From a virus (Duplodnaviria > Caudoviricetes): a DNA stretch of 64,000 nucleotides. The notes under the pieces were generated by a model. It was not told the DNA's origin. It ran no database searches and saw nothing but the letters and a program-made list of their open reading frames with translations. The stretch lies in the IMG/VR virus record IMGVR_UViG_3300011448_000001, positions 1-64,000 of that record; one strand, 5' to 3'. Below, piece by piece: positions 1-64,000 of this stretch; positions within the stretch are counted from its first letter, which is position 1; each line of letters starts with the position of its first letter. The translations under genes were made by a program, and so were the position numbers.

Positions 1-676
1 TTTTAGTGTTCCGTGGCCCCCCGTTGTTCTCCCTTCTTTTTTGGGCGGCGCGTTAGATGTGTTTAAGAGACCGAATTAAAAGTTTTTTTTTATCAAAAGG
101 TTAATTAAATTCATTTATAAGATTGTTATTTATATTAGAAATATAAGTCATATCGTCTTTATCGTTATATTTTACAAACATTTGAAGTATTTCATCTTCT
201 CCGTTTGCAATATATAACTTAATCATGTCTTTTGTTTCTTCATTTAATACAACAGAAAACCTTTTAGAAGTTTTTACTTTTTTTGTAGATGTAAATAATT
301 TGTTAACAAGCAAATATTCTTCATTAAAATACTAAATTCTAAAAACATTCCAACGATCAGTTCTATCTTGTAAAATAATTATTCCAAAATCTTTTATAGA
401 ATCAACAGCAAGAATTCTATCATAAATAATTCCATCATCGTTTAAATCATCTTTATGTTGTAAATTAGTTAAATTAATCTACATTCCAGCTCTTATAGGA
501 CAAACTATACCTTCTTTATTGTTAGAATTTGGCTCTTCAAAAATAACAGTATTGTTACTTATTCTAATATTAACTCCAAATAAATACTGATTGTCTTGAA
601 CTTGATCTAAAGACGTATCAGAATTCATTCCTCCGGTAAATGTATTTATTTGTGAATTGTTCTAATTAACGTCCAT
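1..676 (-). CDS. Tail muzzle/stabilization protein, N-terminal part (runs off window start; TAG=Gln)
   Basis: ATG at 676 reads MDVN(TAG)NNSQINTFTGGMNSDTS. NTFxGGMNxD is typical of crAss/P22-gp10-like tail stabilization proteins. In frame with track ORF 101..313. Confidence 0.75.
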
Positions 677-1511
677 AATAATAATCATTATAAATTTGTT
701 CTCGAGAACCAGTATCTTTAAAGAACAAATCATCAGAATTAATATCTGGCATTAATTTATTCCATTCGTTTTTAATACTTCTAAGTTCTCCTTCAGTAGG
801 CATCATTGCTTCAGCATATGCTTGATTTCTGTAAAATGCCCAATTCTGTCTTATATCGTTATATATTCCCGGAGTATATTTTCTATGTCCTCCAAGATTT
901 CCGTTTAAATAAGCAGGAAACTTCATTTTCATTACAACATACCAAAATACAGCTTCTTGATATGAAGCTAAATCTGGTATTAGTGGATATCCTTTTTCAT
1001 CAGTAGCTATGGCGTTATATGATATTTTTATATATCCGGTTGGTCTATCTATTACTAACCATCCAGGTTTTATAAAATAAGTAGGATCTTCATAATCAGA
1101 CAACTTCTATTCTACTTTAATTGGTCCGTTTATACTTATTTTATATTCATCATATATTATTGGTTTATGATAAGATCTAGGTATTATCTATGTTCCTATA
1201 GCACTAACTTTAAAACCAGGATTTTTAAATGTAGAATCTGTAGTTCTTGTTTGTGTCCAAGGCCCCTCTGGATTATTACTATATGCTACTCCGCAAAGAC
1301 TATGCATATCATCTGGAAGAGGAACCTAATTTTCTATTATAGGAATTGATTCGGTTTCTTTATGTATATACTACATAGGCGCACCAATTTTTTCTATAGC
1401 TTCAAATATCCATTCTCGTATATCTGTAATTCTTAATTTAGTTTCTGCTAAGTCTAAATCTGCCATTATTTTTGCTATGACAGATTCACATTTTGTATAT
1501 TTGTAAATCAT
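666..1511 (-). CDS. Tail ring/adaptor protein, 281 aa with TAG read-through
   Basis: ATG 1511 (MIYKYTKCESVIAKIMADLD) joins ORF 666..1103 in frame through 4 TAGs; ends TAA. Position upstream of the muzzle gene matches crAss synteny. Confidence 0.7.
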
Positions 1512-1956
1512 TACAGTCTATATAATCTTTTCTATTAAATATTAGTTGTGCTAGTTTTCTTTTGTTTGTTCTTACTAGCTATAATTGATATTTATATCTC
1601 TAAGGAAATGTCTATGGTATTTTAGACCAGTATAATCTAAATTTATAACCATCAGAATGTTCGTTTAAATGATATATTATTTTATTTTCTATTTTAGATG
1701 TTTTATAATCTTTTGAAAGACTTTTCCACGTATATGTTTTAGGTTTATATTTTACTATACATATAAACCCAAGCCCCAATGGCATTTTAAACGCTCTGGC
1801 GTTGTTTTCTATCTCTTCTAATATAAGTTTATTAAAATAATCTAAAATGCGTTTAAAACGAAAATAAGGTACCTCTACACCAATTTCTTGTGAGAAGTAC
1901 CTATATATATCAAGTATCGTATATGATTTTTTATTTTTCCTTATCTTGTGGTCCAT
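1486..1956 (-). CDS. IHF/HU-like crAss protein, 156 aa with TAG read-through
   Basis: ORF 1612..1956 extends through 3 TAGs to TGA at 1486; basic, with FKMPLGLGFICIVKYK. Confidence 0.55.
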
Positions 1957-2611
1957 GTGGTTTAATGCTAGCTAATGTTGCATTATTACTATCATCACTA
2001 GGCATTTTAACTATAAATGAAAGTTCATTTTTCATAATAAGCTGTCTAATTATAGGCATCATCCATGCTGGTATCTTAACATCATCTTCATCTACTTCTT
2101 CAGAGTCTTCGTTCCAGTTACCAGTAATCCATATATATCTTAATTTGTTACAATCTTCATTACCTTGTATGTATATATATCCATTTTCGTAATACCACGT
2201 AAGTTCAGCAAATGTATATTTTCTAAACCAATGATAATGTCTACGTCCTTTTGCCATTTTCTATAACTAATGACCATCTTGATCACAAACAGAAGCTATA
2301 TTAACATCAGTATTACCAAGAAGCTCTGGTATCTTTTTGTATGTCTTTCTTGTATAAAGATTTGAATCGTCTATTGAAGCAACGTCTTCTAAAATTATAG
2401 GTCCTTTTGTTTCAGAAATAGTATCGTCCCACCACTCTTCATCAGAAGTAGATGACAATTCGTCCTATTTTTCTTTAAGTATCTATGCTTTATATGTCAA
2501 TATCCAAGTAGCTATCTGTCTTCTTGAAAAATCTTCACTTTCACTTATAGCATTGTTGCGTACTAATAATAGTATATCATCAATAGCTGTTCTAAGTGTA
2601 AATAAATCCAT
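1931..2611 (-). CDS. Tail ring protein, 226 aa with TAG read-through
   Basis: ATG 2611 (MDLFTLRTAIDDILLLVRNN) joins ORFs 2267..2458 and 1931..2257 in one frame via TAGs. Confidence 0.65.
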
Positions 2612-2612
2612 A

Positions 2613-3248
2613 TTAATTAATTTCTATTACTCTTACACTATCTGTTTTAATTAAGTCGTTACTGTTTATTAACTTATATTCTGTCTTTCTAATCTTTTTA
2701 AAATCAAGTGTAAGAAGTCTTTTAATAAAACTTTTTTTGTTTTTATATACTTTCTTTGAATATACTATTAAATCCTAATTATTTTTTATATTTAATATAG
2801 TATTCAAAGTATCTTTATGTAGTGTATAATATAATTTAGTATATTTATTATATATTATACTATCCTAATATAAAGTATCTATATATATTTTAATTGGTTC
2901 TTTAGATTTAACGATTAAATTTTGTGTTCCAGTTGCAACCATATCAATTTCTTTAGGTTTAATTTTATTATCTTTAATCGTTTTTGATACTTTTTCTATT
3001 ACCGGATCTATATAATTATTTAAATCTTCCGGTTTTAACTATAAAACACCAAAGGTCTACTAAGGATTAATTAACCCCTAGTAGACCTCTATGTTCTGCT
3101 ATGCTTTATTTAAGCTCTCTGCTAGCTATAAATTCTTTTTATGAGTAATTATACCAAACGTTAATGAAAGTGCCGTCAGAACGCTTAAAAAAGCGAAAAT
3201 TGACGCTTTATAGTTATTCTTTATCTTTGTCAATAGTTTCTTTAGCAT
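2613..3248 (-). CDS. Rz-like (i-spanin) lysis protein, 211 aa, 8 in-frame TAGs (absent from ORF track)
   Basis: ATG 3248 overlaps the holin end. N-terminal TM (ASIFAFLSVLTALSLTFGII) is followed by a coiled-coil-like region. The frame is open to TAA 2613 if TAG=Gln. Third gene of the lysis cassette. Confidence 0.65.
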
Positions 3249-3726
3249 TATCTTCTAATTCTATACCTGTATAGTCTTCTCCCTTTTTCTTTAAGAACTT
3301 ACCTAATGCTCTCCACGGACCATTTGGGTCAAGTGTGTTTAAGTTTTCAAGGATAGACCACAGTTCTGTTAAACCTATAATTGCAGTAATACCACCAGTA
3401 AGTACAAAAACACCTTCTGTACCCAATACGGTATATTCCAATATTCTAGCTAATAAAATAATTACAAATTCGTCAAATATTTTAGCGATTGTTCCGTGCC
3501 AAGTTTTGTCACTGGTTATCTTTTGTTTTTGCTTATGAGCTACTTTTAAACCATATATTAAATCTACTGTAGTTAATGAAAAACAAGCAACAAGTAATCC
3601 AATAATTGGTGATAAATATCCAGCCAACAAAGCACTTAATGAAATACCAATTTTACCTAATATACTGTCTCCAGCAATAGCTTGATACATATGTTCAATA
3701 GATTTTAAGATAGCCATATTATTCAA
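3214..3726 (-). CDS. Holin (Bacteroidota phage holin type)
   Basis: 170 aa, 3-4 hydrophobic segments, charged C-terminus, ELWSILENL motif; lies between the DUF5675 gene and the spanin; no internal TAG. Confidence 0.75.
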   Translation of the reverse strand: MNNMAILKSIEHMYQAIAGDSILGKIGISLSALLAGYLSPIIGLLVACFSLTTVDLIYGLKVAHKQKQKITSDKTWHGTIAKIFDEFVIILLARILEYTVLGTEGVFVLTGGITAIIGLTELWSILENLNTLDPNGPWRALGKFLKKKGEDYTGIELEDNAKETIDKDKE

Positions 3727-4147
3727 TCGTTAAAGTTACCTTTTCTTTATTACATGCGGACTTTACTATAGAATATAATTTATTAGTATATACGCGACTG
3801 TTAGTAACTTTGCCAACTATTGTATTTTTACCACATAAGATACAGCCTAAAGTATCTTGTGCCGTATTTCCTGAATGTATTCTAACACCAGAATACCCAG
3901 GTACATTTAATAAAAGAGGCATAGGTTTTTTAAATTTATTACTATAACTCCATATTATTGTATATGTACCGGTAGGAATAGCTGTTTTACCATATACTTT
4001 GATTTTAGAAATTTCTTTTATAGACATAGAAGAATTTAATCCGCGATCTTTGTCTTCTAAAGTATCACAGAAATATTCTCCATTTACATATAATTTACCT
4101 ATAGTATATGTATCTTTTCTAGCAATACGCTTTAACTTTAATTCCAT
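3719..4147 (-). CDS. DUF5675-family putative cell-wall enzyme (endolysin candidate)
   Basis: MELKLKRIARKDTYTIGKLYVNGEYFCDTLED...TAIPTGTY...RIHSGNTAQDTLGCILCG matches my recollection of DUF5675; no internal TAG. Confidence 0.75.
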   Translation of the reverse strand: MELKLKRIARKDTYTIGKLYVNGEYFCDTLEDKDRGLNSSMSIKEISKIKVYGKTAIPTGTYTIIWSYSNKFKKPMPLLLNVPGYSGVRIHSGNTAQDTLGCILCGKNTIVGKVTNSRVYTNKLYSIVKSACNKEKVTLTIE

Positions 4148-4150
4148 ATC

Positions 4151-5764
4151 TTATTTATTTGTCCAACCAACAGCTTCTTTTAAGTCTGCAGAAACAACTT
4201 CGTCATCTGTACGTTTCATATTTAGTATATATGTATTATCATCATATACAGATTCTTTTACGAACTTATCCCAACCTCCATAAGCTTCAAGTCCTTGACC
4301 ATCAAGTCTAAATGTAACATGAGTATAAAGAGATTTTCCATCTTCTGTTGGTATGTTTGTTTTAATTAATACCTATATTGTACGTTCTTCATTATAAGGA
4401 TTTCTGTTTTTGATAGTATATGATCCAGCGCCGTTACTTGTTATTATAGCAAGCGTAACTCCAAAATCATCTTTAACAGAACCTTCTACCGTTGTTGCAG
4501 ATTTCTTCTAATTATTTTTAATATAAGAAGATATTCTATCACCATTCTACATAATTACTTCTGGAGAAAATGTAGTTGTTTCATCATAAGGAATCACATC
4601 TCCAAGCTAGTATTTACCAGAAGAACATACAGATATTCTATCTGCATAGTTAAATACGGTTACTTCAAAGTCTGTAAAAATATTATTAAAATATTTACTT
4701 GAAGCACGTACAGTAAATGTTTGTTCTCCTGCTTCTATATCGCAACATTTTCCTATATAATTAAGTATTTCTCCTTCTTTGTTTAATAAATCTAATCCTC
4801 CTGTTGGATTAGACCAAACGATATCTTTAAATTTAGAAGAACTTGGTTTAATTTTTGCTGTAAACATTCCAGCGTTTCCTTTTAACACACGATCTATGTT
4901 TGGACCACACGCACATATTCCTTGAATATTGTTTTCATTTGGTGTACCAACAGATATTATAACATCTTTATCTGCTTGACAAGTCGTTTCAACAAGTTCA
5001 AATATATCTGGATAATCTATAGTAACTGTACGTAAATTATCTCTATCAAATCCACCCTCATAAATCTATGCGGTTACTATTAATGTATAATTTCCTATAA
5101 ATCTTTGATCATTTGCAGGAAACAACAACATAAATCTATTATTTTCAGGAGTAGATATTACTTCAGGAGAATATTCTATTGGAGTAATTGGATGTATATT
5201 AAGATCGTGATGTAAAAGGTCATGTCCACACAAATGATGTGTAAAATGATCATTAAACAAGAAAGGAGGCATTATTGGTTCAATCATTCCACAATCATGA
5301 CAGTGATGGTGACATGGTCTACGAACATCAAGAAATCCATGATGGCATACACATGGGTGATAGTGATGGAACGGACTGTGTCCATAACCTCCGCAATGAT
5401 GATTATGACAATCTTTACAACGAGAACACAAAGGCTCAATCTGTCCATATCCTGCATAACAGTGTCTATGCTCATTTATGTATTCCCAACATTCTGGATC
5501 ACGATTATAACATCTTGGTCCACAACTATTTAAAGAGCATGCTGTAGGACGGTGACCTTTCATACAATGATCATTATAGTGATCATGATGACAATGACAA
5601 TTATGACAGTGTTCATCGCACTCTTCTAATTCAAACGCCATTGTTGTATTAATTAAAATACACTTTATATTCTTTATATTTATTGCGTCTGATATATATT
5701 CTTTTGATAAACATACATCAAGCTTAATGTCATTACCAATCCTAATTTTCGGTTTATTATTCAT
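4151..5764 (-). CDS. Virion/tail-associated protein, 537 aa, with His/Cys-rich insert and Ig-like domain
   Basis: ORFs 5066..5764 and 4607..4888 are in one frame, joined by TAG and extended to TAA 4151. FTAKIKPSSSKFKDIVWS resembles a Big_2 Ig domain. Confidence 0.6.
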
Positions 5765-5782
5765 ACTGTTATATATTAAAAT

Positions 5783-5817
5783 AAAAAAGCTGAAGTAGGG
5801 ATATACCCTACCCCAGC
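5783..5817 (-). terminator. Rho-independent terminator after the auxiliary capsid gene
   Basis: Minus strand GCTGGGGTAGGG-TATAT-CCCTACTTCAGC followed by TTTTTT. Confidence 0.8.
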
Positions 5818-5832
5818 TAGTTTTGTTAAAAA

Positions 5833-6843
5833 TTAAAGACCAAGGGCCTTCTTTATCTCTGCATCGATTGCATCGATGTTACCAGCAGGAACATAAATTT
5901 CAACTGCCTGTTTTGTATTCTTAAGCCAATTATCAGCAGTACGATACATATTCTCGAACTCGAGAGTGATAGCATCATAATTAATGTTGATATCTGCTGT
6001 CATAGCAGGCTTAATGATCGGCCAAGTACACTCACCACGATTGAGAATACCCATATAACCAAATGACTGCGATTCACGATCACGAACAAGTTTACCTGTT
6101 GCAGGATACCATTTACCAGGAACCTTAGTAATAGTAACACCATCAAGATAATACTTGTTGTTTGCTGTGAAACCTTCACCTGCAGGATCAGTGTAATACA
6201 TATTTACATTAAAACGTACCTTAGCTGCCCAGCTCAAAGAATCCTGAACATTATCATCATCATAAGGCATACCTGTAATAACAACATCAGTACCATTTTT
6301 AACCTCTGCTATGACACGAGCACGCTTATACTGTGAATTAATTACCCAAGCAATACCTTTTGCAATCTCTTCTGCACCATCACCATGCTGTGTAATATAC
6401 TCGTATGTCTCAGTCCACTTACGATGTTTCGTAGGCAGATCCTTATAAGTAATACGAACAACAACACGCTTGTTACCCATTGCAAGAACAGTAGCTGCAG
6501 GCTCTGCAAGTTCATTCAAACAAATAGTAACCTGATCCTCTGTCTCAGAATCTTCAGTATACTTAGTTACTTCGTAATGCTTCAAAGCATTCTTATTAAT
6601 AACATTTGACCAGCGAATAACAGGAAGATACAAAAGCTACTTGTCCTGTGTACGAAGTGGAGTAGCCTGATCAGTGATAAGACCAATCTTGAATTCACCC
6701 TTCTCTTCATTTACTGTGTCAATAACAAATTTTCCAGCATCTGCTACAGCAAGCTCCTTGGTCTTAGCTGCAACTGCTTCATAGTTTGATTCAACGCCCT
6801 TAACATCGTTGTTAACGAGCACTGTATTTACATATGTAATCAT
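5833..6843 (-). CDS. Probable auxiliary capsid protein, 336 aa (one TAG)
   Basis: ORFs 6637..6843 and 5833..6633 are in frame, separated by a single TAG. Codon usage resembles the highly expressed MCP. Size and position match the crAss001 auxiliary capsid gene (synteny inference). Confidence 0.6.
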
Positions 6844-6898
6844 AATTTTTTAATTTTTAGTACCCTTTAAAAAAATACTAGACCTAACTAGCTGGGTT

Positions 6899-7591
6899 TT
6901 ATTCTTGTGTTAAAACTTCACCAGAAATTGTTTCATATCTCTTATCCGCTTTATTCTCTAAATACATCTACGCGGCAATTTTGATTATTTCTGGTATTAT
7001 TATATCTTCAAATTCATTATATTGTTCATATGGATTATTTAAAGTTATTTTCTTAGGAAGTCTAAGATAACCTATAATGTACGTGTTTATCTTATATTTT
7101 TTATCAGTAAGTAATTCACATCCTGTTTTAGTACGTACACGTAAAGGTCTTGCTTTATGATAATTATAATGAAAATCTGTCAACGCGTTAGTTATACGAT
7201 ACATAAATGTATCAGCAGTACATTCAAACACGTTTGTATCGTATGCATGTCCACCAGATATATCTGTTATATTTACATCTTCGTTTAACGTAAACATAAA
7301 ATCATTAGGATATTCTAATATAATTTTATCATAAGTTGAGTATTCCTAAGGATTTAACTAAGAACAATCATATGTTTTAGTAGATATAAGATGTACTAAA
7401 TCTTTATATCTTTTTTCATTCATTTCATACCCAATACCGTGAGCAAAATCTCTATTATATCGTAGTTTAATAAATTTAATAACGGCTTGATTTAACCAAA
7501 ATAGAGAATCGTTTGTTAACGGTTTATCAACAACATCATCGAGTTTATTTATTTCTAACTCAAACGCTTCAAGAATATCTATATATCTCAT
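6899..7591 (-). CDS. Tail ring protein, 230 aa with TAG read-through
   Basis: ORFs 7358..7591 and 6968..7297 join in frame. FELEINKLDD...FWLNQAV and EIIKIAA(TAG)MYLEN resemble crAss ring proteins. Confidence 0.7.
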
Positions 7592-7594
7592 TTA

Positions 7595-8359
7595 TTATTC
7601 CTCTCTTTCTCTATTATCGTTATTATCGTTTCTATTCATTATATTAGACATTCTGGTATTATCAACACCAGCAAGTCTAAATTTATATTTCGTTATAAAA
7701 TAATCAACTGCTCCCTATAATAAATCATAAAAACATTCATATGGTAATTCACAACTAGAATGTACAGCTCCCGCTGAATTATCTTCATCATTATAATTTA
7801 TAATATTAAAATCATAAGGAACGCGATAATAAGTAAGAATTATACTTTTTAAATTAGTATACTAATCTGTTATTATACCAAGTTGTTTGTCTTTAAAATA
7901 TACACACGGAGTTCTTAATATACCACCTTCGTTACAATAGATTATCATTGGTTGTATATCTGAAGATTTAATTGTTTTATTTCTAGCCTATTTAATTGAC
8001 TATTCTGACTCTTCTCTATATCCTTTTGTTATATTAGATATAGATGCTATATAGCCTATATAATCTTCTGGTAAATCACATATTTTAGAATATGTATAAT
8101 CAGAACCAGGTTTACAAGAAAGCGTTGTTCTAATTATTATAGATTTTAACAAATCTTCTATTGTATTAGAAGGTGTTGTGTTAGACTAAACCTAATCGTT
8201 ATTAATAATTAGCTATCTAACAAATATATTTTGGTATTCACTAAGTATTGAATAAATAGTGTCAGTATTAAGTTTATCAACCACTTTAAAGTTTGGATAC
8301 ATCTATTGAAGACGCCTTTCAAACTCGTTTCCTAGTTTTCTTGTTTGATCTTTTGTCAT
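7595..8359 (-). CDS. Ring-protein-like structural protein, 254 aa (absent from ORF track)
   Basis: ATG 8359 (MTKDQTRKLGNEFERRLQ(TAG)MYPNF) is open to TAA 7595 under code 15; contains LTYYRVP. Confidence 0.6.
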
Positions 8360-9078
8360 GATTCAAGTTTTAATAAATTAGTTTTGGTTGATATTCTAGA
8401 AGATTCTACATTATCTAATACAAAAGTAATAGTTAAATTAATAAGTTCTTCTGCTACAGAATCGCTTAATTCAAATTCTGTATCTTTTGATAATTCACCA
8501 TTAAACAATTCTGGTTTTTTTATATATTTTAAAAATAATCTAAGTCTAGATTCTTTATTTGTTTCGTCGTTTATTTTAAAATCATAATAATCATAAAATA
8601 TGTTTATTTTTTTATCATTTATTGTACAAACAGGATTTTCTATCCATGGCAAATTATGTTTAGTGTAAATAAAATTATTTTCATATTGGTGTTGTATTAA
8701 ATCTACCTCGTAAAAATTATCACTTAATAATTCTCCATGTTGTGTATCAATAATATAATGTTGTAACATAGACGATACATAATATAACATATCATCTGGA
8801 ATATTAAAATCAATTTGATTTAAAGCATAAAACGATACTAAATTTGAATTTAGAGTTGTAATTTTTATTAATGGTTCTAAATCTTCTAATTGTTTTGTGT
8901 CTCCTTCAAAAGGAATTTGTCTTAAATTATTACCTGTAAATTTCTAAGCTATTAATGCTAAATAAGCTTTATTTAAGAAATTACAGACTTCTGTCAAAGT
9001 AAGCGACGGATATGACGAAGTGATCATGTCCTTGTCATACTCGATAAAAAATTTCTTATAAATTTCACTGTGCGTCAT
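8356..9078 (-). CDS. Tail ring protein, 240 aa (one TAG)
   Basis: ATG 9078 (MTHSEIYKKFFIEYDK...FLNKAYLALIA(TAG)KFTGNN) joins ORF 8356..8790; ends TGA. Confidence 0.7.
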
Positions 9079-9093
9079 ACGTCGGATAATTTA

Positions 9094-9846
9094 TTATTTA
9101 TTTTCGATTTGTGTTAAAATAGACAATTTAAGATCTTGATTCTTTTTGTTGTCCATATATGCGATACAATCTTGCAAAGAAGATGCAATAAGTTCTGTTC
9201 CGTAATAATACTGAGATCTATCTCTACGCATAATACCCTTAGACAAAGCCTCTTCAATTAAGAACTGCGTGTCTTTAGATTTATTATTAACCCACAAGTC
9301 CATAAATTTCTGAGCATTTTTATCTACAAAAGTAAATAAAGTAGACTCAATAAGATCATTAGACATCTTATCAGAACTAATACCTGCTAAACGCAGACAT
9401 TTGCGCATCTGTTCAATATTAAGCTTATCAAACTCTTTAAGAGCATCACGACGAAGCTTATTAATCTTGTTGGCTTGTATAGCCTCCTCCTGTTTATTAA
9501 TAAGTAAGTAATCTTTGCTTAAATCCATCTTATCTAAAGATGTTGCTACACGTTTATGACCACTAAGGAATTTGATTATCATTTCCTGTCGTGGATACTG
9601 GTCATCAAACATAACTGTTCTTGAACCAATCTTTACACTAAACGTCTTCCAAAAATCACTACCTTTCGCAAGCGTACCATCTGGATAACCCAGAGCTTTT
9701 TCAAAATATTTTTCATCTTCAGGTGTTAAACCTGTATATATCGACCCAGATCTAGTAAAGTAAGGAGAAATATAATCAAAACAATGCTTATATTTTACTA
9801 AACCAGCCCAGGGATGTGTTTTCTTTATCTTTAATTCAACTACCAT
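9094..9846 (-). CDS. Conserved crAss protein downstream of MCP (250 aa)
   Basis: Complete ORF without TAG; position immediately after MCP matches crAss synteny. Confidence 0.7.
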   Translation of the reverse strand: MVVELKIKKTHPWAGLVKYKHCFDYISPYFTRSGSIYTGLTPEDEKYFEKALGYPDGTLAKGSDFWKTFSVKIGSRTVMFDDQYPRQEMIIKFLSGHKRVATSLDKMDLSKDYLLINKQEEAIQANKINKLRRDALKEFDKLNIEQMRKCLRLAGISSDKMSNDLIESTLFTFVDKNAQKFMDLWVNNKSKDTQFLIEEALSKGIMRRDRSQYYYGTELIASSLQDCIAYMDNKKNQDLKLSILTQIENK

Positions 9847-9927
9847 AATTATTAATTAGTATGTTGTAATGTCGTACACCGGGGATTGCTCCCCGGCTCG
9901 AACATTAATTAATTATTTATTTTTATA

Positions 9928-11448
9928 TTAAGCTGCTACTGACATAAAACCTTCATTACGAATCTCAACGTCTTCAGCATCGCAATACAGGATACCACAA
10001 GACAGTGGATTGCGCAGCATAATACCCTCTTCACCGAGGAAGTGTACCTCATAACCATCACGGCTATTAGAACGCAGAGTGTTAACACTGTTGCCATAAC
10101 CACTTGGAATTACAGAACCACCAGTACACCACTGTACGAACTCACGACCCTTACGACAAACCTTAACAACATTTGCCTGACCATCACGTGTGCCGAGATC
10201 AACGAACAAGAATGTATAAGACATCAGTGGTTTACCTGTCAGTGGGTGAAGTGTACGGAACATCTCCATATTATCAAATAGAGCACAATGTTTAAGAGTA
10301 AGTTCAATACCGTTTGTCATCTTATAAGTAGTAAACTGACCACCGAGAGTCAAGTTCTGACCACTACCAGTTACAAATACAGTATCGATCAGCTGATAAC
10401 CAGCTACCTTATCCTTCAGAATACGATCGAACTCACGCATACCCATCTCACCAGTAAGAGCCATAAACTTACGCTCCTATGTACCAAGCATATTATAGCA
10501 CAGATCAAACAGATAATCCTCGAGTAACTCTGCTGTCAAAGTAGTATAGTAACGTACGTTAGATGGGCTAATCTGCTCAAACAGACCTGCAGAAATAGGC
10601 ACAGGACGTCCATTTGTACCCTTCAAGTTATATGTACCGTCAGAAGCACGATTAGACTTAGAGAACAGCAAGAACTTCTCCTCACGACGCTTCCACTCGC
10701 GGAGAGCAAGCCAATACTGATAATCAGACCACAGATAAGAAGTCTTACCTGTCTCAGGATCTTTCAATGCGATAGCAAGAACTGTTGAATAAGCATCACC
10801 AGTAATATCATAAGTCAGACGAAGAGTTGTAAGATTATTACGCATCTTAAATGGTGTCTGATAATTAATGATATCTGCCTCATCACTATACTCCTCGTAA
10901 GCAGAACCAATACGACTAACCTGACGACCGGGAGTCAAGAACTTAGCAGGAATATAAGAACCTGCAAAACCATCAGCTACATAGCACTCATATACCCATG
11001 TAGTACCATCCTGATAAGGATGACCTGAAATACGTACCTGGTAGTTTACATCATCAAATGAAAGTACAGCACCAGGACCAAACCAACGCTCCTCAACACC
11101 GAGATAAATTGGCTGATTATTAAGACCTGGATAAATATCCTCTTCACCAGTTGCGATAGTAGTATTACCTACCTTAGCATAGCGAATATTAACTGCGTGG
11201 TCAGAATCAATCATTACAGACCACTCATACTCACGGTTCTCGATTACCATTGTTTTACCGAGACCACCTGTGATCAAATCAATGGCAGTAGAAACGCCAT
11301 CGTCTTTTGTACCAAAAATAAGTGAAAGCAAGCCACTCATCTCGTGTGGACGAGTCAGCAATGCATTAGAAATCATGTTTTCATCAACTAAATCGCTGAA
11401 ACGACGTCCACGATAAAGCTGAAGATTGTTTAAAAGTGTATTATTCAT
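9928..11448 (-). CDS. Major capsid protein, 506 aa (single TAG at 10477-10479)
   Basis: ORFs 10477..11448 and 9928..10464 are in frame: ...YNMLGT(TAG)ERKFMALTGEMGMREFDR... The combined length and motifs fit a crAss MCP. Confidence 0.92.
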
Positions 11449-11472
11449 AAATTGTTTTAGTTAATTTTTACA

Positions 11473-12648
11473 TTAGCCAAAGAATCTTGACGCAACATCT
11501 AAGGCTGAACGTTTATTATCATCTATTCCTTGAGACGAACGATTTTTTGTAGAGTGTCTCAATACATTTCGCAATTTTGTTGCTGCATCTGTACGACCTT
11601 TATCTTTAGCCCCATTAATAAGAGCATCGCCTTTCATTGTAAAATAAGCTGATTCAACAAGATTATTTATAAGGTTTGAATTAAAGTCTTTCTAATACTG
11701 TGTCATACCATTCTCATCTACTCTTGTAATATAATCGTAAAGTTTTCTACGATCTTCTTTAGGTATATTAATACCACGTATACTAGAAAGATTAGATACT
11801 GTTGTATTAAGATCTGTTACAAACTTTTTAGTCTGTTCCTATTGCTGTTCAAACAGTCTACGCTGTTCCTCTTCCTGTTGTTGAAGCTGTTCAGAATGTA
11901 TTTGTTTCATTCTTTCTACTGCATCGTTAGCCTCATCTTCAAGCATATCAGCATCTTCGTATCTTTCAATCTTAGACGAAATCTGTTCATCTGTATAACC
12001 TTGATATTTAAGATATTCGCGTACTATTGTTTTTTGATTTGTTTCGTCTTCCATATTAATGGAATCGTATTGAATTTCCTACGACATTCCATTATAAAAA
12101 TCGTCGAAAGATCCACCGTTCTTTACATATTCATCAAGTTTCTGAATACGTTCATCAGCATAATGAGGTACTGAATTTTCTTTTACTACATTAGTCATAT
12201 AGTCTATAATACCCTGTACTGTAGTAGGTCTTTCTTCATCGTCTACTTGCCAATTAAGTGCTTCTGCAAATGCGTCAAAGAATGCTCCAACTTGCTCCTG
12301 CTCTTCAGGAGTAGTATCAACGTCGTCTATATTATCTGTATTGTTGTTTATGTCGTCGTCATTCTAATTGTCAGAATCACCATCCAAATTGTCAGATGAA
12401 ACATTATCTATATTATTTAGAACATCTTCAGGTATTTCAGAATCATCATCGTGAGGATCCTTTTTACCTTTTGTATCCACAGCATTATCTGCTGGATCAC
12501 TTATATTAGTTACATCATCAATATTTGTACCCATCGTAATGTCATCAACATTAGTATACGATGAATTTGGATCTTGTGGGTCATTACCAGTAATACCGGT
12601 AGAAGCAAGAGCATCAAATATTGATGGATTATTCTTTTTTCTTCCCAT
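11473..12648 (-). CDS. Acidic scaffold-like protein upstream of MCP, 391 aa
   Basis: ORFs 12364..12648 and 11839..12054 share one frame, open to TAA 11473 with TAG=Gln; very acidic. Confidence 0.7.
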
Positions 12649-12735
12649 TATTTAGATTAATTATAATTAATTAATGTTTGTTATTTTTTTTATTTTAGTA
12701 TATTGTAAATTATAAACTTATCACGGTTTATAATT

Positions 12736-13980
12736 TTATTTTTTAGATTTTATTGTTATTTCAGGTAAATAACCACCATAATATGTTCCTTGATTGGCAG
12801 AACTGTCTACACCATAATAATCATCCAAATAAATACGATCATAAATAGTAAACGGTTTCGCACCGATTATTTTTCCAACATCTCCGTTATATTTTCTTAA
12901 TTTATAATCTAAATATAAACTACCTGTTGATTTTTGTGTGTCCGCTCCCTAAAAAGGATTAATGTCGTATATATCTCGATATGATATATATTCTCCTTTA
13001 TCATCAACACCTCTTCCTATAGCATGATCTCCAAATAGTCTATCTAAAGGTCTTCCAGAAATTTCTCTGCCGAACATTAATTCTTTTTGTTTAGCAAAAT
13101 TTATTAATGATTCTTTTTCTTTATTTGTTAATTTCATTTTAAACACTTTGTTATCGTTAGGTTTAAAAGGAATTTTTATTACTGGAAAATACTAAGCGTT
13201 ATATAATTTACGAATTCCAGGCTGTTTGTGTCTTGCGTTTTTAGGTATTTGTAAATATTGCGCCCACTGATCATCTCTATCTTTGTCATATCCGTTTTCT
13301 CTTATACTATCAACATCTTTGTTTAAAATTATACCTTTGATTATTCTTTCTTTAAAATTAGTATATCTGTTTGGTGATATATTATTATACGCATTATTTC
13401 TAAAAATATATTTAATAATGTCTTCATAAGATGTTGTTTTTTTATTATTTTTAGAAAAAAACATTTGATCGTTTTGATTATATTTTACAAATCCGTTATC
13501 AATTCCATGTTGATTTCCTTTCCACGTATCTGTATATGTATAACCGTTTAAAGATTTAGTAGGAAAATATCCTATCTTTGCATCTTCAATAATAGCTTTC
13601 GTGTATGTTTCGTGTTGCGGACGTTTTAATATACGTCCTGTATACGGATCTCTTGAAGATAAGTGATATTTCCCATCGTCTTCTAAACTAGGTTGTGCAC
13701 CAGCTTTATACGCACCATATAAATCATAATCAGGAGTTTCTTGTCTAAGATTAGTAGGTAAAGATTCTCTCCACTAATTATACCCTATAGTATTTTTAAT
13801 TACAGAGTCTTTACCGTTCTCATATTCAGCTACAACAGAATCATAGTAAGCCTATTCTTCAGGAGATATAGGCTGCTATTCTTCTTTCTATGTTAAAGGT
13901 CTACCAACGATATCCCAATAACTCTCTCCGTTCTTCCAACGTTCAAAACGTTCTTGGAATTGTTTAGTATTCTTTTTCAT
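12736..13980 (-). CDS. Hypothetical protein, 414 aa with TAG read-through
   Basis: ATG 13980 overlaps the portal stop and joins ORFs 13192..13464 and 12949..13146 to TAA 12736. Confidence 0.6.
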
Positions 13981-16454
13981 TTCTCACCTGCGGTTTTATT
14001 ACGAATTGCTGTACGTGCTTTAATCTTCTCACGTTCAAGAGCAGCTTGGTCTTTCTAACGTTGAAGTTCTGTTTCATGCTTCATACGCTCACGTTCAAGT
14101 TTCATCTTCTCTTGTTCTATATTACGCTTCTGATCAGATTCATAACGTTTAGTATATTGATCTTCACGAATCTTCATTTGAGCTGTAGCATCCTTAGCAA
14201 TTTCAATTGGATCGCTAATACCGTTCTTATCAACATCTTTGTCTTCAGTACCACGATATGCAGATATCTCAGCTACAGTAATCTTAGTAACGTTATCTTG
14301 ATCTATCTTATAACGTTCAAGATCCATTTCAGCCTCTTTAAGCATAAGCTCTTGTTGTTTAGCTTCATTTTGCATCTACTGTAATTGCTGTTGTTGTTCT
14401 GCTTCAGCCTGTTGCTGTTGCTGTTGTAATTCTTCTTGACGCTTCTGCATATCTACTAACTTCTGTTTAAGTAAATTAAAGTTATCCGTGGTAAGTACTT
14501 CAGCGGCTTCAAGTAAACTAGCACCATTCTACATAGCTGGTTGAATAAGCTATTGTAACTTCTATATGTTCTCTAAGTCTTTAGAAGTATCGCTTACAAA
14601 CACATCAAGATCTTCAAAATAGAAATCATCGTTGATGTTTAAGAATGCACGTTCACCATGGTCGAAAATATAATTAAGTTTCTTCTTACCAGTATCTTTC
14701 CATGCACCTCTTGCAGTATTTAACAACATATTAAGTACATGACGCTTACATTGATTATGTACCCAGAACCAAGGTTCAGTAATATGTGATGATTGTAATA
14801 CGGAACGTTCTACATTACCAACAAGTTCTTTAGTAGATACAGCTCCTTCACGTTGAGCAGTGATACCAGATATAGTACCAGCTAACTATTCAATCTTGTC
14901 CATAAGCTGTATATATTCAGCAATAACATTACTCATAGTAAGATCTAATGAAGTAATCTAATTAAATGCTGCCGGATGTTGTCCGTCTCTACCAGGTACA
15001 CCTGTCTATGTTTCGTATGGATTAATAAAGTTAACTCCAACACTTGATAAATAATGTAGCCATCTTTCTGGAGATATATTCATAGATTTAGGAATCTAAG
15101 TAATATCCATATTAACAACCTTACCTTTATCTCTAGCAATAGCAAGTTCAAGTCTATACCAAAGTACAATATACATATACTACAACGGTTTAAGAATACT
15201 TACTAATGATTTTGGATGACTATTAGTATTACTATAAATAGCACCACAATAAGGTAATTTATTACTATTTGGATTATCTATGCTTATGTGTTGATATTCT
15301 ACAGGTCCTATACCAAAATATAAATCTTGTCCTGCTCTATATCCTTCCCATACTTCAATAACCCAATCTGGTTCTATAGATATTTCTGTACCTATTGGAA
15401 CATATGTTTCATCTACTATGTCTGAAACAATTTCTCCTTGTTCATCCTAATATGTTATATAGAATATCTTTTTAAACGATTTCCAACAACAATGCCACAC
15501 ATTAATATGATTTTTACTGTAATCATCAGTAAGTGGATTATCGTTGAACATCATTCTAATCTTATTAAAATCATCCTGTCTTCCATGCTCACCATAATTA
15601 TTAGCTGGCACAGAATTAATCATGTCAGAAAGTTTGTTAAGATCTTTTTCTTCAAGTTTGTCATAATATCTGTCATAAATATCAGAGATAGACATTCTCA
15701 TCTTTCTACAACACCATTCTCCATCTTCAACAAACTCTAATGATGGACTTTTGTCGAAACTAAATTCTTGTGGATTAACACGCTCTACGTACGGTTCACC
15801 ATTCTAAATACCAACATAATAATATTCCATTCCTGCAATAAGAGCATCTTTCCATCCTTTTATAAATTCATTATCTAAGCCTAGTTTCTCTCTTAAATAA
15901 CAAATAGTATGATAAGCAGTATTTTCTACTACATCCTTATAGTCTTTATCCATGTATTTGGCAATAGCTTCAGGAGGCATAATCTCACCGCTTTGTAATC
16001 CTTGTTGAAACTGAGCTTGTTCTTCTTCGCTCATATTAGCCTATATAGCACTCATACAATACTATATGACAAGTTCTTTTTGTTTGTCCATCATCTATGA
16101 AGCAGCTTCCTGTGAAGTACGAACTACTTTAAAGTTTAATGGACGTTTTGTTTCTTCTCCTATTAATAAGTCTATCTTAGGTCTTATTATATTAAAGTCT
16201 TGTGGAGTTGCAGGGAATCCGTCTTTGACACGAAAAGGGTTTGTTATCCTTTTAAAGTCGTTTTCGTCAAATATACTATTATATAAATTATAGTATGTCT
16301 ATAATTCTTGAAATCTATTTATATTTTGACCTCCAGAAGTGATGTTTCCTTCTCCGATTATGTAATTAACACAATCGTGTTTCCACTTTTCATTCTTTTT
16401 CTTTAAAGATAACTTTTGTCTAGGAAATGTTGAGTTATATAAATTATCTTCCAT
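13977..16454 (-). CDS. Portal protein, 825 aa with many TAGs
   Basis: ATG 16454 (MEDNLYNSTFPRQKLSLKKKNEKW) shares a frame with ORFs 15804..16034, 15447..15701 and 14055..14375; ends TGA 13977; directly downstream of terminase. Confidence 0.88.
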
Positions 16455-16456
16455 GC

Positions 16457-18517
16457 TTAAAATGTAAATAAAGGTGTATTTTCTTCTATATTATCTTCCT
16501 GTTCATTATAAAATTCTTTTGTGAACAAGGGTATGTCAAAGAGTTCAACCTGTTTGTTTTCTTCTTGTGCAGCCTATATCTTTACTTGAAACAACTCTTC
16601 CCTATATATCATTGTCATACATAGTGCGATAACACGGTCAACATTTCGCACACCGTCGTTTTCTATAAGCTCTTCAAGTAGTGGCTCACTGTATATTCTT
16701 TCTATATTTGGATGTCCTGGTTCATATTCGTCTAATAACCATTCAAGTATTAAACCTTCACCATATGCTCTAATTGATTTTGTCATATGACATCCTTTTC
16801 TTCTTGATACTTTACTATCTTTAAATATTTCAGATATTACTTTATCTGGCTAATCTGCTAATAGGTAATCACAATGTCTATTAGTAAAGTAAGGATATAT
16901 ACCTTTACGTTCGTTCTCAAATAATAATCTAGCATTATAGAACACTAAAAGTTTACGAACGTTTTCATAATAGTCTTCTGCTGTTTTAGGTCTGCCAGAA
17001 TATTCTGCTACAATAACATCATTCCACGCTTCTCCTGCTCTTACTCGTTTAAATATAAAAGTAGAACCAAGAGAGTTAGTAAATGATTCATCGTGATCAT
17101 ATGGATCCGCACCAGCTATATATAATCCATATGGAGGATTCTATACTGGATATTCCCATATTACTATCGAACCTTCTGGTTTATCATCTTTCTTCAAATG
17201 ATATGTAGTTATATCTCCTGATTTCTTTTCCGTAGCAATAATTTTACCGTCTCCATCCCAGTTCAGGTCAACAACATGTTTCATGTTCTATAGTTTAGTA
17301 TTTGTACGAATTTTAGATAACTAATCCATTAGAAGTTTACGTGGAAATATATTCTTACCTAATTCAAGTACAGCTTCTTGCGGCTTTAATGGACGTTCTG
17401 ATATAAAACGGTCTATAGACTATTGAGTAGCACCACCGTCTTTAATCTTATTACGTTGGCTTATAAGCTCTTCTACAGCCTTATCTCTTAGAGAGTTACC
17501 AAACTCATCCATAAATATCTATTTACCATTCTCATCAAGACTTTCCATGTTGCTCCAAGACGGAACAAAGAATCCACACCGTTCGTTAGCATTATCGTCC
17601 CATATATTAGGAAAACTTAATATATTGAACGCTTCTGGTTTATAGAACATCTATTTAAGTCCATCAAATGAACCACCTTCTGTGCCGCCTGTGCCGTAAA
17701 CAACCATTAGCCCGAATGCAACACCGTCATCAGTTTCTACTGCAGGTTGTTCAACACGCCATGCTGTTTCAAGATTTGGGAATTTACCACCCTCTTCAAA
17801 TAACACAAGTTTACCACGAGTACCACGAATACGTTCAGGATCATTTTTAAGAGTAATACCTGTTATACTTGAAAGATAACCTGTTTCGATTTGTTTACCA
17901 AACTCGTCTGTAATCTTATAACCAGATACTCTTTCCATACGTGTAGATGTAAGACGTTGTTTAGACCAAGCTGTATGCTTATCTATAAAATCCATTATCT
18001 ACCATGCTTTGGTAAGTAAACCATCACCAATCAAAAATTTCTATTCAGAAGCTACTGCAAAGTTCTTAGATCCTTCTATAAGTTCATAATTACGAACTAG
18101 CATAGAAGCACCCTTAAATGAATAACCTCTTTGACGAGATTTTAACACAGCCATGTGTTTACCAGATTCTTCAGCTTCTTCTATTGCATTAAAGTAATAA
18201 TAATCATAATCCCAGAATCTAGGGAAGCCTAATATACGTTCACGTCTGGTTCTATTATTACCATACTTATCAGTATACTAGACTTCTTCAAGTTTCATAA
18301 TAGGACTATAATTTAAGTAGAAATAATGATAGCCTGTTATAGCATCCCCATCTTCAGCCACATACCCATTTAGACACCTTTTAGTTTCTCTATCCCAGTA
18401 TTGTATATAATCTGTTGTTCCTGGAGGTGCTAATGTATAACATCCGTGTTCCTGAAAAAACAATGCGGCTTCACGAAATTTATCAGTGTTTTTTATATGT
18501 TTATTAAAATCTACCAT
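16457..18517 (-). CDS. terL: Terminase large subunit, 686 aa with TAG read-through
   Basis: ORFs 18278..18517, 17651..17995 and 16574..16786 share one frame. Walker A-like LKSRQRGYS, Walker B LVLFEEGG and nuclease GADPYD / NVDRVIAL are present. Confidence 0.92.
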
Positions 18518-18538
18518 AAGTATGTAGCTTAAAATAAA

Positions 18539-19060
18539 TTAATAACTAGATCTTTCGTAGAGACCGATAGTACCACCACCTTTAACTCTACCAAGATCGT
18601 TTTGTTCTGCTTTAGCCTATTTCATTGTTATATCAAGAGACTTAACAATATTGCCCACATCTTTAAGTATACGTGTCACCTTAATGGCTGTATCTATATC
18701 CATTAGATCTCTAGTATATTCGTTTAAGGCATCTATTAAGCCCTCTGCTGCAGTTTTAGAAGCACCGAGTAATCTTGTACTAGGAGTCTCCTAAAACTCG
18801 TTAAAACGTTTAATAAGCTCATTCATTTCAGCAGAAACTATGTAATTCTCTACATTAAATACATCTTTAGCCACCCTCTGAGAACGTTCATTCTCAGGAT
18901 ATGCTTCATATGGAGTATTCCATTTATATCTCCATATAATATATTCTATTTCTTTTAATGCCTAAGATTTATCCTAGGCATTGTTATAGTATTCTTTAAA
19001 AGGAGGAATAGCTAAGTCTTCAGTATTTAATACTATTTTGTCTCCCCGTATATCAAACAT
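18539..19060 (-). CDS. Conserved crAss protein upstream of TerL (terminase small subunit candidate), 173 aa
   Basis: ATG 19060 (MFDIRGDKIVLNTEDLAIPPFKEY) is open to TAA 18539 via 4 TAGs; ends GRVKGGGTIGLYE. Confidence 0.65.
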
Positions 19061-19071
19061 TTATTTTATCA

Positions 19072-22056
19072 TTAAGATCTAAGTGAAAATCTAGTTGTAA
19101 CCCAAGTAATACATTCTTTATCTTCTTCGTATGATTTTTTATAAACTTTACATTTTGTGTAAACTCCCTATTGTGGAGATATAGCAACCGATACCGTAGA
19201 ACCATTTTCGCTTTCTGTACAAGCCTTTGTAAATATTATACCAGTGTTTGATTTATTATAACATATTATACTATTTCCAACATATTGTCTTACGGAGTCT
19301 CCGTCATTAAATATATCTGTAATTCCCGGCATATTAAACGTAATGTCGTTCTCAAAATTTCCCTAAAACTCTATCCATTGTCCTATCTTATCTAAATAAA
19401 AATCATATGTTGCAAGCTGTCCTTCTATTATTTCATCGACTTTTGCATATTGTAATATATTATCAGGAGTAATAATGGTTTTTTGTCTTTTAATACTTCC
19501 AGTAAATACAGATTGTCCAGTAATTATGATGTCGTTTGCCGTAATACCATTTATATTTAAATACTCTGCAGAAATTTTTCCAGAAGTAATTTGGTCAGCT
19601 CTTATATCAGCAGCAGATATCTTTCTTGCTGCTATCTAATCTATACTTGCAAATTGTGCGCTTAACGCCTCTGTAGTATCAAATGGTATCCATATTCCTT
19701 CTGCGTCTTTACTTCCAGGTTCTATTCCAGTAGATTCAGAAGCTGTTCTGGAAAGGAACCAATATTGTCTCATTGCTCCGTATGTATCGCTTGTTATTGT
19801 ACTAGAATGCTCTACAGATCCGTCTTCGTGTCTAATCTAATAACCCCAAGCAACATAAGGAATTACTTCAGAATTTCTTTCATATTTTATATTAGACTAC
19901 CATTCTCCCATAAATATCCAATCTGCTCCAGTACTATTAACCTCATTTCCAACGCCAGCAAGTTCAGCAAGAATTGCACCAGATGAAATTATTTTCTTAT
20001 ATATTCCATCAACTATTTTATCATAGCATGTAAATATTATTTTCCATAAACACTGTCCTGGGTTAAGAGTACCAGTAGGTCTTTCTTCTTCCCAAGAATC
20101 ATCTGTTTGTATAAAATATCCACCAGCATGATTTGAACTTGACATAATAGATGGTGTTTGTGGATAATTTGTAGAACTATCACTTATTGCGTAATATGTA
20201 ATTTGTTCTACATTTGTTTCAGAATTTACATCAGAAACAATATATTGATCTATTAATAATGGAGATCTACTATTTTCAGAATTTCCTGAAAAATAACCAG
20301 AAGTTTTATTTGTTTTTTTCCACGCTCTATATATATATGGATGTTCTGCATCACATACCATACGTTCATCGCTCCAAATTACAGAATAAGTTTGATTTAA
20401 TTGTGATGAAGAAACTTGTTCTCCATTCATAGTAGCATAAAAATTAGCAGTTGTTTGATTTATATTAGTGTCTATCGCTGGAGTTTTAAATACACTATTA
20501 TTCACATAACGCTCTGATAAAGATGTATATATATATTCATATCCAAATCCATCCTCACCTTTGCATAACTACCATTTATAATCTTCTATATTATTAGACG
20601 CAGTTACATTATTGTCAATTAGTGTACCCATATATTTACCAGGATTCGTTCCATTATTTCCTGTAAATGTACCAGATGTTGCGTGTCCGGTCTCATCTGG
20701 TTGTACGTCGTTACTGAATTTTATGTGCAAATGACTAGATTCTCCGTCTTCACCAGCAGGACCTTGTATATTACCTAAGTCTGTCCATACATAATTTGGA
20801 GTATCGTCATTACAACATACAATGTGTCCGTCTAATGTACCCCCTACAACTTTAAAACAGTCTCCAGCTTTTAATCCAGTATATCTAGAACCGTCTGAGA
20901 GTAACAATCCTGTTGATTTGTCAGTACCGTTACTTAATGTAGTAAGCACTTCTATAGACGTATATCTTGTACCATCTAATTCTCCAACAATCTTAATTGA
21001 TGTACCATCTTCACCCTTCTCGCCCTTTATTCTAACTATTTGCCATTCTGACCAAGCACCATTATTTAAAGTACTTGTAGCCATCCATACAGCATCTCCA
21101 GAAAGTTTAGTAACATCGTCATACCATCCACCTGTTCCGTTTTGTGTACCGTGTTGTGTTGGAGCAGACGGTTTAGTTTCGCTCCCGTTAAAACACACAT
21201 CAAAATCTGTTGTATCTTTCATTAAAGCAAACGGTGACCATGATCCAGCGACTCCATTAATAACCCAACATGTTGTCATATATATCAAGTCCTTAGGATT
21301 TGTTGCTTGTGCTGTATCTGTACATCCGGTTGGAGAAATAGGAATAGATTTATCAGAATCAAATTCAGAAGGAGTAATTTTTACAGCATTTTCCTCTGTT
21401 GTGTTATACGAACCATTTTCATAATGTACAGTATAAAAAGCAAATGCTTTATATTTAGTAGAAGTATCTTCTCCGGAACCACTTCCTCCTTCACCTTTTA
21501 CCCAAGGAACATGTACATATGCTTTTGCATTTGAATCAAGTTGCACAGGATAATCTTTATTAGAAGAATCTTCTGTGAATCCAACACGTATACCACCAAG
21601 TGTTGTTCCAGTAGCAGTAGGTAAAACATAATCATTTCCAGGAGCATCTTGATTGTTTTCAAGATTGGTTATCCTTGTTTCATGATTATTTACTTTTGAT
21701 TCTAATATAGAAATACGTCTTTCTATATCTGATAAATCTACTGTTTGATTTATTATATTCTATATTGTTTGTTGAAGATTTGTTATTTTAGTCCAATCTA
21801 CGTCATTTAAATCAATAAGTTTTTCCCATGTTTTACCTCCATCTATAGAATACTGTATTATAGACCCAGACAATCTAAATTTTATCTTATTTAAAATTTC
21901 ATTAGATATATTCTCTGTAAAACAATTAAATTCAGTACCGTGAGTATAAATGGTTTTAGTGTCTGCTATAAACACTATAGAACTATCTAATATATTTTGT
22001 TTATCAGAATTAAAATCTTTTTTGTTCTGATAAAATATAAATCTTGTGTTTATCAT
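19072..22056 (-). CDS. Tail fibre/spike protein, 994 aa
   Basis: ORFs 21760..22056, 20569..21546 and 19897..20505 share one frame, open to TAA 19072. Contains GEKGEDG collagen-like triplets and a YVLPTAT..LGG module. Confidence 0.75.
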
Positions 22057-24317
22057 GATTTTTTATCCTATGTAATTGTAAATTTATATGTTTTATTTAA
22101 AAAGATTACATCTAATGAAGCATGCCTATCAGTATTATTTGGATTTTCTATTGTTGTTACAGTTATTGTTCCTGTAGAAGAATCATATGCATAATTATAC
22201 CAATCAACACTTTCGTTAGATTTCTATACTGTAATTTGATCGTACGAAATATCATCTCCATTTGTTACTCCAACTACTCTTTCTGTATCAGAACCACCTT
22301 TATAATTAAAATAAAGGTTTCCAGAATAGTATGATTCGTTTTCTGACTTTGAAAATTTTATTAGCTAATAATAATATACTCCTAACTAATTTTTGCCTCG
22401 TTGCCAAATATTATATTTTTCACGACGATTGTCTTCATTTTCAAATTCAAAAGTATAAGTAACAGCAAAATCCGAATCGTTTTGTTTATCAACCGTTATT
22501 GTAACCTCATAATCATGATCTGTACCATCTACTATAGATATAGAAGCATTTTCTGGTTTTGAAATACAAGTAACTTTAGATTTTTCTCCTTTTGAATTTT
22601 TACTGTTAAAATATCCAGTCCACGTTGTTTTATCATAACCCATACATGTGTCCCAAGATGAAGTTCCTATAGTAATAGAAAAACGATCGCTGGAATTTAA
22701 AATAGAACTTTCTTCAGTATCATATCCATTTAATTCAAATACAGATAAATATGGTTCTTCTGGTTTACGCATATATAAATCAGACATTTGGGGTGTTATT
22801 TCATGTAAACGCAACGATACATTTGTATTATTAAATTCACAATTTGAAAATGTAAACTTATATACATTGTCTCCAGAATCATCTTTATATGTTTCGCAAT
22901 CACTAAAATAATCAGAAGCAATAGGAATATATGGTGTATAATCTATACATCTACGAGGATTGTTAATTATTATTTTAAATCTTGATTCTACGACATCAAA
23001 AGGATTTACATTATGTTTACCTACACTAAAACTATTAAAATAAGTTCTTGTTTTTTCTAAATCAGTATTTGTTTCTCCTTGTGTAATATTAGCAAATGAT
23101 GTATACAATTCTGCATCATTATAAGACCAACCACACTCTCTTAAATCATTAGGATTGTCTATATTTAATCCAAAAGTAGCAATTGCTGTTTTAGATCCAA
23201 CAAAATATCTTATTATCAATGTTCTTGTATACCATTTTTCTGGACAATTTTTATTTTGTGTTCCGTACGCATATACATTTACTTTCTATGAATCCGTAGA
23301 AATCTGTTTTCCAGAAGAAGTAAACGTAAATCCGTCTTTAGATATTATTCCACCACTATATGTAGAATAATTCATTATACAAGAATGATTGTTGTTTTTC
23401 GTATCATACCAATTTGCACGAGCCTCTATCTAAATACAATATATTTGTTTTAGTTGTTCTTCTGAAATATTGTTTATATAATCTTTAAATTTGATTGCTG
23501 TTGTTTCGTTTCCAGATTCTCTATTATCACCACCATACTGTATAAATATATTTTCGTTGTTTCCAGGCTGATCAAATCCTACATAATTTTCATATGTAAC
23601 ATCGTCGTTATTATATAATTTATATCCTATTCTAGTGGCTGTATCAAGATCAATTCCGTCGTTTTCTTCCCACGTATATTTAATGATCATGTCATCAAAT
23701 TCTGATAGGAATATGGAACTTCCGTCTATCTAAATAACACGTAATGTTATTTTTTTACCAGATTCGTTTTGTGTAAATATTACATCAAAATATCTTTCTT
23801 CTCCTATATTGTTTTCAGATGCATTTACATAAATACCACCATCAGAATTAGTTATCTATATCCAACTTGGTAATTGATTGTGTGTATATTGTATAAAACT
23901 CCAATCATTATTATCTATCTTTTTAGAACATATTTTAATTTCACTACTATTATCATTTACAACATTATCGATTATAGTAGTAGTATTTTCTCCTATATAT
24001 CCAAACCAATCTGTTTCTCCGTCACCAACAGAATCATAACCACGATAAAAAGCAAATTCATAGTTTTCTGAAGGAGTTGGTTCTTCTGATTTAATAAAAT
24101 GAATGTCTTCGTATAAAATACATTCATTGTCTAGATAAGAAGATCTTCCTGTAGATTCTACGCTATATGTAAGATTTATAATACCATTTATAGAATTAGA
24201 ATCTAAAGAATTAATAAAAGATTTTGTAAATACTTCGTTTGAACTATTAGAATATGAACCTCCCCCTGTTGTGATTATATTAGCTAAATCACGCTTTGTT
24301 GCTATTAGTTTGTTCAT
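22053..24317 (-). CDS. Tail protein with BACON-like Ig domains, 754 aa
   Basis: ORFs 23856..24317, 23430..23690 and 22386..23219 share one frame to TGA 22053. Repeated LPSWI...N..GEERYFDVIFTQ and W...N....DRHASLDV...FTITQ patterns. Confidence 0.65.
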
Positions 24318-25740
24318 ATTTATTTACCCTTTCCTTAAGTTCTTCTATTTCGGTTTCTAATTTCTTAATATATAAAATCATTAAAGACTGATAATCTACA
24401 GATTTAATACCATCTGTTGTATTAACAAGATTGTTAAGACCAGCACATTCAACAGTTTGTGCTATTACTCCATATTTCTTAACATCTTCTCCATTAAACA
24501 TAAACGATACAAGGTTTATATTATCAACCTTATCAAGATCTTCTTTAGAAATAGAATTTATGTTATGTTTAAGATTAATATCAGAAGAAGCGTAGAATGT
24601 TTTTGCGCTTACTTCATAATCAGAACTAATCGGACTAAGAGTATTTCCACTAAGAGACCAATATGTATCTACTGTACTACCACTACCGCCTTCTATTGTA
24701 ATGTTGCCAGAACCAATTAAAGATTGACCGTTTATTGTTTTTAAATCATTAGCCTTAACGTATTCGCTTAAATCTATATCTGGTGCAGTAATAAGAAGAT
24801 CTCCAGTTCCTATTAAAGATTGTCCGTTTATAGTTTTTATCTGTTGATGTGATGTAAGATATTTATTATCACATTCTGTCTTAGTATAATAGTTTGATAA
24901 ATCTACTGTAGGAGCACTAATAGTAATATTACCAGATCCAGTTATTGACTATCCATTTATAGTTTTAAACGTTGGGAAATTAGTAATATCGTTTGTTGTG
25001 TGGGTATGTGAAATATCTGCTTTTTGATTCAGCAAATTATTTGTTTCAGTTTTAGTATAATAATTCTGCAATGTTTGTCCAAGCTATGTATTTGTAACAT
25101 AGTTTTCAAGACCAAGTTCTGCTTTCTATGTTCCTATAATTTCCCATTGATTATTCTAGAGAAGATATTCTGTATAAATATTATTATTATGTGGATCAAC
25201 AGAAGGAACTAAATAAATAACATTTGGTTTTGCATTACTCTTATCCGGAAGTTCAGTAACAATTTCCATGGTTACTGCAGTCGTAGTAATTGCTTCAATT
25301 CTATTATTTATCGTATTAAATTCATTATTAACCTCTTGTTTAAAGTTATTAATAGTAGAATCTATTTCACTAATACGTTTATTTATATTAGTAATTGCGT
25401 TTTGTACAGCAGTTAATCCTATTTTTAGATTAGCAATATCACCTTCATTTACAGTAACTCTATTTTCAAGATTTCCTAAACTTATTTTAAGATTAGCAAT
25501 ATCTGTTTCGTTATCTGTTATTCTAATTTCATGATTTGCTGTAATTGTTTTAAGATCGTTTATGTCGCTCTTAATTTCTTTTAACATATATATACCGTGT
25601 GTATATATATCTTTATTGTTTGGTTCTACGATAAATGCTATATCGCAACCACATATCAAACCTTCAGATACTTCGTTTTTAAAATCTGCTTCAGTTTTAG
25701 ATAATATAAATCTTTGTTTGTGTATAATATTATGATTCAT
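24289..25740 (-). CDS. Tail fibre with C-terminal S74-like intramolecular chaperone, 483 aa
   Basis: ORFs 25156..25740 and 24289..24501 join. Coiled-coil, three KTINGQS repeats, then ASSDINLKHNI...YGVIAQ. Confidence 0.75.
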
Positions 25741-25960
25741 ATCCTATATATTTCCAATTTATTATATCCTGTGTTAATGACACAACGAGGTCAATTATTG
25801 CGTTAGCATCTAATATATCTCCAGTGTTATATCCGTTATTAGGATCACCATTTATTATATGGTTTGTTTGTGTATTATTTTTAGTGTTTGTACCAAACTG
25901 TATTGAATCTCTACAACAGTTGTTACAACACTCACAATTGTTATTATTACAATTTGTCAT
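25730..25960 (-). CDS. Small Cys/Asn-rich hypothetical protein (76 aa)
   Basis: Complete ORF (MTNCNNNNCECCNNCC...), stop overlaps the next start. Confidence 0.55.
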   Translation of the reverse strand: MTNCNNNNCECCNNCCRDSIQFGTNTKNNTQTNHIINGDPNNGYNTGDILDANAIIDLVVSLTQDIINWKYIGYES

Positions 25961-26101
25961 ATTTAATTAAGTTTAATTTACACTTATATAGTGTCGGAAA
26001 CTCAACGTTACAAAGTTAGAAAGATTTTTAACGAGGTTTCGGATAAATCTATTTTTGTGTAAATGTTGTTAGATTCAATAAGTTTTGAAAATAACAATAT
26101 A

Positions 26102-26572
26102 TTATGTAAAATGTTCCCAGTCTATTTCAACTTTTTTACCAACTATATCAGAAACCCATCTACGAAACACCATACCTTCATATCCATCAGGATCATTTAT
26201 TATTTTATATGCAGCTAATATACACTACATTTCATTAGATAAAGGATCTGGATATAAATCAGCATAATACATATTAGCAAGATATGTAGCATCTCCTATA
26301 AATGAATCTGGAACGTTAAAACCGTATTGTATTAATTCTGTTTTTATTTGATTCGGTTCCCAACAATGAGTTACTCCATTTGCATTAATCATCATCTTAC
26401 TAGCATGTGTAGCAAGTTCGTTTGTAAAATGATGACCATGTTTTTTAAGATATTCTTTATATCCTTTTATACATTCCATTGTTTTTTGTATATACTCATA
26501 CGCATCTTTTATAGGAACTTGTTTTTTGTCAACATTATTTGTGTTTTTTCTTACTATAATATATTCTTTCAT
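26102..26572 (-). CDS. Conserved hypothetical protein (HGxHFT family), 156 aa
   Basis: ORF 26225..26572 extends via one TAG to TAA 26102; ends IDWEHFT; paralogous to 34657..35046. Confidence 0.65.
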
Positions 26573-27072
26573 GCTATACGTGTATCTATTTTATTAATAA
26601 ATTTTTCCATCATGGCTTGCTGCTATTTCATTAACATAGAAATATCATCTATAGATTTTTCTATTTTTCCAAATCTTTGTTCATTTTCTTGTTTCTCTTT
26701 GAACACAGGATTTAATTCAGAAAGTAATGATGGTGCTTTATCTATAATTTTATGTGCTTTTTCTGCAGAAGAAAGTATTTGTTCAGCATTTGCTTTTTGT
26801 ACTTCTACTTCGTTTACAAGACCAGACTTTTCTGTAGAAAGAACTAAATTCCCAGCATATGTGACAGAAAGACCTTCTGGAATGGTATATATAGCTGTTT
26901 TACCAAAAGCATCTATCGTAACATCAACAACCATTTCTGTTTTACCTGTTTTCTGATTTATATCTAGTCTAGGAAATGATACCTAAGTAACCTTACCTTG
27001 TGTAAGTTCAAGTTCTTGTGTATCTAAAATATATACCGGATAATTTTGTTTTATTTCTTTAAATAGTAACAT
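26569..27072 (-). CDS. Conserved hypothetical protein, 167 aa
   Basis: ATG 27072 (MLLFKEIKQNYPVYILD) joins ORF 26623..26934 via TAG; ends TGA overlapping the next ATG. Confidence 0.65.
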
Positions 27073-27148
27073 ATCTTTTGTTTTTTAAGTTAATGATATA
27101 GTATTAAATAGAGGTGCAGAGTATTTTTACTCCACACCTTTATTTATT

Positions 27149-27562
27149 TTAAGCAGCCTAAGCTGGGATTGAAACTGTTAAAGAACTATTAATAGCGTAA
27201 CAATTGGATTTACCGCAAATAATTTTAATAAGACCCTGTGTAGATCCTACCTGATTGATTGTTACAGAAGCAGGCAAAGTTGTTCTACCCTAAAAAGCAA
27301 TCATAAATCTTTCTGTGATTACTTGAGTAGTAGCTTTACAACCATAACCAGGAGTTACGATAGTAATAGTAGCCACAACAGGAACAAATACTGTAGTACC
27401 ATTAAGTACCGGTGTTTCATTTCTATATGTTACTGTTGCTGATGGCTGATTAGAAGAAGTAGCACAAATTGTGCGACATAACTTCTCCTTAAAAGTAGCT
27501 AATACAGAAACCTGATTAGCTACTGGAGCGGCGGCTAAGCCTACCGGTGATAAAATAACCAT
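27149..27562 (-). CDS. Hypothetical beta-rich protein, 137 aa
   Basis: ORF 27290..27562 extends through 2 TAGs to TAA 27149. Confidence 0.6.
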
Positions 27563-27590
27563 AATTAAACAATTTAATTAATTAATATGA

Positions 27591-28469
27591 TCAAAGTCCA
27601 CAACCGCAGTTGTTGTTACATCCGCAGCAGTTATTACAACCACCAAGACGATTCAGTAACAGATTGTTTTGACGCTCCTGAGAAAGCTCAAACTTCAAAT
27701 CCTGAATCTTACGCTGATTCTCATCATTCCAGTGATTATTCAAAGTATCAATTACACGCTGAGTATTAGCGTTACCAGCATTTATGATATCACAAGTCTG
27801 ACGCTATGTCTCATAAGAAGAAGTAGCAAATCCTTGAGTAATTGCCTGACCAAGATCACGCTGACCATTACGGAGTTCTCCAGTCTACTGGCACATCTGC
27901 AGAGCCATAGCACTACGGAAGTCACATATGTTCTGACGTATGTTGCAGCAGCATTCCTGTAATTTAGAAATAATATTGCAATCACCGAGATTAGCAGCAT
28001 TAATTACACGCTCTGCTGAGAAACCTACCTGTCCAGCAACCTGCTGAATAGCAGCCTGAACATCACAGCAACACTTCTGGAGAGTATTGAAATCTACGTT
28101 AAGATTCTGTGCCAACTGACTAATAGCAAACGCATTACCCTGTACAGCCTGCTTAATACAATCAGCATTCTGATTATCCTGTAACTATGTACGGATAGCA
28201 TTTAACTGAGCCTGAGTTTCGATACCCTGAGTAGCTACACCGGCACCCATGCCGTTACCACCTCCCCAACCGAAACCACCATTGCGGAACAGAGCCATAA
28301 ACATCATATAAGCAAACGGATTATTCATCCAGTTGTTCATACCACCATTCATCATTGCAGCCATAGGTCCCCAACCATCATGATTGTTATTTGCCAAAAT
28401 TGCTGCTGTTAACGCAGTATCGTTATTGTTACGATCGCAACAATAAATTTTTTCAATTGTGTTGTCCAC
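27591..28469 (-). CDS. Cys/Gln/Asn-rich conserved gut-phage protein, 292 aa
   Basis: ORFs 28185..28469 and 27885..28115 join via TAGs to TGA 27591; contains CCC motifs and C-terminal GGCNNCCGCNNNCGCGL. Confidence 0.7.
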
Positions 28470-28510
28470 AATTATAAAATTTTTAGTTAAGTTTTTGTTA
28501 ATTAATTTTT

Positions 28511-31500
28511 TTAATTTTTAGAAACAATGTTTTTTAAGTCGTTGATTGTTTCTTTTAATTCTTTTATTTGTTTTTTAAGATTGATAATCTCTAATATAAA
28601 TAAGTTGTTATAGTTCACAGAATACATTTCTTCTTCTGATCCTCTAACAATATTTGGTAATCCTAATTCTAGGACATCTTGTGCAATAACACCATAATCA
28701 GTGTTGTTATCACCTATATAATTAAATTGTTTATAATTTATATTATTTATCTATTTTAAAGAATCATCATCAATATCTGTAATGTTTTCTTTTGCTCGTC
28801 TGTCAGAAGAAATCTACATTGATTTACTTGAGTATAACGAACCAGTAGGCATAAAATATAAATTACCTGCTGTCTTTATGTGGGCATTAGTCTAACTATC
28901 TAAAACAATATCGTCGGTTGCATCTAAGTTAATTATATTAGAAGAAAGAGAAATTCGATTATTATTATTTGTACCAGTACTAATCTCTATATCATAAATA
29001 CTATTCCACTAACTAGCATTTATATAAGTATCTAAATTAGATCCGTTTAAAAACTCAATCTCGTTATTACCGATGTTTACATGAGTAGAAGAACTATCTC
29101 CCACAGTAAGATCATTACTAGCGGTAATACTTTGTGTAGATATTTTATTATTATTAAAAATAGATCCGCCGATAGTAGCTGTAGTAGCTTTTAAATTATA
29201 TAAAGTAGTACTTGTTCCTAAAATAATTTCTGGTGCACCATAAGATGCTTTTACTCTAATTGTACCTATAACATTTACATCATATTTATTAATTACAACA
29301 GAACCGTTTGAGATAGCACTTCCAATATTTATAATATTATTAGTAGTTCCAGAACTAGGTGATTCTCCAAAAGACACGTCCCCTTTTATATTAAGACCAC
29401 CATTTGGTACTGTTAACACAGAAGACAAGTCGTTTAATTTGATTTTATCTTCTTTAGGCATTAATCCATCGAATTCATTAGTTGCTGTTGTAATAGTAGT
29501 AACAACTGCTCCTAAACCCATCATGTCCGTGTTTAAACCAAATGATAATGTATTATTTAACATTGAATAACTAAGATGTGGTGCGACATATTGACCTGTA
29601 CCATTAAGTAATTGAAGATTTGGGGACGCGTTACTAATATTAGTAGTAGGTAATTTGGGCATAAGACCGTTAGCAGAGGTGCTTACTAAACTGTAAGTTG
29701 TGTTAGTAGGAATAACCCACGTACCATCTCCTCTTAAGAAACTTGTTTGTTTTCCTGCTGCAGGAGCTGGAACAAGACCTGCTTTACCTGCATTTGATGC
29801 GGTTGCTGCAGTCATGTTAGAATATGTAGTATTATTATCTGTCCAAGGTACGTAAACATAAGCATTACCACCAGAATCAACTTGAACTTTATAATTCTTT
29901 CCAGAATTAGTATATCCTACTTTTATACCTCCAAGTGCACTGTTTGTTGCTATAGGAAGTATATAATTAGCTAATCCGTCCAATTTAACTTTATCTTCTT
30001 TAGACATTAATCCATTAGAATCTGATGATGCTATATCTCTTGAAGCAGCACCTAAAGCAGTTAATGCAGCAGCAGCTGTAGTAGCACCAGTACCTCCATG
30101 AGCGATAGAAAGTGTTCCTGTTATGCCAGGAGTTACATTTGCAGAACCATTAAAACTAGCAGCGGTAGTAGAACCGAGATTAGTTTGAATTCTTCTTGAT
30201 GTCTATAAAGTAGTAGCAGTAGTAGCATTACCACTCAAAGCTGCTTTAATGGTAGCAGGTAATTTAAGATTAACAGCAGCAGAACCATTAACGCTTGTAG
30301 TAACAGCAGTACCAGTACCATCTGAATTTACAATACCTATATTACGAGCAGTTCCCCAATTAGCAGTAGTGATGTTCGCTGTTCCATCAAACGCTGTTCC
30401 GTTAATTGTTCTAGCTGTAGCAAGCTTAGTAGCAGTACCAACAGCAACAGTATCTAATGTTGATACACTACCATCAGCCATTAAGAACTAAGATGCTGTG
30501 CCTCCTGATTTAATAAAACTATTAGCTGTAATTGCTTTAGAAAATGTTTTTGTACCACTAATAGTTTGAGTACTATTTAATGTTACATAATTTGCTAAAC
30601 TCTAATGTGCAGTAAGAGGAGTGATACTTGTTCCATTAATAGTAATAGTATTGCCTGAAATCTTTGTATTTCCATCATGTAATACCTTACGCCAAGGTCT
30701 CCAAGTAGTGCTGTTTGCCGTACGGATAAGCAAGTTTGTGTCAGTTTGGCTGCTTTGATAAGGCATTGCCAGCTGAGAACGAAAGTTACCGCCCGAAAAA
30801 GATCCAATGTTTATCACTGAATAATATTTTTCATAGCCGTTTATCAGCTCCTCATTCTCAACACTAATAACCTACGGATTAAGATTAGTATTGTTTACGG
30901 TTTCAATAGTCTTATTAGACCAAGATACATAATTACCTTTTGCTTGATATTTATTATCTGATTCTGTTTTTGTATAAGCGTCTGTTATACTATAACCAGA
31001 TAAAGTAGTAGGTTTAGAAGTTATAGAAGCAAATGTATGAGAATGATTAGTAGTTGTAGCTAATGAAACATTACCACTACCATCCAATGTAGCAGAACCA
31101 GTTACAGAACCAGTAAGAGATAAAGTTCTTGGTGTAGCCCACTTAGAAGCAGTACTAGCATTACCAGAAAGACTACCTGTAATAGTAGAACCCGAAATAG
31201 TTACAGAACTATTCTAAATAACTTTACCAGAAGTACCATTATATGTTGCTATTGCATTTGCTGTAGAACTAGATGGACCAGTTACAGCACCATCTATATT
31301 TGTTTGTACTACGGTCCAATGTGCATTATTAGCAGTAGTTCCATCAGTAATACACATTATTAAATCTCCAACTTCACATTTTACTCCAGCATAAGTTCCA
31401 GACGTAATTACTTTGTAAGTCCATCCTGCGTTATGAGTAGTAGGGAGTGCTGTTACTGTACCACCAGTACCTATAGTTCCTTTAAACAACATTGCATCGT

Positions 31501-32779
31501 TAGCTGCAAGCTTGCTATCAACAGCTGCTTGTACAAATGCTGTAGTAGCTATTTGAGTAGTATTAGTTCCAGCAGCAGCAGTAGGTGCCTTAGGAGTACC
31601 TGTAAATGTTGGATTAGTAAACATGGTTGTTTTAGATTCGTTTGTTACATTTCCTAAACCAACCTATGCTTTAGTAACTTTATGTGGATTAGCTACATTA
31701 GCTATATGAGTATCGAGATTTGTCTAAGCATCAGTACCTGCTTTTTTAGCGTCTGCTATGGCAGCAGCCTATGCAGTAGAAACTGGTTTATTTGCATCAG
31801 TTGTATTATCAACATTATCAAGTCCTATATTAGCTTTAGTAATATTTATATTACCTGTTCTATAAGTAGATTCGCTACTACCTTTAACACCAGTTACTGT
31901 ATTCTTTTGAGCACCTGTAGCAATTCCAGCAAGTTTATCTTTTTCAGCTTTAGTATAATCACTTGTACTTAATCCTGGAGTTGTTCCATCTGCTAAAGTA
32001 TTTGGAATTGTAACTGTTCTTGTTGTCTAACTTGTTACATGTCCATTAGTATTAGTAGCAACTTGTGATATACTAAAAGTATCTCCAAAGGATGGAGTCT
32101 AATCAGCTGTTTCTATACCAGTAGTTGCAGTAAAGGTTGGATGAGTATATTTATTTGCTCCAGATGTTATACTATCAAGTTTAGTTTTATCTGCAGCAGA
32201 CATAAGTCCCGCAGCAGTTGTAGTAGCAGCAGAATAAGTAGTATCTTTAGCTGTTATAGTTAATTTATCATTAGTAGCATCCGGAGTAAGAGTAATATTA
32301 CTTCCTGCTACAAATTCAACAATATCTGTTTTTGTATCAGCAGCAATAGTAGTAGTTCCTACTTTTATGTTAGAGAATGAGTTTTGATTAACTTCTGCAC
32401 CTGTTGCTATTCCTGCTAATTTATTTTTTTCAGTTGTTGTATAATCGTTAGTAGATAATACTTTTCCTGTTACTTTATCTACTTTATTGTCTAACGCTGT
32501 TTGTGTTGCGGTAGATATTGGTTTATTAATATCAGAAGTATTATCTACATTTCCTAATCCAACTTGTGATTTGGTTACTCCGTGTGGATTAGATTTATTA
32601 TTTGTATGTGTTGTTAAATTTGCTTGTACTGCGTCAGAATTGCAATCGTAATAAACATCATCAGACCATATTTTTTTCTATGTTTTAAGAAAAACAATAT
32701 CATCTTTTTTTGCGGTCCCAGCAGCAACTTTCTAATCAAATGCAGTTTTATTAAGTTCGCTTTTTACAAATTTTACCAT
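28511..32779 (-). CDS. Long tail fibre with C-terminal S74-like chaperone, 1422 aa
   Basis: ATG 32779 and ORFs 31214..31624, 30872..31087, 30602..30817, 30203..30481 and 29009..30007 are all in one frame, each ending at TAG. Contains NPHxVTKxQVGLGNV repeats and SSDRRAKENI...YGVIAQDV; TAA at 28511. Confidence 0.8.
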
Positions 32780-32834
32780 TTTTATTAATTATTAAAAAAT
32801 ACATTAAAGCTGCTAAGATGCAACTTGTTGTTTA

Positions 32835-34007
32835 TTATGCGAGTACGTTCCAAGTAAGACAAGTATCTGTATATGCTTTTGCACTTGCAAGAGTGTTTGC
32901 ATCACCAGTTACTCTAGCGGTTTCTTCTGTCTTAATTGCTGTCGCAATATTATTAATGTTTGTCTAAACGTTTGTTCCTGCAATTGCTACGGCAGTTCCA
33001 GATGCAGCAACAGCAGTACTTGAAATATTAGAAGCTGTTTTAGCTATAGTGGTAGCAGAAATTTTACCATTTGTTTCTGTAACAGAAGTTACAATTGTGT
33101 TTGCATTACCAATTGTAGCAACATCTAATGCGTTTACTGCACTATTAATAGCGCTCTGTACTCCAGATAATTTAATTCCATCTGTACCTACAGTTAAAAA
33201 TGATTCAGAGGTGGAATCTTTTTTTACAGAAATAACACCATCTATAACTTGTAAACCATCTGCATATTCTGATTCAAGAATAAAATCAGACATATCTATA
33301 GTAACTACATTTTCTGTTCCATCAGTAAGAATGTATGTATATATAAGAGACTGTCCGTTTCTTACAACACTTTTAAGAGTAGAGTCCTTATATACAGGGA
33401 TTGATCCTATAACAGCACCACTCTTACCTATAATGTCATACTGCTCTTTTACATTTGCTGCAAGACCAGTAGTTTTCTTAGTAACAGAAAGATTAGCTAA
33501 AATACCACTTGCGCTCTGTGTTAATATTTTATCTGTGCTATTAATAGATAAACCAACGCCGTTTGTTGTATCGAGAACAACAGCCTGATTTGGTTTAATA
33601 TTTACTTTTGCTGTAGTTCCGTCTGTAGTTTCTGTTATAACTAAAGATTTATCAGCAGCAGATAAATGTTGTTTTGTTGCAGTTGTTTCAAGTGTAGAAA
33701 TACGATCTGTATTATTATCTACCTGTGAAAATTTTTCTTTTGACATTAAACCATCAGTAGTTGCACTAGCTTTTATAAGTGTAATTACTGTAGTTTTACC
33801 ATCTTTGTGTGTAAAAGTTATTTTATTAGGAGAAGTATATGTTACGCTTAAAACTGCTCCGTTTAATATTTCTGCCTAAGTAGAATCAAGTCCATATTCT
33901 ACTCCGTTTACAATTATAATTTTTCGGTCTGTTGCAAAAAATATACCGTCTTCGTATGTTTTTGCGTCATATTTACTATACAGACCTCTAATAAAAGATA
34001 CGTTCAT
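32835..34007 (-). CDS. Tail fibre-like protein, 390 aa
   Basis: ATG 34007 joins ORF 32964..33746 via TAG and extends to TAA 32835; ends LTW like neighbouring fibres. Confidence 0.7.
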
Positions 34008-34024
34008 GTTTTAATTTTTATTTT

Positions 34025-34654
34025 TTATTTCCACGTAAGTTGTGTTTCTATTTTATGTATATTATTAGTAACAACCGAGTTTGCTATTGGATAATTAGAA
34101 CTTTCGTTTAATTCTAAATCTACATCTAAATTATCATGTATATAATCCCAGATACTCTAAAAATCTTTATTTAATCCGTCTGGATCTATATATGGTTGCC
34201 AAGTACCTACTTTTTCCCATTTACCAACACCATCAGTTATTACCCAAATATATTCATCAAATATGTTTGATTGTGGAGGATCTTCTTCAGTATCTGTTTC
34301 TGGTTTATGGGGAGTTAAAAACATTTTATTTTTAAGTTCCTCCGCCGGTTCTTCTGGAAGTTCGTTTACAACAATCGCTATTCTTTCGTCTAAATCAAAC
34401 GATATTATAGCGTCTTTGGTACCATCTTCTTTGATATAGTTATCTATTTTAATACCATGACCAGCGTTTGCTTGAGTTAAAATGTTTTGTTTTTTATCAA
34501 GTTCTATATAATTAGACTTGGCAGTTAGTATATCTACATCCTATAATAATTCTGTTCTAGCAGATTGTTCTTTTTCAAGCATTATCAATCTTGGTTGCTA
34601 CCAAATATTTTTACGACTACGCGCCTTTGTTTCTATTAATTGATTAGCTATCAT
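34025..34654 (-). CDS. Tail-associated protein, 209 aa (absent from ORF track)
   Basis: ATG 34654 is open to TAA 34025 via 3 TAGs. IVVNELPE...FDEYIWV...WEKVGT module is shared with 24289..25740. Confidence 0.6.
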
Positions 34655-34656
34655 TG

Positions 34657-35046
34657 TTAAATATATTTTTTCCAATCTATGTTTATATCTTTAGATTTTG
34701 TATAATTTAGCCAATCCTAAAATGCGTGGCCCTCATAACTATTATTGTTTTTAGAATAAATAACAGCATAATTTATACATTGATCTTCAGATTCAAATAT
34801 AGAATTGAAGTTTGCATAAGCTATGTTTGCAACATAAAATATATCATATAATGTAGAATTATTTAATAAAGACACAGCTTTATTATTATCTAACAACCAC
34901 TTATCTATTTTTTCTAATGTAATTATATTATTAGTAATAATAGTAGACAATGCAAAATTTACAAGTTTTTCTGTAAAATGTAAACCATGCTATTTTATGT
35001 ATTCTTTTTTATATTGCTTGTCTTTATATGATTTTAGTACATACAT
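34657..35046 (-). CDS. Conserved hypothetical protein (HGLHFT), 129 aa
   Basis: ATG 35046 extends ORF 34717..34950 on both sides via TAG; ends IDWKKYI. Confidence 0.6.
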
Positions 35047-35075
35047 AACTAATTAGTTTATTAATGTATAATAAT

Positions 35076-35102
35076 AAAAAGAGGGCTCCGTTTGGAGTCC
35101 TC
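35076..35102 (-). terminator. Rho-independent terminator after dUTPase
   Basis: Minus strand GAGGACTCC-AAAC-GGAGCCCTC followed by TTTTT. Confidence 0.7.
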
Positions 35103-35112
35103 AAAATATTTA

Positions 35113-35631
35113 TTAATCTTTTATAATATTTTCTGAATCGTTAGAAGTAGCATCGATTACTTCGTCTGATTTATCGGTTATTTCTACTTTAGCAGTATCT
35201 GTAGATCCGTAACCACCTTCACCACGATCTGATTCTGAGAGTTCTGTACACTCAATAATATCAATATCTGTAATACAAGGTGTAATTACTAATTGTGCAA
35301 ATTTATCACCTGGTTTATATATTGCAGGAACTACATCTGTAGTAGATCTCATCTTAAACATAATTTCACCACGATAACCACAATCAATTACGCCAACTGC
35401 ATTAGTAGTTGATAAAGACTTCTTTGATATACTAGAACGAGGAAACAGTAATCCAACATAACCTTCTGGTATTTCTACAGCAAGATCGGTGTGATATACT
35501 AAAATTACTTGACCACATTCGTTAAGTTCGGTTGTTACTTCTGTACAAACAAGATCAAGTCCTGCGTCTGTCTTATGAGCGCGTGTAGGCGTTACAGCCA
35601 ATTCCTTAAGTTTCTTAAATTTTAATTCCAT
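35113..35631 (-). CDS. dut: dUTPase (trimeric)
   Basis: Motifs AGLDL, PRSS, GVIDCGYRGEI, AQLVI and RGEGGYGST. Confidence 0.95.
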   Translation of the reverse strand: MELKFKKLKELAVTPTRAHKTDAGLDLVCTEVTTELNECGQVILVYHTDLAVEIPEGYVGLLFPRSSISKKSLSTTNAVGVIDCGYRGEIMFKMRSTTDVVPAIYKPGDKFAQLVITPCITDIDIIECTELSESDRGEGGYGSTDTAKVEITDKSDEVIDATSNDSENIIKD

Positions 35632-35721
35632 GTTTTAATTTTATCAAAAAAGAAATATTGTTTATATTAAATTACTTTTTAGTAACGAACCCTTAGTGTT
35701 TTTCGTCTAAGGGGAAATAAT

Positions 35722-35767
35722 GTAGACTTTCTGGAATCGAACCAGATAAACCACCGCTGGAAGTCTT
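35722..35767 (-). ncRNA. Minimal tRNA-like element A (acceptor + T arm only)
   Basis: Minus strand AAGACTT-CCAGCGGTGGTTTA-TCTGG-TTCGATT-CCAGA-AAGTCTA-C. Confidence 0.55.
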
Positions 35768-35861
35768 ACCTGTGTTATGTACAATTAATTTAATAAGAGT
35801 TTTTGATAAACAAAATCAAGTTATAATTTTTATGAGAAAAAAATAAATTTTTTAAAGGTCG

Positions 35862-35933
35862 TACCCCCAGTACGATTCGAACGCACACTAAAGGGGTTAG
35901 AGCCCTCTGTGCTAACCATTACACCATGGGGGA
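35862..35933 (-). tRNA. Amber suppressor tRNA (anticodon CUA), tRNA-Gln-like
   Basis: Cloverleaf TCCCCCA TG GTGT AATGGTTA GCAC A GAGGG CT-CTA-AC CCCTT TAGT GTGCG TTCGAAT CGTAC TGGGGGT A. 1:72 mismatch; CCA not encoded. Confidence 0.92.
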
Positions 35934-35934
35934 G

Positions 35935-35987
35935 TATGTTGTGGAGGAGTCGAACCTCCTGTTTGATCAAAGACCGTCATACAACAT
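35935..35987 (-). ncRNA. Minimal tRNA-like element B abutting the suppressor tRNA
   Basis: Minus strand ATGTTGT-21 nt-GGAGG-TTCGACT-CCTCC-ACAACAT-A; one further nt precedes the suppressor 5' end. Confidence 0.6.
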
Positions 35988-36000
35988 TGAACTGTATTAA

Positions 36001-36348
36001 TTACTTCTTACGAGTAATCCAATTCCAAAATCTCTTATACCAAGGAAGCTTGATTTCTTTTTTCTCTGTCACACTATTGATCAGATCCTTAGCAGAGTTA
36101 CTTAATTTATCAACAATTTCACAAAAATCATCAATTAACGTACTACATTCCTCAATTGCATATCCTGCAATCTCTGCACACATTGCTTCAAATTCATCCT
36201 GTGTCATAATACCAGGATCAATAAGATGTTTCTTAATCTTAGAAAATGCAAGAATTGTATATACGTCCTGAGGATTAGAAACCATACTTAAATCAATAGT
36301 ATATGTTGACTTCTTATTTATTTTCTTTGTTGTATTTTTCTTATTCAT
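36001..36348 (-). CDS. Hypothetical protein (115 aa)
   Basis: Complete ORF; C-terminal LPWYKRFWNWITRKK. Confidence 0.6.
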   Translation of the reverse strand: MNKKNTTKKINKKSTYTIDLSMVSNPQDVYTILAFSKIKKHLIDPGIMTQDEFEAMCAEIAGYAIEECSTLIDDFCEIVDKLSNSAKDLINSVTEKKEIKLPWYKRFWNWITRKK

Positions 36349-36372
36349 TTTTATATATTTTAAAAGATTATA

Positions 36373-36792
36373 TTAATTATCATAAGAAGGAGTTGCTATT
36401 GAGGATTCGCAAGAATCCATACCAATACTGTTAGAAAATCCATCAAGAACAGCATCTTTTTGTTCATTACCACTATTAATATTAGCTTTTTTTGCTGCCT
36501 CAAGAGCACGTTTCTGTACTTCTTCATTATATGCTTCAAGATTCTCTTTCCATTCTGGACATGTTACAACAACGACATCGTGTGAAAATGCTTTTTCATA
36601 GAATGTAATAACAAGATCTCCAGCTTTACATATATATTCGTGTTGATCATCACCCATTCCAGTAATTATTTTAGTGTCTGTATCAAGTAACAATATTGAT
36701 CTAATGGCTTCTCTCTGAGAAATCGTTGGAACCACTTTTCCGTTCTCATCAATATTTACACATCCACAATTATTAATGTATAATGTATTCAT
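36373..36792 (-). CDS. Hypothetical protein (139 aa)
   Basis: Complete ORF in the late-strand operon. Confidence 0.6.
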   Translation of the reverse strand: MNTLYINNCGCVNIDENGKVVPTISQREAIRSILLLDTDTKIITGMGDDQHEYICKAGDLVITFYEKAFSHDVVVVTCPEWKENLEAYNEEVQKRALEAAKKANINSGNEQKDAVLDGFSNSIGMDSCESSIATPSYDN

Positions 36793-37001
36793 ACTTTATA
36801 TTTTAATCGTTTGTTTTCTTTATATCTTTTCTTTAATTTAAACTTAAATAATTTATTAATTAGTATATCATGAGTATCTGTTTCATCCTTCATTATGTCT
36901 TTTATGAATTTAAACTAATACTAACATATCTATTTTACTAATTCTCTATCTTCGTTTAAATCTTTACTTGTTTGTTTTACTAATTGTTCAAAATCTGTCA
37001 T
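36789..37001 (-). CDS. Small HU/IHF-like basic protein, 70 aa, 3 TAGs (absent from ORF track)
   Basis: MTDFEQLVKQTSKDLNEDRELVK(Q)IC(Q)Y(Q)FKFIKDIM...; ATGA overlaps with both neighbours. Confidence 0.65.
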
Positions 37002-37396
37002 TTAATTACAGCTACAATATCGTAAGGTACTACTAATTGAGAATCTTTCACAAGATCAAAATACTTACCTGCTCCGTTACGATAAACAATAGTATCACCA
37101 ATGTTTATTTCAAACGGTTTATAATCACCAACAACTGTTCTATATTCATATGGAACTTTAATAACAATACCTTTTCTAAAATCAGAATCTACTTCTTTAG
37201 TTTCTGTAACAACGTCTTTATAATCTTTGATTTCCATACCGTCCTCAACAGTATCGTTTGTATCTATAGGACGGGAAATTTCTTTATTTACTTTATCTAG
37301 CTCCAGCGGTTTTACCAGAAAAGCACGTATAAAATTATACTTAATATTCTCTGATACGCTTTCCGCGAGCTTAGTCTGATCTACTGTATTTTCCAT
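36998..37396 (-). CDS. GroES-like co-chaperonin
   Basis: FLVKPL...KGIVIKVP...IGDTIVY...LVVPYDIVAVI matches the Cpn10 pattern. Confidence 0.65.
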   Translation of the reverse strand: MENTVDQTKLAESVSENIKYNFIRAFLVKPLELDKVNKEISRPIDTNDTVEDGMEIKDYKDVVTETKEVDSDFRKGIVIKVPYEYRTVVGDYKPFEINIGDTIVYRNGAGKYFDLVKDSQLVVPYDIVAVIK

Positions 37397-37803
37397 TATT
37401 TCTTTAATGCTTTAAGATGATTTAATACTTTAATAAGATTTGAAAGAACTGTTTCTTTCTCTACTTTCATACAAGCTGGCTGATTCTTCATTGTATTAGG
37501 AAGCTCTGCAAGTTCTGTATTGTATATTGAAAGAAGAGCATCGATCTCATCAAATACGTTTACAAAAGCTGTTGATTCTTTTTCATCAATCGGCTTAACA
37601 AATCCATCTTTAATAAGATTATTTACAGCATCTACTGAAATCTTATATTCAGCACTATAAGCAGACCAAGAATCTATTTTGTTATCAGCATGTTTCTCAG
37701 ATGCGTACTTAATTTCATATGCTGTATTATCTTCATTGAGTGTCATAATATCACCCTTTTCCATTACGAAAAATGGAACAATAACTTCTATTTTCTTTGC
37801 CAT
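37396..37803 (-). CDS. Hypothetical protein (135 aa), first gene of the minus-strand late unit
   Basis: Complete ORF next to the strand switch. Confidence 0.65.
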   Translation of the reverse strand: MAKKIEVIVPFFVMEKGDIMTLNEDNTAYEIKYASEKHADNKIDSWSAYSAEYKISVDAVNNLIKDGFVKPIDEKESTAFVNVFDEIDALLSIYNTELAELPNTMKNQPACMKVEKETVLSNLIKVLNHLKALKK

Positions 37804-37835
37804 TTTTATAAAAAGTTTAAATGTTTCTGTAGACG

Positions 37836-37913
37836 TAACGTAAATTTTTATTTTTTGGTTGCAATTATAAAAAATTTTTTATTTTATGCAACTTTTTTGA
37901 TTTTCTTACGTTA
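37836..37913. promoter_or_regulatory. Divergent pair of ECF-type promoters TGCAAC-N16/17-CGTTA
   Basis: Plus: TGCAAC 37887-92, 16 nt, CGTTA 37909-13. Minus: TGCAAC 37863-58, 17 nt, CGTTA 37840-36. Located exactly at the strand switch. Confidence 0.6.
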
Positions 37914-37982
37914 CGCCATAAAGAGGAGGGGGATTATAGGGGGAGGAAATATGACAATCATTAATATTAATAATAACTAGTT

Positions 37983-38387
37983 ATGAATAATAAAGTAATA
38001 GATATATATACTTAGCCTATATTTAAACCTACTAATTTAGTAGTGTGTAAGAATATAAGTATAGAAGAACTAAGAAAGAAGTATGTATATATGTCAGAAG
38101 ACAGAGAATTAGAAGATAATTCTGAGTATCCTGCTATGGTATATAGAGTATATGATAAAAAGACAGAATTAGCTACTAATTTAGTAGTACTAAACACTAA
38201 ACTAATAAAATCTGAGCAAACAGTAGATAAATTAGCAAATATAGAAATAGTTAGTCATGAAGCATATCATGTAGCATATAATATTTTAGAATATTGTAAT
38301 ATACCATTAAATGAATATACAGATGAAGTAGTTGCATATTTAGTAGGATGGATTAGTAAATGTATATATAAAACCTGGAAGAAATGA
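37983..38387 (+). CDS. HExxH-motif protein, 134 aa (one TAG near N-terminus)
   Basis: ATG 37983 is in frame with ORF 38043..38387 via TAG; VSHEAYH...EVVAYL. Confidence 0.6.
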
Positions 38388-38992
38388 TATTAGGAACACA
38401 TAATAGTTTAAGTTACGCTAAACCCACTAAATGGTGGATGAAATTTATTAATTTTACATCTAAATGTCAAGAATTAACAATAGAAGAACAATGGGAATGT
38501 GGAGTAAAATACTTTGATTTTAGATTATCTCCAAATAATTTAAATAAAGCTAGACACGGTCTTGTAGAATATGATGTAAACATAGATAAAGAACTTACTT
38601 TTCTAAACAATATGGCTAAAGAATATGATGAAAAAATATATGTAGCTATAAATTTAGAAGGAAGTGAAGATACTGCGATAGCTAAATACTTGTTTGAAGA
38701 TATAATCGCCGATTATACTAAAAAATATAAGTATTTGACTATATGTGGAGGATTTTGTAAGAATCCTTGGCATCAAATAGTAAAGATAGATAACCCACAA
38801 AAAGTAGAATTATATTGGGAATTTCTTAATTGGACAAGTGATGCGTGTTCGTTTAAAGAAAAAGTTAAAATGCTGATTACTAACATATTACATTTTTCTC
38901 CTAAGTATTGGGCAAAGAAAAACAATAATAAATGGAAGTCTACAGAATTAGCAGATAACACAATATTAGTATTAGATTTTGTAAATTTATGA
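38384..38992 (+). CDS. PI-PLC X-domain-like phosphodiesterase
   Basis: ILGTHNS...CQELTIEEQWECGVKYFDFR...HG is the PI-PLC catalytic signature. Confidence 0.75.
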   Translation: MILGTHNSLSYAKPTKWWMKFINFTSKCQELTIEEQWECGVKYFDFRLSPNNLNKARHGLVEYDVNIDKELTFLNNMAKEYDEKIYVAINLEGSEDTAIAKYLFEDIIADYTKKYKYLTICGGFCKNPWHQIVKIDNPQKVELYWEFLNWTSDACSFKEKVKMLITNILHFSPKYWAKKNNNKWKSTELADNTILVLDFVNL

Positions 38993-39459
38993 TAAACATT
39001 AATGATGGAGAGAAAAATCTAATTCTATATTATGCAGATTATATATCATTATAGCATGAAAATATACCTGTTACAGATTCTTGTAAGTACTTTTTTATAA
39101 AAGGATCACCATATAATATAGAATATATAGTAACACACGACATAGAAGTAGATTTTGATAATAAATATGTGAGAGAAGCATATAATAATTTACGAATGTT
39201 AAGTAACTGTTTTACTAAAAATGCTGCTGCTAAATTCTTATCAGATTTATGTGAAATACAAGCATGTGGAGTAGTTGATGCGGAACGTATGATATAGTAT
39301 ATATATCAATATGACAGAGATTTAAAGCATAAAGCATTTAAAAAATATAATAAATATATAAAATCTAAAAAATATACACATATAGTATCAGACGAAGATG
39401 GAAATAAAATAGAAAAAGAATGTACAAAATATATAGCACACGCTGAAAAATTGCGTTAA
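38989..39459 (+). CDS. Hypothetical protein, 156 aa, 2 TAGs (absent from ORF track)
   Basis: ATG overlaps the PLC stop (ATGA); open to TAA 39459 under code 15. Confidence 0.6.
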
Positions 39460-39543
39460 AGATGAACGTTTCTTAAACTGCTTAAATAAATTAAAGAAAG
39501 CTTAGAAATTCATACTAAAAAATATTAAAGATTATACATTATT

Positions 39544-39774
39544 ATGACAGGTAAAGAAATATAGAACTTAGTTATACTTGAAATAGTATCTACTAATCCA
39601 GACTACCCACATGATCCTATAGTATCTGATGAATCTGCAAGAAATGAGATATTTAAACGATATAAAGAAGGATTGTCTTGGGAAGAAGTATTTGAACCAA
39701 TACAAAACATAGAGCATAGAAACAGATATATAGATTTATTTAATAAAATAGATGAAGAAGGATTAACGTTATGA
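39544..39774 (+). CDS. Hypothetical protein, 76 aa, one TAG
   Basis: MTGKEI(Q)NLVILEIV...; stop overlaps the next ATG. Confidence 0.5.
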
Positions 39775-40430
39775 AAATAATAGAGAACAATATCATTCCT
39801 TTTAAAGGATTTGCAGCAATTAATTTATTTGGAGTACTATTTACTAGAAAAGGAGTAAAAATAAACGATACATTATTAAATCATGAGTCTATTCATACAG
39901 CACAAATGAAAGAATTATTATATGTACCGTTCTACTTATTGTACGGTTTAGAATATGTTTATAAACTATTTAAGCATAAATTTAATACGAACAAAGCATA
40001 TCGCAATATATCGTTTGAGAAAGAAGCATACGATAATCAATATAATCCTATATACTTAAAGATACGTAAACATTATGCTCAATGGTGTAAAAACGATATA
40101 AATATAAAGAAATAGGATTGGAATAATTATATAAAATATATTATTACTAGTAAACACGCAACATTAACTTTAGTAATAGATAAAGAAGATGAAAAATTTA
40201 AGTGTCCTTCTTATTTTTATAGTTTGTATGTTGACGATAATGAACGAAACAAAGGATATGCTGATGAAATATTAAACGTTGGAGAATTATTAGCACAACA
40301 ATATTCTAGTAAAGTATTTGTACAGATTGATGATAATATAAAATCATGGGCAATTGATTGGTATAAACGTAGAGGATATGTTGAAACAACAGTAGAAGAT
40401 AATAAAAACTGGTTAGTAAAAAAATTTTAA
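39771..40430 (+). CDS. HExxH domain + GNAT acetyltransferase-like read-through fusion (219 aa)
   Basis: ORF 39771..40115 (LLNHESIH) ends at TAG, in frame with ORF 40224..40430 (LYVDDNERNKGYA...WYKRRGY), with no intervening TAA, TGA or ATG. Confidence 0.55.
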
Positions 40431-41012
40431 TTTTTTTTTATTTTTTTTGTTATGTATACAGAAACACGAAATAGTATTAGTGAACCCCCGGGGTATACTA
40501 GGCGAGGGAAGGTACCCCCGGCAAAGTTCCTGAGTAAATATAAAAGTGAAAAATCAAACAGTGTGGCGTGACAATTAAAATCACACACTGCGTGTGTTAT
40601 GTTGGGGCAAGCATTTGCTTGCCTCTCTTTATGTTTGTACTTCTTCGTCAGTCCTCTAACACACGTAACTGTTATAATTGCTCGCAATAGTGCACAAATC
40701 CTTAAATTTAAAAGTATGCTTACACAATTCCAAGTAATTAGTTTAGCTGCGCAGTATATCTGCGAATAAGTTTATTGACGCTTTTGAAGAATGGCTTTCC
40801 TTACCTGCTATAAGTAGCGGTGACATAGATTTTCCAGATGACGAAAGTGGTTGTTCTGATGATGTCAATATTCCTTGGTAAACAGAACGACAGACTTTGC
40901 CTGCCTTCTGATAATCAAGTCATGTAAGATTGTTCTTTTTAGGAAGTCCTCTAACATACATTACTATTCTGATAATTCGCAATATTGCAATAACCCTTTA
41001 ATATTTACTAAA

Positions 41013-41204
41013 ATGACACAACCGTATTATTTCCTTAGCATGCGCACAAGTGGCGCGTTTGAAGTTAAATTAATTAGCTGTAAAACAATTACTGCTGAAC
41101 AAGCAAAACAGTGGTATGAGTATTACAGTAAAAGTGTAGCTGGTGATGTACGCATCGTAGTAGCTACTGAAATCGGAATGTCTCTTGGTTTATACAAATT
41201 CTAA
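41013..41204 (+). CDS. Small early hypothetical protein (63 aa)
   Basis: ATG after an A-rich leader; C-terminal part of track ORF 40875..41204. Confidence 0.5.
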   Translation: MTQPYYFLSMRTSGAFEVKLISCKTITAEQAKQWYEYYSKSVAGDVRIVVATEIGMSLGLYKF

Positions 41205-41264
41205 ATTTAGTACAGCCTTAATGGCTGTACTTTTAAATGTTTATTCACTTTAAAACATAAATAT

Positions 41265-41453
41265 ATGAAAAAATTACAATTTGCTTCATTCGCTGTATTA
41301 TTTATAGCACTTGCGTGTTTTGTTACAGCATCGTTATTCACAGGTATTATATTTGATGTTCTCATGTGGGCATGGAATATTCTCGGAATGTTAGGCATGA
41401 TTGGCATCCTTATCACTGCGCATCAAGAATATCGTGATATGCTTAAGCATTAA
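41265..41453 (+). CDS. Small two-TM membrane protein
   Basis: 62 aa with two hydrophobic stretches, followed by a hairpin. Confidence 0.55.
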   Translation: MKKLQFASFAVLFIALACFVTASLFTGIIFDVLMWAWNILGMLGMIGILITAHQEYRDMLKH

Positions 41454-41648
41454 GTGGAGAGGGCTTTTGCCCTTTCCTTTCTAACACACATTTTAAGCGT
41501 TCTAAACGCATAGAATAACAAGATCTTATAAGATATATACAATCTAGGATTGACTACAACAGAAGGCCTTAAAACAGCATTTACGCTGGTCCTCTAACAC
41601 ACTCTAACTCCTCGTACATAGCGCAATAGTGCAAAAATAACATAAATT

Positions 41649-41873
41649 ATGCTAAAAATGAAAGAAACAGTAGACAAAATTATTAATCTCATAAAAGATA
41701 ATAATTATGGGACTTGTGGCATCTTTGATACCGTTGTACCAAACGGAGATATAAAAGAAAGAGTCTTCAACGAAAACGGTGTTATGGTATATGTTTGTAA
41801 AGACTGGAAGTATATTGAAATCAAAGGATTGTCTGGTATAGATTTTAATAGAGTAAAAGACGAGACATTCTAA
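41649..41873 (+). CDS. Small early hypothetical protein (74 aa)
   Basis: Follows a promoter-motif copy; followed by a terminator-like hairpin at 41922-41954. Confidence 0.55.
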   Translation: MLKMKETVDKIINLIKDNNYGTCGIFDTVVPNGDIKERVFNENGVMVYVCKDWKYIEIKGLSGIDFNRVKDETF

Positions 41874-42236
41874 CACCAGAGTAAACTTTAATTATTCTAA
41901 GGGTTTTTATATTGCACTAGAAGGGCTACGCAGAAATGCGTATGCTCTTTTTTAGTAATACTCAAAAGTCACAAAAGAATAATAGGGTCTAGACTTTTAT
42001 AGTCTATTTAGGCAAGTCCTCTAACACACGTTAACGACCTTTTAGGAAGTCCTCTAACATACCATAACTTCTCTTAACAATCGCAGACATAGCGAAGAGA
42101 CTATGGTTGTGATTATAGTTGAGGAAGATAATTTCACATTATCATTTTTCCACAACTATTTTCGTTTTCTCTTCACGGCTACATATTAATATATAGCCAA
42201 ACAAACAAAAATTATAAACCCCCAAAACAAAACAAC

Positions 42237-42968
42237 ATGGAACAGATTATCAATGCTGCAGCCCTTGGTACATACATCACCACAGGAGCCGCATTAGGCA
42301 AAGGCACTTACAAAGATGCCAACAATCAAGATGTAAATTATAAGTTTGTAAAACTAGACGTACGTGACCAACGAGCGCCAAACGCACAACACCGTGCAAT
42401 GATGCTCTTCTGCTCGTCTTCCGATGAGATTGAAACTCTCTATGAAATGCTCAAAGAGCATATCAAACACGACGAAACAGGAAACGTACTCAAGGACCGC
42501 AGCGGATGCGCACTGGTTGATTGGCGTGACATACGGCTAAATCACAAAGAGCTATACCAAGAGCTCGTAGATGAAGGCTGGACACGCTGGGAAGGTATGC
42601 GCGTAGAAAATGTGCCTCTGCAGAAAGGAAACTGTTATCGCAACGACCGTCAAGGAAACATTATGAAGGACAAATACGGCAACCAAATTACCGCAAGCTC
42701 CATCAATATCCTAACTATGGTCAACTACATAGCCATGACAGAGAACGGACCAAAGACCTACTACATGGCTGGTTGGGACCCTGACTCTCAGCGCAATCAG
42801 ATGGAGCAGAGATTCTACCGCAACCCCTGCGTACAGGAAACTGCAATTCACGACGAACTGCCACCTGCACAACCAGCAACATCAGCACAGATTCCACCAA
42901 CCGCAGGAACCACAACACCGCCAATTCCAGCATCAGCGAACAAAGAAAACATTGACGATGAGTACTAA
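42237..42968 (+). CDS. Early hypothetical protein with Pro/Thr-rich acidic tail (243 aa)
   Basis: Long ORF with higher GC, downstream of tandem promoter motifs, followed by an 11-bp hairpin. Confidence 0.75.
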   Translation: MEQIINAAALGTYITTGAALGKGTYKDANNQDVNYKFVKLDVRDQRAPNAQHRAMMLFCSSSDEIETLYEMLKEHIKHDETGNVLKDRSGCALVDWRDIRLNHKELYQELVDEGWTRWEGMRVENVPLQKGNCYRNDRQGNIMKDKYGNQITASSINILTMVNYIAMTENGPKTYYMAGWDPDSQRNQMEQRFYRNPCVQETAIHDELPPAQPATSAQIPPTAGTTTPPIPASANKENIDDEY

Positions 42969-43092
42969 AAGACAGGGCTTGTACGCAAAAATGTACAAGC
43001 CCTTACCGAAACGAAACGTCATTTAGGATAATTACCATCTAGACATCTATCCTAAACAAAACAATAGTTATCAAAACAAAAACATTATCAAA

Positions 43093-43620
43093 ATGCAGAA
43101 AAAATGGATTGAAGAGCAAATAACGTTCATGAAACCTAATGCTCAAGACATCGTCAAATTTGCTCCATTAATTGATGAACTTATCGACAAAGTTAATATT
43201 AATAACACATATCGAAAAGCAGAAAAAAACGGAATAAATAAAGACGACGTAGAAATTGTGCGTACAAAAGAAGCAATATCACTACTTCAAGGTGAAAATC
43301 ATCATATAGATGAAAAATATATACTTGATACACTTATTGAACTCGGCTTCGTTGGTACTGGAATTATTGATTTACTTCCAGAAGGTTATCCTTATAAAAA
43401 TGGCAAAATTGTCACAATAGAGATAACAGATGCAGGACAAATACAACTAAAGATACAAGTCATAAAAGTAATAAAATCGTTTATTAAAGATTCGTCTTTA
43501 AAAGAAATAAACGATTTGTTACAAAACATGCCTGCAAAAATAACAAACGTTAAAAAAGACGAAGCAGAAGATTTCATACGACATTTAAAAGACGCAGGAG
43601 CAGAAGCACATATCTGTTAA
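43093..43620 (+). CDS. Protein with C-terminal ribosomal bL12 (L7/L12) CTD-like domain
   Basis: KIQVIKVIKSFIKDSSLKEINDLLQNMPAKITNVKKDEAEDFIRHLKDAGAEAHI parallels the L12 CTD pattern KIxVIKxVRExTGLGLKEAKDLVExAPxxxKEGVSKxEAExxKxxLEEAGAxVEV. Confidence 0.7.
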   Translation: MQKKWIEEQITFMKPNAQDIVKFAPLIDELIDKVNINNTYRKAEKNGINKDDVEIVRTKEAISLLQGENHHIDEKYILDTLIELGFVGTGIIDLLPEGYPYKNGKIVTIEITDAGQIQLKIQVIKVIKSFIKDSSLKEINDLLQNMPAKITNVKKDEAEDFIRHLKDAGAEAHIC

Positions 43621-43639
43621 CGATTAAAAAATTAAACAA

Positions 43640-44071
43640 ATGGAAAATAGAGATTTCATAGTTGTAATAGACGAAACAGAAGAATTACAACACAGATACG
43701 CAAGAAAAAGTCTAATGATTGTGTTAGACGAATATCTTCCACGCACAATAAAAGAAGAACAAAAAGAGATAATAAACAATCTTCCAATAAGAATACAAGG
43801 ATTATCAAAAAACGAAACAAGAACCCTAATAAAAGGTTTACGTAAAATAAAAGTTTCAACATCAATATATAATCCGGAAACAAAAAGTTGGGAAACCGAA
43901 AACAATAATAATTTGTTTAACTATAACGAAAACGACAAACAACAAATATTAATAGACACGGTAAAAACACTTATTAAAATAATAAATCATATGCCAACAA
44001 ATATTGCAGACTATTCATCTAAAGAACAAGATGTACTTGATACTTTTTTAGAATGTACAAAACAAAATTAA
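43640..44071 (+). CDS. Divergent bL12-CTD-like paralog at the N-terminus (143 aa)
   Basis: A 52-aa segment aligns without gaps to the CTD of 43093..43620. Confidence 0.5.
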   Translation: MENRDFIVVIDETEELQHRYARKSLMIVLDEYLPRTIKEEQKEIINNLPIRIQGLSKNETRTLIKGLRKIKVSTSIYNPETKSWETENNNNLFNYNENDKQQILIDTVKTLIKIINHMPTNIADYSSKEQDVLDTFLECTKQN

Positions 44072-44112
44072 ATTATAAGGGGGAGCTTGGACTCTCCCCC
44101 TTAAAAACTCAG

Positions 44113-44171
44113 CCAAGAAGAGTATAAAATAGTCACTGATGAGACTTGGACGAAACACAAATGTGTCTGAC
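44113..44171 (+). ncRNA. Type I hammerhead ribozyme
   Basis: Stem I GTCA/TGAC, core CTGATGA, minimal stem II G-C with loop ACTTGGA, GAAA, stem III CAC(A)/(T)GTG, cleavage triplet GTC (after 44167). Upstream CCAAG can pair with loop CTTGG. Confidence 0.8.
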
Positions 44172-44324
44172 GTGAATAGCCATATTTTTTATGATTATTT
44201 GTTTTTATTCATTCAAGGTTAGATTGTAGCATTGAATTGTAGTAAAATTCGTGAGAACTGTAGCTACATTATTTGGATTCGAAGACTCAAATGTAACCGT
44301 TCGTGAGAATAGTTACATTTATTT

Positions 44325-44408
44325 GCCTTTATGGCGGAATTGGTAGACGCGAGGGACTTAAAATCCCTTGTCCAGTTGGACGTGCAGGTTCGACTCCTGT
44401 TAGAGGCA
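44325..44408 (+). tRNA. tRNA-Leu (UAA)
   Basis: GCCTTTA...AGGGA CT-TAA-AA TCCCT, long variable arm, GCAGG TTCGACT CCTGT TAGAGGC A. Confidence 0.92.
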
Positions 44409-44742
44409 CAACTTGTTGAATTGTCGTAATTTTAAATTGTATTGACTGAAAAGTATACATACTTTCAGTAAACAGTGGCTTCGGATGAAAGACCGTGGCA
44501 TTTTCTTTATGCATTTTTTGTGAAGGGGTTTTTCGGTTTTCTTTAATCTTAAAGAAAATGGAAATAACTCTGACTGATATTAAAAAACTCAATAACATCC
44601 CAAGACGTTGAGGGCACCGGTTTCTTGTTTGTAGCACAGATTATCTACCTATATAGATTACATTAGATGTAAAAGCTATAATAAACAAGTTTTAGGTGTA
44701 AAACGCGAGTTAATTAACATTATAAACAAAAACATTATCAAA

Positions 44743-45150
44743 ATGAGAAAAAGAACATTTTGGCTATCGTACATAATAGCCATGTTTGTTGTCATTATGA
44801 CAATGACTAAATGTACACCAGCATTAGCAGCTAATAAGCCGCCATGCAAAATAGACACATGTTTGGTTAATACAGAAAGTATACAAGCTTTCTATATAAA
44901 GACCAATCAGTCTACTGGAAAAGAAAATCGTTTCATGATCTACAGCGATGCAGATCAAGGAATAGATGATCTAATTCCAATTGCTTCAAGTGTTTATGAA
45001 TACATTATGACATGTCATGCTACAAAAGTAGCACCACATCTCGGAATTGTGTTCAAAAACAACATACCGTCAAGAGTAATAAAATACAGAAAGATGGGCT
45101 GCAAACCACAAAAATTACCTGGAAAATTAATAATTTATAAAAAGAAATAA
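44743..45150 (+). CDS. Hypothetical protein with N-terminal TM/signal (135 aa)
   Basis: Preceded by ACATTATCAAA; hydrophobic N-terminus. Confidence 0.6.
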   Translation: MRKRTFWLSYIIAMFVVIMTMTKCTPALAANKPPCKIDTCLVNTESIQAFYIKTNQSTGKENRFMIYSDADQGIDDLIPIASSVYEYIMTCHATKVAPHLGIVFKNNIPSRVIKYRKMGCKPQKLPGKLIIYKKK

Positions 45151-45152
45151 CT

Positions 45153-46197
45153 ATGAAAAAGGTAATTTTAACAACAACAAGGTTAATAATGTTCATATTG
45201 TCAACCTGTGGAATAGCTTGTGGTGTTGTAACATCAATAATACTAATCATAAAAAGATTAGTTAGTGGTATTCCTTTTGACGAAAAAGAGATGATTGTAC
45301 TTTTCTTTACTTTATGTATTATATCTATATGGTATAACTACATAAAACTGTTCGACAAATACAAAGAATTAAAGGATGGAAAAAATAATTAAAGATTTAA
45401 TGGACATATTAAATGCTGTCCAAAACAAAAGTAAATCTGAATTGCAATTTCATCCTTTATCTGTTTGTGGTTCAGGTACGAAATCAATTTACTCGGTATC
45501 CATTCAAAATGGATATTGGGTAATTTATTCGTATAAAGAAAAGAAACAATACATAAGAAAAGTAGACTAACATGAAAGAAGCTATTAAAATCAAACCCAA
45601 AAGAGACTTTAATAAGTCATCTAAAGGTATTCCAGAAATAGCAAAAAAAGAGAATTATAGTATATTCTTCAAACACGATGGATGTACAATGACTCTCTTT
45701 TGCGGCTTAAGTATGGTAAATGCAAATATCCGGAAGTCCGCTCTGGAACGCATGTATAATGATTGGTGCGGACATTTTATAGTAACTAAAGGTAAAGCAA
45801 GACAAAAATGAATATCATAATTAGAAAAAGAGGCAAAACTCTAAATAAAACCGTAGTTCAAAGAGCTGTTGAAAAAACAGCATTACTATTCCAAATACTA
45901 ATATCTTTGGAATCAAAAAAGAACACTACTGTTTACACATATCAATCTTTTAACGAAGATTTACAAATGTGTTATGTTAGATATTCTACATTTTGCTCCA
46001 AGCATATAGAAAGAGAAAACAACAAATATGAAACAGTAGTTAATCTATTATTCCAATTGCTTGTTAAACAAAGTTTAAGGCCTCTTATAGTAGAAAAGAT
46101 AAATATCTCTCTTGAAGCATCAAAACTTATAAAAGAAATGAATCTTTCTAAAAGCTTAAAACCTGAAGTGATTTATAGAATAATTTATAATGTTTAA
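45153..46197 (+). CDS. Run of four small overlapping early ORFs (45153..45392 two-TM, 45376..45570, 45572..45811, 45808..46197)
   Basis: Tightly packed or overlapping start-stop junctions, TAA/TGA stops, no internal TAG. Confidence 0.55.
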
Positions 46198-46216
46198 TTT
46201 AAAAAATTTATCAAAA

Positions 46217-46681
46217 ATGAAAAAATCAATTTTTCTATTGTTGATGTCTTTTATAATGATGGCATCGACATCGTGTGAAAACCATCAAACTGCGTATGAC
46301 AACGGGTGGACTGAAGAAGATTCTGCCGTAGTACAAAACCTTATTGCTCAACAAACATCTCCTACGTTTGAGACAGCAGATGAGATTATTATGTTCCAAA
46401 ACGACAGTAAAAATGTCGATGAGGAAAAAGTAATCTTTTACAGCATGAGCCCTCAAATGATAGATAGAGTAGCAAAAGTAGCATTTGCTAAAACAGACAC
46501 AAAATTTATAACAATACACGATATTGTGTCTGAATATATTGCTAACTTTGATGTATACTCCAATTTAGTTGATCGGGGAGAAAAGAAACCTGATCCAGGA
46601 ATAGCTGTAGGAATACCACACGAACATCAGCAAGACACAAAAGACACAACGTCAACACAGATTACAAACCTAATTAAATAA
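46217..46681 (+). CDS. Putative lipoprotein
   Basis: MKKSIFLLLMSFIMMASTS-C-ENHQ: signal peptide II and lipobox-like Cys; start follows TTATCAAAA. Confidence 0.6.
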   Translation: MKKSIFLLLMSFIMMASTSCENHQTAYDNGWTEEDSAVVQNLIAQQTSPTFETADEIIMFQNDSKNVDEEKVIFYSMSPQMIDRVAKVAFAKTDTKFITIHDIVSEYIANFDVYSNLVDRGEKKPDPGIAVGIPHEHQQDTKDTTSTQITNLIK

Positions 46682-46688
46682 ACGCAAC

Positions 46689-47156
46689 ATGAAAGGAATA
46701 GTAATTCTGTGTAACACAAAGAAAGAGCTTACAGACAAGCTTATCTGTTCAATTGGTGAAACAATTGGAAAGAACATTAAACCTGATTCTTTTACTATTT
46801 CAGTACTATCTGAAGTAGAGGTAATAAATACAATCGCTAACGGTGGAATGTATTATAACCCACAACTTATAAAGAGTCAGAACGAACTGGAAACTTCAGT
46901 AGAATTTATTATAAGTTCTACAAAACCAGAAACTTCTCAGTTTGAAGAGAGAATCAACGGAATCTTCAGCAACATTTTGATCCGTGGAGAAAAAGGTTTA
47001 ACAAAAGAACAAGAACGTTTTGTTGAAGCTTTAAAAGTAATCATAAAACACTACGAAGATGGTGATTATGTATTACTTGCAAAGAGCAGACTTCTTGACA
47101 AAATGGATGTTCTCAAACGTATTTATGGTGTATTTAAAGCATACAATTATGTCTAG
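46689..47156 (+). CDS. Hypothetical protein (155 aa; TAG stop, TAA 10 codons later)
   Basis: Complete ORF in the early operon. Confidence 0.6.
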   Translation: MKGIVILCNTKKELTDKLICSIGETIGKNIKPDSFTISVLSEVEVINTIANGGMYYNPQLIKSQNELETSVEFIISSTKPETSQFEERINGIFSNILIRGEKGLTKEQERFVEALKVIIKHYEDGDYVLLAKSRLLDKMDVLKRIYGVFKAYNYV

Positions 47157-47233
47157 AACATACAAAGAAGTAAAACCTTACGCTAAATCTCACAGAAGAA
47201 GCGTAACTCCTTATAAACGAACAAAATATCAAT

Positions 47234-47506
47234 ATGAAGAAGACGAAGATTAACTGTTTTTCGTTTGATACAATAGAAACTTTCAATAATGGAAACAAAA
47301 TTGAAAAAATAGTTAAAACTCATAAATACCCTACAGCAAGAGAAGCGACAAAGGCACGAAATGCTTTTATTGCCCACACCCGCTGTAGGGATGGAGCAAA
47401 AAACAAAACTATAACGTATCAAACGTTTGATTACAAAACAGAAAAACTAAAAAAGGTAACAGTATCTATACCTAAATATAAAGTAGGTACACTCGAGAAC
47501 AATTAA
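47234..47506 (+). CDS. Small basic hypothetical protein
   Basis: Track ORF, 90 aa; start uncertain. Confidence 0.45.
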   Translation: MKKTKINCFSFDTIETFNNGNKIEKIVKTHKYPTAREATKARNAFIAHTRCRDGAKNKTITYQTFDYKTEKLKKVTVSIPKYKVGTLENN

Positions 47507-47534
47507 CATTTTTAACCAATTAAATCAATTAATT

Positions 47535-48035
47535 ATGGGAAAGAACAAAAACGCCGCACAGGCACCAGTAGAGAACAAGACAGCAGTAGAGAACAAGCCA
47601 GCAACAGGTACACAGGCACCTGAGACAGACATCGAGGCACAGATCAAGGAGAAGAACTCCCTTAACGCAGAGTATTTCAACGAGGCAGCAGAGGCAATTG
47701 CCAAAGAGCGCAAGGATACTGCAGTTGCAGAGGCTAAACAGCTTCTTGCTCGTGCAGAGTTTACTAACGCAGCAGCATTACTTGGACTCCGCTTACAGAG
47801 AGCTCGTGAAAAAGCTGTTAAAGCGTTCCTCAACAGTTCAAAAGAACTTCTTGAGGAAGCAAAGGCTGGTAAACTTACCAAGATCGAGACAGACAAGAAG
47901 TTTGACGAACTAATTGGTGAGAAGGACAAAGCGCTTACAGAAGCACGTGGTAATTACAACGATGCTATGCGTGAGCTTAAGCGTAACTTCAACCGCTGGG
48001 AGTGTTGGAGCTGGGAAATCAACTGGGGGTTCTAA
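47535..48035 (+). CDS. Coiled-coil hypothetical protein (166 aa)
   Basis: Ala/Glu/Lys-rich with high-expression codon usage; directly upstream of the structured-RNA tract. Confidence 0.75.
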   Translation: MGKNKNAAQAPVENKTAVENKPATGTQAPETDIEAQIKEKNSLNAEYFNEAAEAIAKERKDTAVAEAKQLLARAEFTNAAALLGLRLQRAREKAVKAFLNSSKELLEEAKAGKLTKIETDKKFDELIGEKDKALTEARGNYNDAMRELKRNFNRWECWSWEINWGF

Positions 48036-48079
48036 GATTTTCGTCAGTACATCATGTACAAAATCAGAAGGGAGAATCC

Positions 48080-48480
48080 TAGATAAGAACCTTTGAGTCA
48101 ATGTCTAAAATGTACGAGGGAAGGGAATATGTGCATACATAGCTGATGCATAGTTGAGAAATTGAACTACATTTTCTATGAATTAACATAGAGTTATACG
48201 AGCCACCGAGCCATTATAACGGACACCTCCATACCGAAAACACGGTATAGAAAAATATGTATTCGGGTCAACCTATGGTAAATCGAGTCATTGAACCTTA
48301 TTATATCTCTAAAAGAGCTCTATAATTATTTACTAATATCAAGAATACTAATAATGCCGACAAGAGCCTTTGAGTCACGTCACTAGCATTTGTACAAATT
48401 TACGTTCTAAGCACTTTTTATTATGCAGCAGTATAAACTGTAAACATGTATAGTAAAAGTGTCTTAGAACGCTTATAAAG
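48080..48480 (+). ncRNA. Structured RNA with four GARYCW-NN-GARYCW loop hairpins
   Basis: Motifs at 48087, 48200, 48285 and 48364, each in a 16-17 nt loop closed by a different stem; further hairpins lie between and after them. Confidence 0.6.
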
Positions 48481-48499
48481 TACTTTATATCGAATGTTT

Positions 48500-48830
48500 A
48501 CATTTGACCCTGTAAGCATTCACAAAAAAAGGATCGCTTGAGTGTGATGTAAATATGCAAGACGAGGGTTCGACTCCCTCTAGCTCCACAAAACCAATCA
48601 AAAAGGCAAGAATCAAAACTCTAAAAATAGGCACCTACTAGGAGACAGCCCACTTGGTGTAGAGAAGCACATTTTGATTGGTTCTATATAAGGGGCTATA
48701 TGGCATTTGATTGCATAGGAGATAAACACGAGATCAACATAAAAACAAACGACAATAGTAATATTGTTGACTATACTTGCGTAGCGTAAGTAAATGTCTG
48801 AGGTAGCTGTACCAATAACCGAAAACAGCA
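48500..48830 (+). ncRNA. ssrA: Circularly permuted (two-piece) tmRNA
   Basis: 3' piece TATGCAA GAC GAGGG TTCGACT CCCTC TAGCTCC A (48554-88) precedes 5' piece GGGGCTA TATGGCATTTGA TTGCATA (48692-717). G3:U70 pair present. Tag frame 48745-89 reads TNDNSNIVDYTCVA*. Outer boundaries approximate. Confidence 0.85.
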
Positions 48831-48831
48831 A

Positions 48832-48882
48832 GGAGAGATTGGATAAGGTAACACTTAAAGAGTTCGAATCTCTTTCTCTCCT
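48832..48882 (+). ncRNA. Minimal tRNA-like element C directly after the tmRNA coding piece
   Basis: GGAGAGA-19 nt-AAGAG-TTCGAAT-CTCTT-TCTCTCC-T. Confidence 0.6.
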
Positions 48883-48919
48883 CCGTTAACTTAATACAAA
48901 TTATCAAAATTTAAACAAC

Positions 48920-50064
48920 ATGAAAAGATTAGAACAAAAAGATCTGATGCACATAAAAGGTGGATACAGAGAACAGATACGAATAATTGTATCTGAGTGT
49001 GAGCCACTTAACCGTGCTTTACTGTTGACAAGAATGAAAAACAACTTCATCAGTATGCTTTATGACGTATCAATAAAACCATACGTCATGCAAAAAGACA
49101 AATTAAACACAATTTGCTGCTTTATAAACCAGTTTAATTGTGATTGTGTCGAAAATGAAGATGCATATTCTTTCTATCGCTATTTGATAGCACCTGTATA
49201 TGACACTATGTCTACTATGAATAAAGAAATCTTAAACGAAATTGGTAATATTATACTAAAAAATGGATAAGATTTCAGAGTTTCCAATCGAAACAGGAAC
49301 ATATGTTGCTGTTAGTAAAGGCATAATTGCATTATGCAAGATTATCGGATTATATCCGATGTTAGAGATAAAAGAGGTATTAAATATAACAAAATTCTTT
49401 GACTTGTTAGAACCAAAAACTAACATTTCAGACAAAGAATTAAAAAATTCATTATCTTTAGACAGAGAAAATTGGATGTTCTTTAACCTCAAGTGTTTAA
49501 CAAGTACAGACGGATTGAAAGCAAGTGCCTTCTATCGTGAATGTGAAATAAACTATGACGAAAGTCTAGATTTGTTTAAAATGTACTGTCGTCTTATAAG
49601 AGATGGTATAAGTGGACTCAAAATGATAGATATTATTAGAGTACGAACAAACTGCACACGAGACGAAGCATTAAAACTAGTAAATCACTTTGACGAAAAA
49701 GTATATGCATACAGAAGAAGTGGGCCGGTGTTGTAACCAAACACTTACACCAATATGTATTATATTTGGAGTAAAGATTTATAAATGTAGTAATCCAGAA
49801 AAACTTTATGAATGGTTAAATTGGACCAATAGTAAAATATTTTGGAGATTACAAGAATTTATCGATGCTCCAGATGTAACTCGTATACAAACAATATACA
49901 CGATGACTACAGATGTTTTAATAAGAATATCTTGTAGTATGTTAACAACAAAAGTTAATCTAACAAGAGAAACTATGGCAGAATTATTAAATGCGGTATC
50001 GTGGACATATTATCACCGTGTAAGAGAAATATACGAAAAAACACAAGCAGAATTACCGTTTTAA
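48920..50064 (+). CDS. Three overlapping hypothetical ORFs (48920..49270, 49263..49736, 49690..50064)
   Basis: Overlapping ORFs of 116, 157 and 124 aa upstream of the sigma factor. Confidence 0.6.
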
Positions 50065-50115
50065 GAGCTAGCATCTCATACGTCAGTGACAGACTAATAA
50101 CTGCTATAAAATGAT

Positions 50116-50673
50116 ATGGAAAATCGAAAAAATATAACGCAAGAAGAGATTGACCTTATCAAAAGAGCACAAAGCGGAAGCATTTCTGCATTTAACCAGA
50201 TATTTTATAAATACAAATATTTTGTAGAATCTATTCTCTTATCATATATAAAAGATAAAGATGAAGCGCGAGATATCACAAATATTGTATTTTGTAAAAT
50301 ATACGATAAACTACCAAAATTCAAAGAATACAACTCGTTTGGTGGTTGGTTAAGAATCTTAACAAAAAATACTGCTATAGATTATCTACGTACAGTAAAA
50401 GTAAATTTCACAAGTATAGATGACGAAGAGTCTGATATTCAATTAGAAACAGGTGAATCTGAAGAAGATTTGGCCAATCTTCTAACGTTTGATTACGTAA
50501 GAGACATTATATCTAAAATGGATTCAACAAAACGTCAAATCTTTACAATGTATTATGTAGATCATCACACAATTAGTAGTATATCTAAGCGTTTATTGGT
50601 ACCTGAAGGAACTATTAAGTCTCTTCTATATAGGTTCCGTAAACAAGTTTTTAAACATTTAAAGTTAAACTGA
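50116..50673 (+). CDS. ECF-type RNA polymerase sigma factor
   Basis: LIKRAQSG..SAFNQIF, EARDITNIVFCKIY, SFGGWLRILTKNTAIDYLR (region 2); ISKRLLVPEGTIKSLLYRFR (region 4). Confidence 0.9.
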   Translation: MENRKNITQEEIDLIKRAQSGSISAFNQIFYKYKYFVESILLSYIKDKDEARDITNIVFCKIYDKLPKFKEYNSFGGWLRILTKNTAIDYLRTVKVNFTSIDDEESDIQLETGESEEDLANLLTFDYVRDIISKMDSTKRQIFTMYYVDHHTISSISKRLLVPEGTIKSLLYRFRKQVFKHLKLN

Positions 50674-50674
50674 T

Positions 50675-51040
50675 ATGCAAACATTCTCATTACTGTGTCT
50701 AGGAATCGTGACAATAGTTTTGATTGCTCGCATGAGTAAATCTAATAAACTATTCTGGACACTCGTATTAAGTATGTTAGCAGGTTTTATGGGAGGTACA
50801 ATTGCATCTAATGCAAAAGTACAAAACAAAAAGGTTGTGAAAGTGATACAATCACCACAAATGACTACTACACAAACAACACTTTTTACCATTACTGAAA
50901 ACGAACCAACAACCGTAAAAAGTAATGATAAAAAAGTAACCGTTACGTGTGAAAAAAAAGTATCATTAGTAACAACCGATTCTCATAAAATAGAAGCTAA
51001 CAAGTTTAGAGATCAAGTAATACCGTTTGACACATCATGA
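50675..51040 (+). CDS. Two-TM membrane protein (121 aa)
   Basis: Two N-terminal hydrophobic helices and a Thr-rich tail. Confidence 0.6.
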   Translation: MQTFSLLCLGIVTIVLIARMSKSNKLFWTLVLSMLAGFMGGTIASNAKVQNKKVVKVIQSPQMTTTQTTLFTITENEPTTVKSNDKKVTVTCEKKVSLVTTDSHKIEANKFRDQVIPFDTS

Positions 51041-51133
51041 ACAAACAATACATCTATTGTTCAACGATATCAAATCGCAAATCTTGAGAAAAATTATCAA
51101 AATTTAATTTAACCATTTAAAATCAATTTAATT

Positions 51134-52606
51134 ATGGGAAAGAATAAGAAGACAACAACTGCAAAGAATAATGCAACACAAACTCAGCAGAAACCTGTTG
51201 AGAATAAAGTAGATAACAAGCAGGAGACACCAGAGGTACCTATAGCAGAAGCTCAGGTGATTGATCACAACCCAATGGTATCTGGTATGATTAACGAAGC
51301 AATGGTAGCTCCTCCATCTGGAAAGTCGTTGTCACCAGATGCAGCAGCAATGCTTGCGTATACTATGCAACGCAAATTCTTTGACGATCCTAAGTCAAGA
51401 GACCGTTATCCGCAAACGTTCTTGGACAACATGTCAGCGGTACAAGACGGTCTGATAGTAGGAACTATTATTCAGGAGGTTGTAACAACAAACAGCCCAC
51501 TGTCTCTAATCATTCGTAAGGGATCTTACAACCAGCTTCGTGCAATTGCATCAGATTATGGTGTGAAACTGCCAGAAGTTAACAAGCTTGCACTTCCTAC
51601 TAAGGAAGAGCTTAAGGCTATGGAAGCTTTTGGTATTACACAGACAGATGACGGTCAACTTAAAATTCCATTTACACCAGAAGATGTAGATGATAACACA
51701 AAGAAGCAGATCGCTCACGAAGAGAAAATCCGCAAAACAGAGGTTGAAATGGATCCTAAGAAGATCACAACCGACGAACAAGCAGCAGCAGCTCTTGAGA
51801 AGATTTATGCAAATCGAAACATCAAAGGCGGTATTCATGTAGTATTACTTAATGCAATTCATTTCGTAAAAGAATATCGTTTTGCTGAGGCTGAACGTAA
51901 GAACGATCAGAACATGTGTTGCGCTCTTGAGTCACGCACAATCAACGATTGGCTTGTAGATACTATTAGTATCAAAGAACCACTGTTGATCCTTAAGAAC
52001 GTAACTGCAGCTATGTGTAGAGCCGTTGAAAAGACAGAAGCACCTATAAGTGCATTCTTGTCATTCCGTAGTGCTATCACAAAGGATGGCGTATGCCCAT
52101 TGTCTGATACAGAAATTGCAGCAATGGTTAAGGCACTTATCTCTTGGTATGTTGAGTTTATGTGTGCAGAGTACAATTCTCAGCTTACTTCTTCTAAGAA
52201 GATGACTCAGAAGACAAAAGAGACCGTTCAGGAAGCTCTTGAGACTCTTAAGGAGGTTAAGAAGAACCTGACAGAATTCGATACAGAAACTATCGAAAAG
52301 ATGCCAGATCCAACCACAGCAGAATCTGATGCAAACACAAAGATGTTGTATTACTTCACAAGATCTCAGTATTTTGCAAAGGATTGCTCCGGCAAGAAGA
52401 GTCCTGAGACATACTTCACAAACCTTAAGTACAATGTGTGGAATAAGATTGCAGAAATTGCGAACATGTTCCTTACAGAATCCAACCAGATTGAGGATAT
52501 GGGAGATCAGAATATCCTTGACCTGGAAATAGCCAATCAGGAAAATAACGACGAACCTGGTAACGAAGGTACGAAAGAAGATACAGGAGAGACAAAAAAA
52601 AACTAA
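51134..52606 (+). CDS. Large early hypothetical protein (490 aa)
   Basis: Long ORF without TAG; ends in an A9 run (A AAA AAC TAA). Confidence 0.8.
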   Translation: MGKNKKTTTAKNNATQTQQKPVENKVDNKQETPEVPIAEAQVIDHNPMVSGMINEAMVAPPSGKSLSPDAAAMLAYTMQRKFFDDPKSRDRYPQTFLDNMSAVQDGLIVGTIIQEVVTTNSPLSLIIRKGSYNQLRAIASDYGVKLPEVNKLALPTKEELKAMEAFGITQTDDGQLKIPFTPEDVDDNTKKQIAHEEKIRKTEVEMDPKKITTDEQAAAALEKIYANRNIKGGIHVVLLNAIHFVKEYRFAEAERKNDQNMCCALESRTINDWLVDTISIKEPLLILKNVTAAMCRAVEKTEAPISAFLSFRSAITKDGVCPLSDTEIAAMVKALISWYVEFMCAEYNSQLTSSKKMTQKTKETVQEALETLKEVKKNLTEFDTETIEKMPDPTTAESDANTKMLYYFTRSQYFAKDCSGKKSPETYFTNLKYNVWNKIAEIANMFLTESNQIEDMGDQNILDLEIANQENNDEPGNEGTKEDTGETKKN

Positions 52607-52773
52607 TGACGGGTACTTCTCGTGCCTTAGAGAAGATAACTGCCCATTTAAAGGCAACCCACACGTCTTTTACGAAACCAAAATCTGTAATAGTACAATT
52701 CGTCAGAAATGTATCTTCTATGACCCAAAAAGTCCTAGGAGTACAGAAAATAGAGTACGTAGGAGATAATTAA
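52606..52773 (+). CDS. 55-aa ORF in the -1 frame (coupled gene or frameshift extension)
   Basis: TAATG overlap; MTGTSRALEKITAHLK...YVGDN*. Confidence 0.4.
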   Translation: MTGTSRALEKITAHLKATHTSFTKPKSVIVQFVRNVSSMTQKVLGVQKIEYVGDN

Positions 52774-52786
52774 AATCATTATCAAA

Positions 52787-53176
52787 ATGAAAACACTAAA
52801 AACAATAATGTGTGCTGCGTTATTAACATTCGGATGGATTGTTGGTACACATGACGACACATCATTAAAAGCAGAAGATCCACCAGACTTTAATTTTACG
52901 ATACCTGTAGATTTTCAGGCATCGTTTCTGAAAAAGACTGTGGAAAGTCTTACTAAAGAACTTGAAAGTAATGCACGGGTCGATACCGTGATAGTAAACA
53001 AAACAAAACACGTGAAGGTTAAGGTACCTTATCGTGTAGTAGAACGTGACACTTCGTATGTGCCCGTTGTACTCATTATAACACCTGGGAATCGTAAAGA
53101 GCATATCCCTGATAGCATACCAACGCTACCAAAACACGATAGTTGCTCTCATGACAGTATAGATACGTCTATATGA
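52787..53176 (+). CDS. Exported/membrane-anchored hypothetical protein (129 aa)
   Basis: Signal-like N-terminus; preceded by CATTATCAAA. Confidence 0.65.
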   Translation: MKTLKTIMCAALLTFGWIVGTHDDTSLKAEDPPDFNFTIPVDFQASFLKKTVESLTKELESNARVDTVIVNKTKHVKVKVPYRVVERDTSYVPVVLIITPGNRKEHIPDSIPTLPKHDSCSHDSIDTSI

Positions 53177-55203
53177 GGCTAAGGAGGTTAGGATGGAGAT
53201 GTATTTAAAAGCTTTGCGCTTTATACATTCTCCTGCCTAGCTGCCATGTCATTTGAGTGCGTTAAGAGAGTCTCATTAGCTCAGGCACGAAAAAATATCA
53301 AAACTTGATCCAAGAATATGTTAGCTTACCATGTAAGTGAGATACACAAAAGGTAGGATGGAAGACATTGAAATGTGAAAAATTTTAATGTATTAGGGAT
53401 AGCGTTTGTATTTCAACCCTAACATTTAGTATATGAGAACCGTCTGGCGATATACTATCTAAGAAAAACGCGTAAGTCTTCAGAAGAAGCAAAATGAAAC
53501 CGTATCGGAAATCTATATAATGAGGTATAAGTATAGAAGAACGAAACACGAGTTGCAAATCATCATATTCCATACATGATGATATACCTTAAATCGCTTA
53601 TGTAGTGTTCCACAGCTCCAAACTGTGTAAGAAGGCAGAAAATACCTAAAAGTAATAGATAAAGAACAGAGACTGTAAGAATCTACTTACAGCTATATCG
53701 TAAATATAGTACTTAAACTTAATCCTTGCCGTTAGATTCGGCACAACTCAGTTGAATGGGTGGCAGTGATCAGGTATAGTGTATGTTGAAAATGTTGCTC
53801 ACTATTATGAAATAAGTGACCGCCAGCCCTTGGTCGTTCATGCGGGATATAAAAGTAGAATGACAAGATCGAGAAGGTACTCGATGTAGGACGAACCCTA
53901 CAGTTTCAAAGAGTGTACTAAAACACTGATTGGAAGATAAGTAAGAGAAGATTAGCGAATCTCAAACTTTGAATTAAGAAATGGTGACTCCATGACAGTC
54001 AAAAATAAAAATATAACTAATGCATTCGAGGTATATCATTCCAGATATTACGGACCTGCTTAGTTCTCTATTATGTTGCAACTTATATGAAATACGCCTC
54101 CGAATTAGAAAGGTTGTAGTGAAATACACGATTCGTGAACTATTCGATGCCACGATGGTCGTCCTGCTATTAGAGATATAAGTATGAATATAATGACATC
54201 ATAGGAGATGGTTTTAGTAATTTTCCATTCAAAAAAATCTTAGGAGTAGTAAGCCTAAAAACCAAGTTATTAACAAAATTATATATTCGGTTCGATTTCT
54301 GTATATTCTAACGCATATTGTAGATGTGAAATATATGGTAAACCAAAAGGATATATGAGTGCCAACCGTTATGAGCAAAAGGTTGTATCAAGTAAACTAA
54401 ATGACAGCAAATCTTTAGGTAAATTGAACAATGCAGCTATACTATTACACATACTCGTCCATACTGTCTCTATGGAGGAGGGTGCGGAATCTCAGTGTAA
54501 AAGCGTATGAGTAAAGCTATGTGATGTACTCGGTTAGAATCCGACTTATTCGTGCACTATAAACAAAAAAAGACCTCGAAAAGGCTACAATGGGTGTCTT
54601 GAAAAATTAGACAATTGTAAAAACTCAGTAAAGAGTAAATCCGACAAATCAATGAAACCTCTGAAGTGGAGATATTGTCGTTAATTAACGTACTCCTCAC
54701 GTTTGTACAAAAAGTAGGAAAAGTAGTTTTGATTGATTGTTCTTTTACTACAAAAATACCTTACGTCGAAATAATAAGAACAGGGGTAGCTTTGCCTAAT
54801 TCGGTATCGCAAGACCGGATAACAAAAGCAACATACTATAATCTACTCAGCACTGGAACTCTCCGCGATGCTTGGACACATCAGAGCCTTTGACGGTAGA
54901 TTAGGTATACAAAATTTACACAAAAATTTATAGTAAGCTAAAGTAGTTGGTCACTTGAATGTGAAATACACAGAAACACGTTTGTAATTTTTATACTCTG
55001 ACGCGCAGCCATAAGTCGTGGACGACGAGTACAAAAAACGAGCTCTCATAAGCACGCTTGAACGTAATTGTATTAGATAACAACGAAAGAATAGCAACGA
55101 CAACAAACAAACCCAATATGGCGTCGGGGAACGGCCTTACTGTTCCCCGCATTTTAATAACTTTCGTGGTGAATCAATCGCGAAATCAAAAAGGAAAATT
55201 ATT
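53177..55203 (+). ncRNA. 2-kb hairpin-dense non-coding tract (candidate large ncRNA)
   Basis: No credible ORF; more than 20 short inverted repeats seen by eye. Strand is inferred from the flanking genes. Confidence 0.5.
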
Positions 55204-55815
55204 ATGACAGAAGTAAATGTAAAAATCCAGGAAAAGAGCCGCAAAGTAATTGCAGCATACGGTCAGGTATTCGGCCATCAGTTATTCACTGTACGTCAGT
55301 GTAATGTAGATAACAAGTATTATGACAAGAAGAACAATGCTGCAGATACAGGTATGCTCGTTCCACATCGCCCGATTCGTCGATACAAAACTCAGCGAAT
55401 CGATGTAACATCTTTACGGCTTCGTAAGGATATTGATGGTACTCTTACCATTGTAATTAACGAGTCACTTAAAGACGATAATGGCAACAGCCTTGAGATT
55501 ATCCGTCCTATCGAGATGCCTAAGTTCAACGTAGAACCTACTACAGAGAACATTCAGAAGGCTATTGAGGCTAATACAAGCGGTTCTGGTGAGCCATTGT
55601 ATTTCAGTGACATTAACAAGCTTACTGAAGCTGTTAACCGCGCAAACACAAACGAGATGTTACGGGCTAAGAATCTCCTGGAGGACATCGAAGGACAGAT
55701 TCGCTGCATAGAACAGACAATTGAGAAGGATACTCGATATGCTATTGAGTATCGTAAGGCTCTCGGCGAGACTGACGATGTTACAATTAACACAACCGTT
55801 AAAGTTGAGGTATAA
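55204..55815 (+). CDS. Hypothetical protein (203 aa)
   Basis: Long ORF with high-expression codon usage. Confidence 0.75.
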   Translation: MTEVNVKIQEKSRKVIAAYGQVFGHQLFTVRQCNVDNKYYDKKNNAADTGMLVPHRPIRRYKTQRIDVTSLRLRKDIDGTLTIVINESLKDDNGNSLEIIRPIEMPKFNVEPTTENIQKAIEANTSGSGEPLYFSDINKLTEAVNRANTNEMLRAKNLLEDIEGQIRCIEQTIEKDTRYAIEYRKALGETDDVTINTTVKVEV

Positions 55816-55817
55816 TT

Positions 55818-56393
55818 ATGGCAAATCGTCTGACACAAGCAGACGCATTGATTGTAAGATATTTGCTTGAAGACCCACTAATAAGGAGTGTTCTTGTAGA
55901 TAACTCTAAAAAAGAAGTATTCAAACGCATCGATATAAATACAGACGGTTCAATCACGCTAGGGAAGACCTCCATTAAGTGGTGGAATCGACTGCTTAAC
56001 GATGAAAAGAATATTTCTTTCAATGAGTTTGCTTTAAAAGTCACCGATAAAATATCGGGACAGAAAAACAACACAAATGAGAAATTACTTAATGGGTTAC
56101 TTGAGGTTATTGCCAAAAAAGGTATAAAAAATCAGGATTATTCATATGTAATCGATCAGTTGTTAATAGCAGCAAAGTTCGGAATGGACGGTCCGCTTAA
56201 ATGTAAATGTATGGATCTTAATAATAATGACAGAGACCCTGTAGAAAATAATAAAGGTCCACGCATTCGCAAAGCAAACTTACAAGGTCGTTCTGAACGA
56301 ATTCCCTTGAAATTTAGTCTCAATCCTTTTGGTGAGACAATAGATATAAATGCTCGATTAGTTATTGATGAAGATGGCTATGTAGAGCAATAG
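55818..56393 (+). CDS. Hypothetical protein (191 aa; TAG stop, read-through adds QYAA to TAA 56405)
   Basis: Complete ORF. Confidence 0.7.
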   Translation: MANRLTQADALIVRYLLEDPLIRSVLVDNSKKEVFKRIDINTDGSITLGKTSIKWWNRLLNDEKNISFNEFALKVTDKISGQKNNTNEKLLNGLLEVIAKKGIKNQDYSYVIDQLLIAAKFGMDGPLKCKCMDLNNNDRDPVENNKGPRIRKANLQGRSERIPLKFSLNPFGETIDINARLVIDEDGYVEQ

Positions 56394-56459
56394 TACGCAG
56401 CATAAGAAGATGTATAATAATGAGAAACCCTCATAACAAAAATACATCTTCTTATACAC

Positions 56460-56515
56460 ACCTCCTAATGGCAAACAATGACCTTGTTTGGTAGGTTCGA
56501 TTCCTACAGGAGGAA
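56460..56515 (+). ncRNA. Minimal D-armless tRNA-like element D
   Basis: ACCTCCT-AATGG-CAAACAA TGACC TTGTTTG-GTAGG-TTCGATT-CCTAC-AGGAGGA-A; preceded by a 14-bp hairpin (56402-56454). Confidence 0.6.
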
Positions 56516-56569
56516 CTAGGTAAACGAGTCTCAAATTCGTATGTTTAATCAATAAAAATTGTATAATAT

Positions 56570-57121
56570 ATGAATAAGAATAAGACTACATTTAAATCAA
56601 ACGACATTATTAATACTCGTGATAACATTAGTAAGAAGATTTCTTCTTATTGGAAGACAATTGAGGCTACAAACCTTATGTCTAATAAAGCAGTATCTTC
56701 AGGTATGCGTAAGTATGATCTGAAGGAGTTATATAACCAGATTACGCAGCTTGCTATTCATCGAGTAAAGTCAAAGCTCTTGCTTAATGCTATTAATAGC
56801 GGAATTAAGTCATTTACATTTAACGGTATTGAGAAGACTCATTACTATAAAATTTATATGCTTAATGAACTTCAGGAGCAGAAAGTACACATGATGATCA
56901 TTCAGTCTAAGCATACTATCAACCCTTCTGCAAAGGCAAAGGCCGGAAAGAAGGGAACTGGAAAGAACGAGATATTTAGTCATGCAAAGGCTGGTTCTAT
57001 AATCAACAATCTATCTATTAAAATAGAGGCGTTAAAAGCAGATATTAAGAAGTTTAACGATGATGCTACAATTGACATTGACACAACAAATGACAATTTT
57101 AAGCTTGAAATTTCAGCATAA
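56570..57121 (+). CDS. Hypothetical protein (183 aa)
   Basis: Complete ORF. Confidence 0.7.
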   Translation: MNKNKTTFKSNDIINTRDNISKKISSYWKTIEATNLMSNKAVSSGMRKYDLKELYNQITQLAIHRVKSKLLLNAINSGIKSFTFNGIEKTHYYKIYMLNELQEQKVHMMIIQSKHTINPSAKAKAGKKGTGKNEIFSHAKAGSIINNLSIKIEALKADIKKFNDDATIDIDTTNDNFKLEISA

Positions 57122-57263
57122 AACTTCTATGGCACGTATGGTTACGGTATATTATTATATACTTTTCGATCGTTACGAAAGTGTCAACCAATAGAATTCA
57201 TTTCCATCCAACGAGAGAATAATGAATCAATAAATTTTGTTTAACTTTTAAAACATAATCAAT

Positions 57264-58139
57264 ATGAAGATAATAATCATAAATAGAAGAAAGAATCATA
57301 GACTTTACAAGATTAATCCTGTAAATAGAGTATTGAAACTTAGCAAAGGTCTTAGACACGCTATTAAGAAAAATGGTGAGAAGGTGTCAATTCCAACCGA
57401 AATTACATATTATAGTGTGATTAAGAAAGCTAAAAATTCTACTATTAAAGAAATCTATAATAACTGGGTTAAAGAAAAGAGCGGTTCACACCCTCAGCCG
57501 AAATCATACTATTTTAATAATGAGGAATATAAACTTGTTAATAAAAAAACAGTTAAGTCAAGCGTAAAAGTTAACAAGAAGATGCAATATCTTCAGAAAC
57601 TTGCTTGGTATAAGATGGAAAAGTGGGATAAGAATAATCCTACACCGATACCACCAGAGAGTATGAAACCTGCTGACAAGATAGCGCTTGTAGAACATCA
57701 CAAGAAGTTACGTCGCGACACATATTCAAGGATTTGTACAAATCTGCTAATTATATATAATAAAAAGCAGGCAAAAACATATTATCAGGTATCAATAACA
57801 AAACAGGATCCGTCTTATCCATTTACAAAAATAGTAACAGTTTATTCTAAGAACCACGAGTCGTTGAATAAAGCTGAAACCGATTTTGTAAACAAAACGT
57901 TAAATTATATGACAAACAAAGATAAATCTTACGATAATGACTATCGTAGAACAGATTTATATAAGATTTCGGTACAAAACGGAGTTATAACAAAACAATT
58001 GTTAGATTTCCACACAACAAGACGACCTTCTAGATTAATGTACGAACATCAATATAAGAACTTCGTAAAGAACCTAAAGGTTCATATTGCTGGAAATATA
58101 ACAGTACCGTTTAAGTTTGAATATGCAAACGCAGCATAA
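57264..58139 (+). CDS. Basic hypothetical protein (291 aa)
   Basis: Complete ORF ending YANAA. Confidence 0.7.
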   Translation: MKIIIINRRKNHRLYKINPVNRVLKLSKGLRHAIKKNGEKVSIPTEITYYSVIKKAKNSTIKEIYNNWVKEKSGSHPQPKSYYFNNEEYKLVNKKTVKSSVKVNKKMQYLQKLAWYKMEKWDKNNPTPIPPESMKPADKIALVEHHKKLRRDTYSRICTNLLIIYNKKQAKTYYQVSITKQDPSYPFTKIVTVYSKNHESLNKAETDFVNKTLNYMTNKDKSYDNDYRRTDLYKISVQNGVITKQLLDFHTTRRPSRLMYEHQYKNFVKNLKVHIAGNITVPFKFEYANAA

Positions 58140-58216
58140 ATTCAAACAGCTTCAATAGTTTAACATAAAACGCTTGTATAACAAGAAATATCAATTTAAA
58201 TTTGATTTGAAGCACT

Positions 58217-60118
58217 ATGAAACTCAAGAATAAAAATCTACATGTATATGATGTAGAAATTTTCCCAAATTGTTTTCACATAACTTCAAAAGATACAGAA
58301 AACAATAAAATATACAAATTTGAGGTATCTTGTAGAAAATTTGAATTAGACAAAATATGTGACTATTTTAAAAGTGACGCCATTTTTGTAGGATATAATA
58401 ATCATCATTATGATGATTTATTTATAAATTACATAATGGAATATCGAGATAGTATGATTCATCTAAGCTATTGGGATATTTGTAAGTCCTTATTTAATAT
58501 GTCACAGCTCATTATTAAAGAAAACGATGAGCCAAGTTACCTATTAAAACACTTCAAATATGCTCATTATTTTAAATCTATTGATTTACTTTCAATGTTA
58601 GCAAGTAAGAAATTACGTGTAGGATTGAAAGAAATGCAGCTTACAATGCATTATCAGAATGTATACGAATATGAAGGAGACTTTACATCGTATATTAATG
58701 AAAATGATATAGATACTATGATTGAGTATAACATAAACGATGTACTTTCAACAGAGGAACTCCTCAACCGCTGTAAAAAGGATTTGGAAGTACGCGAATG
58801 GATAGAGGAAGAATATGGTATTAATGCCTATTCAATGGATGGTGTAAAAATTGGAGAAACATTACTTGAAACTTTCTACATAAAAGAAACAAAAATTCCT
58901 AAGAAAGTATTAGAGTCAATGCGTTCTCCAATGGATATGATTCCTTTAAAGGATGTAATATTACCATTCATAAAATTTGAGAACCCAAAACTCAAAGAAA
59001 TTTTAGAAGATATGAAATCGCGTGTTGTATCTTCTAAAGAAAGAAAAAGCTATGAGAAGCAGTTTGTGCTCTCAAATGTGGAATATTCGGTAGGTATAGG
59101 TGGAATCCATAGTCTACACAAACCGGAGATTTTCAGACCTAAAAATGATGAAATAATTGGGCATGCAGACGTAACAAGTATGTATCCTAGTTTATTAATA
59201 AAACATCATTTACAACCAAAACATTTAGGTGAAAAATTTCGCAAGATGTATGAAAATATATACAACCAACGTGTTGATGCGAAACATAACGGGCAGAAGT
59301 TTAAAAATGAAACGTTAAAACTGACATTAAACTCTGTAACAGGTAAAATGCAACAAGAAGTAAGCTGGATGTACGACCCATTCAATGTCTTTCGTATTCG
59401 TATTAACGGTCAATTGATATTGTTGATGTTAGTTGAACGCCTATTAAATATTGACTGTAAGATAGTACAAGTCAATACTGATGGTGTAATGTACATTTGT
59501 AAAAAGTCAAATCAGAATGCAGTCCAAGATGCTATTCATGATGTCGAAAACATCACACAGCTTAATTTTGAAGTAGGATGTTATGAAGCGTTTTTTCAGT
59601 ACGCAGGAAACGATTATTTTGGGATACTCGAAGGTTATGGACTATCACATGACCCAAAACTGATAGAAAAGAAAGGAATGTTTATAGATGAAACTAAATT
59701 AGGTAAAGGGTTAGCTCCGACTATTATACCTAAAGCAGTAATGAATTATTTCATTAACAACATTCCTGTAGAACAGACAATAACTACTTGCACTGATATA
59801 CGTGAATTCTTTATAGGACAACGTGTATCAAAGGATTTTAAAGTTGAATACAAAGACAAACGTATACAACGAATAAATAGATTCTATGCAAGTACTAATG
59901 GAGCATATCTATATAAATATAAAGAAAACAATGACGGTACAAGACAGTATTTTAATATGCTGACTAAATCTGGTGTAACAATTATGAATAAGTTAGATAA
60001 CTTAGACATAAAAAATAAAAATATAAATTACCGGTATTATATATCGGAGGCAAATAAAATTATAACAGAATTACGTACCGTTCAACTTGATCTATTTAAT
60101 CAATTCGGTAACCTTTGA
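58217..60118 (+). CDS. polB: Family B DNA polymerase
   Basis: ExoI YDVEIF, motif A ADVTSMYPS, motif B KLTLNSVTG, motif C VNTDG. Confidence 0.92.
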   Translation: MKLKNKNLHVYDVEIFPNCFHITSKDTENNKIYKFEVSCRKFELDKICDYFKSDAIFVGYNNHHYDDLFINYIMEYRDSMIHLSYWDICKSLFNMSQLIIKENDEPSYLLKHFKYAHYFKSIDLLSMLASKKLRVGLKEMQLTMHYQNVYEYEGDFTSYINENDIDTMIEYNINDVLSTEELLNRCKKDLEVREWIEEEYGINAYSMDGVKIGETLLETFYIKETKIPKKVLESMRSPMDMIPLKDVILPFIKFENPKLKEILEDMKSRVVSSKERKSYEKQFVLSNVEYSVGIGGIHSLHKPEIFRPKNDEIIGHADVTSMYPSLLIKHHLQPKHLGEKFRKMYENIYNQRVDAKHNGQKFKNETLKLTLNSVTGKMQQEVSWMYDPFNVFRIRINGQLILLMLVERLLNIDCKIVQVNTDGVMYICKKSNQNAVQDAIHDVENITQLNFEVGCYEAFFQYAGNDYFGILEGYGLSHDPKLIEKKGMFIDETKLGKGLAPTIIPKAVMNYFINNIPVEQTITTCTDIREFFIGQRVSKDFKVEYKDKRIQRINRFYASTNGAYLYKYKENNDGTRQYFNMLTKSGVTIMNKLDNLDIKNKNINYRYYISEANKIITELRTVQLDLFNQFGNL

Positions 60119-60127
60119 GTATAAGAA

Positions 60128-60688
60128 ATGATAATAGAAGTAAACACCAAGCTCTTCGGAGCTGCAGAAAAAATCAATTCAAATCAATTATTATTCCTAA
60201 GTTTGCTATTGGATAGAAATCAGAAAAGTAATCAAGACGTCCGCATGTTAGTCAGCCAAATGCAAGACGACGAAATAGCATACTTACTTGAACAGAATCT
60301 CGTAGAGTCAATAGAGAGACCTCATGGAATACATTATTTACCGACCGAAAAGCTTAAAGACTTTATCAAACCTGATAAAGATTACTTCGATCTGTTTTTT
60401 AATATGTATCCTGTATATGTAACACGACCAGACGGTACAAAGTCATACTTACGAACCAACGTAAATAAGTGCAAAGTAATGTACAAAAATATAGTCAATA
60501 ATAGCGAACTAATGGCAATTCATATAAATGATTGTTTAAAATTTGAAATAGAAAAAAAGACTAAAGTTGGTAAAATAGGTTACATGAAAACTATGTGGCG
60601 ATGGTTAGTAGATCATACATGGGAAGAATCTGAACAAGAGATGTTAGATAACCAACAAACAGATGCATATGGACAAGATATCATATAA
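60128..60688 (+). CDS. Conserved replication-module protein (186 aa)
   Basis: Lies between polB and the helicase; function not recognised. Confidence 0.65.
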   Translation: MIIEVNTKLFGAAEKINSNQLLFLSLLLDRNQKSNQDVRMLVSQMQDDEIAYLLEQNLVESIERPHGIHYLPTEKLKDFIKPDKDYFDLFFNMYPVYVTRPDGTKSYLRTNVNKCKVMYKNIVNNSELMAIHINDCLKFEIEKKTKVGKIGYMKTMWRWLVDHTWEESEQEMLDNQQTDAYGQDII

Positions 60689-61598
60689 TCTAAGCATACG
60701 TCCAATGTCTGTTGTAGTAGATGAAGCAATAACATATATAGAAGGTAGAAAAACTAAAAATATAACTTCATTAACTACACGTTGGAATAAGTTTAACAAT
60801 GTGTGTATGGGTGGTATTGAACCAAATACTATATACACAATATCTGGAATTTCTGGTAGTGGTAAAAGTTCCTTTGCGAACCTAATCACATCAGATATAA
60901 TTGATTTGAATAAAAAAGAACAAATAGTTATACTTGTGTTCTCATTAGAAATGGTTGGATTTAGGCAAATTGGAAGAACGTTATCAAATAAGCTCAAGAT
61001 TACGACTTCTGATTTGTATAGTGCGAATAGCGACCTCGATGACAGTACTCTGAAAAAAGTTATCGATGTTTCCAATCAGCTGAGAGATTACCCTATCTAC
61101 TTTGTAGATACACCAGGAACTCCAGCACAAGTAGAAGCTACAATAAGGAGTTTTTATGACGAGTTTGTAAAAAATAAAAAATGTCACTTTGTTATATTTT
61201 ACGATCATACTCTTTTAACAAAGAAAATTGGTAGTACAATAGACACTGTGTCAGAACTTGAAAACGCTTTTATTGGGATAAAAAAATTGCCTAAAACTAG
61301 CATAATTCAAATATCTCAATTAAATCGTAATATAGAAGCTCCAGAACGTATAAACAATCCATCATCGCATTATCCAATGCGTAGTGACTTGTCTTCATCA
61401 GATGCTATGTTTCAAGCAAGCGATTATGTATTCGTCATACACAGACCAGAACTATTACAAATAATGGAATATGGTCCAAATCGTTTACCTACAAAAAACA
61501 AGATTTATATGCATCTATTAAAAAATAGAGATGCTGGAAAACCTTGTATCCTAGAATTTGAGAATGACTTAGCACATAATAACTTCATAGAGACATAA
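60663..61598 (+). CDS. dnaB: DnaB-like replicative helicase
   Basis: Walker A GISGSGKS, FSLEM, IFYDH, ISQLNR and LKNRDAG. Confidence 0.88.
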   Translation: MHMDKISYNLSIRPMSVVVDEAITYIEGRKTKNITSLTTRWNKFNNVCMGGIEPNTIYTISGISGSGKSSFANLITSDIIDLNKKEQIVILVFSLEMVGFRQIGRTLSNKLKITTSDLYSANSDLDDSTLKKVIDVSNQLRDYPIYFVDTPGTPAQVEATIRSFYDEFVKNKKCHFVIFYDHTLLTKKIGSTIDTVSELENAFIGIKKLPKTSIIQISQLNRNIEAPERINNPSSHYPMRSDLSSSDAMFQASDYVFVIHRPELLQIMEYGPNRLPTKNKIYMHLLKNRDAGKPCILEFENDLAHNNFIET

Positions 61599-61630
61599 TC
61601 TGTGAAGATATAATAGAAAGGCTGACAATT

Positions 61631-62083
61631 ATGAAGACATACATTTTTAAGAGTACAACAAACAATACAAGTAATAATCCTACAAAGAGCAATAGTGCAC
61701 AGAACATCATGAATAAGGAGCTTGCTGAGAAGATTCTTAACTTTGCACCTTATTTAAACAAGAATACACCTAAGAAGGAAAAGAAAACAATTGAAATTCC
61801 TATTACATTTGATTTCTATGGAAAGACTACTATTCCAAGCTTCTTTAATAAGCATACAATGTCATTTGACGAGGCTTGCAAGATTATTCTTGGTTATAAG
61901 AATAACATGATTGAGAAGGATATTTACGACTTTGAGCTTCCGGATGGAACTCCGGTACGAATCTTTGATGATGAGATTCAGATTGGTTACGATCTGTTTG
62001 ATCTCAACAATCTCTTTTACGAGGCAACTGAGCCTAAGAAGAAGCAGATTATCATCGATCTCGCAATTAAAATAAAGAAATAA
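61631..62083 (+). CDS. Hypothetical protein (150 aa)
   Basis: Complete ORF. Confidence 0.65.
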   Translation: MKTYIFKSTTNNTSNNPTKSNSAQNIMNKELAEKILNFAPYLNKNTPKKEKKTIEIPITFDFYGKTTIPSFFNKHTMSFDEACKIILGYKNNMIEKDIYDFELPDGTPVRIFDDEIQIGYDLFDLNNLFYEATEPKKKQIIIDLAIKIKK

Positions 62084-62109
62084 ACCAACAAATAATAGAC
62101 GTATAACGC

Positions 62110-62850
62110 ATGGAAGGTTTTATACTACCGACAAGCAAAATACCAGCGGTTTCTGTAAACCCAAAATTTCTAATACTGTACGGTCGACCTAAAGCAGGAA
62201 AGACTTCTGCAGTAGCACAATTAGAAAATAACCTAATCATAGACCTTGAAGGAGGATCTACATTTATAGATGCTATGGCTGTACAAGCCAGAAACATTAA
62301 CGATCTCGGAAACATTGCTCAAGCAATTAGGCAAAAAAATGAAGAGGTTGGAAAAAGCTTTTATACTCACATAACAATAGATAACGCAACTCGTTTAGAA
62401 GAAATGTGCTTAGATTATGCAAAAATTCTTTATAAGAAAACACCATTAGGCAAAAAATATGATGGTGATGATATAAGAACACTTCCAAACGGTTCTGGTT
62501 ATTTATACTTAAGACAAGCTGTTAGAAAAGTAATAGATATGTTTAAAGAACTATGTGATGAATTTATTCTAATTGGACATGTAAAAGATGTACAAATAGA
62601 ACAAAATGGACAAGAACTGTCAGAAATGGCAATAGATCTTGTAGGAAAGCTTGGAGGAATAATATGTGGAGAATCCGATGCTGTTGGATATATTTACCGA
62701 AAAGGAAATGAAACTCATATAAGTTTCAAAGGTGGAGATGGAACTATTAAAGAAGCTCGTGCACCACACCTTAGAGGTCAAGATATCATAATAGCAACAG
62801 GAAATGAAGATGGTACAATAACAACACATTGGGATAAAATATATAAGTAA
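62110..62850 (+). CDS. AAA_24/Sak4-like P-loop ATPase
   Basis: LYGRPKAGKT, IDLEGG, ITIDN and LIGHVKD. Confidence 0.8.
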   Translation: MEGFILPTSKIPAVSVNPKFLILYGRPKAGKTSAVAQLENNLIIDLEGGSTFIDAMAVQARNINDLGNIAQAIRQKNEEVGKSFYTHITIDNATRLEEMCLDYAKILYKKTPLGKKYDGDDIRTLPNGSGYLYLRQAVRKVIDMFKELCDEFILIGHVKDVQIEQNGQELSEMAIDLVGKLGGIICGESDAVGYIYRKGNETHISFKGGDGTIKEARAPHLRGQDIIIATGNEDGTITTHWDKIYK

Positions 62851-63059
62851 TGAACAAAGAGTTAGAATTTTTAAAAGAGCTACAAGCCACTTTACAAAAA
62901 GCAAAAGAAATAAATGATGAATATAATGAGTATGTTTTTGATAATAAAATCAACGATACTACTGCATTTGAGAATACAGCAGATATAGATAAAATATTAA
63001 CTTCTATTGAAAACCGTATATCTATCATTACTAAATCTATTGACAAAAATAAAGACTAA
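62850..63059 (+). CDS. Small hypothetical protein (69 aa)
   Basis: TAATG overlap with the ATPase. Confidence 0.5.
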   Translation: MNKELEFLKELQATLQKAKEINDEYNEYVFDNKINDTTAFENTADIDKILTSIENRISIITKSIDKNKD

Positions 63060-63076
63060 AACTAACAAACAGAACT

Positions 63077-63673
63077 ATGTATAATACAAAAAACGCTATA
63101 AATAATAATGAGGAGTTTAATTCCTCATATATGCCAGTCGGTATAAATGAAAATATAACACTTAAGGAAATCACTGCCGAGAAATCTCCAACAGGTAAAG
63201 ATTTCCTTCGTATAACATTCGAGAACGAGCAAGGACAAACTGCAGAGTTCACAGAATGGAAAAACGAAAAGAATCAGTGGATCACTACTGATGAAGAACT
63301 TCAGAAACGTGATAATGCACAATTTGGTAAGATTTTATTACTGTTTGATTGTTTCTTTGAAACACGACCAGAAGTAGAACTTAACAGTTTTGCAGAAATG
63401 ATTAACTGGGTTAAGAACACTCTTACTCCATTTATTTCATTAAAGAAACCATTGCGTTTAAAAGTAATATATGACAATAAAGGATTCACACGAGTGTCTC
63501 CTAATGGAATATATGTAGAACCAATGAGCGTTAATCCATCGCAGATTAAATTATTCAAGAAAGATGCTCTTGAACGAATCGTAAAGGCTGATGTAGAGCC
63601 TAAAAACGACCCGCTTGCTGTAACAAGCACTCCGGTTACTGCAACAGATAACGCAAACGATTTACCTTTCTAA
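63077..63673 (+). CDS. Probable single-stranded DNA-binding protein
   Basis: 198 aa, follows the ATPase; acidic-aromatic C-terminus NDLPF typical of SSBs. Confidence 0.6.
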   Translation: MYNTKNAINNNEEFNSSYMPVGINENITLKEITAEKSPTGKDFLRITFENEQGQTAEFTEWKNEKNQWITTDEELQKRDNAQFGKILLLFDCFFETRPEVELNSFAEMINWVKNTLTPFISLKKPLRLKVIYDNKGFTRVSPNGIYVEPMSVNPSQIKLFKKDALERIVKADVEPKNDPLAVTSTPVTATDNANDLPF

Positions 63674-63735
63674 CAAAAAGGTAATGGTGGAACGGCTGTT
63701 CCAACAGCCCCGGGGGAGATTATTCTCCCCCTTAT

Positions 63736-63807
63736 GGTCCGTTCGTCTATCGGTTAGGACGAGAGATTTTCATTCTCTAAAGAGGAGTTCGATTCTCCTA
63801 CGGACTA
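63736..63807 (+). tRNA. tRNA-Glu (UUC)
   Basis: GGTCCGT...AGAGA TT-TTC-AT TCTCT AAAG AGGAG TTCGATT CTCCT ACGGACT A. Confidence 0.9.
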
Positions 63808-63834
63808 CTAACGATGCTTAATTTATTAAGATTT

Positions 63835-64000
63835 ATGTACAGTACAGAAAATGCAATTACATTAAGTCTTAATGACATACGTCAAACTTTGAGTGATTAT
63901 GATATTTATGCATATTATATGGGTAAGTTCCAGGTAGGAAAGCTATATAATAGTCCTCTTAGAAATACAGATAAAAATCCAAGTTTTGCTATTTTTCCAG
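63835..64000 (+). CDS. dnaG: DNA primase, N-terminal fragment (runs off window end)
   Basis: MYSTENAI...YNSPLRNTDKNPSFAIF resembles the crAss primase N-terminus; position follows SSB. Confidence 0.65.
   Translation, partial: MYSTENAITLSLNDIRQTLSDYDIYAYYMGKFQVGKLYNSPLRNTDKNPSFAIFP

Follow-up and report, generated by a model that had tools for sequence, protein, structure and literature searches.

Minimal tRNA-like elements in the intergenic gaps of a crAss-like bacteriophage as predicted RNA-processing signals

In mitochondrial tRNA punctuation, as in the mascRNA at the 3′ end of MALAT1, a tRNA or tRNA-like fold within a long transcript recruits RNase P and RNase Z, and the upstream RNA acquires its 3′ end through the RNase P cut. 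A minihelix made of an acceptor stem and a T arm is enough to be accepted as a substrate by RNase P, RNase Z and the CCA-adding enzyme. In plant mitochondria, RNase P/Z cleavage of mRNAs is directed by t-elements, which contain the GGTTCRANYCC motif and are interchangeable with true tRNAs as signals for these enzymes, and "acceptor-stem-like stem-loops" represent their minimal versions (PMC1920247). Here we analysed a 64,000-nucleotide stretch of a crAss-like bacteriophage genome (the window), in which an initial annotation had described four minimal tRNA-like RNAs and had offered two readings of them, as RNase P/Z signals or as decoys.

Architecture and non-random occurrence of the elements

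All four tRNA-like minis (E1-E4; 46, 53, 51 and 56 nt) were recovered from the sequence and by a descriptor scan, exactly where they had been reported. E1 (35767-35722, minus strand), flanked by the suppressor tRNA and the dUTPase gene, has the arms AAGACTT / TCTGG-TTCGATT-CCAGA / AAGTCTA, its acceptor (AGACTT/AAGTCT) consisting of 6 bp plus an A1·A72 mismatch, and E2 (35987-35935, minus strand) has the arms ATGTTGT / GGAGG-TTCGACT-CCTCC / ACAACAT. On the plus strand, E3 (48832-48882) is built from GGAGAGA / AAGAG-TTCGAAT-CTCTT / TCTCTCC, and E4 (56460-56515), between ORF 55818-56393 and ORF 56570-57121, from ACCTCCT / GTAGG-TTCGATT-CCTAC / AGGAGGA, with an acceptor (CCTCCT/AGGAGG) of 6 bp plus A·A. 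Two elements resemble the suppressor in a mismatch at position 1:72, with A·A in E1 and E4 and U1·U72 in the amber (CTA) suppressor tRNA itself (35861..35933, minus strand; ARAGORN; RF00005, 56.8 bits). All four elements stack the 7-bp acceptor on a 5-bp T stem with a TTCRANY T loop, and, as originally stated, no stem sequence is common to them. The T-arm motif, of the GGTTCRANYCC type and set in a non-canonical tRNA-like fold in every case, reads TGGTTCGATTCCA in E1, AGGTTCGACTCCT in E2, GAGTTCGAATCTC in E3, which deviates at the flanking G/C positions, and AGGTTCGATTCCT in E4. Their N73-C74 trailer resembles that of the phage's real tRNAs.

MFE folding of each element alone gave an acceptor, a small central hairpin (3-7 bp) and a T arm. 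The central hairpin is CCA-GCGG-TGG in E1 (CCA/TGG), GGTC-TTT-GATC following the linker ATGAC in E2, TAAG/CTTA in E3, and the 7-bp CAAACAA/TTGTTTG following the linker AATGG in E4, and a D-loop-like GG is present in most of the linkers. The earlier description of the elements as acceptor stem and T arm only was therefore right about the arms and slightly too strong about what lies between them, since the linkers hold the GG and a short hairpin. The start of the E4 linker, AATGGCA, resembles TATGGCA of the tmRNA, and E4 also has a 7-bp hairpin; the other elements match poorly. Alanine identity of the type found in mycobacteriophage DS6A (G3:U70, A73) was considered for E1-E4 and rejected, as their 3:70 pairs are G:C (E1 and E2), A:U (E3) and C:G (E4).

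A fifth tRNA-like element, overlooked by the initial annotation, was seen by sequence and MFE fold at 58149-58213 (plus strand, 65 nt), where it fills a 77-nt gap between ORF 57264-58139 and ORF 58217-60118. Besides a D arm and the T loop TTTAAAT, it has a 4-bp stem capped by a 5-nt loop where the anticodon arm would be. The elements all lie in short gaps and share the orientation of their flanking genes.

The descriptor scan covered the whole 87,098-base genome and asked for a TTCRANN loop closed by a 5-bp stem, on which an acceptor of 6 bp or more had to be stacked directly; it matched exactly E1-E4 and the three true tRNAs. The four short-linker matches observed compare with a mean of 0.33 and a maximum of 2 in 200 dinucleotide shuffles, which confirms that E1-E4 are real and non-random. 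As had been anticipated, tRNA finders miss them: ARAGORN made no call on E1-E4 or on 58149-58213, and the RF00005 tRNA model matched neither E1-E4 nor 58149-58213 even at E ≤ 10 in stretches of up to 1.9 kb. RF04321 and RF00023 gave no match to the minis in the window. E1-E4 thus lack the cloverleaf, D arm, 7-nt anticodon loop and above-gathering score of a canonical tRNA.

Structural conservation among related phages

Two covariance models were used to search for homologs. The first (R1), built from E3 and two foreign minis, recovered E2 at 28.2 bits and E1 at 21 bits, neither of which was in its training set. The second (R2), built without E1 and without E4, scored these unseen elements at 27.3 bits (E = 1.4e-5) and 27.0 bits (E = 1.9e-5), respectively, with parts of tRNA-Glu and of the tmRNA acceptor piece as the next-best matches and noise at or below 12.9 bits. 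In the model searches, five related genomes had 3-4 matches each. In an 18-row alignment, which was fitted by the covariance model and so leans to the model's structure, and one row of which (L285:1272-1315) lies inside a true tRNA-Arg, 97.7% of cells pair compared with 57.6% in shuffles, double changes occur at 11 of the 12 pairs, and pairing falls to about 50% when partner columns are slid. Compensatory base changes are found in both helices among the homologs in this model-fitted alignment. Across very divergent genomes, the 12 stem positions keep the 7+5 stacked geometry, together with the GGTTCGAnTCC T-loop motif and the N73-C74 trailer, and the G·U pairs seen in relatives' elements fit an RNA on the gene-sense strand. 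As judged from these alignments, the elements are conserved and under structural selection.

These data bear on the reading of the elements as decaying tRNA pseudogenes, functionless remnants left by deletions in former tRNA genes at phage tRNA hot spots, for which the initial annotation had named a lack of covarying homologs as the sign; covarying homologs are abundant. Relatives do present a size series from true tRNAs through tRNA-likes with 4-, 6- and 9-nt anticodon loops to minis, and the same slots hold true tRNAs in some genomes. The series, however, fits a loss of decoding with retention of shape, and neutral decay would be expected to break stems, whereas the acceptor and T stems of E1-E4 are intact apart from A·A at 1:72 of E1 and E4, the T loop is invariant, and orthologs, in genomes whose dUTPases are only about 50-67% identical, have changed both partners of many pairs and still pair perfectly or nearly so. 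Covariation thus appears to refute this explanation to a large extent, and we regard it as very improbable. Slot conservation could in part reflect hot spots of tRNA gene gain followed by decay. Mobile tRNA-shaped insertions spreading between intergenic sites seem more improbable still: comparison with the related genome G003 suggests a possible indel, flanked by TACAT, that comprises E1 and a 9-nt leader, but the pairwise alignment there is ambiguous, the absence of a common stem sequence indicates that E1-E4 are not recent copies, elements of the E3 and E2 types are stably syntenic in many genomes, and none of the elements interrupts a tRNA. No clear positional ortholog of E1 was found among the relatives.

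Occupants of equivalent slots

E3 follows a circularly permuted (two-piece) tmRNA gene (48532..48789, plus strand; ARAGORN tmRNA* and RF04321), ordered as acceptor piece, intervening segment and coding piece up to the tag stop; RF04321 scores it at 37.9 bits (E = 3.5e-6), under the gathering score of 47, while relatives reach up to 72 bits. A post-tag hairpin, GCTGT...ACAGC with a TACCAA-containing loop (48806..48829, plus strand), ends 2 nt upstream of E3, and by-eye alignment of the regions downstream of the tmRNA gave CTACCAAAGTG, CTACGAAAGTG or CTACCTAAGTG as the loop of this hairpin in relatives. In agreement with the reported adjacency to the 3′ end of the coding piece, E3 lies directly 3′ of it and 38 nt upstream of ORF 48920. 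A permuted-tmRNA match was obtained in 20 of the 25 relatives searched (E-value limits of 1, 0.01 or 0.001, depending on the search), giving 21 crAss-like genomes with the window, and at least 19 of these 21 carry a tRNA-shaped element just 3′ of the tag. The occupant is a mini of 45-60 nt, a 68-75 nt tRNA-like whose "anticodon" loop has 4, 6 or 9 nt or is not recognisable, or, in G011 only, a true tRNA-Met(CAT), and the stems differ in every genome.

A similar exchange was observed at the E4 slot, which holds a true tRNA-Gln(TTG) in G001 and, in G003, a continuous 12-layer hairpin with a T-loop-like 7-nt loop (TGTGATT); the fold of the G004 counterpart is ambiguous. Comparison with G001 and G003 revealed a conserved trailer, ACTAGGTAA...TCAAATTCG (56515..56539, plus strand), immediately 3′ of E4 and upstream of the p56570 gene, whose motif also stands 3′ of the tRNA-Gln and of the T-loop hairpin, with 1-2 nt separating the end of each from the conserved ACTAG motif. 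Upstream of the p58217 gene, the slot contains tRNA-like minis in G000, G001 and G003. In the tmRNA and E4 slots, therefore, the elements are positionally interchangeable with true tRNAs at mRNA/RNA boundaries, and because their occupants in relatives are true tRNAs, tRNA-likes with a defective anticodon or bare T-loop hairpins, it is tRNA shape rather than decoding that appears to be kept.

At the suppressor locus, the claim that one element abuts the 5′ end of the suppressor holds for E2, whose 3′ side is followed by AC and then by position 1 of the tRNA at 35933, a gap of 2 nt. An E2-type element precedes the amber suppressor in six genomes, with homologs directly 5′ of the amber suppressor tRNAs in L083, L156, L173, L187 and L197. 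At other suppressor-tRNA loci, the E2 position is taken by a plain hairpin or an H-type pseudoknot, 2-5 nt upstream of the tRNA and with no tRNA mimic, which suggests that what matters there is a stable structure in general and not the recruitment of an enzyme.

Predicted function and comparison with known systems

Based on these comparisons, the minis are probably, though by no means certainly, cis-acting RNase P/Z processing signals. Public sequencing runs that contain this DNA all proved to be DNA contigs. We infer from sequence that the minis would be transcribed within phage polycistronic RNAs and would fold like the upper half of a tRNA, with acceptor and T stem stacked in 12 layers, a canonical T loop, and the GG linker and short hairpin as a prop. 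Host RNase P would then cleave at the 5′ side of the mini, and RNase Z or another 3′ tRNA-trimming activity after the discriminator. E3 would in this way determine where the two-piece tmRNA's coding piece ends on its 3′ side and detach it from the mRNA that follows, neighbouring mRNAs would be separated by E4 and by the fifth element, and E2 would either be freed along with the suppressor tRNA, the AC spacer on its 3′ side becoming its A73-C74, or cap the new 3′ end of the upstream mRNA.

A purely structural role deserves consideration alongside this prediction. The elements might be stable 3′- or 5′-terminal caps that give exonuclease protection or folding insulation without acting as cleavage signals, for example protecting the upstream mRNA or tmRNA coding piece after RNase P has cut a neighbouring tRNA. 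The hairpins and H-type pseudoknots 2-5 nt upstream of the tRNA at many amber-suppressor loci, the bare 12-layer hairpin in the E4 slot of G003, and the end of E2 just 2 nt before the RNase P site of the suppressor are all consistent with such caps. A generic cap, however, needs no invariant GGTTCGAnTCC, 7+5 stack or N73-C74 trailer, features kept across divergent genomes; even the G003 hairpin retains the 12-layer stem and a T-loop-like 7-nt loop, and the true tRNA-Met in the tmRNA slot of G011 must be excised by RNase P. We therefore consider caps alone fairly unlikely. Alternatively, released and CCA-added minis could be trans-acting small RNAs that serve as decoys, titrating SmpB in the manner of TLD-only tmRNA fragments or engaging a defence nuclease that attacks tRNAs or an enzyme that modifies or senses them. 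Mycobacteriophage DS6A has a TLD-only RNA, and a DS6A-like molecule inhibits tmRNA whether or not it is chargeable (PMC4131195; PMC11915505). The conserved T loop and elbow-forming GG would suit such a role, some linkers begin with (T/A)ATGG(C/T)A, resembling the D-loop analogue of the phage's own tmRNA, and G3:U70 occurs in minis of two relatives (G001 54626-54565 and G003 54866-54824). Yet G3:U70 occurs in none of the four window elements, the minis lack the anticodon loop that is the usual target of anticodon nucleases, and their acceptor sequences all differ, so that no single synthetase or sequence-specific binder fits. SmpB titration would moreover be self-defeating for a phage whose own tmRNA needs host SmpB, and a decoy role leaves unexplained why, at fixed slots, the minis give way to true tRNAs whose identities (Met, Gln) are unrelated, all of which makes decoys as the primary role unlikely. 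The slot comparison thus favours processing signals among the two readings originally offered, and the initial annotation as a whole is partly supported.

Processing signals could also acquire a second use. It is conceivable, albeit quite unlikely, that after excision the CCA-completed minis persist as stable 45-56 nt "anticodon-less tRNAs" acting in trans on factors that recognise the elbow or acceptor end. If so, candidate targets would be tRNA-targeting defence nucleases, SmpB/EF-Tu and uncharged-tRNA sensors, and one set of elements would both punctuate the phage's transcripts and supply it with a pool of decoys.

Compared with canonical tRNAs and D-armless mitochondrial tRNAs, the minis share the acceptor stem, T arm, T-loop sequence and N73-C74 trailer, but have no D stem and no 7-nt anticodon loop and cannot decode. 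Minihelix substrates have the same 7-bp acceptor on a 5-bp T stem with T loop, and G003 carries the uninterrupted hairpin form; those, however, are laboratory constructs, whereas the phage minis are natural, conserved genomic elements and carry, on the 5′ strand, a linker and a hairpin that the constructs lack. The TLD-only tmRNA of DS6A (PMC4131195; PMC11915505) is likewise phage-encoded, of similar size, and composed almost entirely of acceptor stem, T arm and D-loop analogue, but it is tmRNA-derived with alanine identity, while the window minis lack G3:U70 and have unrelated acceptors, and this phage also has a complete two-piece tmRNA. Unlike mascRNA, a full though imperfect cloverleaf of the eukaryotic nucleus, the minis dispense with D and anticodon arms, and the upstream RNA, in contrast to that of mascRNA or mitochondrial punctuation, is a tmRNA coding piece or an mRNA. 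The plant-mitochondrial t-elements (Forner et al. 2007, PMC1920247) are also non-decoding tRNA-like folds with GGTTCRANYCC beside mRNA ends. Those are organellar, whereas the present minis come from a crAss-like bacteriophage and are smaller (46-56 nt), a GG linker and a mini hairpin being all that stands in place of the D and anticodon arms, and one of them, E3, marks the end of a two-piece tmRNA.

Fold and covariation of the tRNA-like elements

Sequence reading and a descriptor scan bore out four short tRNA-like RNAs (minis) at the coordinates of the initial annotation, namely E1 (35722-35767, minus strand), E2 (35935-35987, minus strand), E3 (48832-48882, plus strand) and E4 (56460-56515, plus strand), each with 6-7 acceptor pairs stacked directly onto a fully paired 5-bp T stem whose loop is TTCGA(T/C/A)T. 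Over the whole genome the scan matched E1-E4 and three true tRNAs and nothing else, and the chance expectation for elements with short linkers was a mean of 0.33 and a maximum of 2 (200 dinucleotide shuffles). ARAGORN and the Rfam tRNA model were silent on all four, also in searches of short stretches at E ≤ 10, as had been anticipated for tRNA finders. The original description, acceptor stem and T arm only, held for the stems and was slightly too strong as regards the linker: folds of the isolated elements showed a small central hairpin, and on these predicted folds the linker, often with GG, is a collapsed D-loop/anticodon-arm remnant and not a spacer.

A fifth tRNA-like element of 65 nt (58149-58213, plus strand), overlooked in the initial annotation, carries a D arm, an A/T-rich T loop (TTTAAAT) and, where the anticodon arm would be, a 4-bp stem capped by a 5-nt loop. 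It nearly fills a 77-nt gap between ORFs, starting 9 nt past the stop of ORF 57264-58139 and ending 3 nt ahead of the ATG of ORF 58217-60118, and the elements all have the same orientation as their neighbours. Lookalikes of the fifth element were seen at L001:3202-3266 (Rfam tRNA 46.5 bits) and L117:9158-9221 (G and L handles denote other phage genomes and loci).

The phage belongs, as a divergent member, to the crAss-like group. Its relatives were reached via the dUTPase protein, tRNA patterns and the tmRNA model; the nearest, found via the dUTPase adjoining E1, are ~100-kb IMG/VR contigs with 50-67% protein identity, and a 24-kb megablast gave no match among GenBank phages. Among public runs, this DNA was listed in DNA contigs and in no RNA run. 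When the four elements were aligned with MAFFT, their 5' acceptor strands were misplaced, and a three-member equal-length seed, comprising E3 and two minis from other phages, was used instead for a first covariance model, R1. In the window R1 recovered E2 (28.2 bits, E = 4e-5) and E1 (21 bits), and it gave 18 matches in the ~0.5 Mb of related DNA searched. In the resulting 18-row alignment, which was fitted to the model and has one row within a true tRNA-Arg, standard pairs filled 97.7% of cells, compared with 57.6% in shuffles and ~50% with slid partner columns, and two-sided changes occurred in 11 of the 12 pairs, the sole invariant pair being the G53:C61 equivalent. The homolog search suggested in the initial annotation yielded covarying mini homologs in relatives. 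A second model, R2, built from the 18 rows with E2 and E3 included and E1 and E4 left out, scored these last two at 27.3 and 27.0 bits, respectively; its next-best matches, at 20-22 bits, fell in tRNA-Glu and in the acceptor piece of the tmRNA, with the rest at 12.9 bits or lower, and five complete relatives gave 3 or 4 matches per genome.

Genome positions held by tRNA-shaped RNAs

The window covers the first 64 kb of a virus record of 87,098 bases, and its RNA genes are an amber (CTA) suppressor tRNA, tRNA-Leu(TAA), tRNA-Glu(TTC), a RAGATH-1 hammerhead ribozyme and a circularly permuted two-piece tmRNA (48532-48789, plus strand) with the tag (A)DNSNIVDYTCVA, G3:U70 and a score of 37.9 bits against RF04321 (gathering score 47). 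The same family matched, with E-value limits between 1 and 0.001, in 20 of 25 crAss-like relatives searched, with up to 72 bits, giving 21 genomes with the window; the tmRNA papers examined do not seem to describe phage two-piece tmRNAs from this clade. After the tag stop lies a hairpin whose conserved loop is CTACCAAAGTG-like, and beyond it, in at least 19 of the 21, a tRNA-shaped element. This tmRNA slot holds a 45-60 nt mini in about a dozen genomes, with stems differing by lineage (GGAGAGA, GAGTGAGT, AGAGAAG, ATGGGCG, CTATCTAG, CGGAGAT, GAGTGAGG and TTGGAAGT), a 68-75 nt tRNA-like in seven, and a true tRNA-Met(CAT) in G011. Among the seven longer elements, five have a D arm, the 'anticodon' loop is 4, 6 or 9 nt or unrecognisable, and ARAGORN called two as 'tRNA-??? 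(tt)'. The conserved property of the slot is therefore tRNA shape, not decoding.

That E3 is a remnant of an ancestral one-piece tmRNA was rejected: the two strands of its acceptor are complementary to one another and not to GGGGCTA, and its reading as a tmRNA 3' half is also contradicted by the D-arm tRNA-derived elements or true tRNA-Met in relatives' slots.

The E4 slot was defined by homologs of two flanking proteins and a conserved trailer, ACTAGGTAA...TC(A/G)AATTC. It holds a true tRNA-Gln(TTG) in G001, an uninterrupted 12-layer hairpin with the T-loop-like TGTGATT, a natural 'minihelix', in G003, and an ambiguous hairpin with tRNA-Leu upstream in G004. At the position of the fifth element, tRNA-like minis lie upstream of the downstream-gene orthologs in G001 and G003.

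Two minis, G001:54565-54626 and G003:54824-54866 (both minus strand), have G3:U70 and a linker starting (T)ATGGTA and resemble a stand-alone tmRNA tRNA-like domain; the former also has an A73-C74 trailer and a T arm identical to that of E4. The post-tmRNA element of G009 carries the tetraloop CTTG where an anticodon loop would be, and a tRNA-Gln-like at G004:3089-3156 (minus strand), near the true tRNA-Gln at 3788-3860, has intact acceptor, D and T arms and a CTTA tetraloop instead of the anticodon loop (CAGA-CTTA-TCTG); both look like deliberately 'disarmed' tRNAs.

Suppressor-tRNA loci and other RNA features

In the window and in five other genomes (L083, L156, L173, L187 and L197), minis of the E2 type immediately precede an amber suppressor tRNA, from which an AC spacer separates them; their shared layout is an ATGG-like linker, a 4-bp covarying hairpin and the T arm. 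The motif AATACAG lies ahead of E2 and, in distant relatives, behind tRNA-likes, although with 22 matches in the window against 14.8 expected it was not clearly enriched; no Rfam ribozyme was found at AATACAG loci, and the theta-ribozyme paper makes no mention of upstream or tRNA-like elements. Scans for sigma-70 promoters and intrinsic terminators near the elements were uninformative, the sole predicted 'terminator' being the T arm of E2 on the reverse strand, and so was a search for AATTGTACAT. Alignment did not bear out the idea that E1, compared with G003, is an insertion flanked by TACAT.

At L001, L004, L006, L007 and L010 a group-I-intron-like insert of at least ~200 nt splits the amber suppressor tRNA, ~330 nt upstream of the dUTPase gene, behind GGCTCT. 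The insert starts with TTGGTGGAGCT and appears to contain an ORF in the last three; the suppressor tRNA of L083 is also interrupted. Many gut-phage amber suppressor tRNAs have a conserved hairpin 4-5 nt upstream (stem ACGTRGN...NCYACGT; L097, L101, L104, L107, L113, L120, L121, L130, L140 and others), which lacks an Rfam match and whose loop is predicted to pair with 3-5 nt farther upstream as an H-type pseudoknot. A 93-nt tRNA-like, which follows the same ORF as E2 does, was seen at L002:2749-2841, L005:3302-3394, L007:2578-2670 and L003:3559-3650 (ARAGORN 'tRNA-??? (ggaa)'; Rfam tRNA 29.4 bits in L003); its variable arm is long, its anticodon loop has 8 nt, and it is possibly a frameshift-type or non-decoding tRNA.

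Downstream of an ORF ending in FWNW, L081, L082, L083, L084 and G003 (68.4-68.7 kb) carry tRNA-likes and odd suppressor tRNAs with the T loop AGATGAA, which drew no ARAGORN call. Both are followed by CA(C/A)AATACAG and hairpin-pseudoknot modules, e.g., CAGCC..ACAGGGG..GGCTG...CCCCTGT, which are candidates for HDV-like or theta-type ribozymes, with all Rfam families below threshold. In the window, two hairpins with the loop motif (C)GTTCGTGAGAA (44226-44268 and 44291-44318, plus strand) lie between the RAGATH-1 hammerhead (44106-44172) and tRNA-Leu(TAA); the same loop motif recurs in G004 at ~89000 (minus strand), in the hairpin CCTCAC GGTTCGTGAGAATA GTGAGG adjoining tRNA-Leu.

Proposed punctuation of phage transcripts

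RNase P, RNase Z and the CCA-adding enzyme recognise a tRNA by its acceptor/T-arm half, and the tRNA-punctuation principle is known from organelles and mascRNA. To our knowledge, the cases described so far come from organelles and a few long non-coding RNAs of eukaryotes, and our literature search found no paper that describes tRNA punctuation in phages or in the formation of tmRNA 3' ends. Because the minis fit the description of plant mitochondrial t-elements, we propose that they act as cis-acting punctuation marks, for which the positional evidence from the slots is the decisive line. RNase P cleavage 5' of E3 would give the tmRNA coding piece its 3' end, and 3' trimming would free the next mRNA. 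E4 and the fifth element would act as separators between mRNAs, and E2 and the suppressor tRNA would undergo tandem processing. Cleavage by tRNA-processing enzymes is known for the circularly permuted form of the tmRNA gene (PMC11915505).

Trans-acting decoys, which the initial annotation had set beside processing signals, are possible but fit poorly: SmpB titration has been proposed for TLD-only RNAs (PMC4131195), whereas E1-E4 lack G3:U70, their acceptor sequences are unrelated and the phage carries its own tmRNA. Pure tRNA decay is countered by the covariation and is largely excluded. A generic protective cap is plausible at the E2 position, where other phages have plain hairpins or pseudoknots, but it leaves the invariant T loop unexplained.

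If the minis are punctuation marks, transcripts of crAss-like phages, which rank with the most abundant viruses in human and animal guts, would be processed by tRNA punctuation. This would explain the source of the 3' end of the phage two-piece tmRNA and the persistence of tRNA-like 'junk' in crAss-like genomes, and would reveal the minimal tRNA unit selected where decoding is dispensable. Missed by tRNA finders and Rfam, the minis are therefore absent from phage annotations; an R2-type covariance model could annotate them and predict transcript boundaries. In plant mitochondria, t-elements are non-decoding tRNA-like folds that direct RNase P/Z cuts to form mRNA ends and are interchangeable with real tRNAs and simple acceptor-like stem-loops (PMC1920247). 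The phage minis share their T-arm motif and are like them in every respect that was tested.

Follow-up and report, generated by a model that had tools for sequence, protein, structure and literature searches.

What does a phage with closely packed genes keep in the tract between positions 53177 and 55203 of this DNA? The window, i.e., the whole stretch of 64,000 nucleotides analyzed here, was assigned by DNA and protein searches to a crAss-like phage of the family Suoliviridae, order Crassvirales, with Bohxovirus, Chuhaivirus (cr130_1), Cacepaovirus (cr131_1), Buhlduvirus (cr272_1 and cr273_1), and Dulem virus 42 as the nearest annotated records. The phage is described as a gut crAss-like one, the Suoliviridae being the delta crAss-like phages. 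The window comes from a viral contig of 87 kb that is 86% complete and has a single copy of the element. The tract lies within a rightward block of genes, on the same strand as its neighbors, which abut each other, as an earlier note on this DNA had stated. It is located between the gene of an ECF-type sigma factor (50116-50673) and the replication module, with the DNA polymerase (58217-60118), DnaB-like helicase, and Sak4-like annealing protein genes about 3 kb downstream. The immediate neighbors are a gene of approximately 490 aa and then a small gene on the upstream side, and genes of 203 and 191 aa on the downstream side. Searches with the flanking proteins returned nothing beyond the sigma factor in Pfam and PHROGs and low-confidence leads only in the ESM Atlas. 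The nearest tRNA genes are found at 44325 and 63736, 8 to 9 kb from the tract, and the phage carries a CUA suppressor tRNA. That the locus belongs to an early region is a guess.

We asked whether the tract could encode protein. The claim of the earlier note that it has no credible open reading frame was borne out: with table 11, no ORF longer than 75 aa is present in 53177-55203, and a six-frame check under recoding (TAG as Q, TGA as W, TAA as Q) gave nothing credible either, the longest frames (80 to 176 aa) being minus-strand ones or extending into the next gene. TAA, TAG, and TGA are all dense in each of the six frames, in the window as well as in 10 relatives (11 genomes). Nor is the tract AT-degenerate, again in agreement with the earlier note: its G+C content is 36%, compared with 30 to 42% in the flanks, and its base composition is nearly constant across genomes (A, 0.35 to 0.38; C, 0.15 to 0.18; G, 0.19 to 0.21; T, 0.26 to 0.28). 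Between close relatives, substitutions in the tract are spread evenly over the three codon phases (p of 0.3 to 0.7); the same comparison of the adjacent gene showed them piling up at third positions (p<1e-12). Since the tract is conserved, as described below, and lacks a codon phase, it is under selection, and not as a protein.

Protein genes that are decayed or expressed in an unconventional way, by means of introns, frameshifts, or recoding, would be in keeping with what is known of crAss-like phages, in which recoding, introns, and regions of short ORFs of both polarities have been described (PMC7886860), and with the CUA suppressor tRNA of this phage. The public records of some relatives also have coding sequences annotated inside the tract. 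These small coding sequences are not conserved in the window and were probably placed there spuriously, and the density of all three stop codons in every frame of 11 genomes, together with substitutions that ignore codon phase, makes such genes extremely improbable. A group I or group II intron was also considered and rejected, as Rfam gave no intron match at E<=10 and the genes on either side are whole and distinct in all relatives.

We then determined how widely the tract is kept. The same gap of 2.0 to 2.2 kb with the same neighbors was found in all 10 annotated Suoliviridae genomes opened, which represent the subfamilies Oafivirinae and Loutivirinae plus one unclassified virus; in every one it is bounded by homologs of the small gene following the ~490-aa gene and of the 203-aa gene, and it is either unannotated or obviously misannotated. 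Part of the tract was matched in about 75 IMG/VR contigs. Using the downstream protein as an IMG/VR query found nothing, and loci were gathered instead with a DNA pattern taken from an invariant loop. Thus sampled, the whole family Suoliviridae appears to keep the tract at one place. A covariance model of its 5' core (R1, described below) gave no significant match in crAss001 (Steigviridae), cr107_1 (Intestiviridae), or cr127_1 (Crevaviridae), one genome being searched per family.

The degree of conservation is uneven. Positions 94 to 691 of the tract share 70 to 84% DNA identity between relatives, while the flanking 490-aa protein is only 22 to 27% identical between the same phages. In three comparisons of close relatives, the conservation of the tract versus that of the next gene was 0.93 versus 0.89, 0.86 versus 0.77, and 0.73 versus 0.80. 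Conservation is concentrated in islands (53257-53560, 53700-53870, and 54310-54565), with variable sequence and large lineage-specific insertions in between, and the 3' 600 nt are poorly conserved. Conserved blocks are also present in the central region, UAGUGUU at 53603 and AGGGAUG at 53765.

The 5' part of the tract, in which covariation was examined with a dedicated model, is composed of the following features:

53177-53256, plus strand: spacer after the 129-aa gene, conservation 0.18 to 0.22, with a window-specific hairpin at 53195-53233
53257-53288, plus strand: first conserved element, a hairpin in two parts (53257-60/53285-88 and 53267-71/53279-83) with loop UCUCAUUAG
53299-53556, plus strand: 5' core domain, covariance model R1, seven helices and a pseudoknot
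53308-11/53356-59, plus strand: helix P1 of R1
53325-28/53334-37, plus strand: helix P2 of R1
53365-73/53383-91, plus strand: helix P3 of R1
53395-98/53417-20, plus strand: helix P4 of R1
53429-33/53451-55, plus strand: helix P5 of R1, closing the invariant loop UGAGAACCGUCUGGNGA
53478-80/53487-89, plus strand: helix P6 of R1
53513-17/53532-36, plus strand: helix P7 of R1
53402-05/53468-71, plus strand: pseudoknot, GCGU in the P4 loop with ACGC downstream of P5

The stems of the first conserved element covary, taking the forms GUGC/GCAC, GUAC/GUAC, GCAU/AUGC, and UGGG/CCCA in alignment A1, and RNAalifold found two and four covarying pairs in its two helices. For the core domain, the seven nested helices were written onto an alignment of 13 sequences to give R1, which was searched against 100 loci obtained with the invariant-loop pattern and yielded 86 matches, one per genome with the exception of one 195-kb record with two. 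In the resulting alignment, all 34 modeled pairs show changes on both sides. The fraction of paired cells is 89.6%, compared with 35 to 47% in controls with the partners slid by 1 to 3 columns, and the covariation score is 0.625 versus at most 0.12, with none of 500 shuffles reaching the observed values; as this alignment was fitted to the structure and the controls take no account of phylogeny, these figures flatter the structure somewhat. The blocks GAUCCGAGAAUAUGU, CAAAAGGUAGGAUG, UGAGAACCGUCUGG, ACGCGUAAGU, AACCGUAUCG, and ACACGAG are invariant, GAUCCGAGAAUAUGU and CAAAAGGUAGGAUG being single stranded, and the short stems between the invariant blocks differ in sequence from lineage to lineage with their complementarity kept. 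The middle pair of the pseudoknot is CG in 32 sequences, GC in 12, UA in 9, and AU in 4. At the pair adjoining P2, G·U (34 sequences) alternates with A·C (15); the two are isosteric wobbles, and such an exchange is typical of RNA.

Two further pairings in this part were tried and discarded. A CUUG/CGAG helix proposed by RNAalifold to close the 5' domain is mismatched (AA or GG) in one-third of sequences. A kissing pair between UCUCAUUAG (53270) and the P7 loop UAAUGAGG comprises 8 bp in the window, of which 4 to 5 bp are conserved in relatives with no covariation, and is speculation.

Beyond the 5' core, the helices were determined from alignments not fitted to any structure. A4 and A6 are MAFFT alignments of 39 and 44 sequences, respectively, the latter including more distant lineages, and the RNAalifold windows were run on a plain MAFFT alignment of 16 sequences. 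The features are these:

53557-54300, plus strand: central region, at least 10 further covarying helices (RNAalifold windows)
53600-03/53635-38, 53611-15/53623-27, and 53692-97/53705-10, plus strand: examples of central helices (RNAalifold)
53727-31/53739-43, 53833-43/53855-64, and 54132-39/54177-84, plus strand: further examples of central helices (RNAalifold)
54312-16/54324-28, plus strand: hairpin C, loop RUUGUAA (A6)
54360-71, plus strand: invariant UGCCAACCGUUA, between hairpins C and D
54397-404/54412-18, plus strand: hairpin D, loop CRGCAA, with a conserved G·U pair (A6)
54459-63/54471-75, plus strand: hairpin A, loop CUGUCUC (A4)
54529-32/54542-45, plus strand: hairpin B, loop UKGAAWU (A4)
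within 54459-54563, plus strand: near-invariant AUAUUCGUGCACUAUAAA (A4)
54564-55124, plus strand: 3' region, the most variable part of the tract, in which helices with support are fewest (54642-50/54671-79 and 54943-46/54953-56)

Hairpins A and B together are 93.9% paired, compared with 29 to 54% when slid, and have a covariation score of 0.706 versus at most 0.15; for hairpins C and D, the pairing is 91.6% versus 21 to 59%, and all 12 pairs vary on both sides. The RNAalifold windows contain 55 helices of at least 3 bp, 29 of which contain two or more covarying pairs, with a pairing of 85% or higher, whereas column-shuffled alignments give 2; as for the core, these slid and shuffled controls ignore phylogeny. 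The 29 helices are spread from 53257 to 55185, are densest in 53257-54001 and 54312-54679, and are thinnest in 54680-55120, where the alignment is also poorest; the window is poorly placed in the global alignment throughout 54564-55124, and this part of the structure is the least certain. All the supported helices are local, with a span below 100 nt. A stack search for long-range helices joining the domains produced 188 candidates, dominated by promiscuous G/U-rich segments, none of which was credible. Nothing clear was found among the loops of the tract in a search for palindromes covarying with one another, a sign of symmetric kissing dimers. The general design is that of a short stem presenting a large, sequence-invariant loop.

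Several of the stems and motifs listed by the earlier note could be compared with this map, with varied outcomes. The TCCATA/TATGGA stem is hairpin A, a conserved and covarying one, and ATCATCAT/ATGATGAT also holds in relatives, where it is 75% paired and 7 of its 8 positions vary on both sides. CTGTAAG/CTTACAG, TCGAG/CTCGA, and TGTAGG/CCTACA appear to covary on inspection by eye, the window's row being misaligned in the global alignment. GGAGATGTAT/ATACATTCTCC (53195-53233) had to be dropped, as it belongs to the 80-nt spacer that is not conserved, with 34% pairing in relatives. The supposed T-loop, GGTTCGATT, shows no conservation in that form; its GGUU resembles the 5' side of a covarying helix in which the partner is AACC at 54341-44. 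The GAGCCTTTGA motif is absent from the conserved blocks.

The earlier note had also read the tract as unusually dense in hairpins, and this did not hold for the folding of the single sequence. In 150-nt windows compared with dinucleotide shuffles, the mean z-score of the minimum free energy (MFE) was -0.28 on both strands, while the flanking genes scored better in the same test, with means of -1.6 on the plus strand and -1.2 on the minus strand. A folding energy no better than that of dinucleotide shuffles is, formally, the outcome that the earlier note had named in advance as speaking against a structured RNA, and the case must therefore rest on other evidence, i.e., on covariation. An unremarkable folding energy is unusual for a stable RNA. 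It fits short stems that present large invariant loops, and this design suggests that the loops rather than the helices are the functional surfaces.

We next considered which strand is used and where the RNA would end. Watson-Crick covariation alone is blind to strand, and the reverse complement of the alignment yields 28 helices compared with 29. G·U pairs are more informative: one pair of hairpin D is GU in 27 sequences, GC in 8, and AU in 6, with one exception, and one pair of the 5' core is GU in 27, AU in 14, and CG in 12, with no exception, A·C being essentially absent at such fixed G·U positions. Overall, the ratio of G·U to A·C is 118:62, and a weak excess (105:79) is still seen when the pairs are chosen without using G·U. 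These conserved G·U pairs, the co-orientation with the genes, and a terminator-like hairpin at the 3' end favor, as far as sequence can, the plus strand as very probably that of the RNA. Seven sequencing runs were found for 52000-57000 of the window, all of them of DNA. The 3' end of the tract comprises two features:

55125-55159, plus strand: terminator-like hairpin CGGGGAAC...GUUCCCCG followed by CAUUUUAAU, found by terminator scan
55156-55203, plus strand: operator-like element of the 203-aa gene, a hairpin with an AUCAA loop and then the invariant UCAAAAAGGA

The first of these contains the GGGGAAC/GTTCCCC stem of the earlier note. Relatives have a hairpin at the same 3' position with a different sequence, and the U run is present in only some of them. 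Judging from the sequence, it likely marks the 3' end of the RNA or else a pause that is read through. No internal terminator or promoter scoring above shuffles was found within the tract on the plus strand. The terminator-like hairpin of the window adjoins the structure surrounding the start of the next gene, and in cr131_1 the annotated upstream coding sequence overlaps the start of the R1 match. As there is little room for dedicated promoters, the RNA is probably part of a long rightward transcript.

In the operator-like element, the AUCAA hairpin and UCAAAAAGGA are enclosed by an outer helix that extends, with its 3' strand, as far as the start codon of the 203-aa gene. Covariation is seen in both helices (27 distinct sequences), and with a second model, R2, the element was found ahead of the homologous gene in each lineage. 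Operators of this type are known to let RNA-binding proteins limit the translation of their own mRNAs, with examples among phage and ribosomal proteins. With such an operator around its start, the 203-aa protein becomes a candidate for a partner of the RNA, an assignment that is a guess. An AF2 model of this protein (pLDDT 75.5) consists of a small sheet and a 50-residue helix; Foldseek returned no hit for it at E<=0.001, VIA-align gave no Z higher than 3.4, and a profile search of the PDB gave nothing significant. A second R2 copy is present inside the 5' domain, in Loutivirinae-type RNAs only; mimicry of the operator within the RNA was rejected, as the window's lineage does not have the internal copy. 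The idea of an antisense regulator of the phage's own genome was rejected as well, the best match in the 87-kb genome (34 bits) being equal to the best of the shuffles.

The comparative evidence (synteny, length, covariation, and the absence of a coding signal) supports the proposal of the earlier note that the tract specifies one large structured RNA or several smaller ones in a cluster, and on the strength of these sequence comparisons, we consider it very probable that it is a conserved locus for a real structured noncoding RNA. More specifically, it is somewhat probable that a structured plus-strand RNA of ~1.9 kb is encoded by the tract, either as one gene or as a set of closely linked domains, and one RNA is appreciably more probable than several. 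The conservation in three islands with variable stretches between them, the locality of all supported helices, and the lack of a credible long-range helix between the islands are what one would expect of independent smaller RNAs (e.g., of ~300 to 800 nt at the 5' end and ~300 nt at the 3' end), transcribed together and then cut apart. Such a cluster is nonetheless rather unlikely, as the total length is held at 2.0 to 2.2 kb in all genomes, the order and spacing of the blocks are fixed, and an internal plus-strand terminator or promoter does not stand out from shuffles; moreover, within GOLLD and ROOL, too, conserved domains have variable linkers between them (PMC12286853).

The tract could instead be a giant cis-acting leader, a 5' untranslated region controlling the expression or timing of the downstream operon from the 203- and 191-aa genes to the replication genes, with which it is co-oriented. 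There is no room for a promoter between it and the next gene, and its last 50 nt are the conserved operator around the start of that gene. But the operator alone would be enough for translational control and is preceded by the terminator-like hairpin, and 2 kb with dozens of conserved helices and invariant loops exceeds the need of any known leader, all of which makes a leader improbable. We hold an element acting at the DNA level to be more improbable still, be it a replication origin, a site of single-stranded DNA hairpins, or an origin with a priming transcript, for which ColE1 RNA II, a structured transcript that primes replication, would be the precedent. It would be well placed, with the DNA polymerase, helicase, and annealing-protein genes lying 3 kb downstream. 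Covariation by itself does not tell an RNA fold from a fold of single-stranded DNA, and equally many helices are obtained on the reverse strand. Fixed G·U pairs, the pseudoknot, and the isosteric exchange of G·U and A·C are typical of RNA, though; the tract has no iterons or AT-rich unwinding stretch, its composition being even with no repeats noticed; and the GC-skew check suggested by the earlier note against an origin showed the cumulative skew turning near 38 kb and 67 kb and not at the tract, which is weak evidence because phage skew also follows the direction of transcription.

Returning to a single structured RNA of the plus strand, we can propose how it may work. It would be made as part of a long rightward transcript, some relatives leaving no room for a promoter on either side, and would be released by processing or partial termination. 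Its multidomain "ornate" fold may be held together by loop-mediated tertiary contacts instead of long stable helices, which would explain the unremarkable folding energy. It could then act in trans as a scaffold, forming a ribonucleoprotein with phage proteins or, like GOLLD and ROOL, assembling with copies of itself. By analogy with such RNAs, a trans-acting scaffold that assembles with neighboring proteins or with itself is our best guess as to function, and a tentative one. The full version, in which one RNA of ~2 kb folds as a single machine and assembles with the adjacent small conserved proteins, or with itself, into a particle needed for infection, is possible but doubtful.

We then compared the tract with known RNAs. 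With cmscan, Rfam gave no match in the tract, either at the gathering threshold over the window or at E<=10 over 52900-55500, the latter search returning two chance-level rows only. Membership in GOLLD (RF01998) or ROOL (RF03087) was rejected, as neither covariance model matches. GOLLD (>800 nt) and ROOL (~660 nt) are encoded by phages or prophages near tRNA islands, have no known function, and were found by cryo-EM to form RNA-only cages (PMC12286853). The tract resembles them in being phage encoded and noncoding, in its many covariation-supported helices and pseudoknots, its conserved domains joined by variable linkers, and its enigmatic role, and there are tRNA genes in the same region of the genome. 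It differs from them in that the RNA, at ~1.9 kb, would be more than twice their size, that it is not located beside a tRNA island, the closest tRNAs being 8 to 9 kb off, that its position in the genome is fixed, in a family of phages that are strictly virulent, and that it is built of short stems with large invariant loops and has an unremarkable folding energy. OLE RNA (ornate, large, extremophilic), a large structured RNA that serves as a ribonucleoprotein scaffold together with dedicated proteins encoded alongside it, would be a parallel for the model favored here, but it is bacterial and about 600 nt in length (PMC3413148), and its sequence is unrelated: none of the Rfam families searched, with that of OLE among them if the library has it, matched the tract.

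Probably the same kind of ORF-free stretch was noted in passing by Yutin et al. in 2021 during annotation of crAss-like phages (PMC7886860); that account emphasizes the Zeta group and offers neither an RNA interpretation nor covariation. Our literature searches found no description of the RNA, and it is absent from Rfam.

If it is a single RNA, this would be, to our knowledge, the largest structured nonribosomal RNA in a bacterial virus, and it would more than double the size range of the known "ornate" phage RNAs, giving structural biologists a new large natural RNA to fold. Its anatomy at the sequence level (invariant loops, covarying stems, a pseudoknot, and an adjoining translational operator) makes the question testable, given transcript data or a cultured host. 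The Delta group comprises the most abundant crAss-like phages of the human gut (PMC7886860), and an RNA of ~2 kb that is kept by every sampled member of the family and is locally better conserved than the neighboring proteins should be central to their infection.

The hexamer AACCGU occurs three times in the non-coding tract (window positions 53438, 53498, and 54364), each time within an invariant block (GAGAACCGUCUGG, AAACCGUAUCGG, and GCCAACCGUUA), and 24 times over the whole 87-kb plus strand; a role as a repeated recognition motif is possible. Beside helix P2 of the 5' domain, the pair 53324/53338 is G·U in 34 sequences and A·C in 15, the two being isosteric wobble pairs.

The operator-like hairpin, followed by UCAAAAAGGA (window 55156-55203), precedes the 203-aa gene. 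A second copy of the hairpin plus UCAAAAAGGA was found within the 5' domain of the Loutivirinae-type RNAs, at three loci of relatives (L007, 8426-8465; L085, 2270-2309; and L006, 8504-8543). Dulem virus 42 has a further good match to the element, scoring 35 bits, at the edge of a different gene-free stretch (L003, 2539-2579).

Public records of relatives carry the following coding sequences (CDS) within the corresponding tracts, each in the coordinates of its own locus:

L001, 5260-5766, minus strand
L009, 8303-8785, minus strand
L003, 7852-9860, 13 small CDS

Such CDS differ in strand and are not conserved in the window; those placed in the tracts of L001, L009, and L003 are probably annotation artefacts. 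The IMG/VR record behind locus L055 spans 195,667 bases, is rated complete by CheckV, and carries the 5' domain twice, in copies that are not identical and lie about 98 kb apart (72685-72928 and 170616-170865). It looks like a head-to-tail join of two related genomes.

Outside the tract, further RNA features were called in the window:

35861-35933, minus strand, tRNA with the anticodon CUA (amber suppressor), labeled Pyl by ARAGORN
44106-44172, plus strand, RAGATH-1 hammerhead ribozyme, 69 bits, over the Rfam threshold
44325-44409, plus strand, tRNA-Leu(UAA) gene
48499-48880, plus strand, permuted tmRNA called by ARAGORN

The candidate tmRNA lies inside a second gene-free stretch. Rfam at the gathering threshold reported no tmRNA; at the matching position, RefSeq annotates one in four relatives (L002, 477-867; L004, 3091-3460; L005, 3314-3677; and L009, 3534-3890). 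The tRNA-Leu(UAA) gene lies 150 nt downstream of the RAGATH-1 ribozyme, and the two may form a unit for ribozyme-assisted tRNA processing. The tRNA with the CUA anticodon, for its part, is consistent with TAG recoding of the late genes of this phage.
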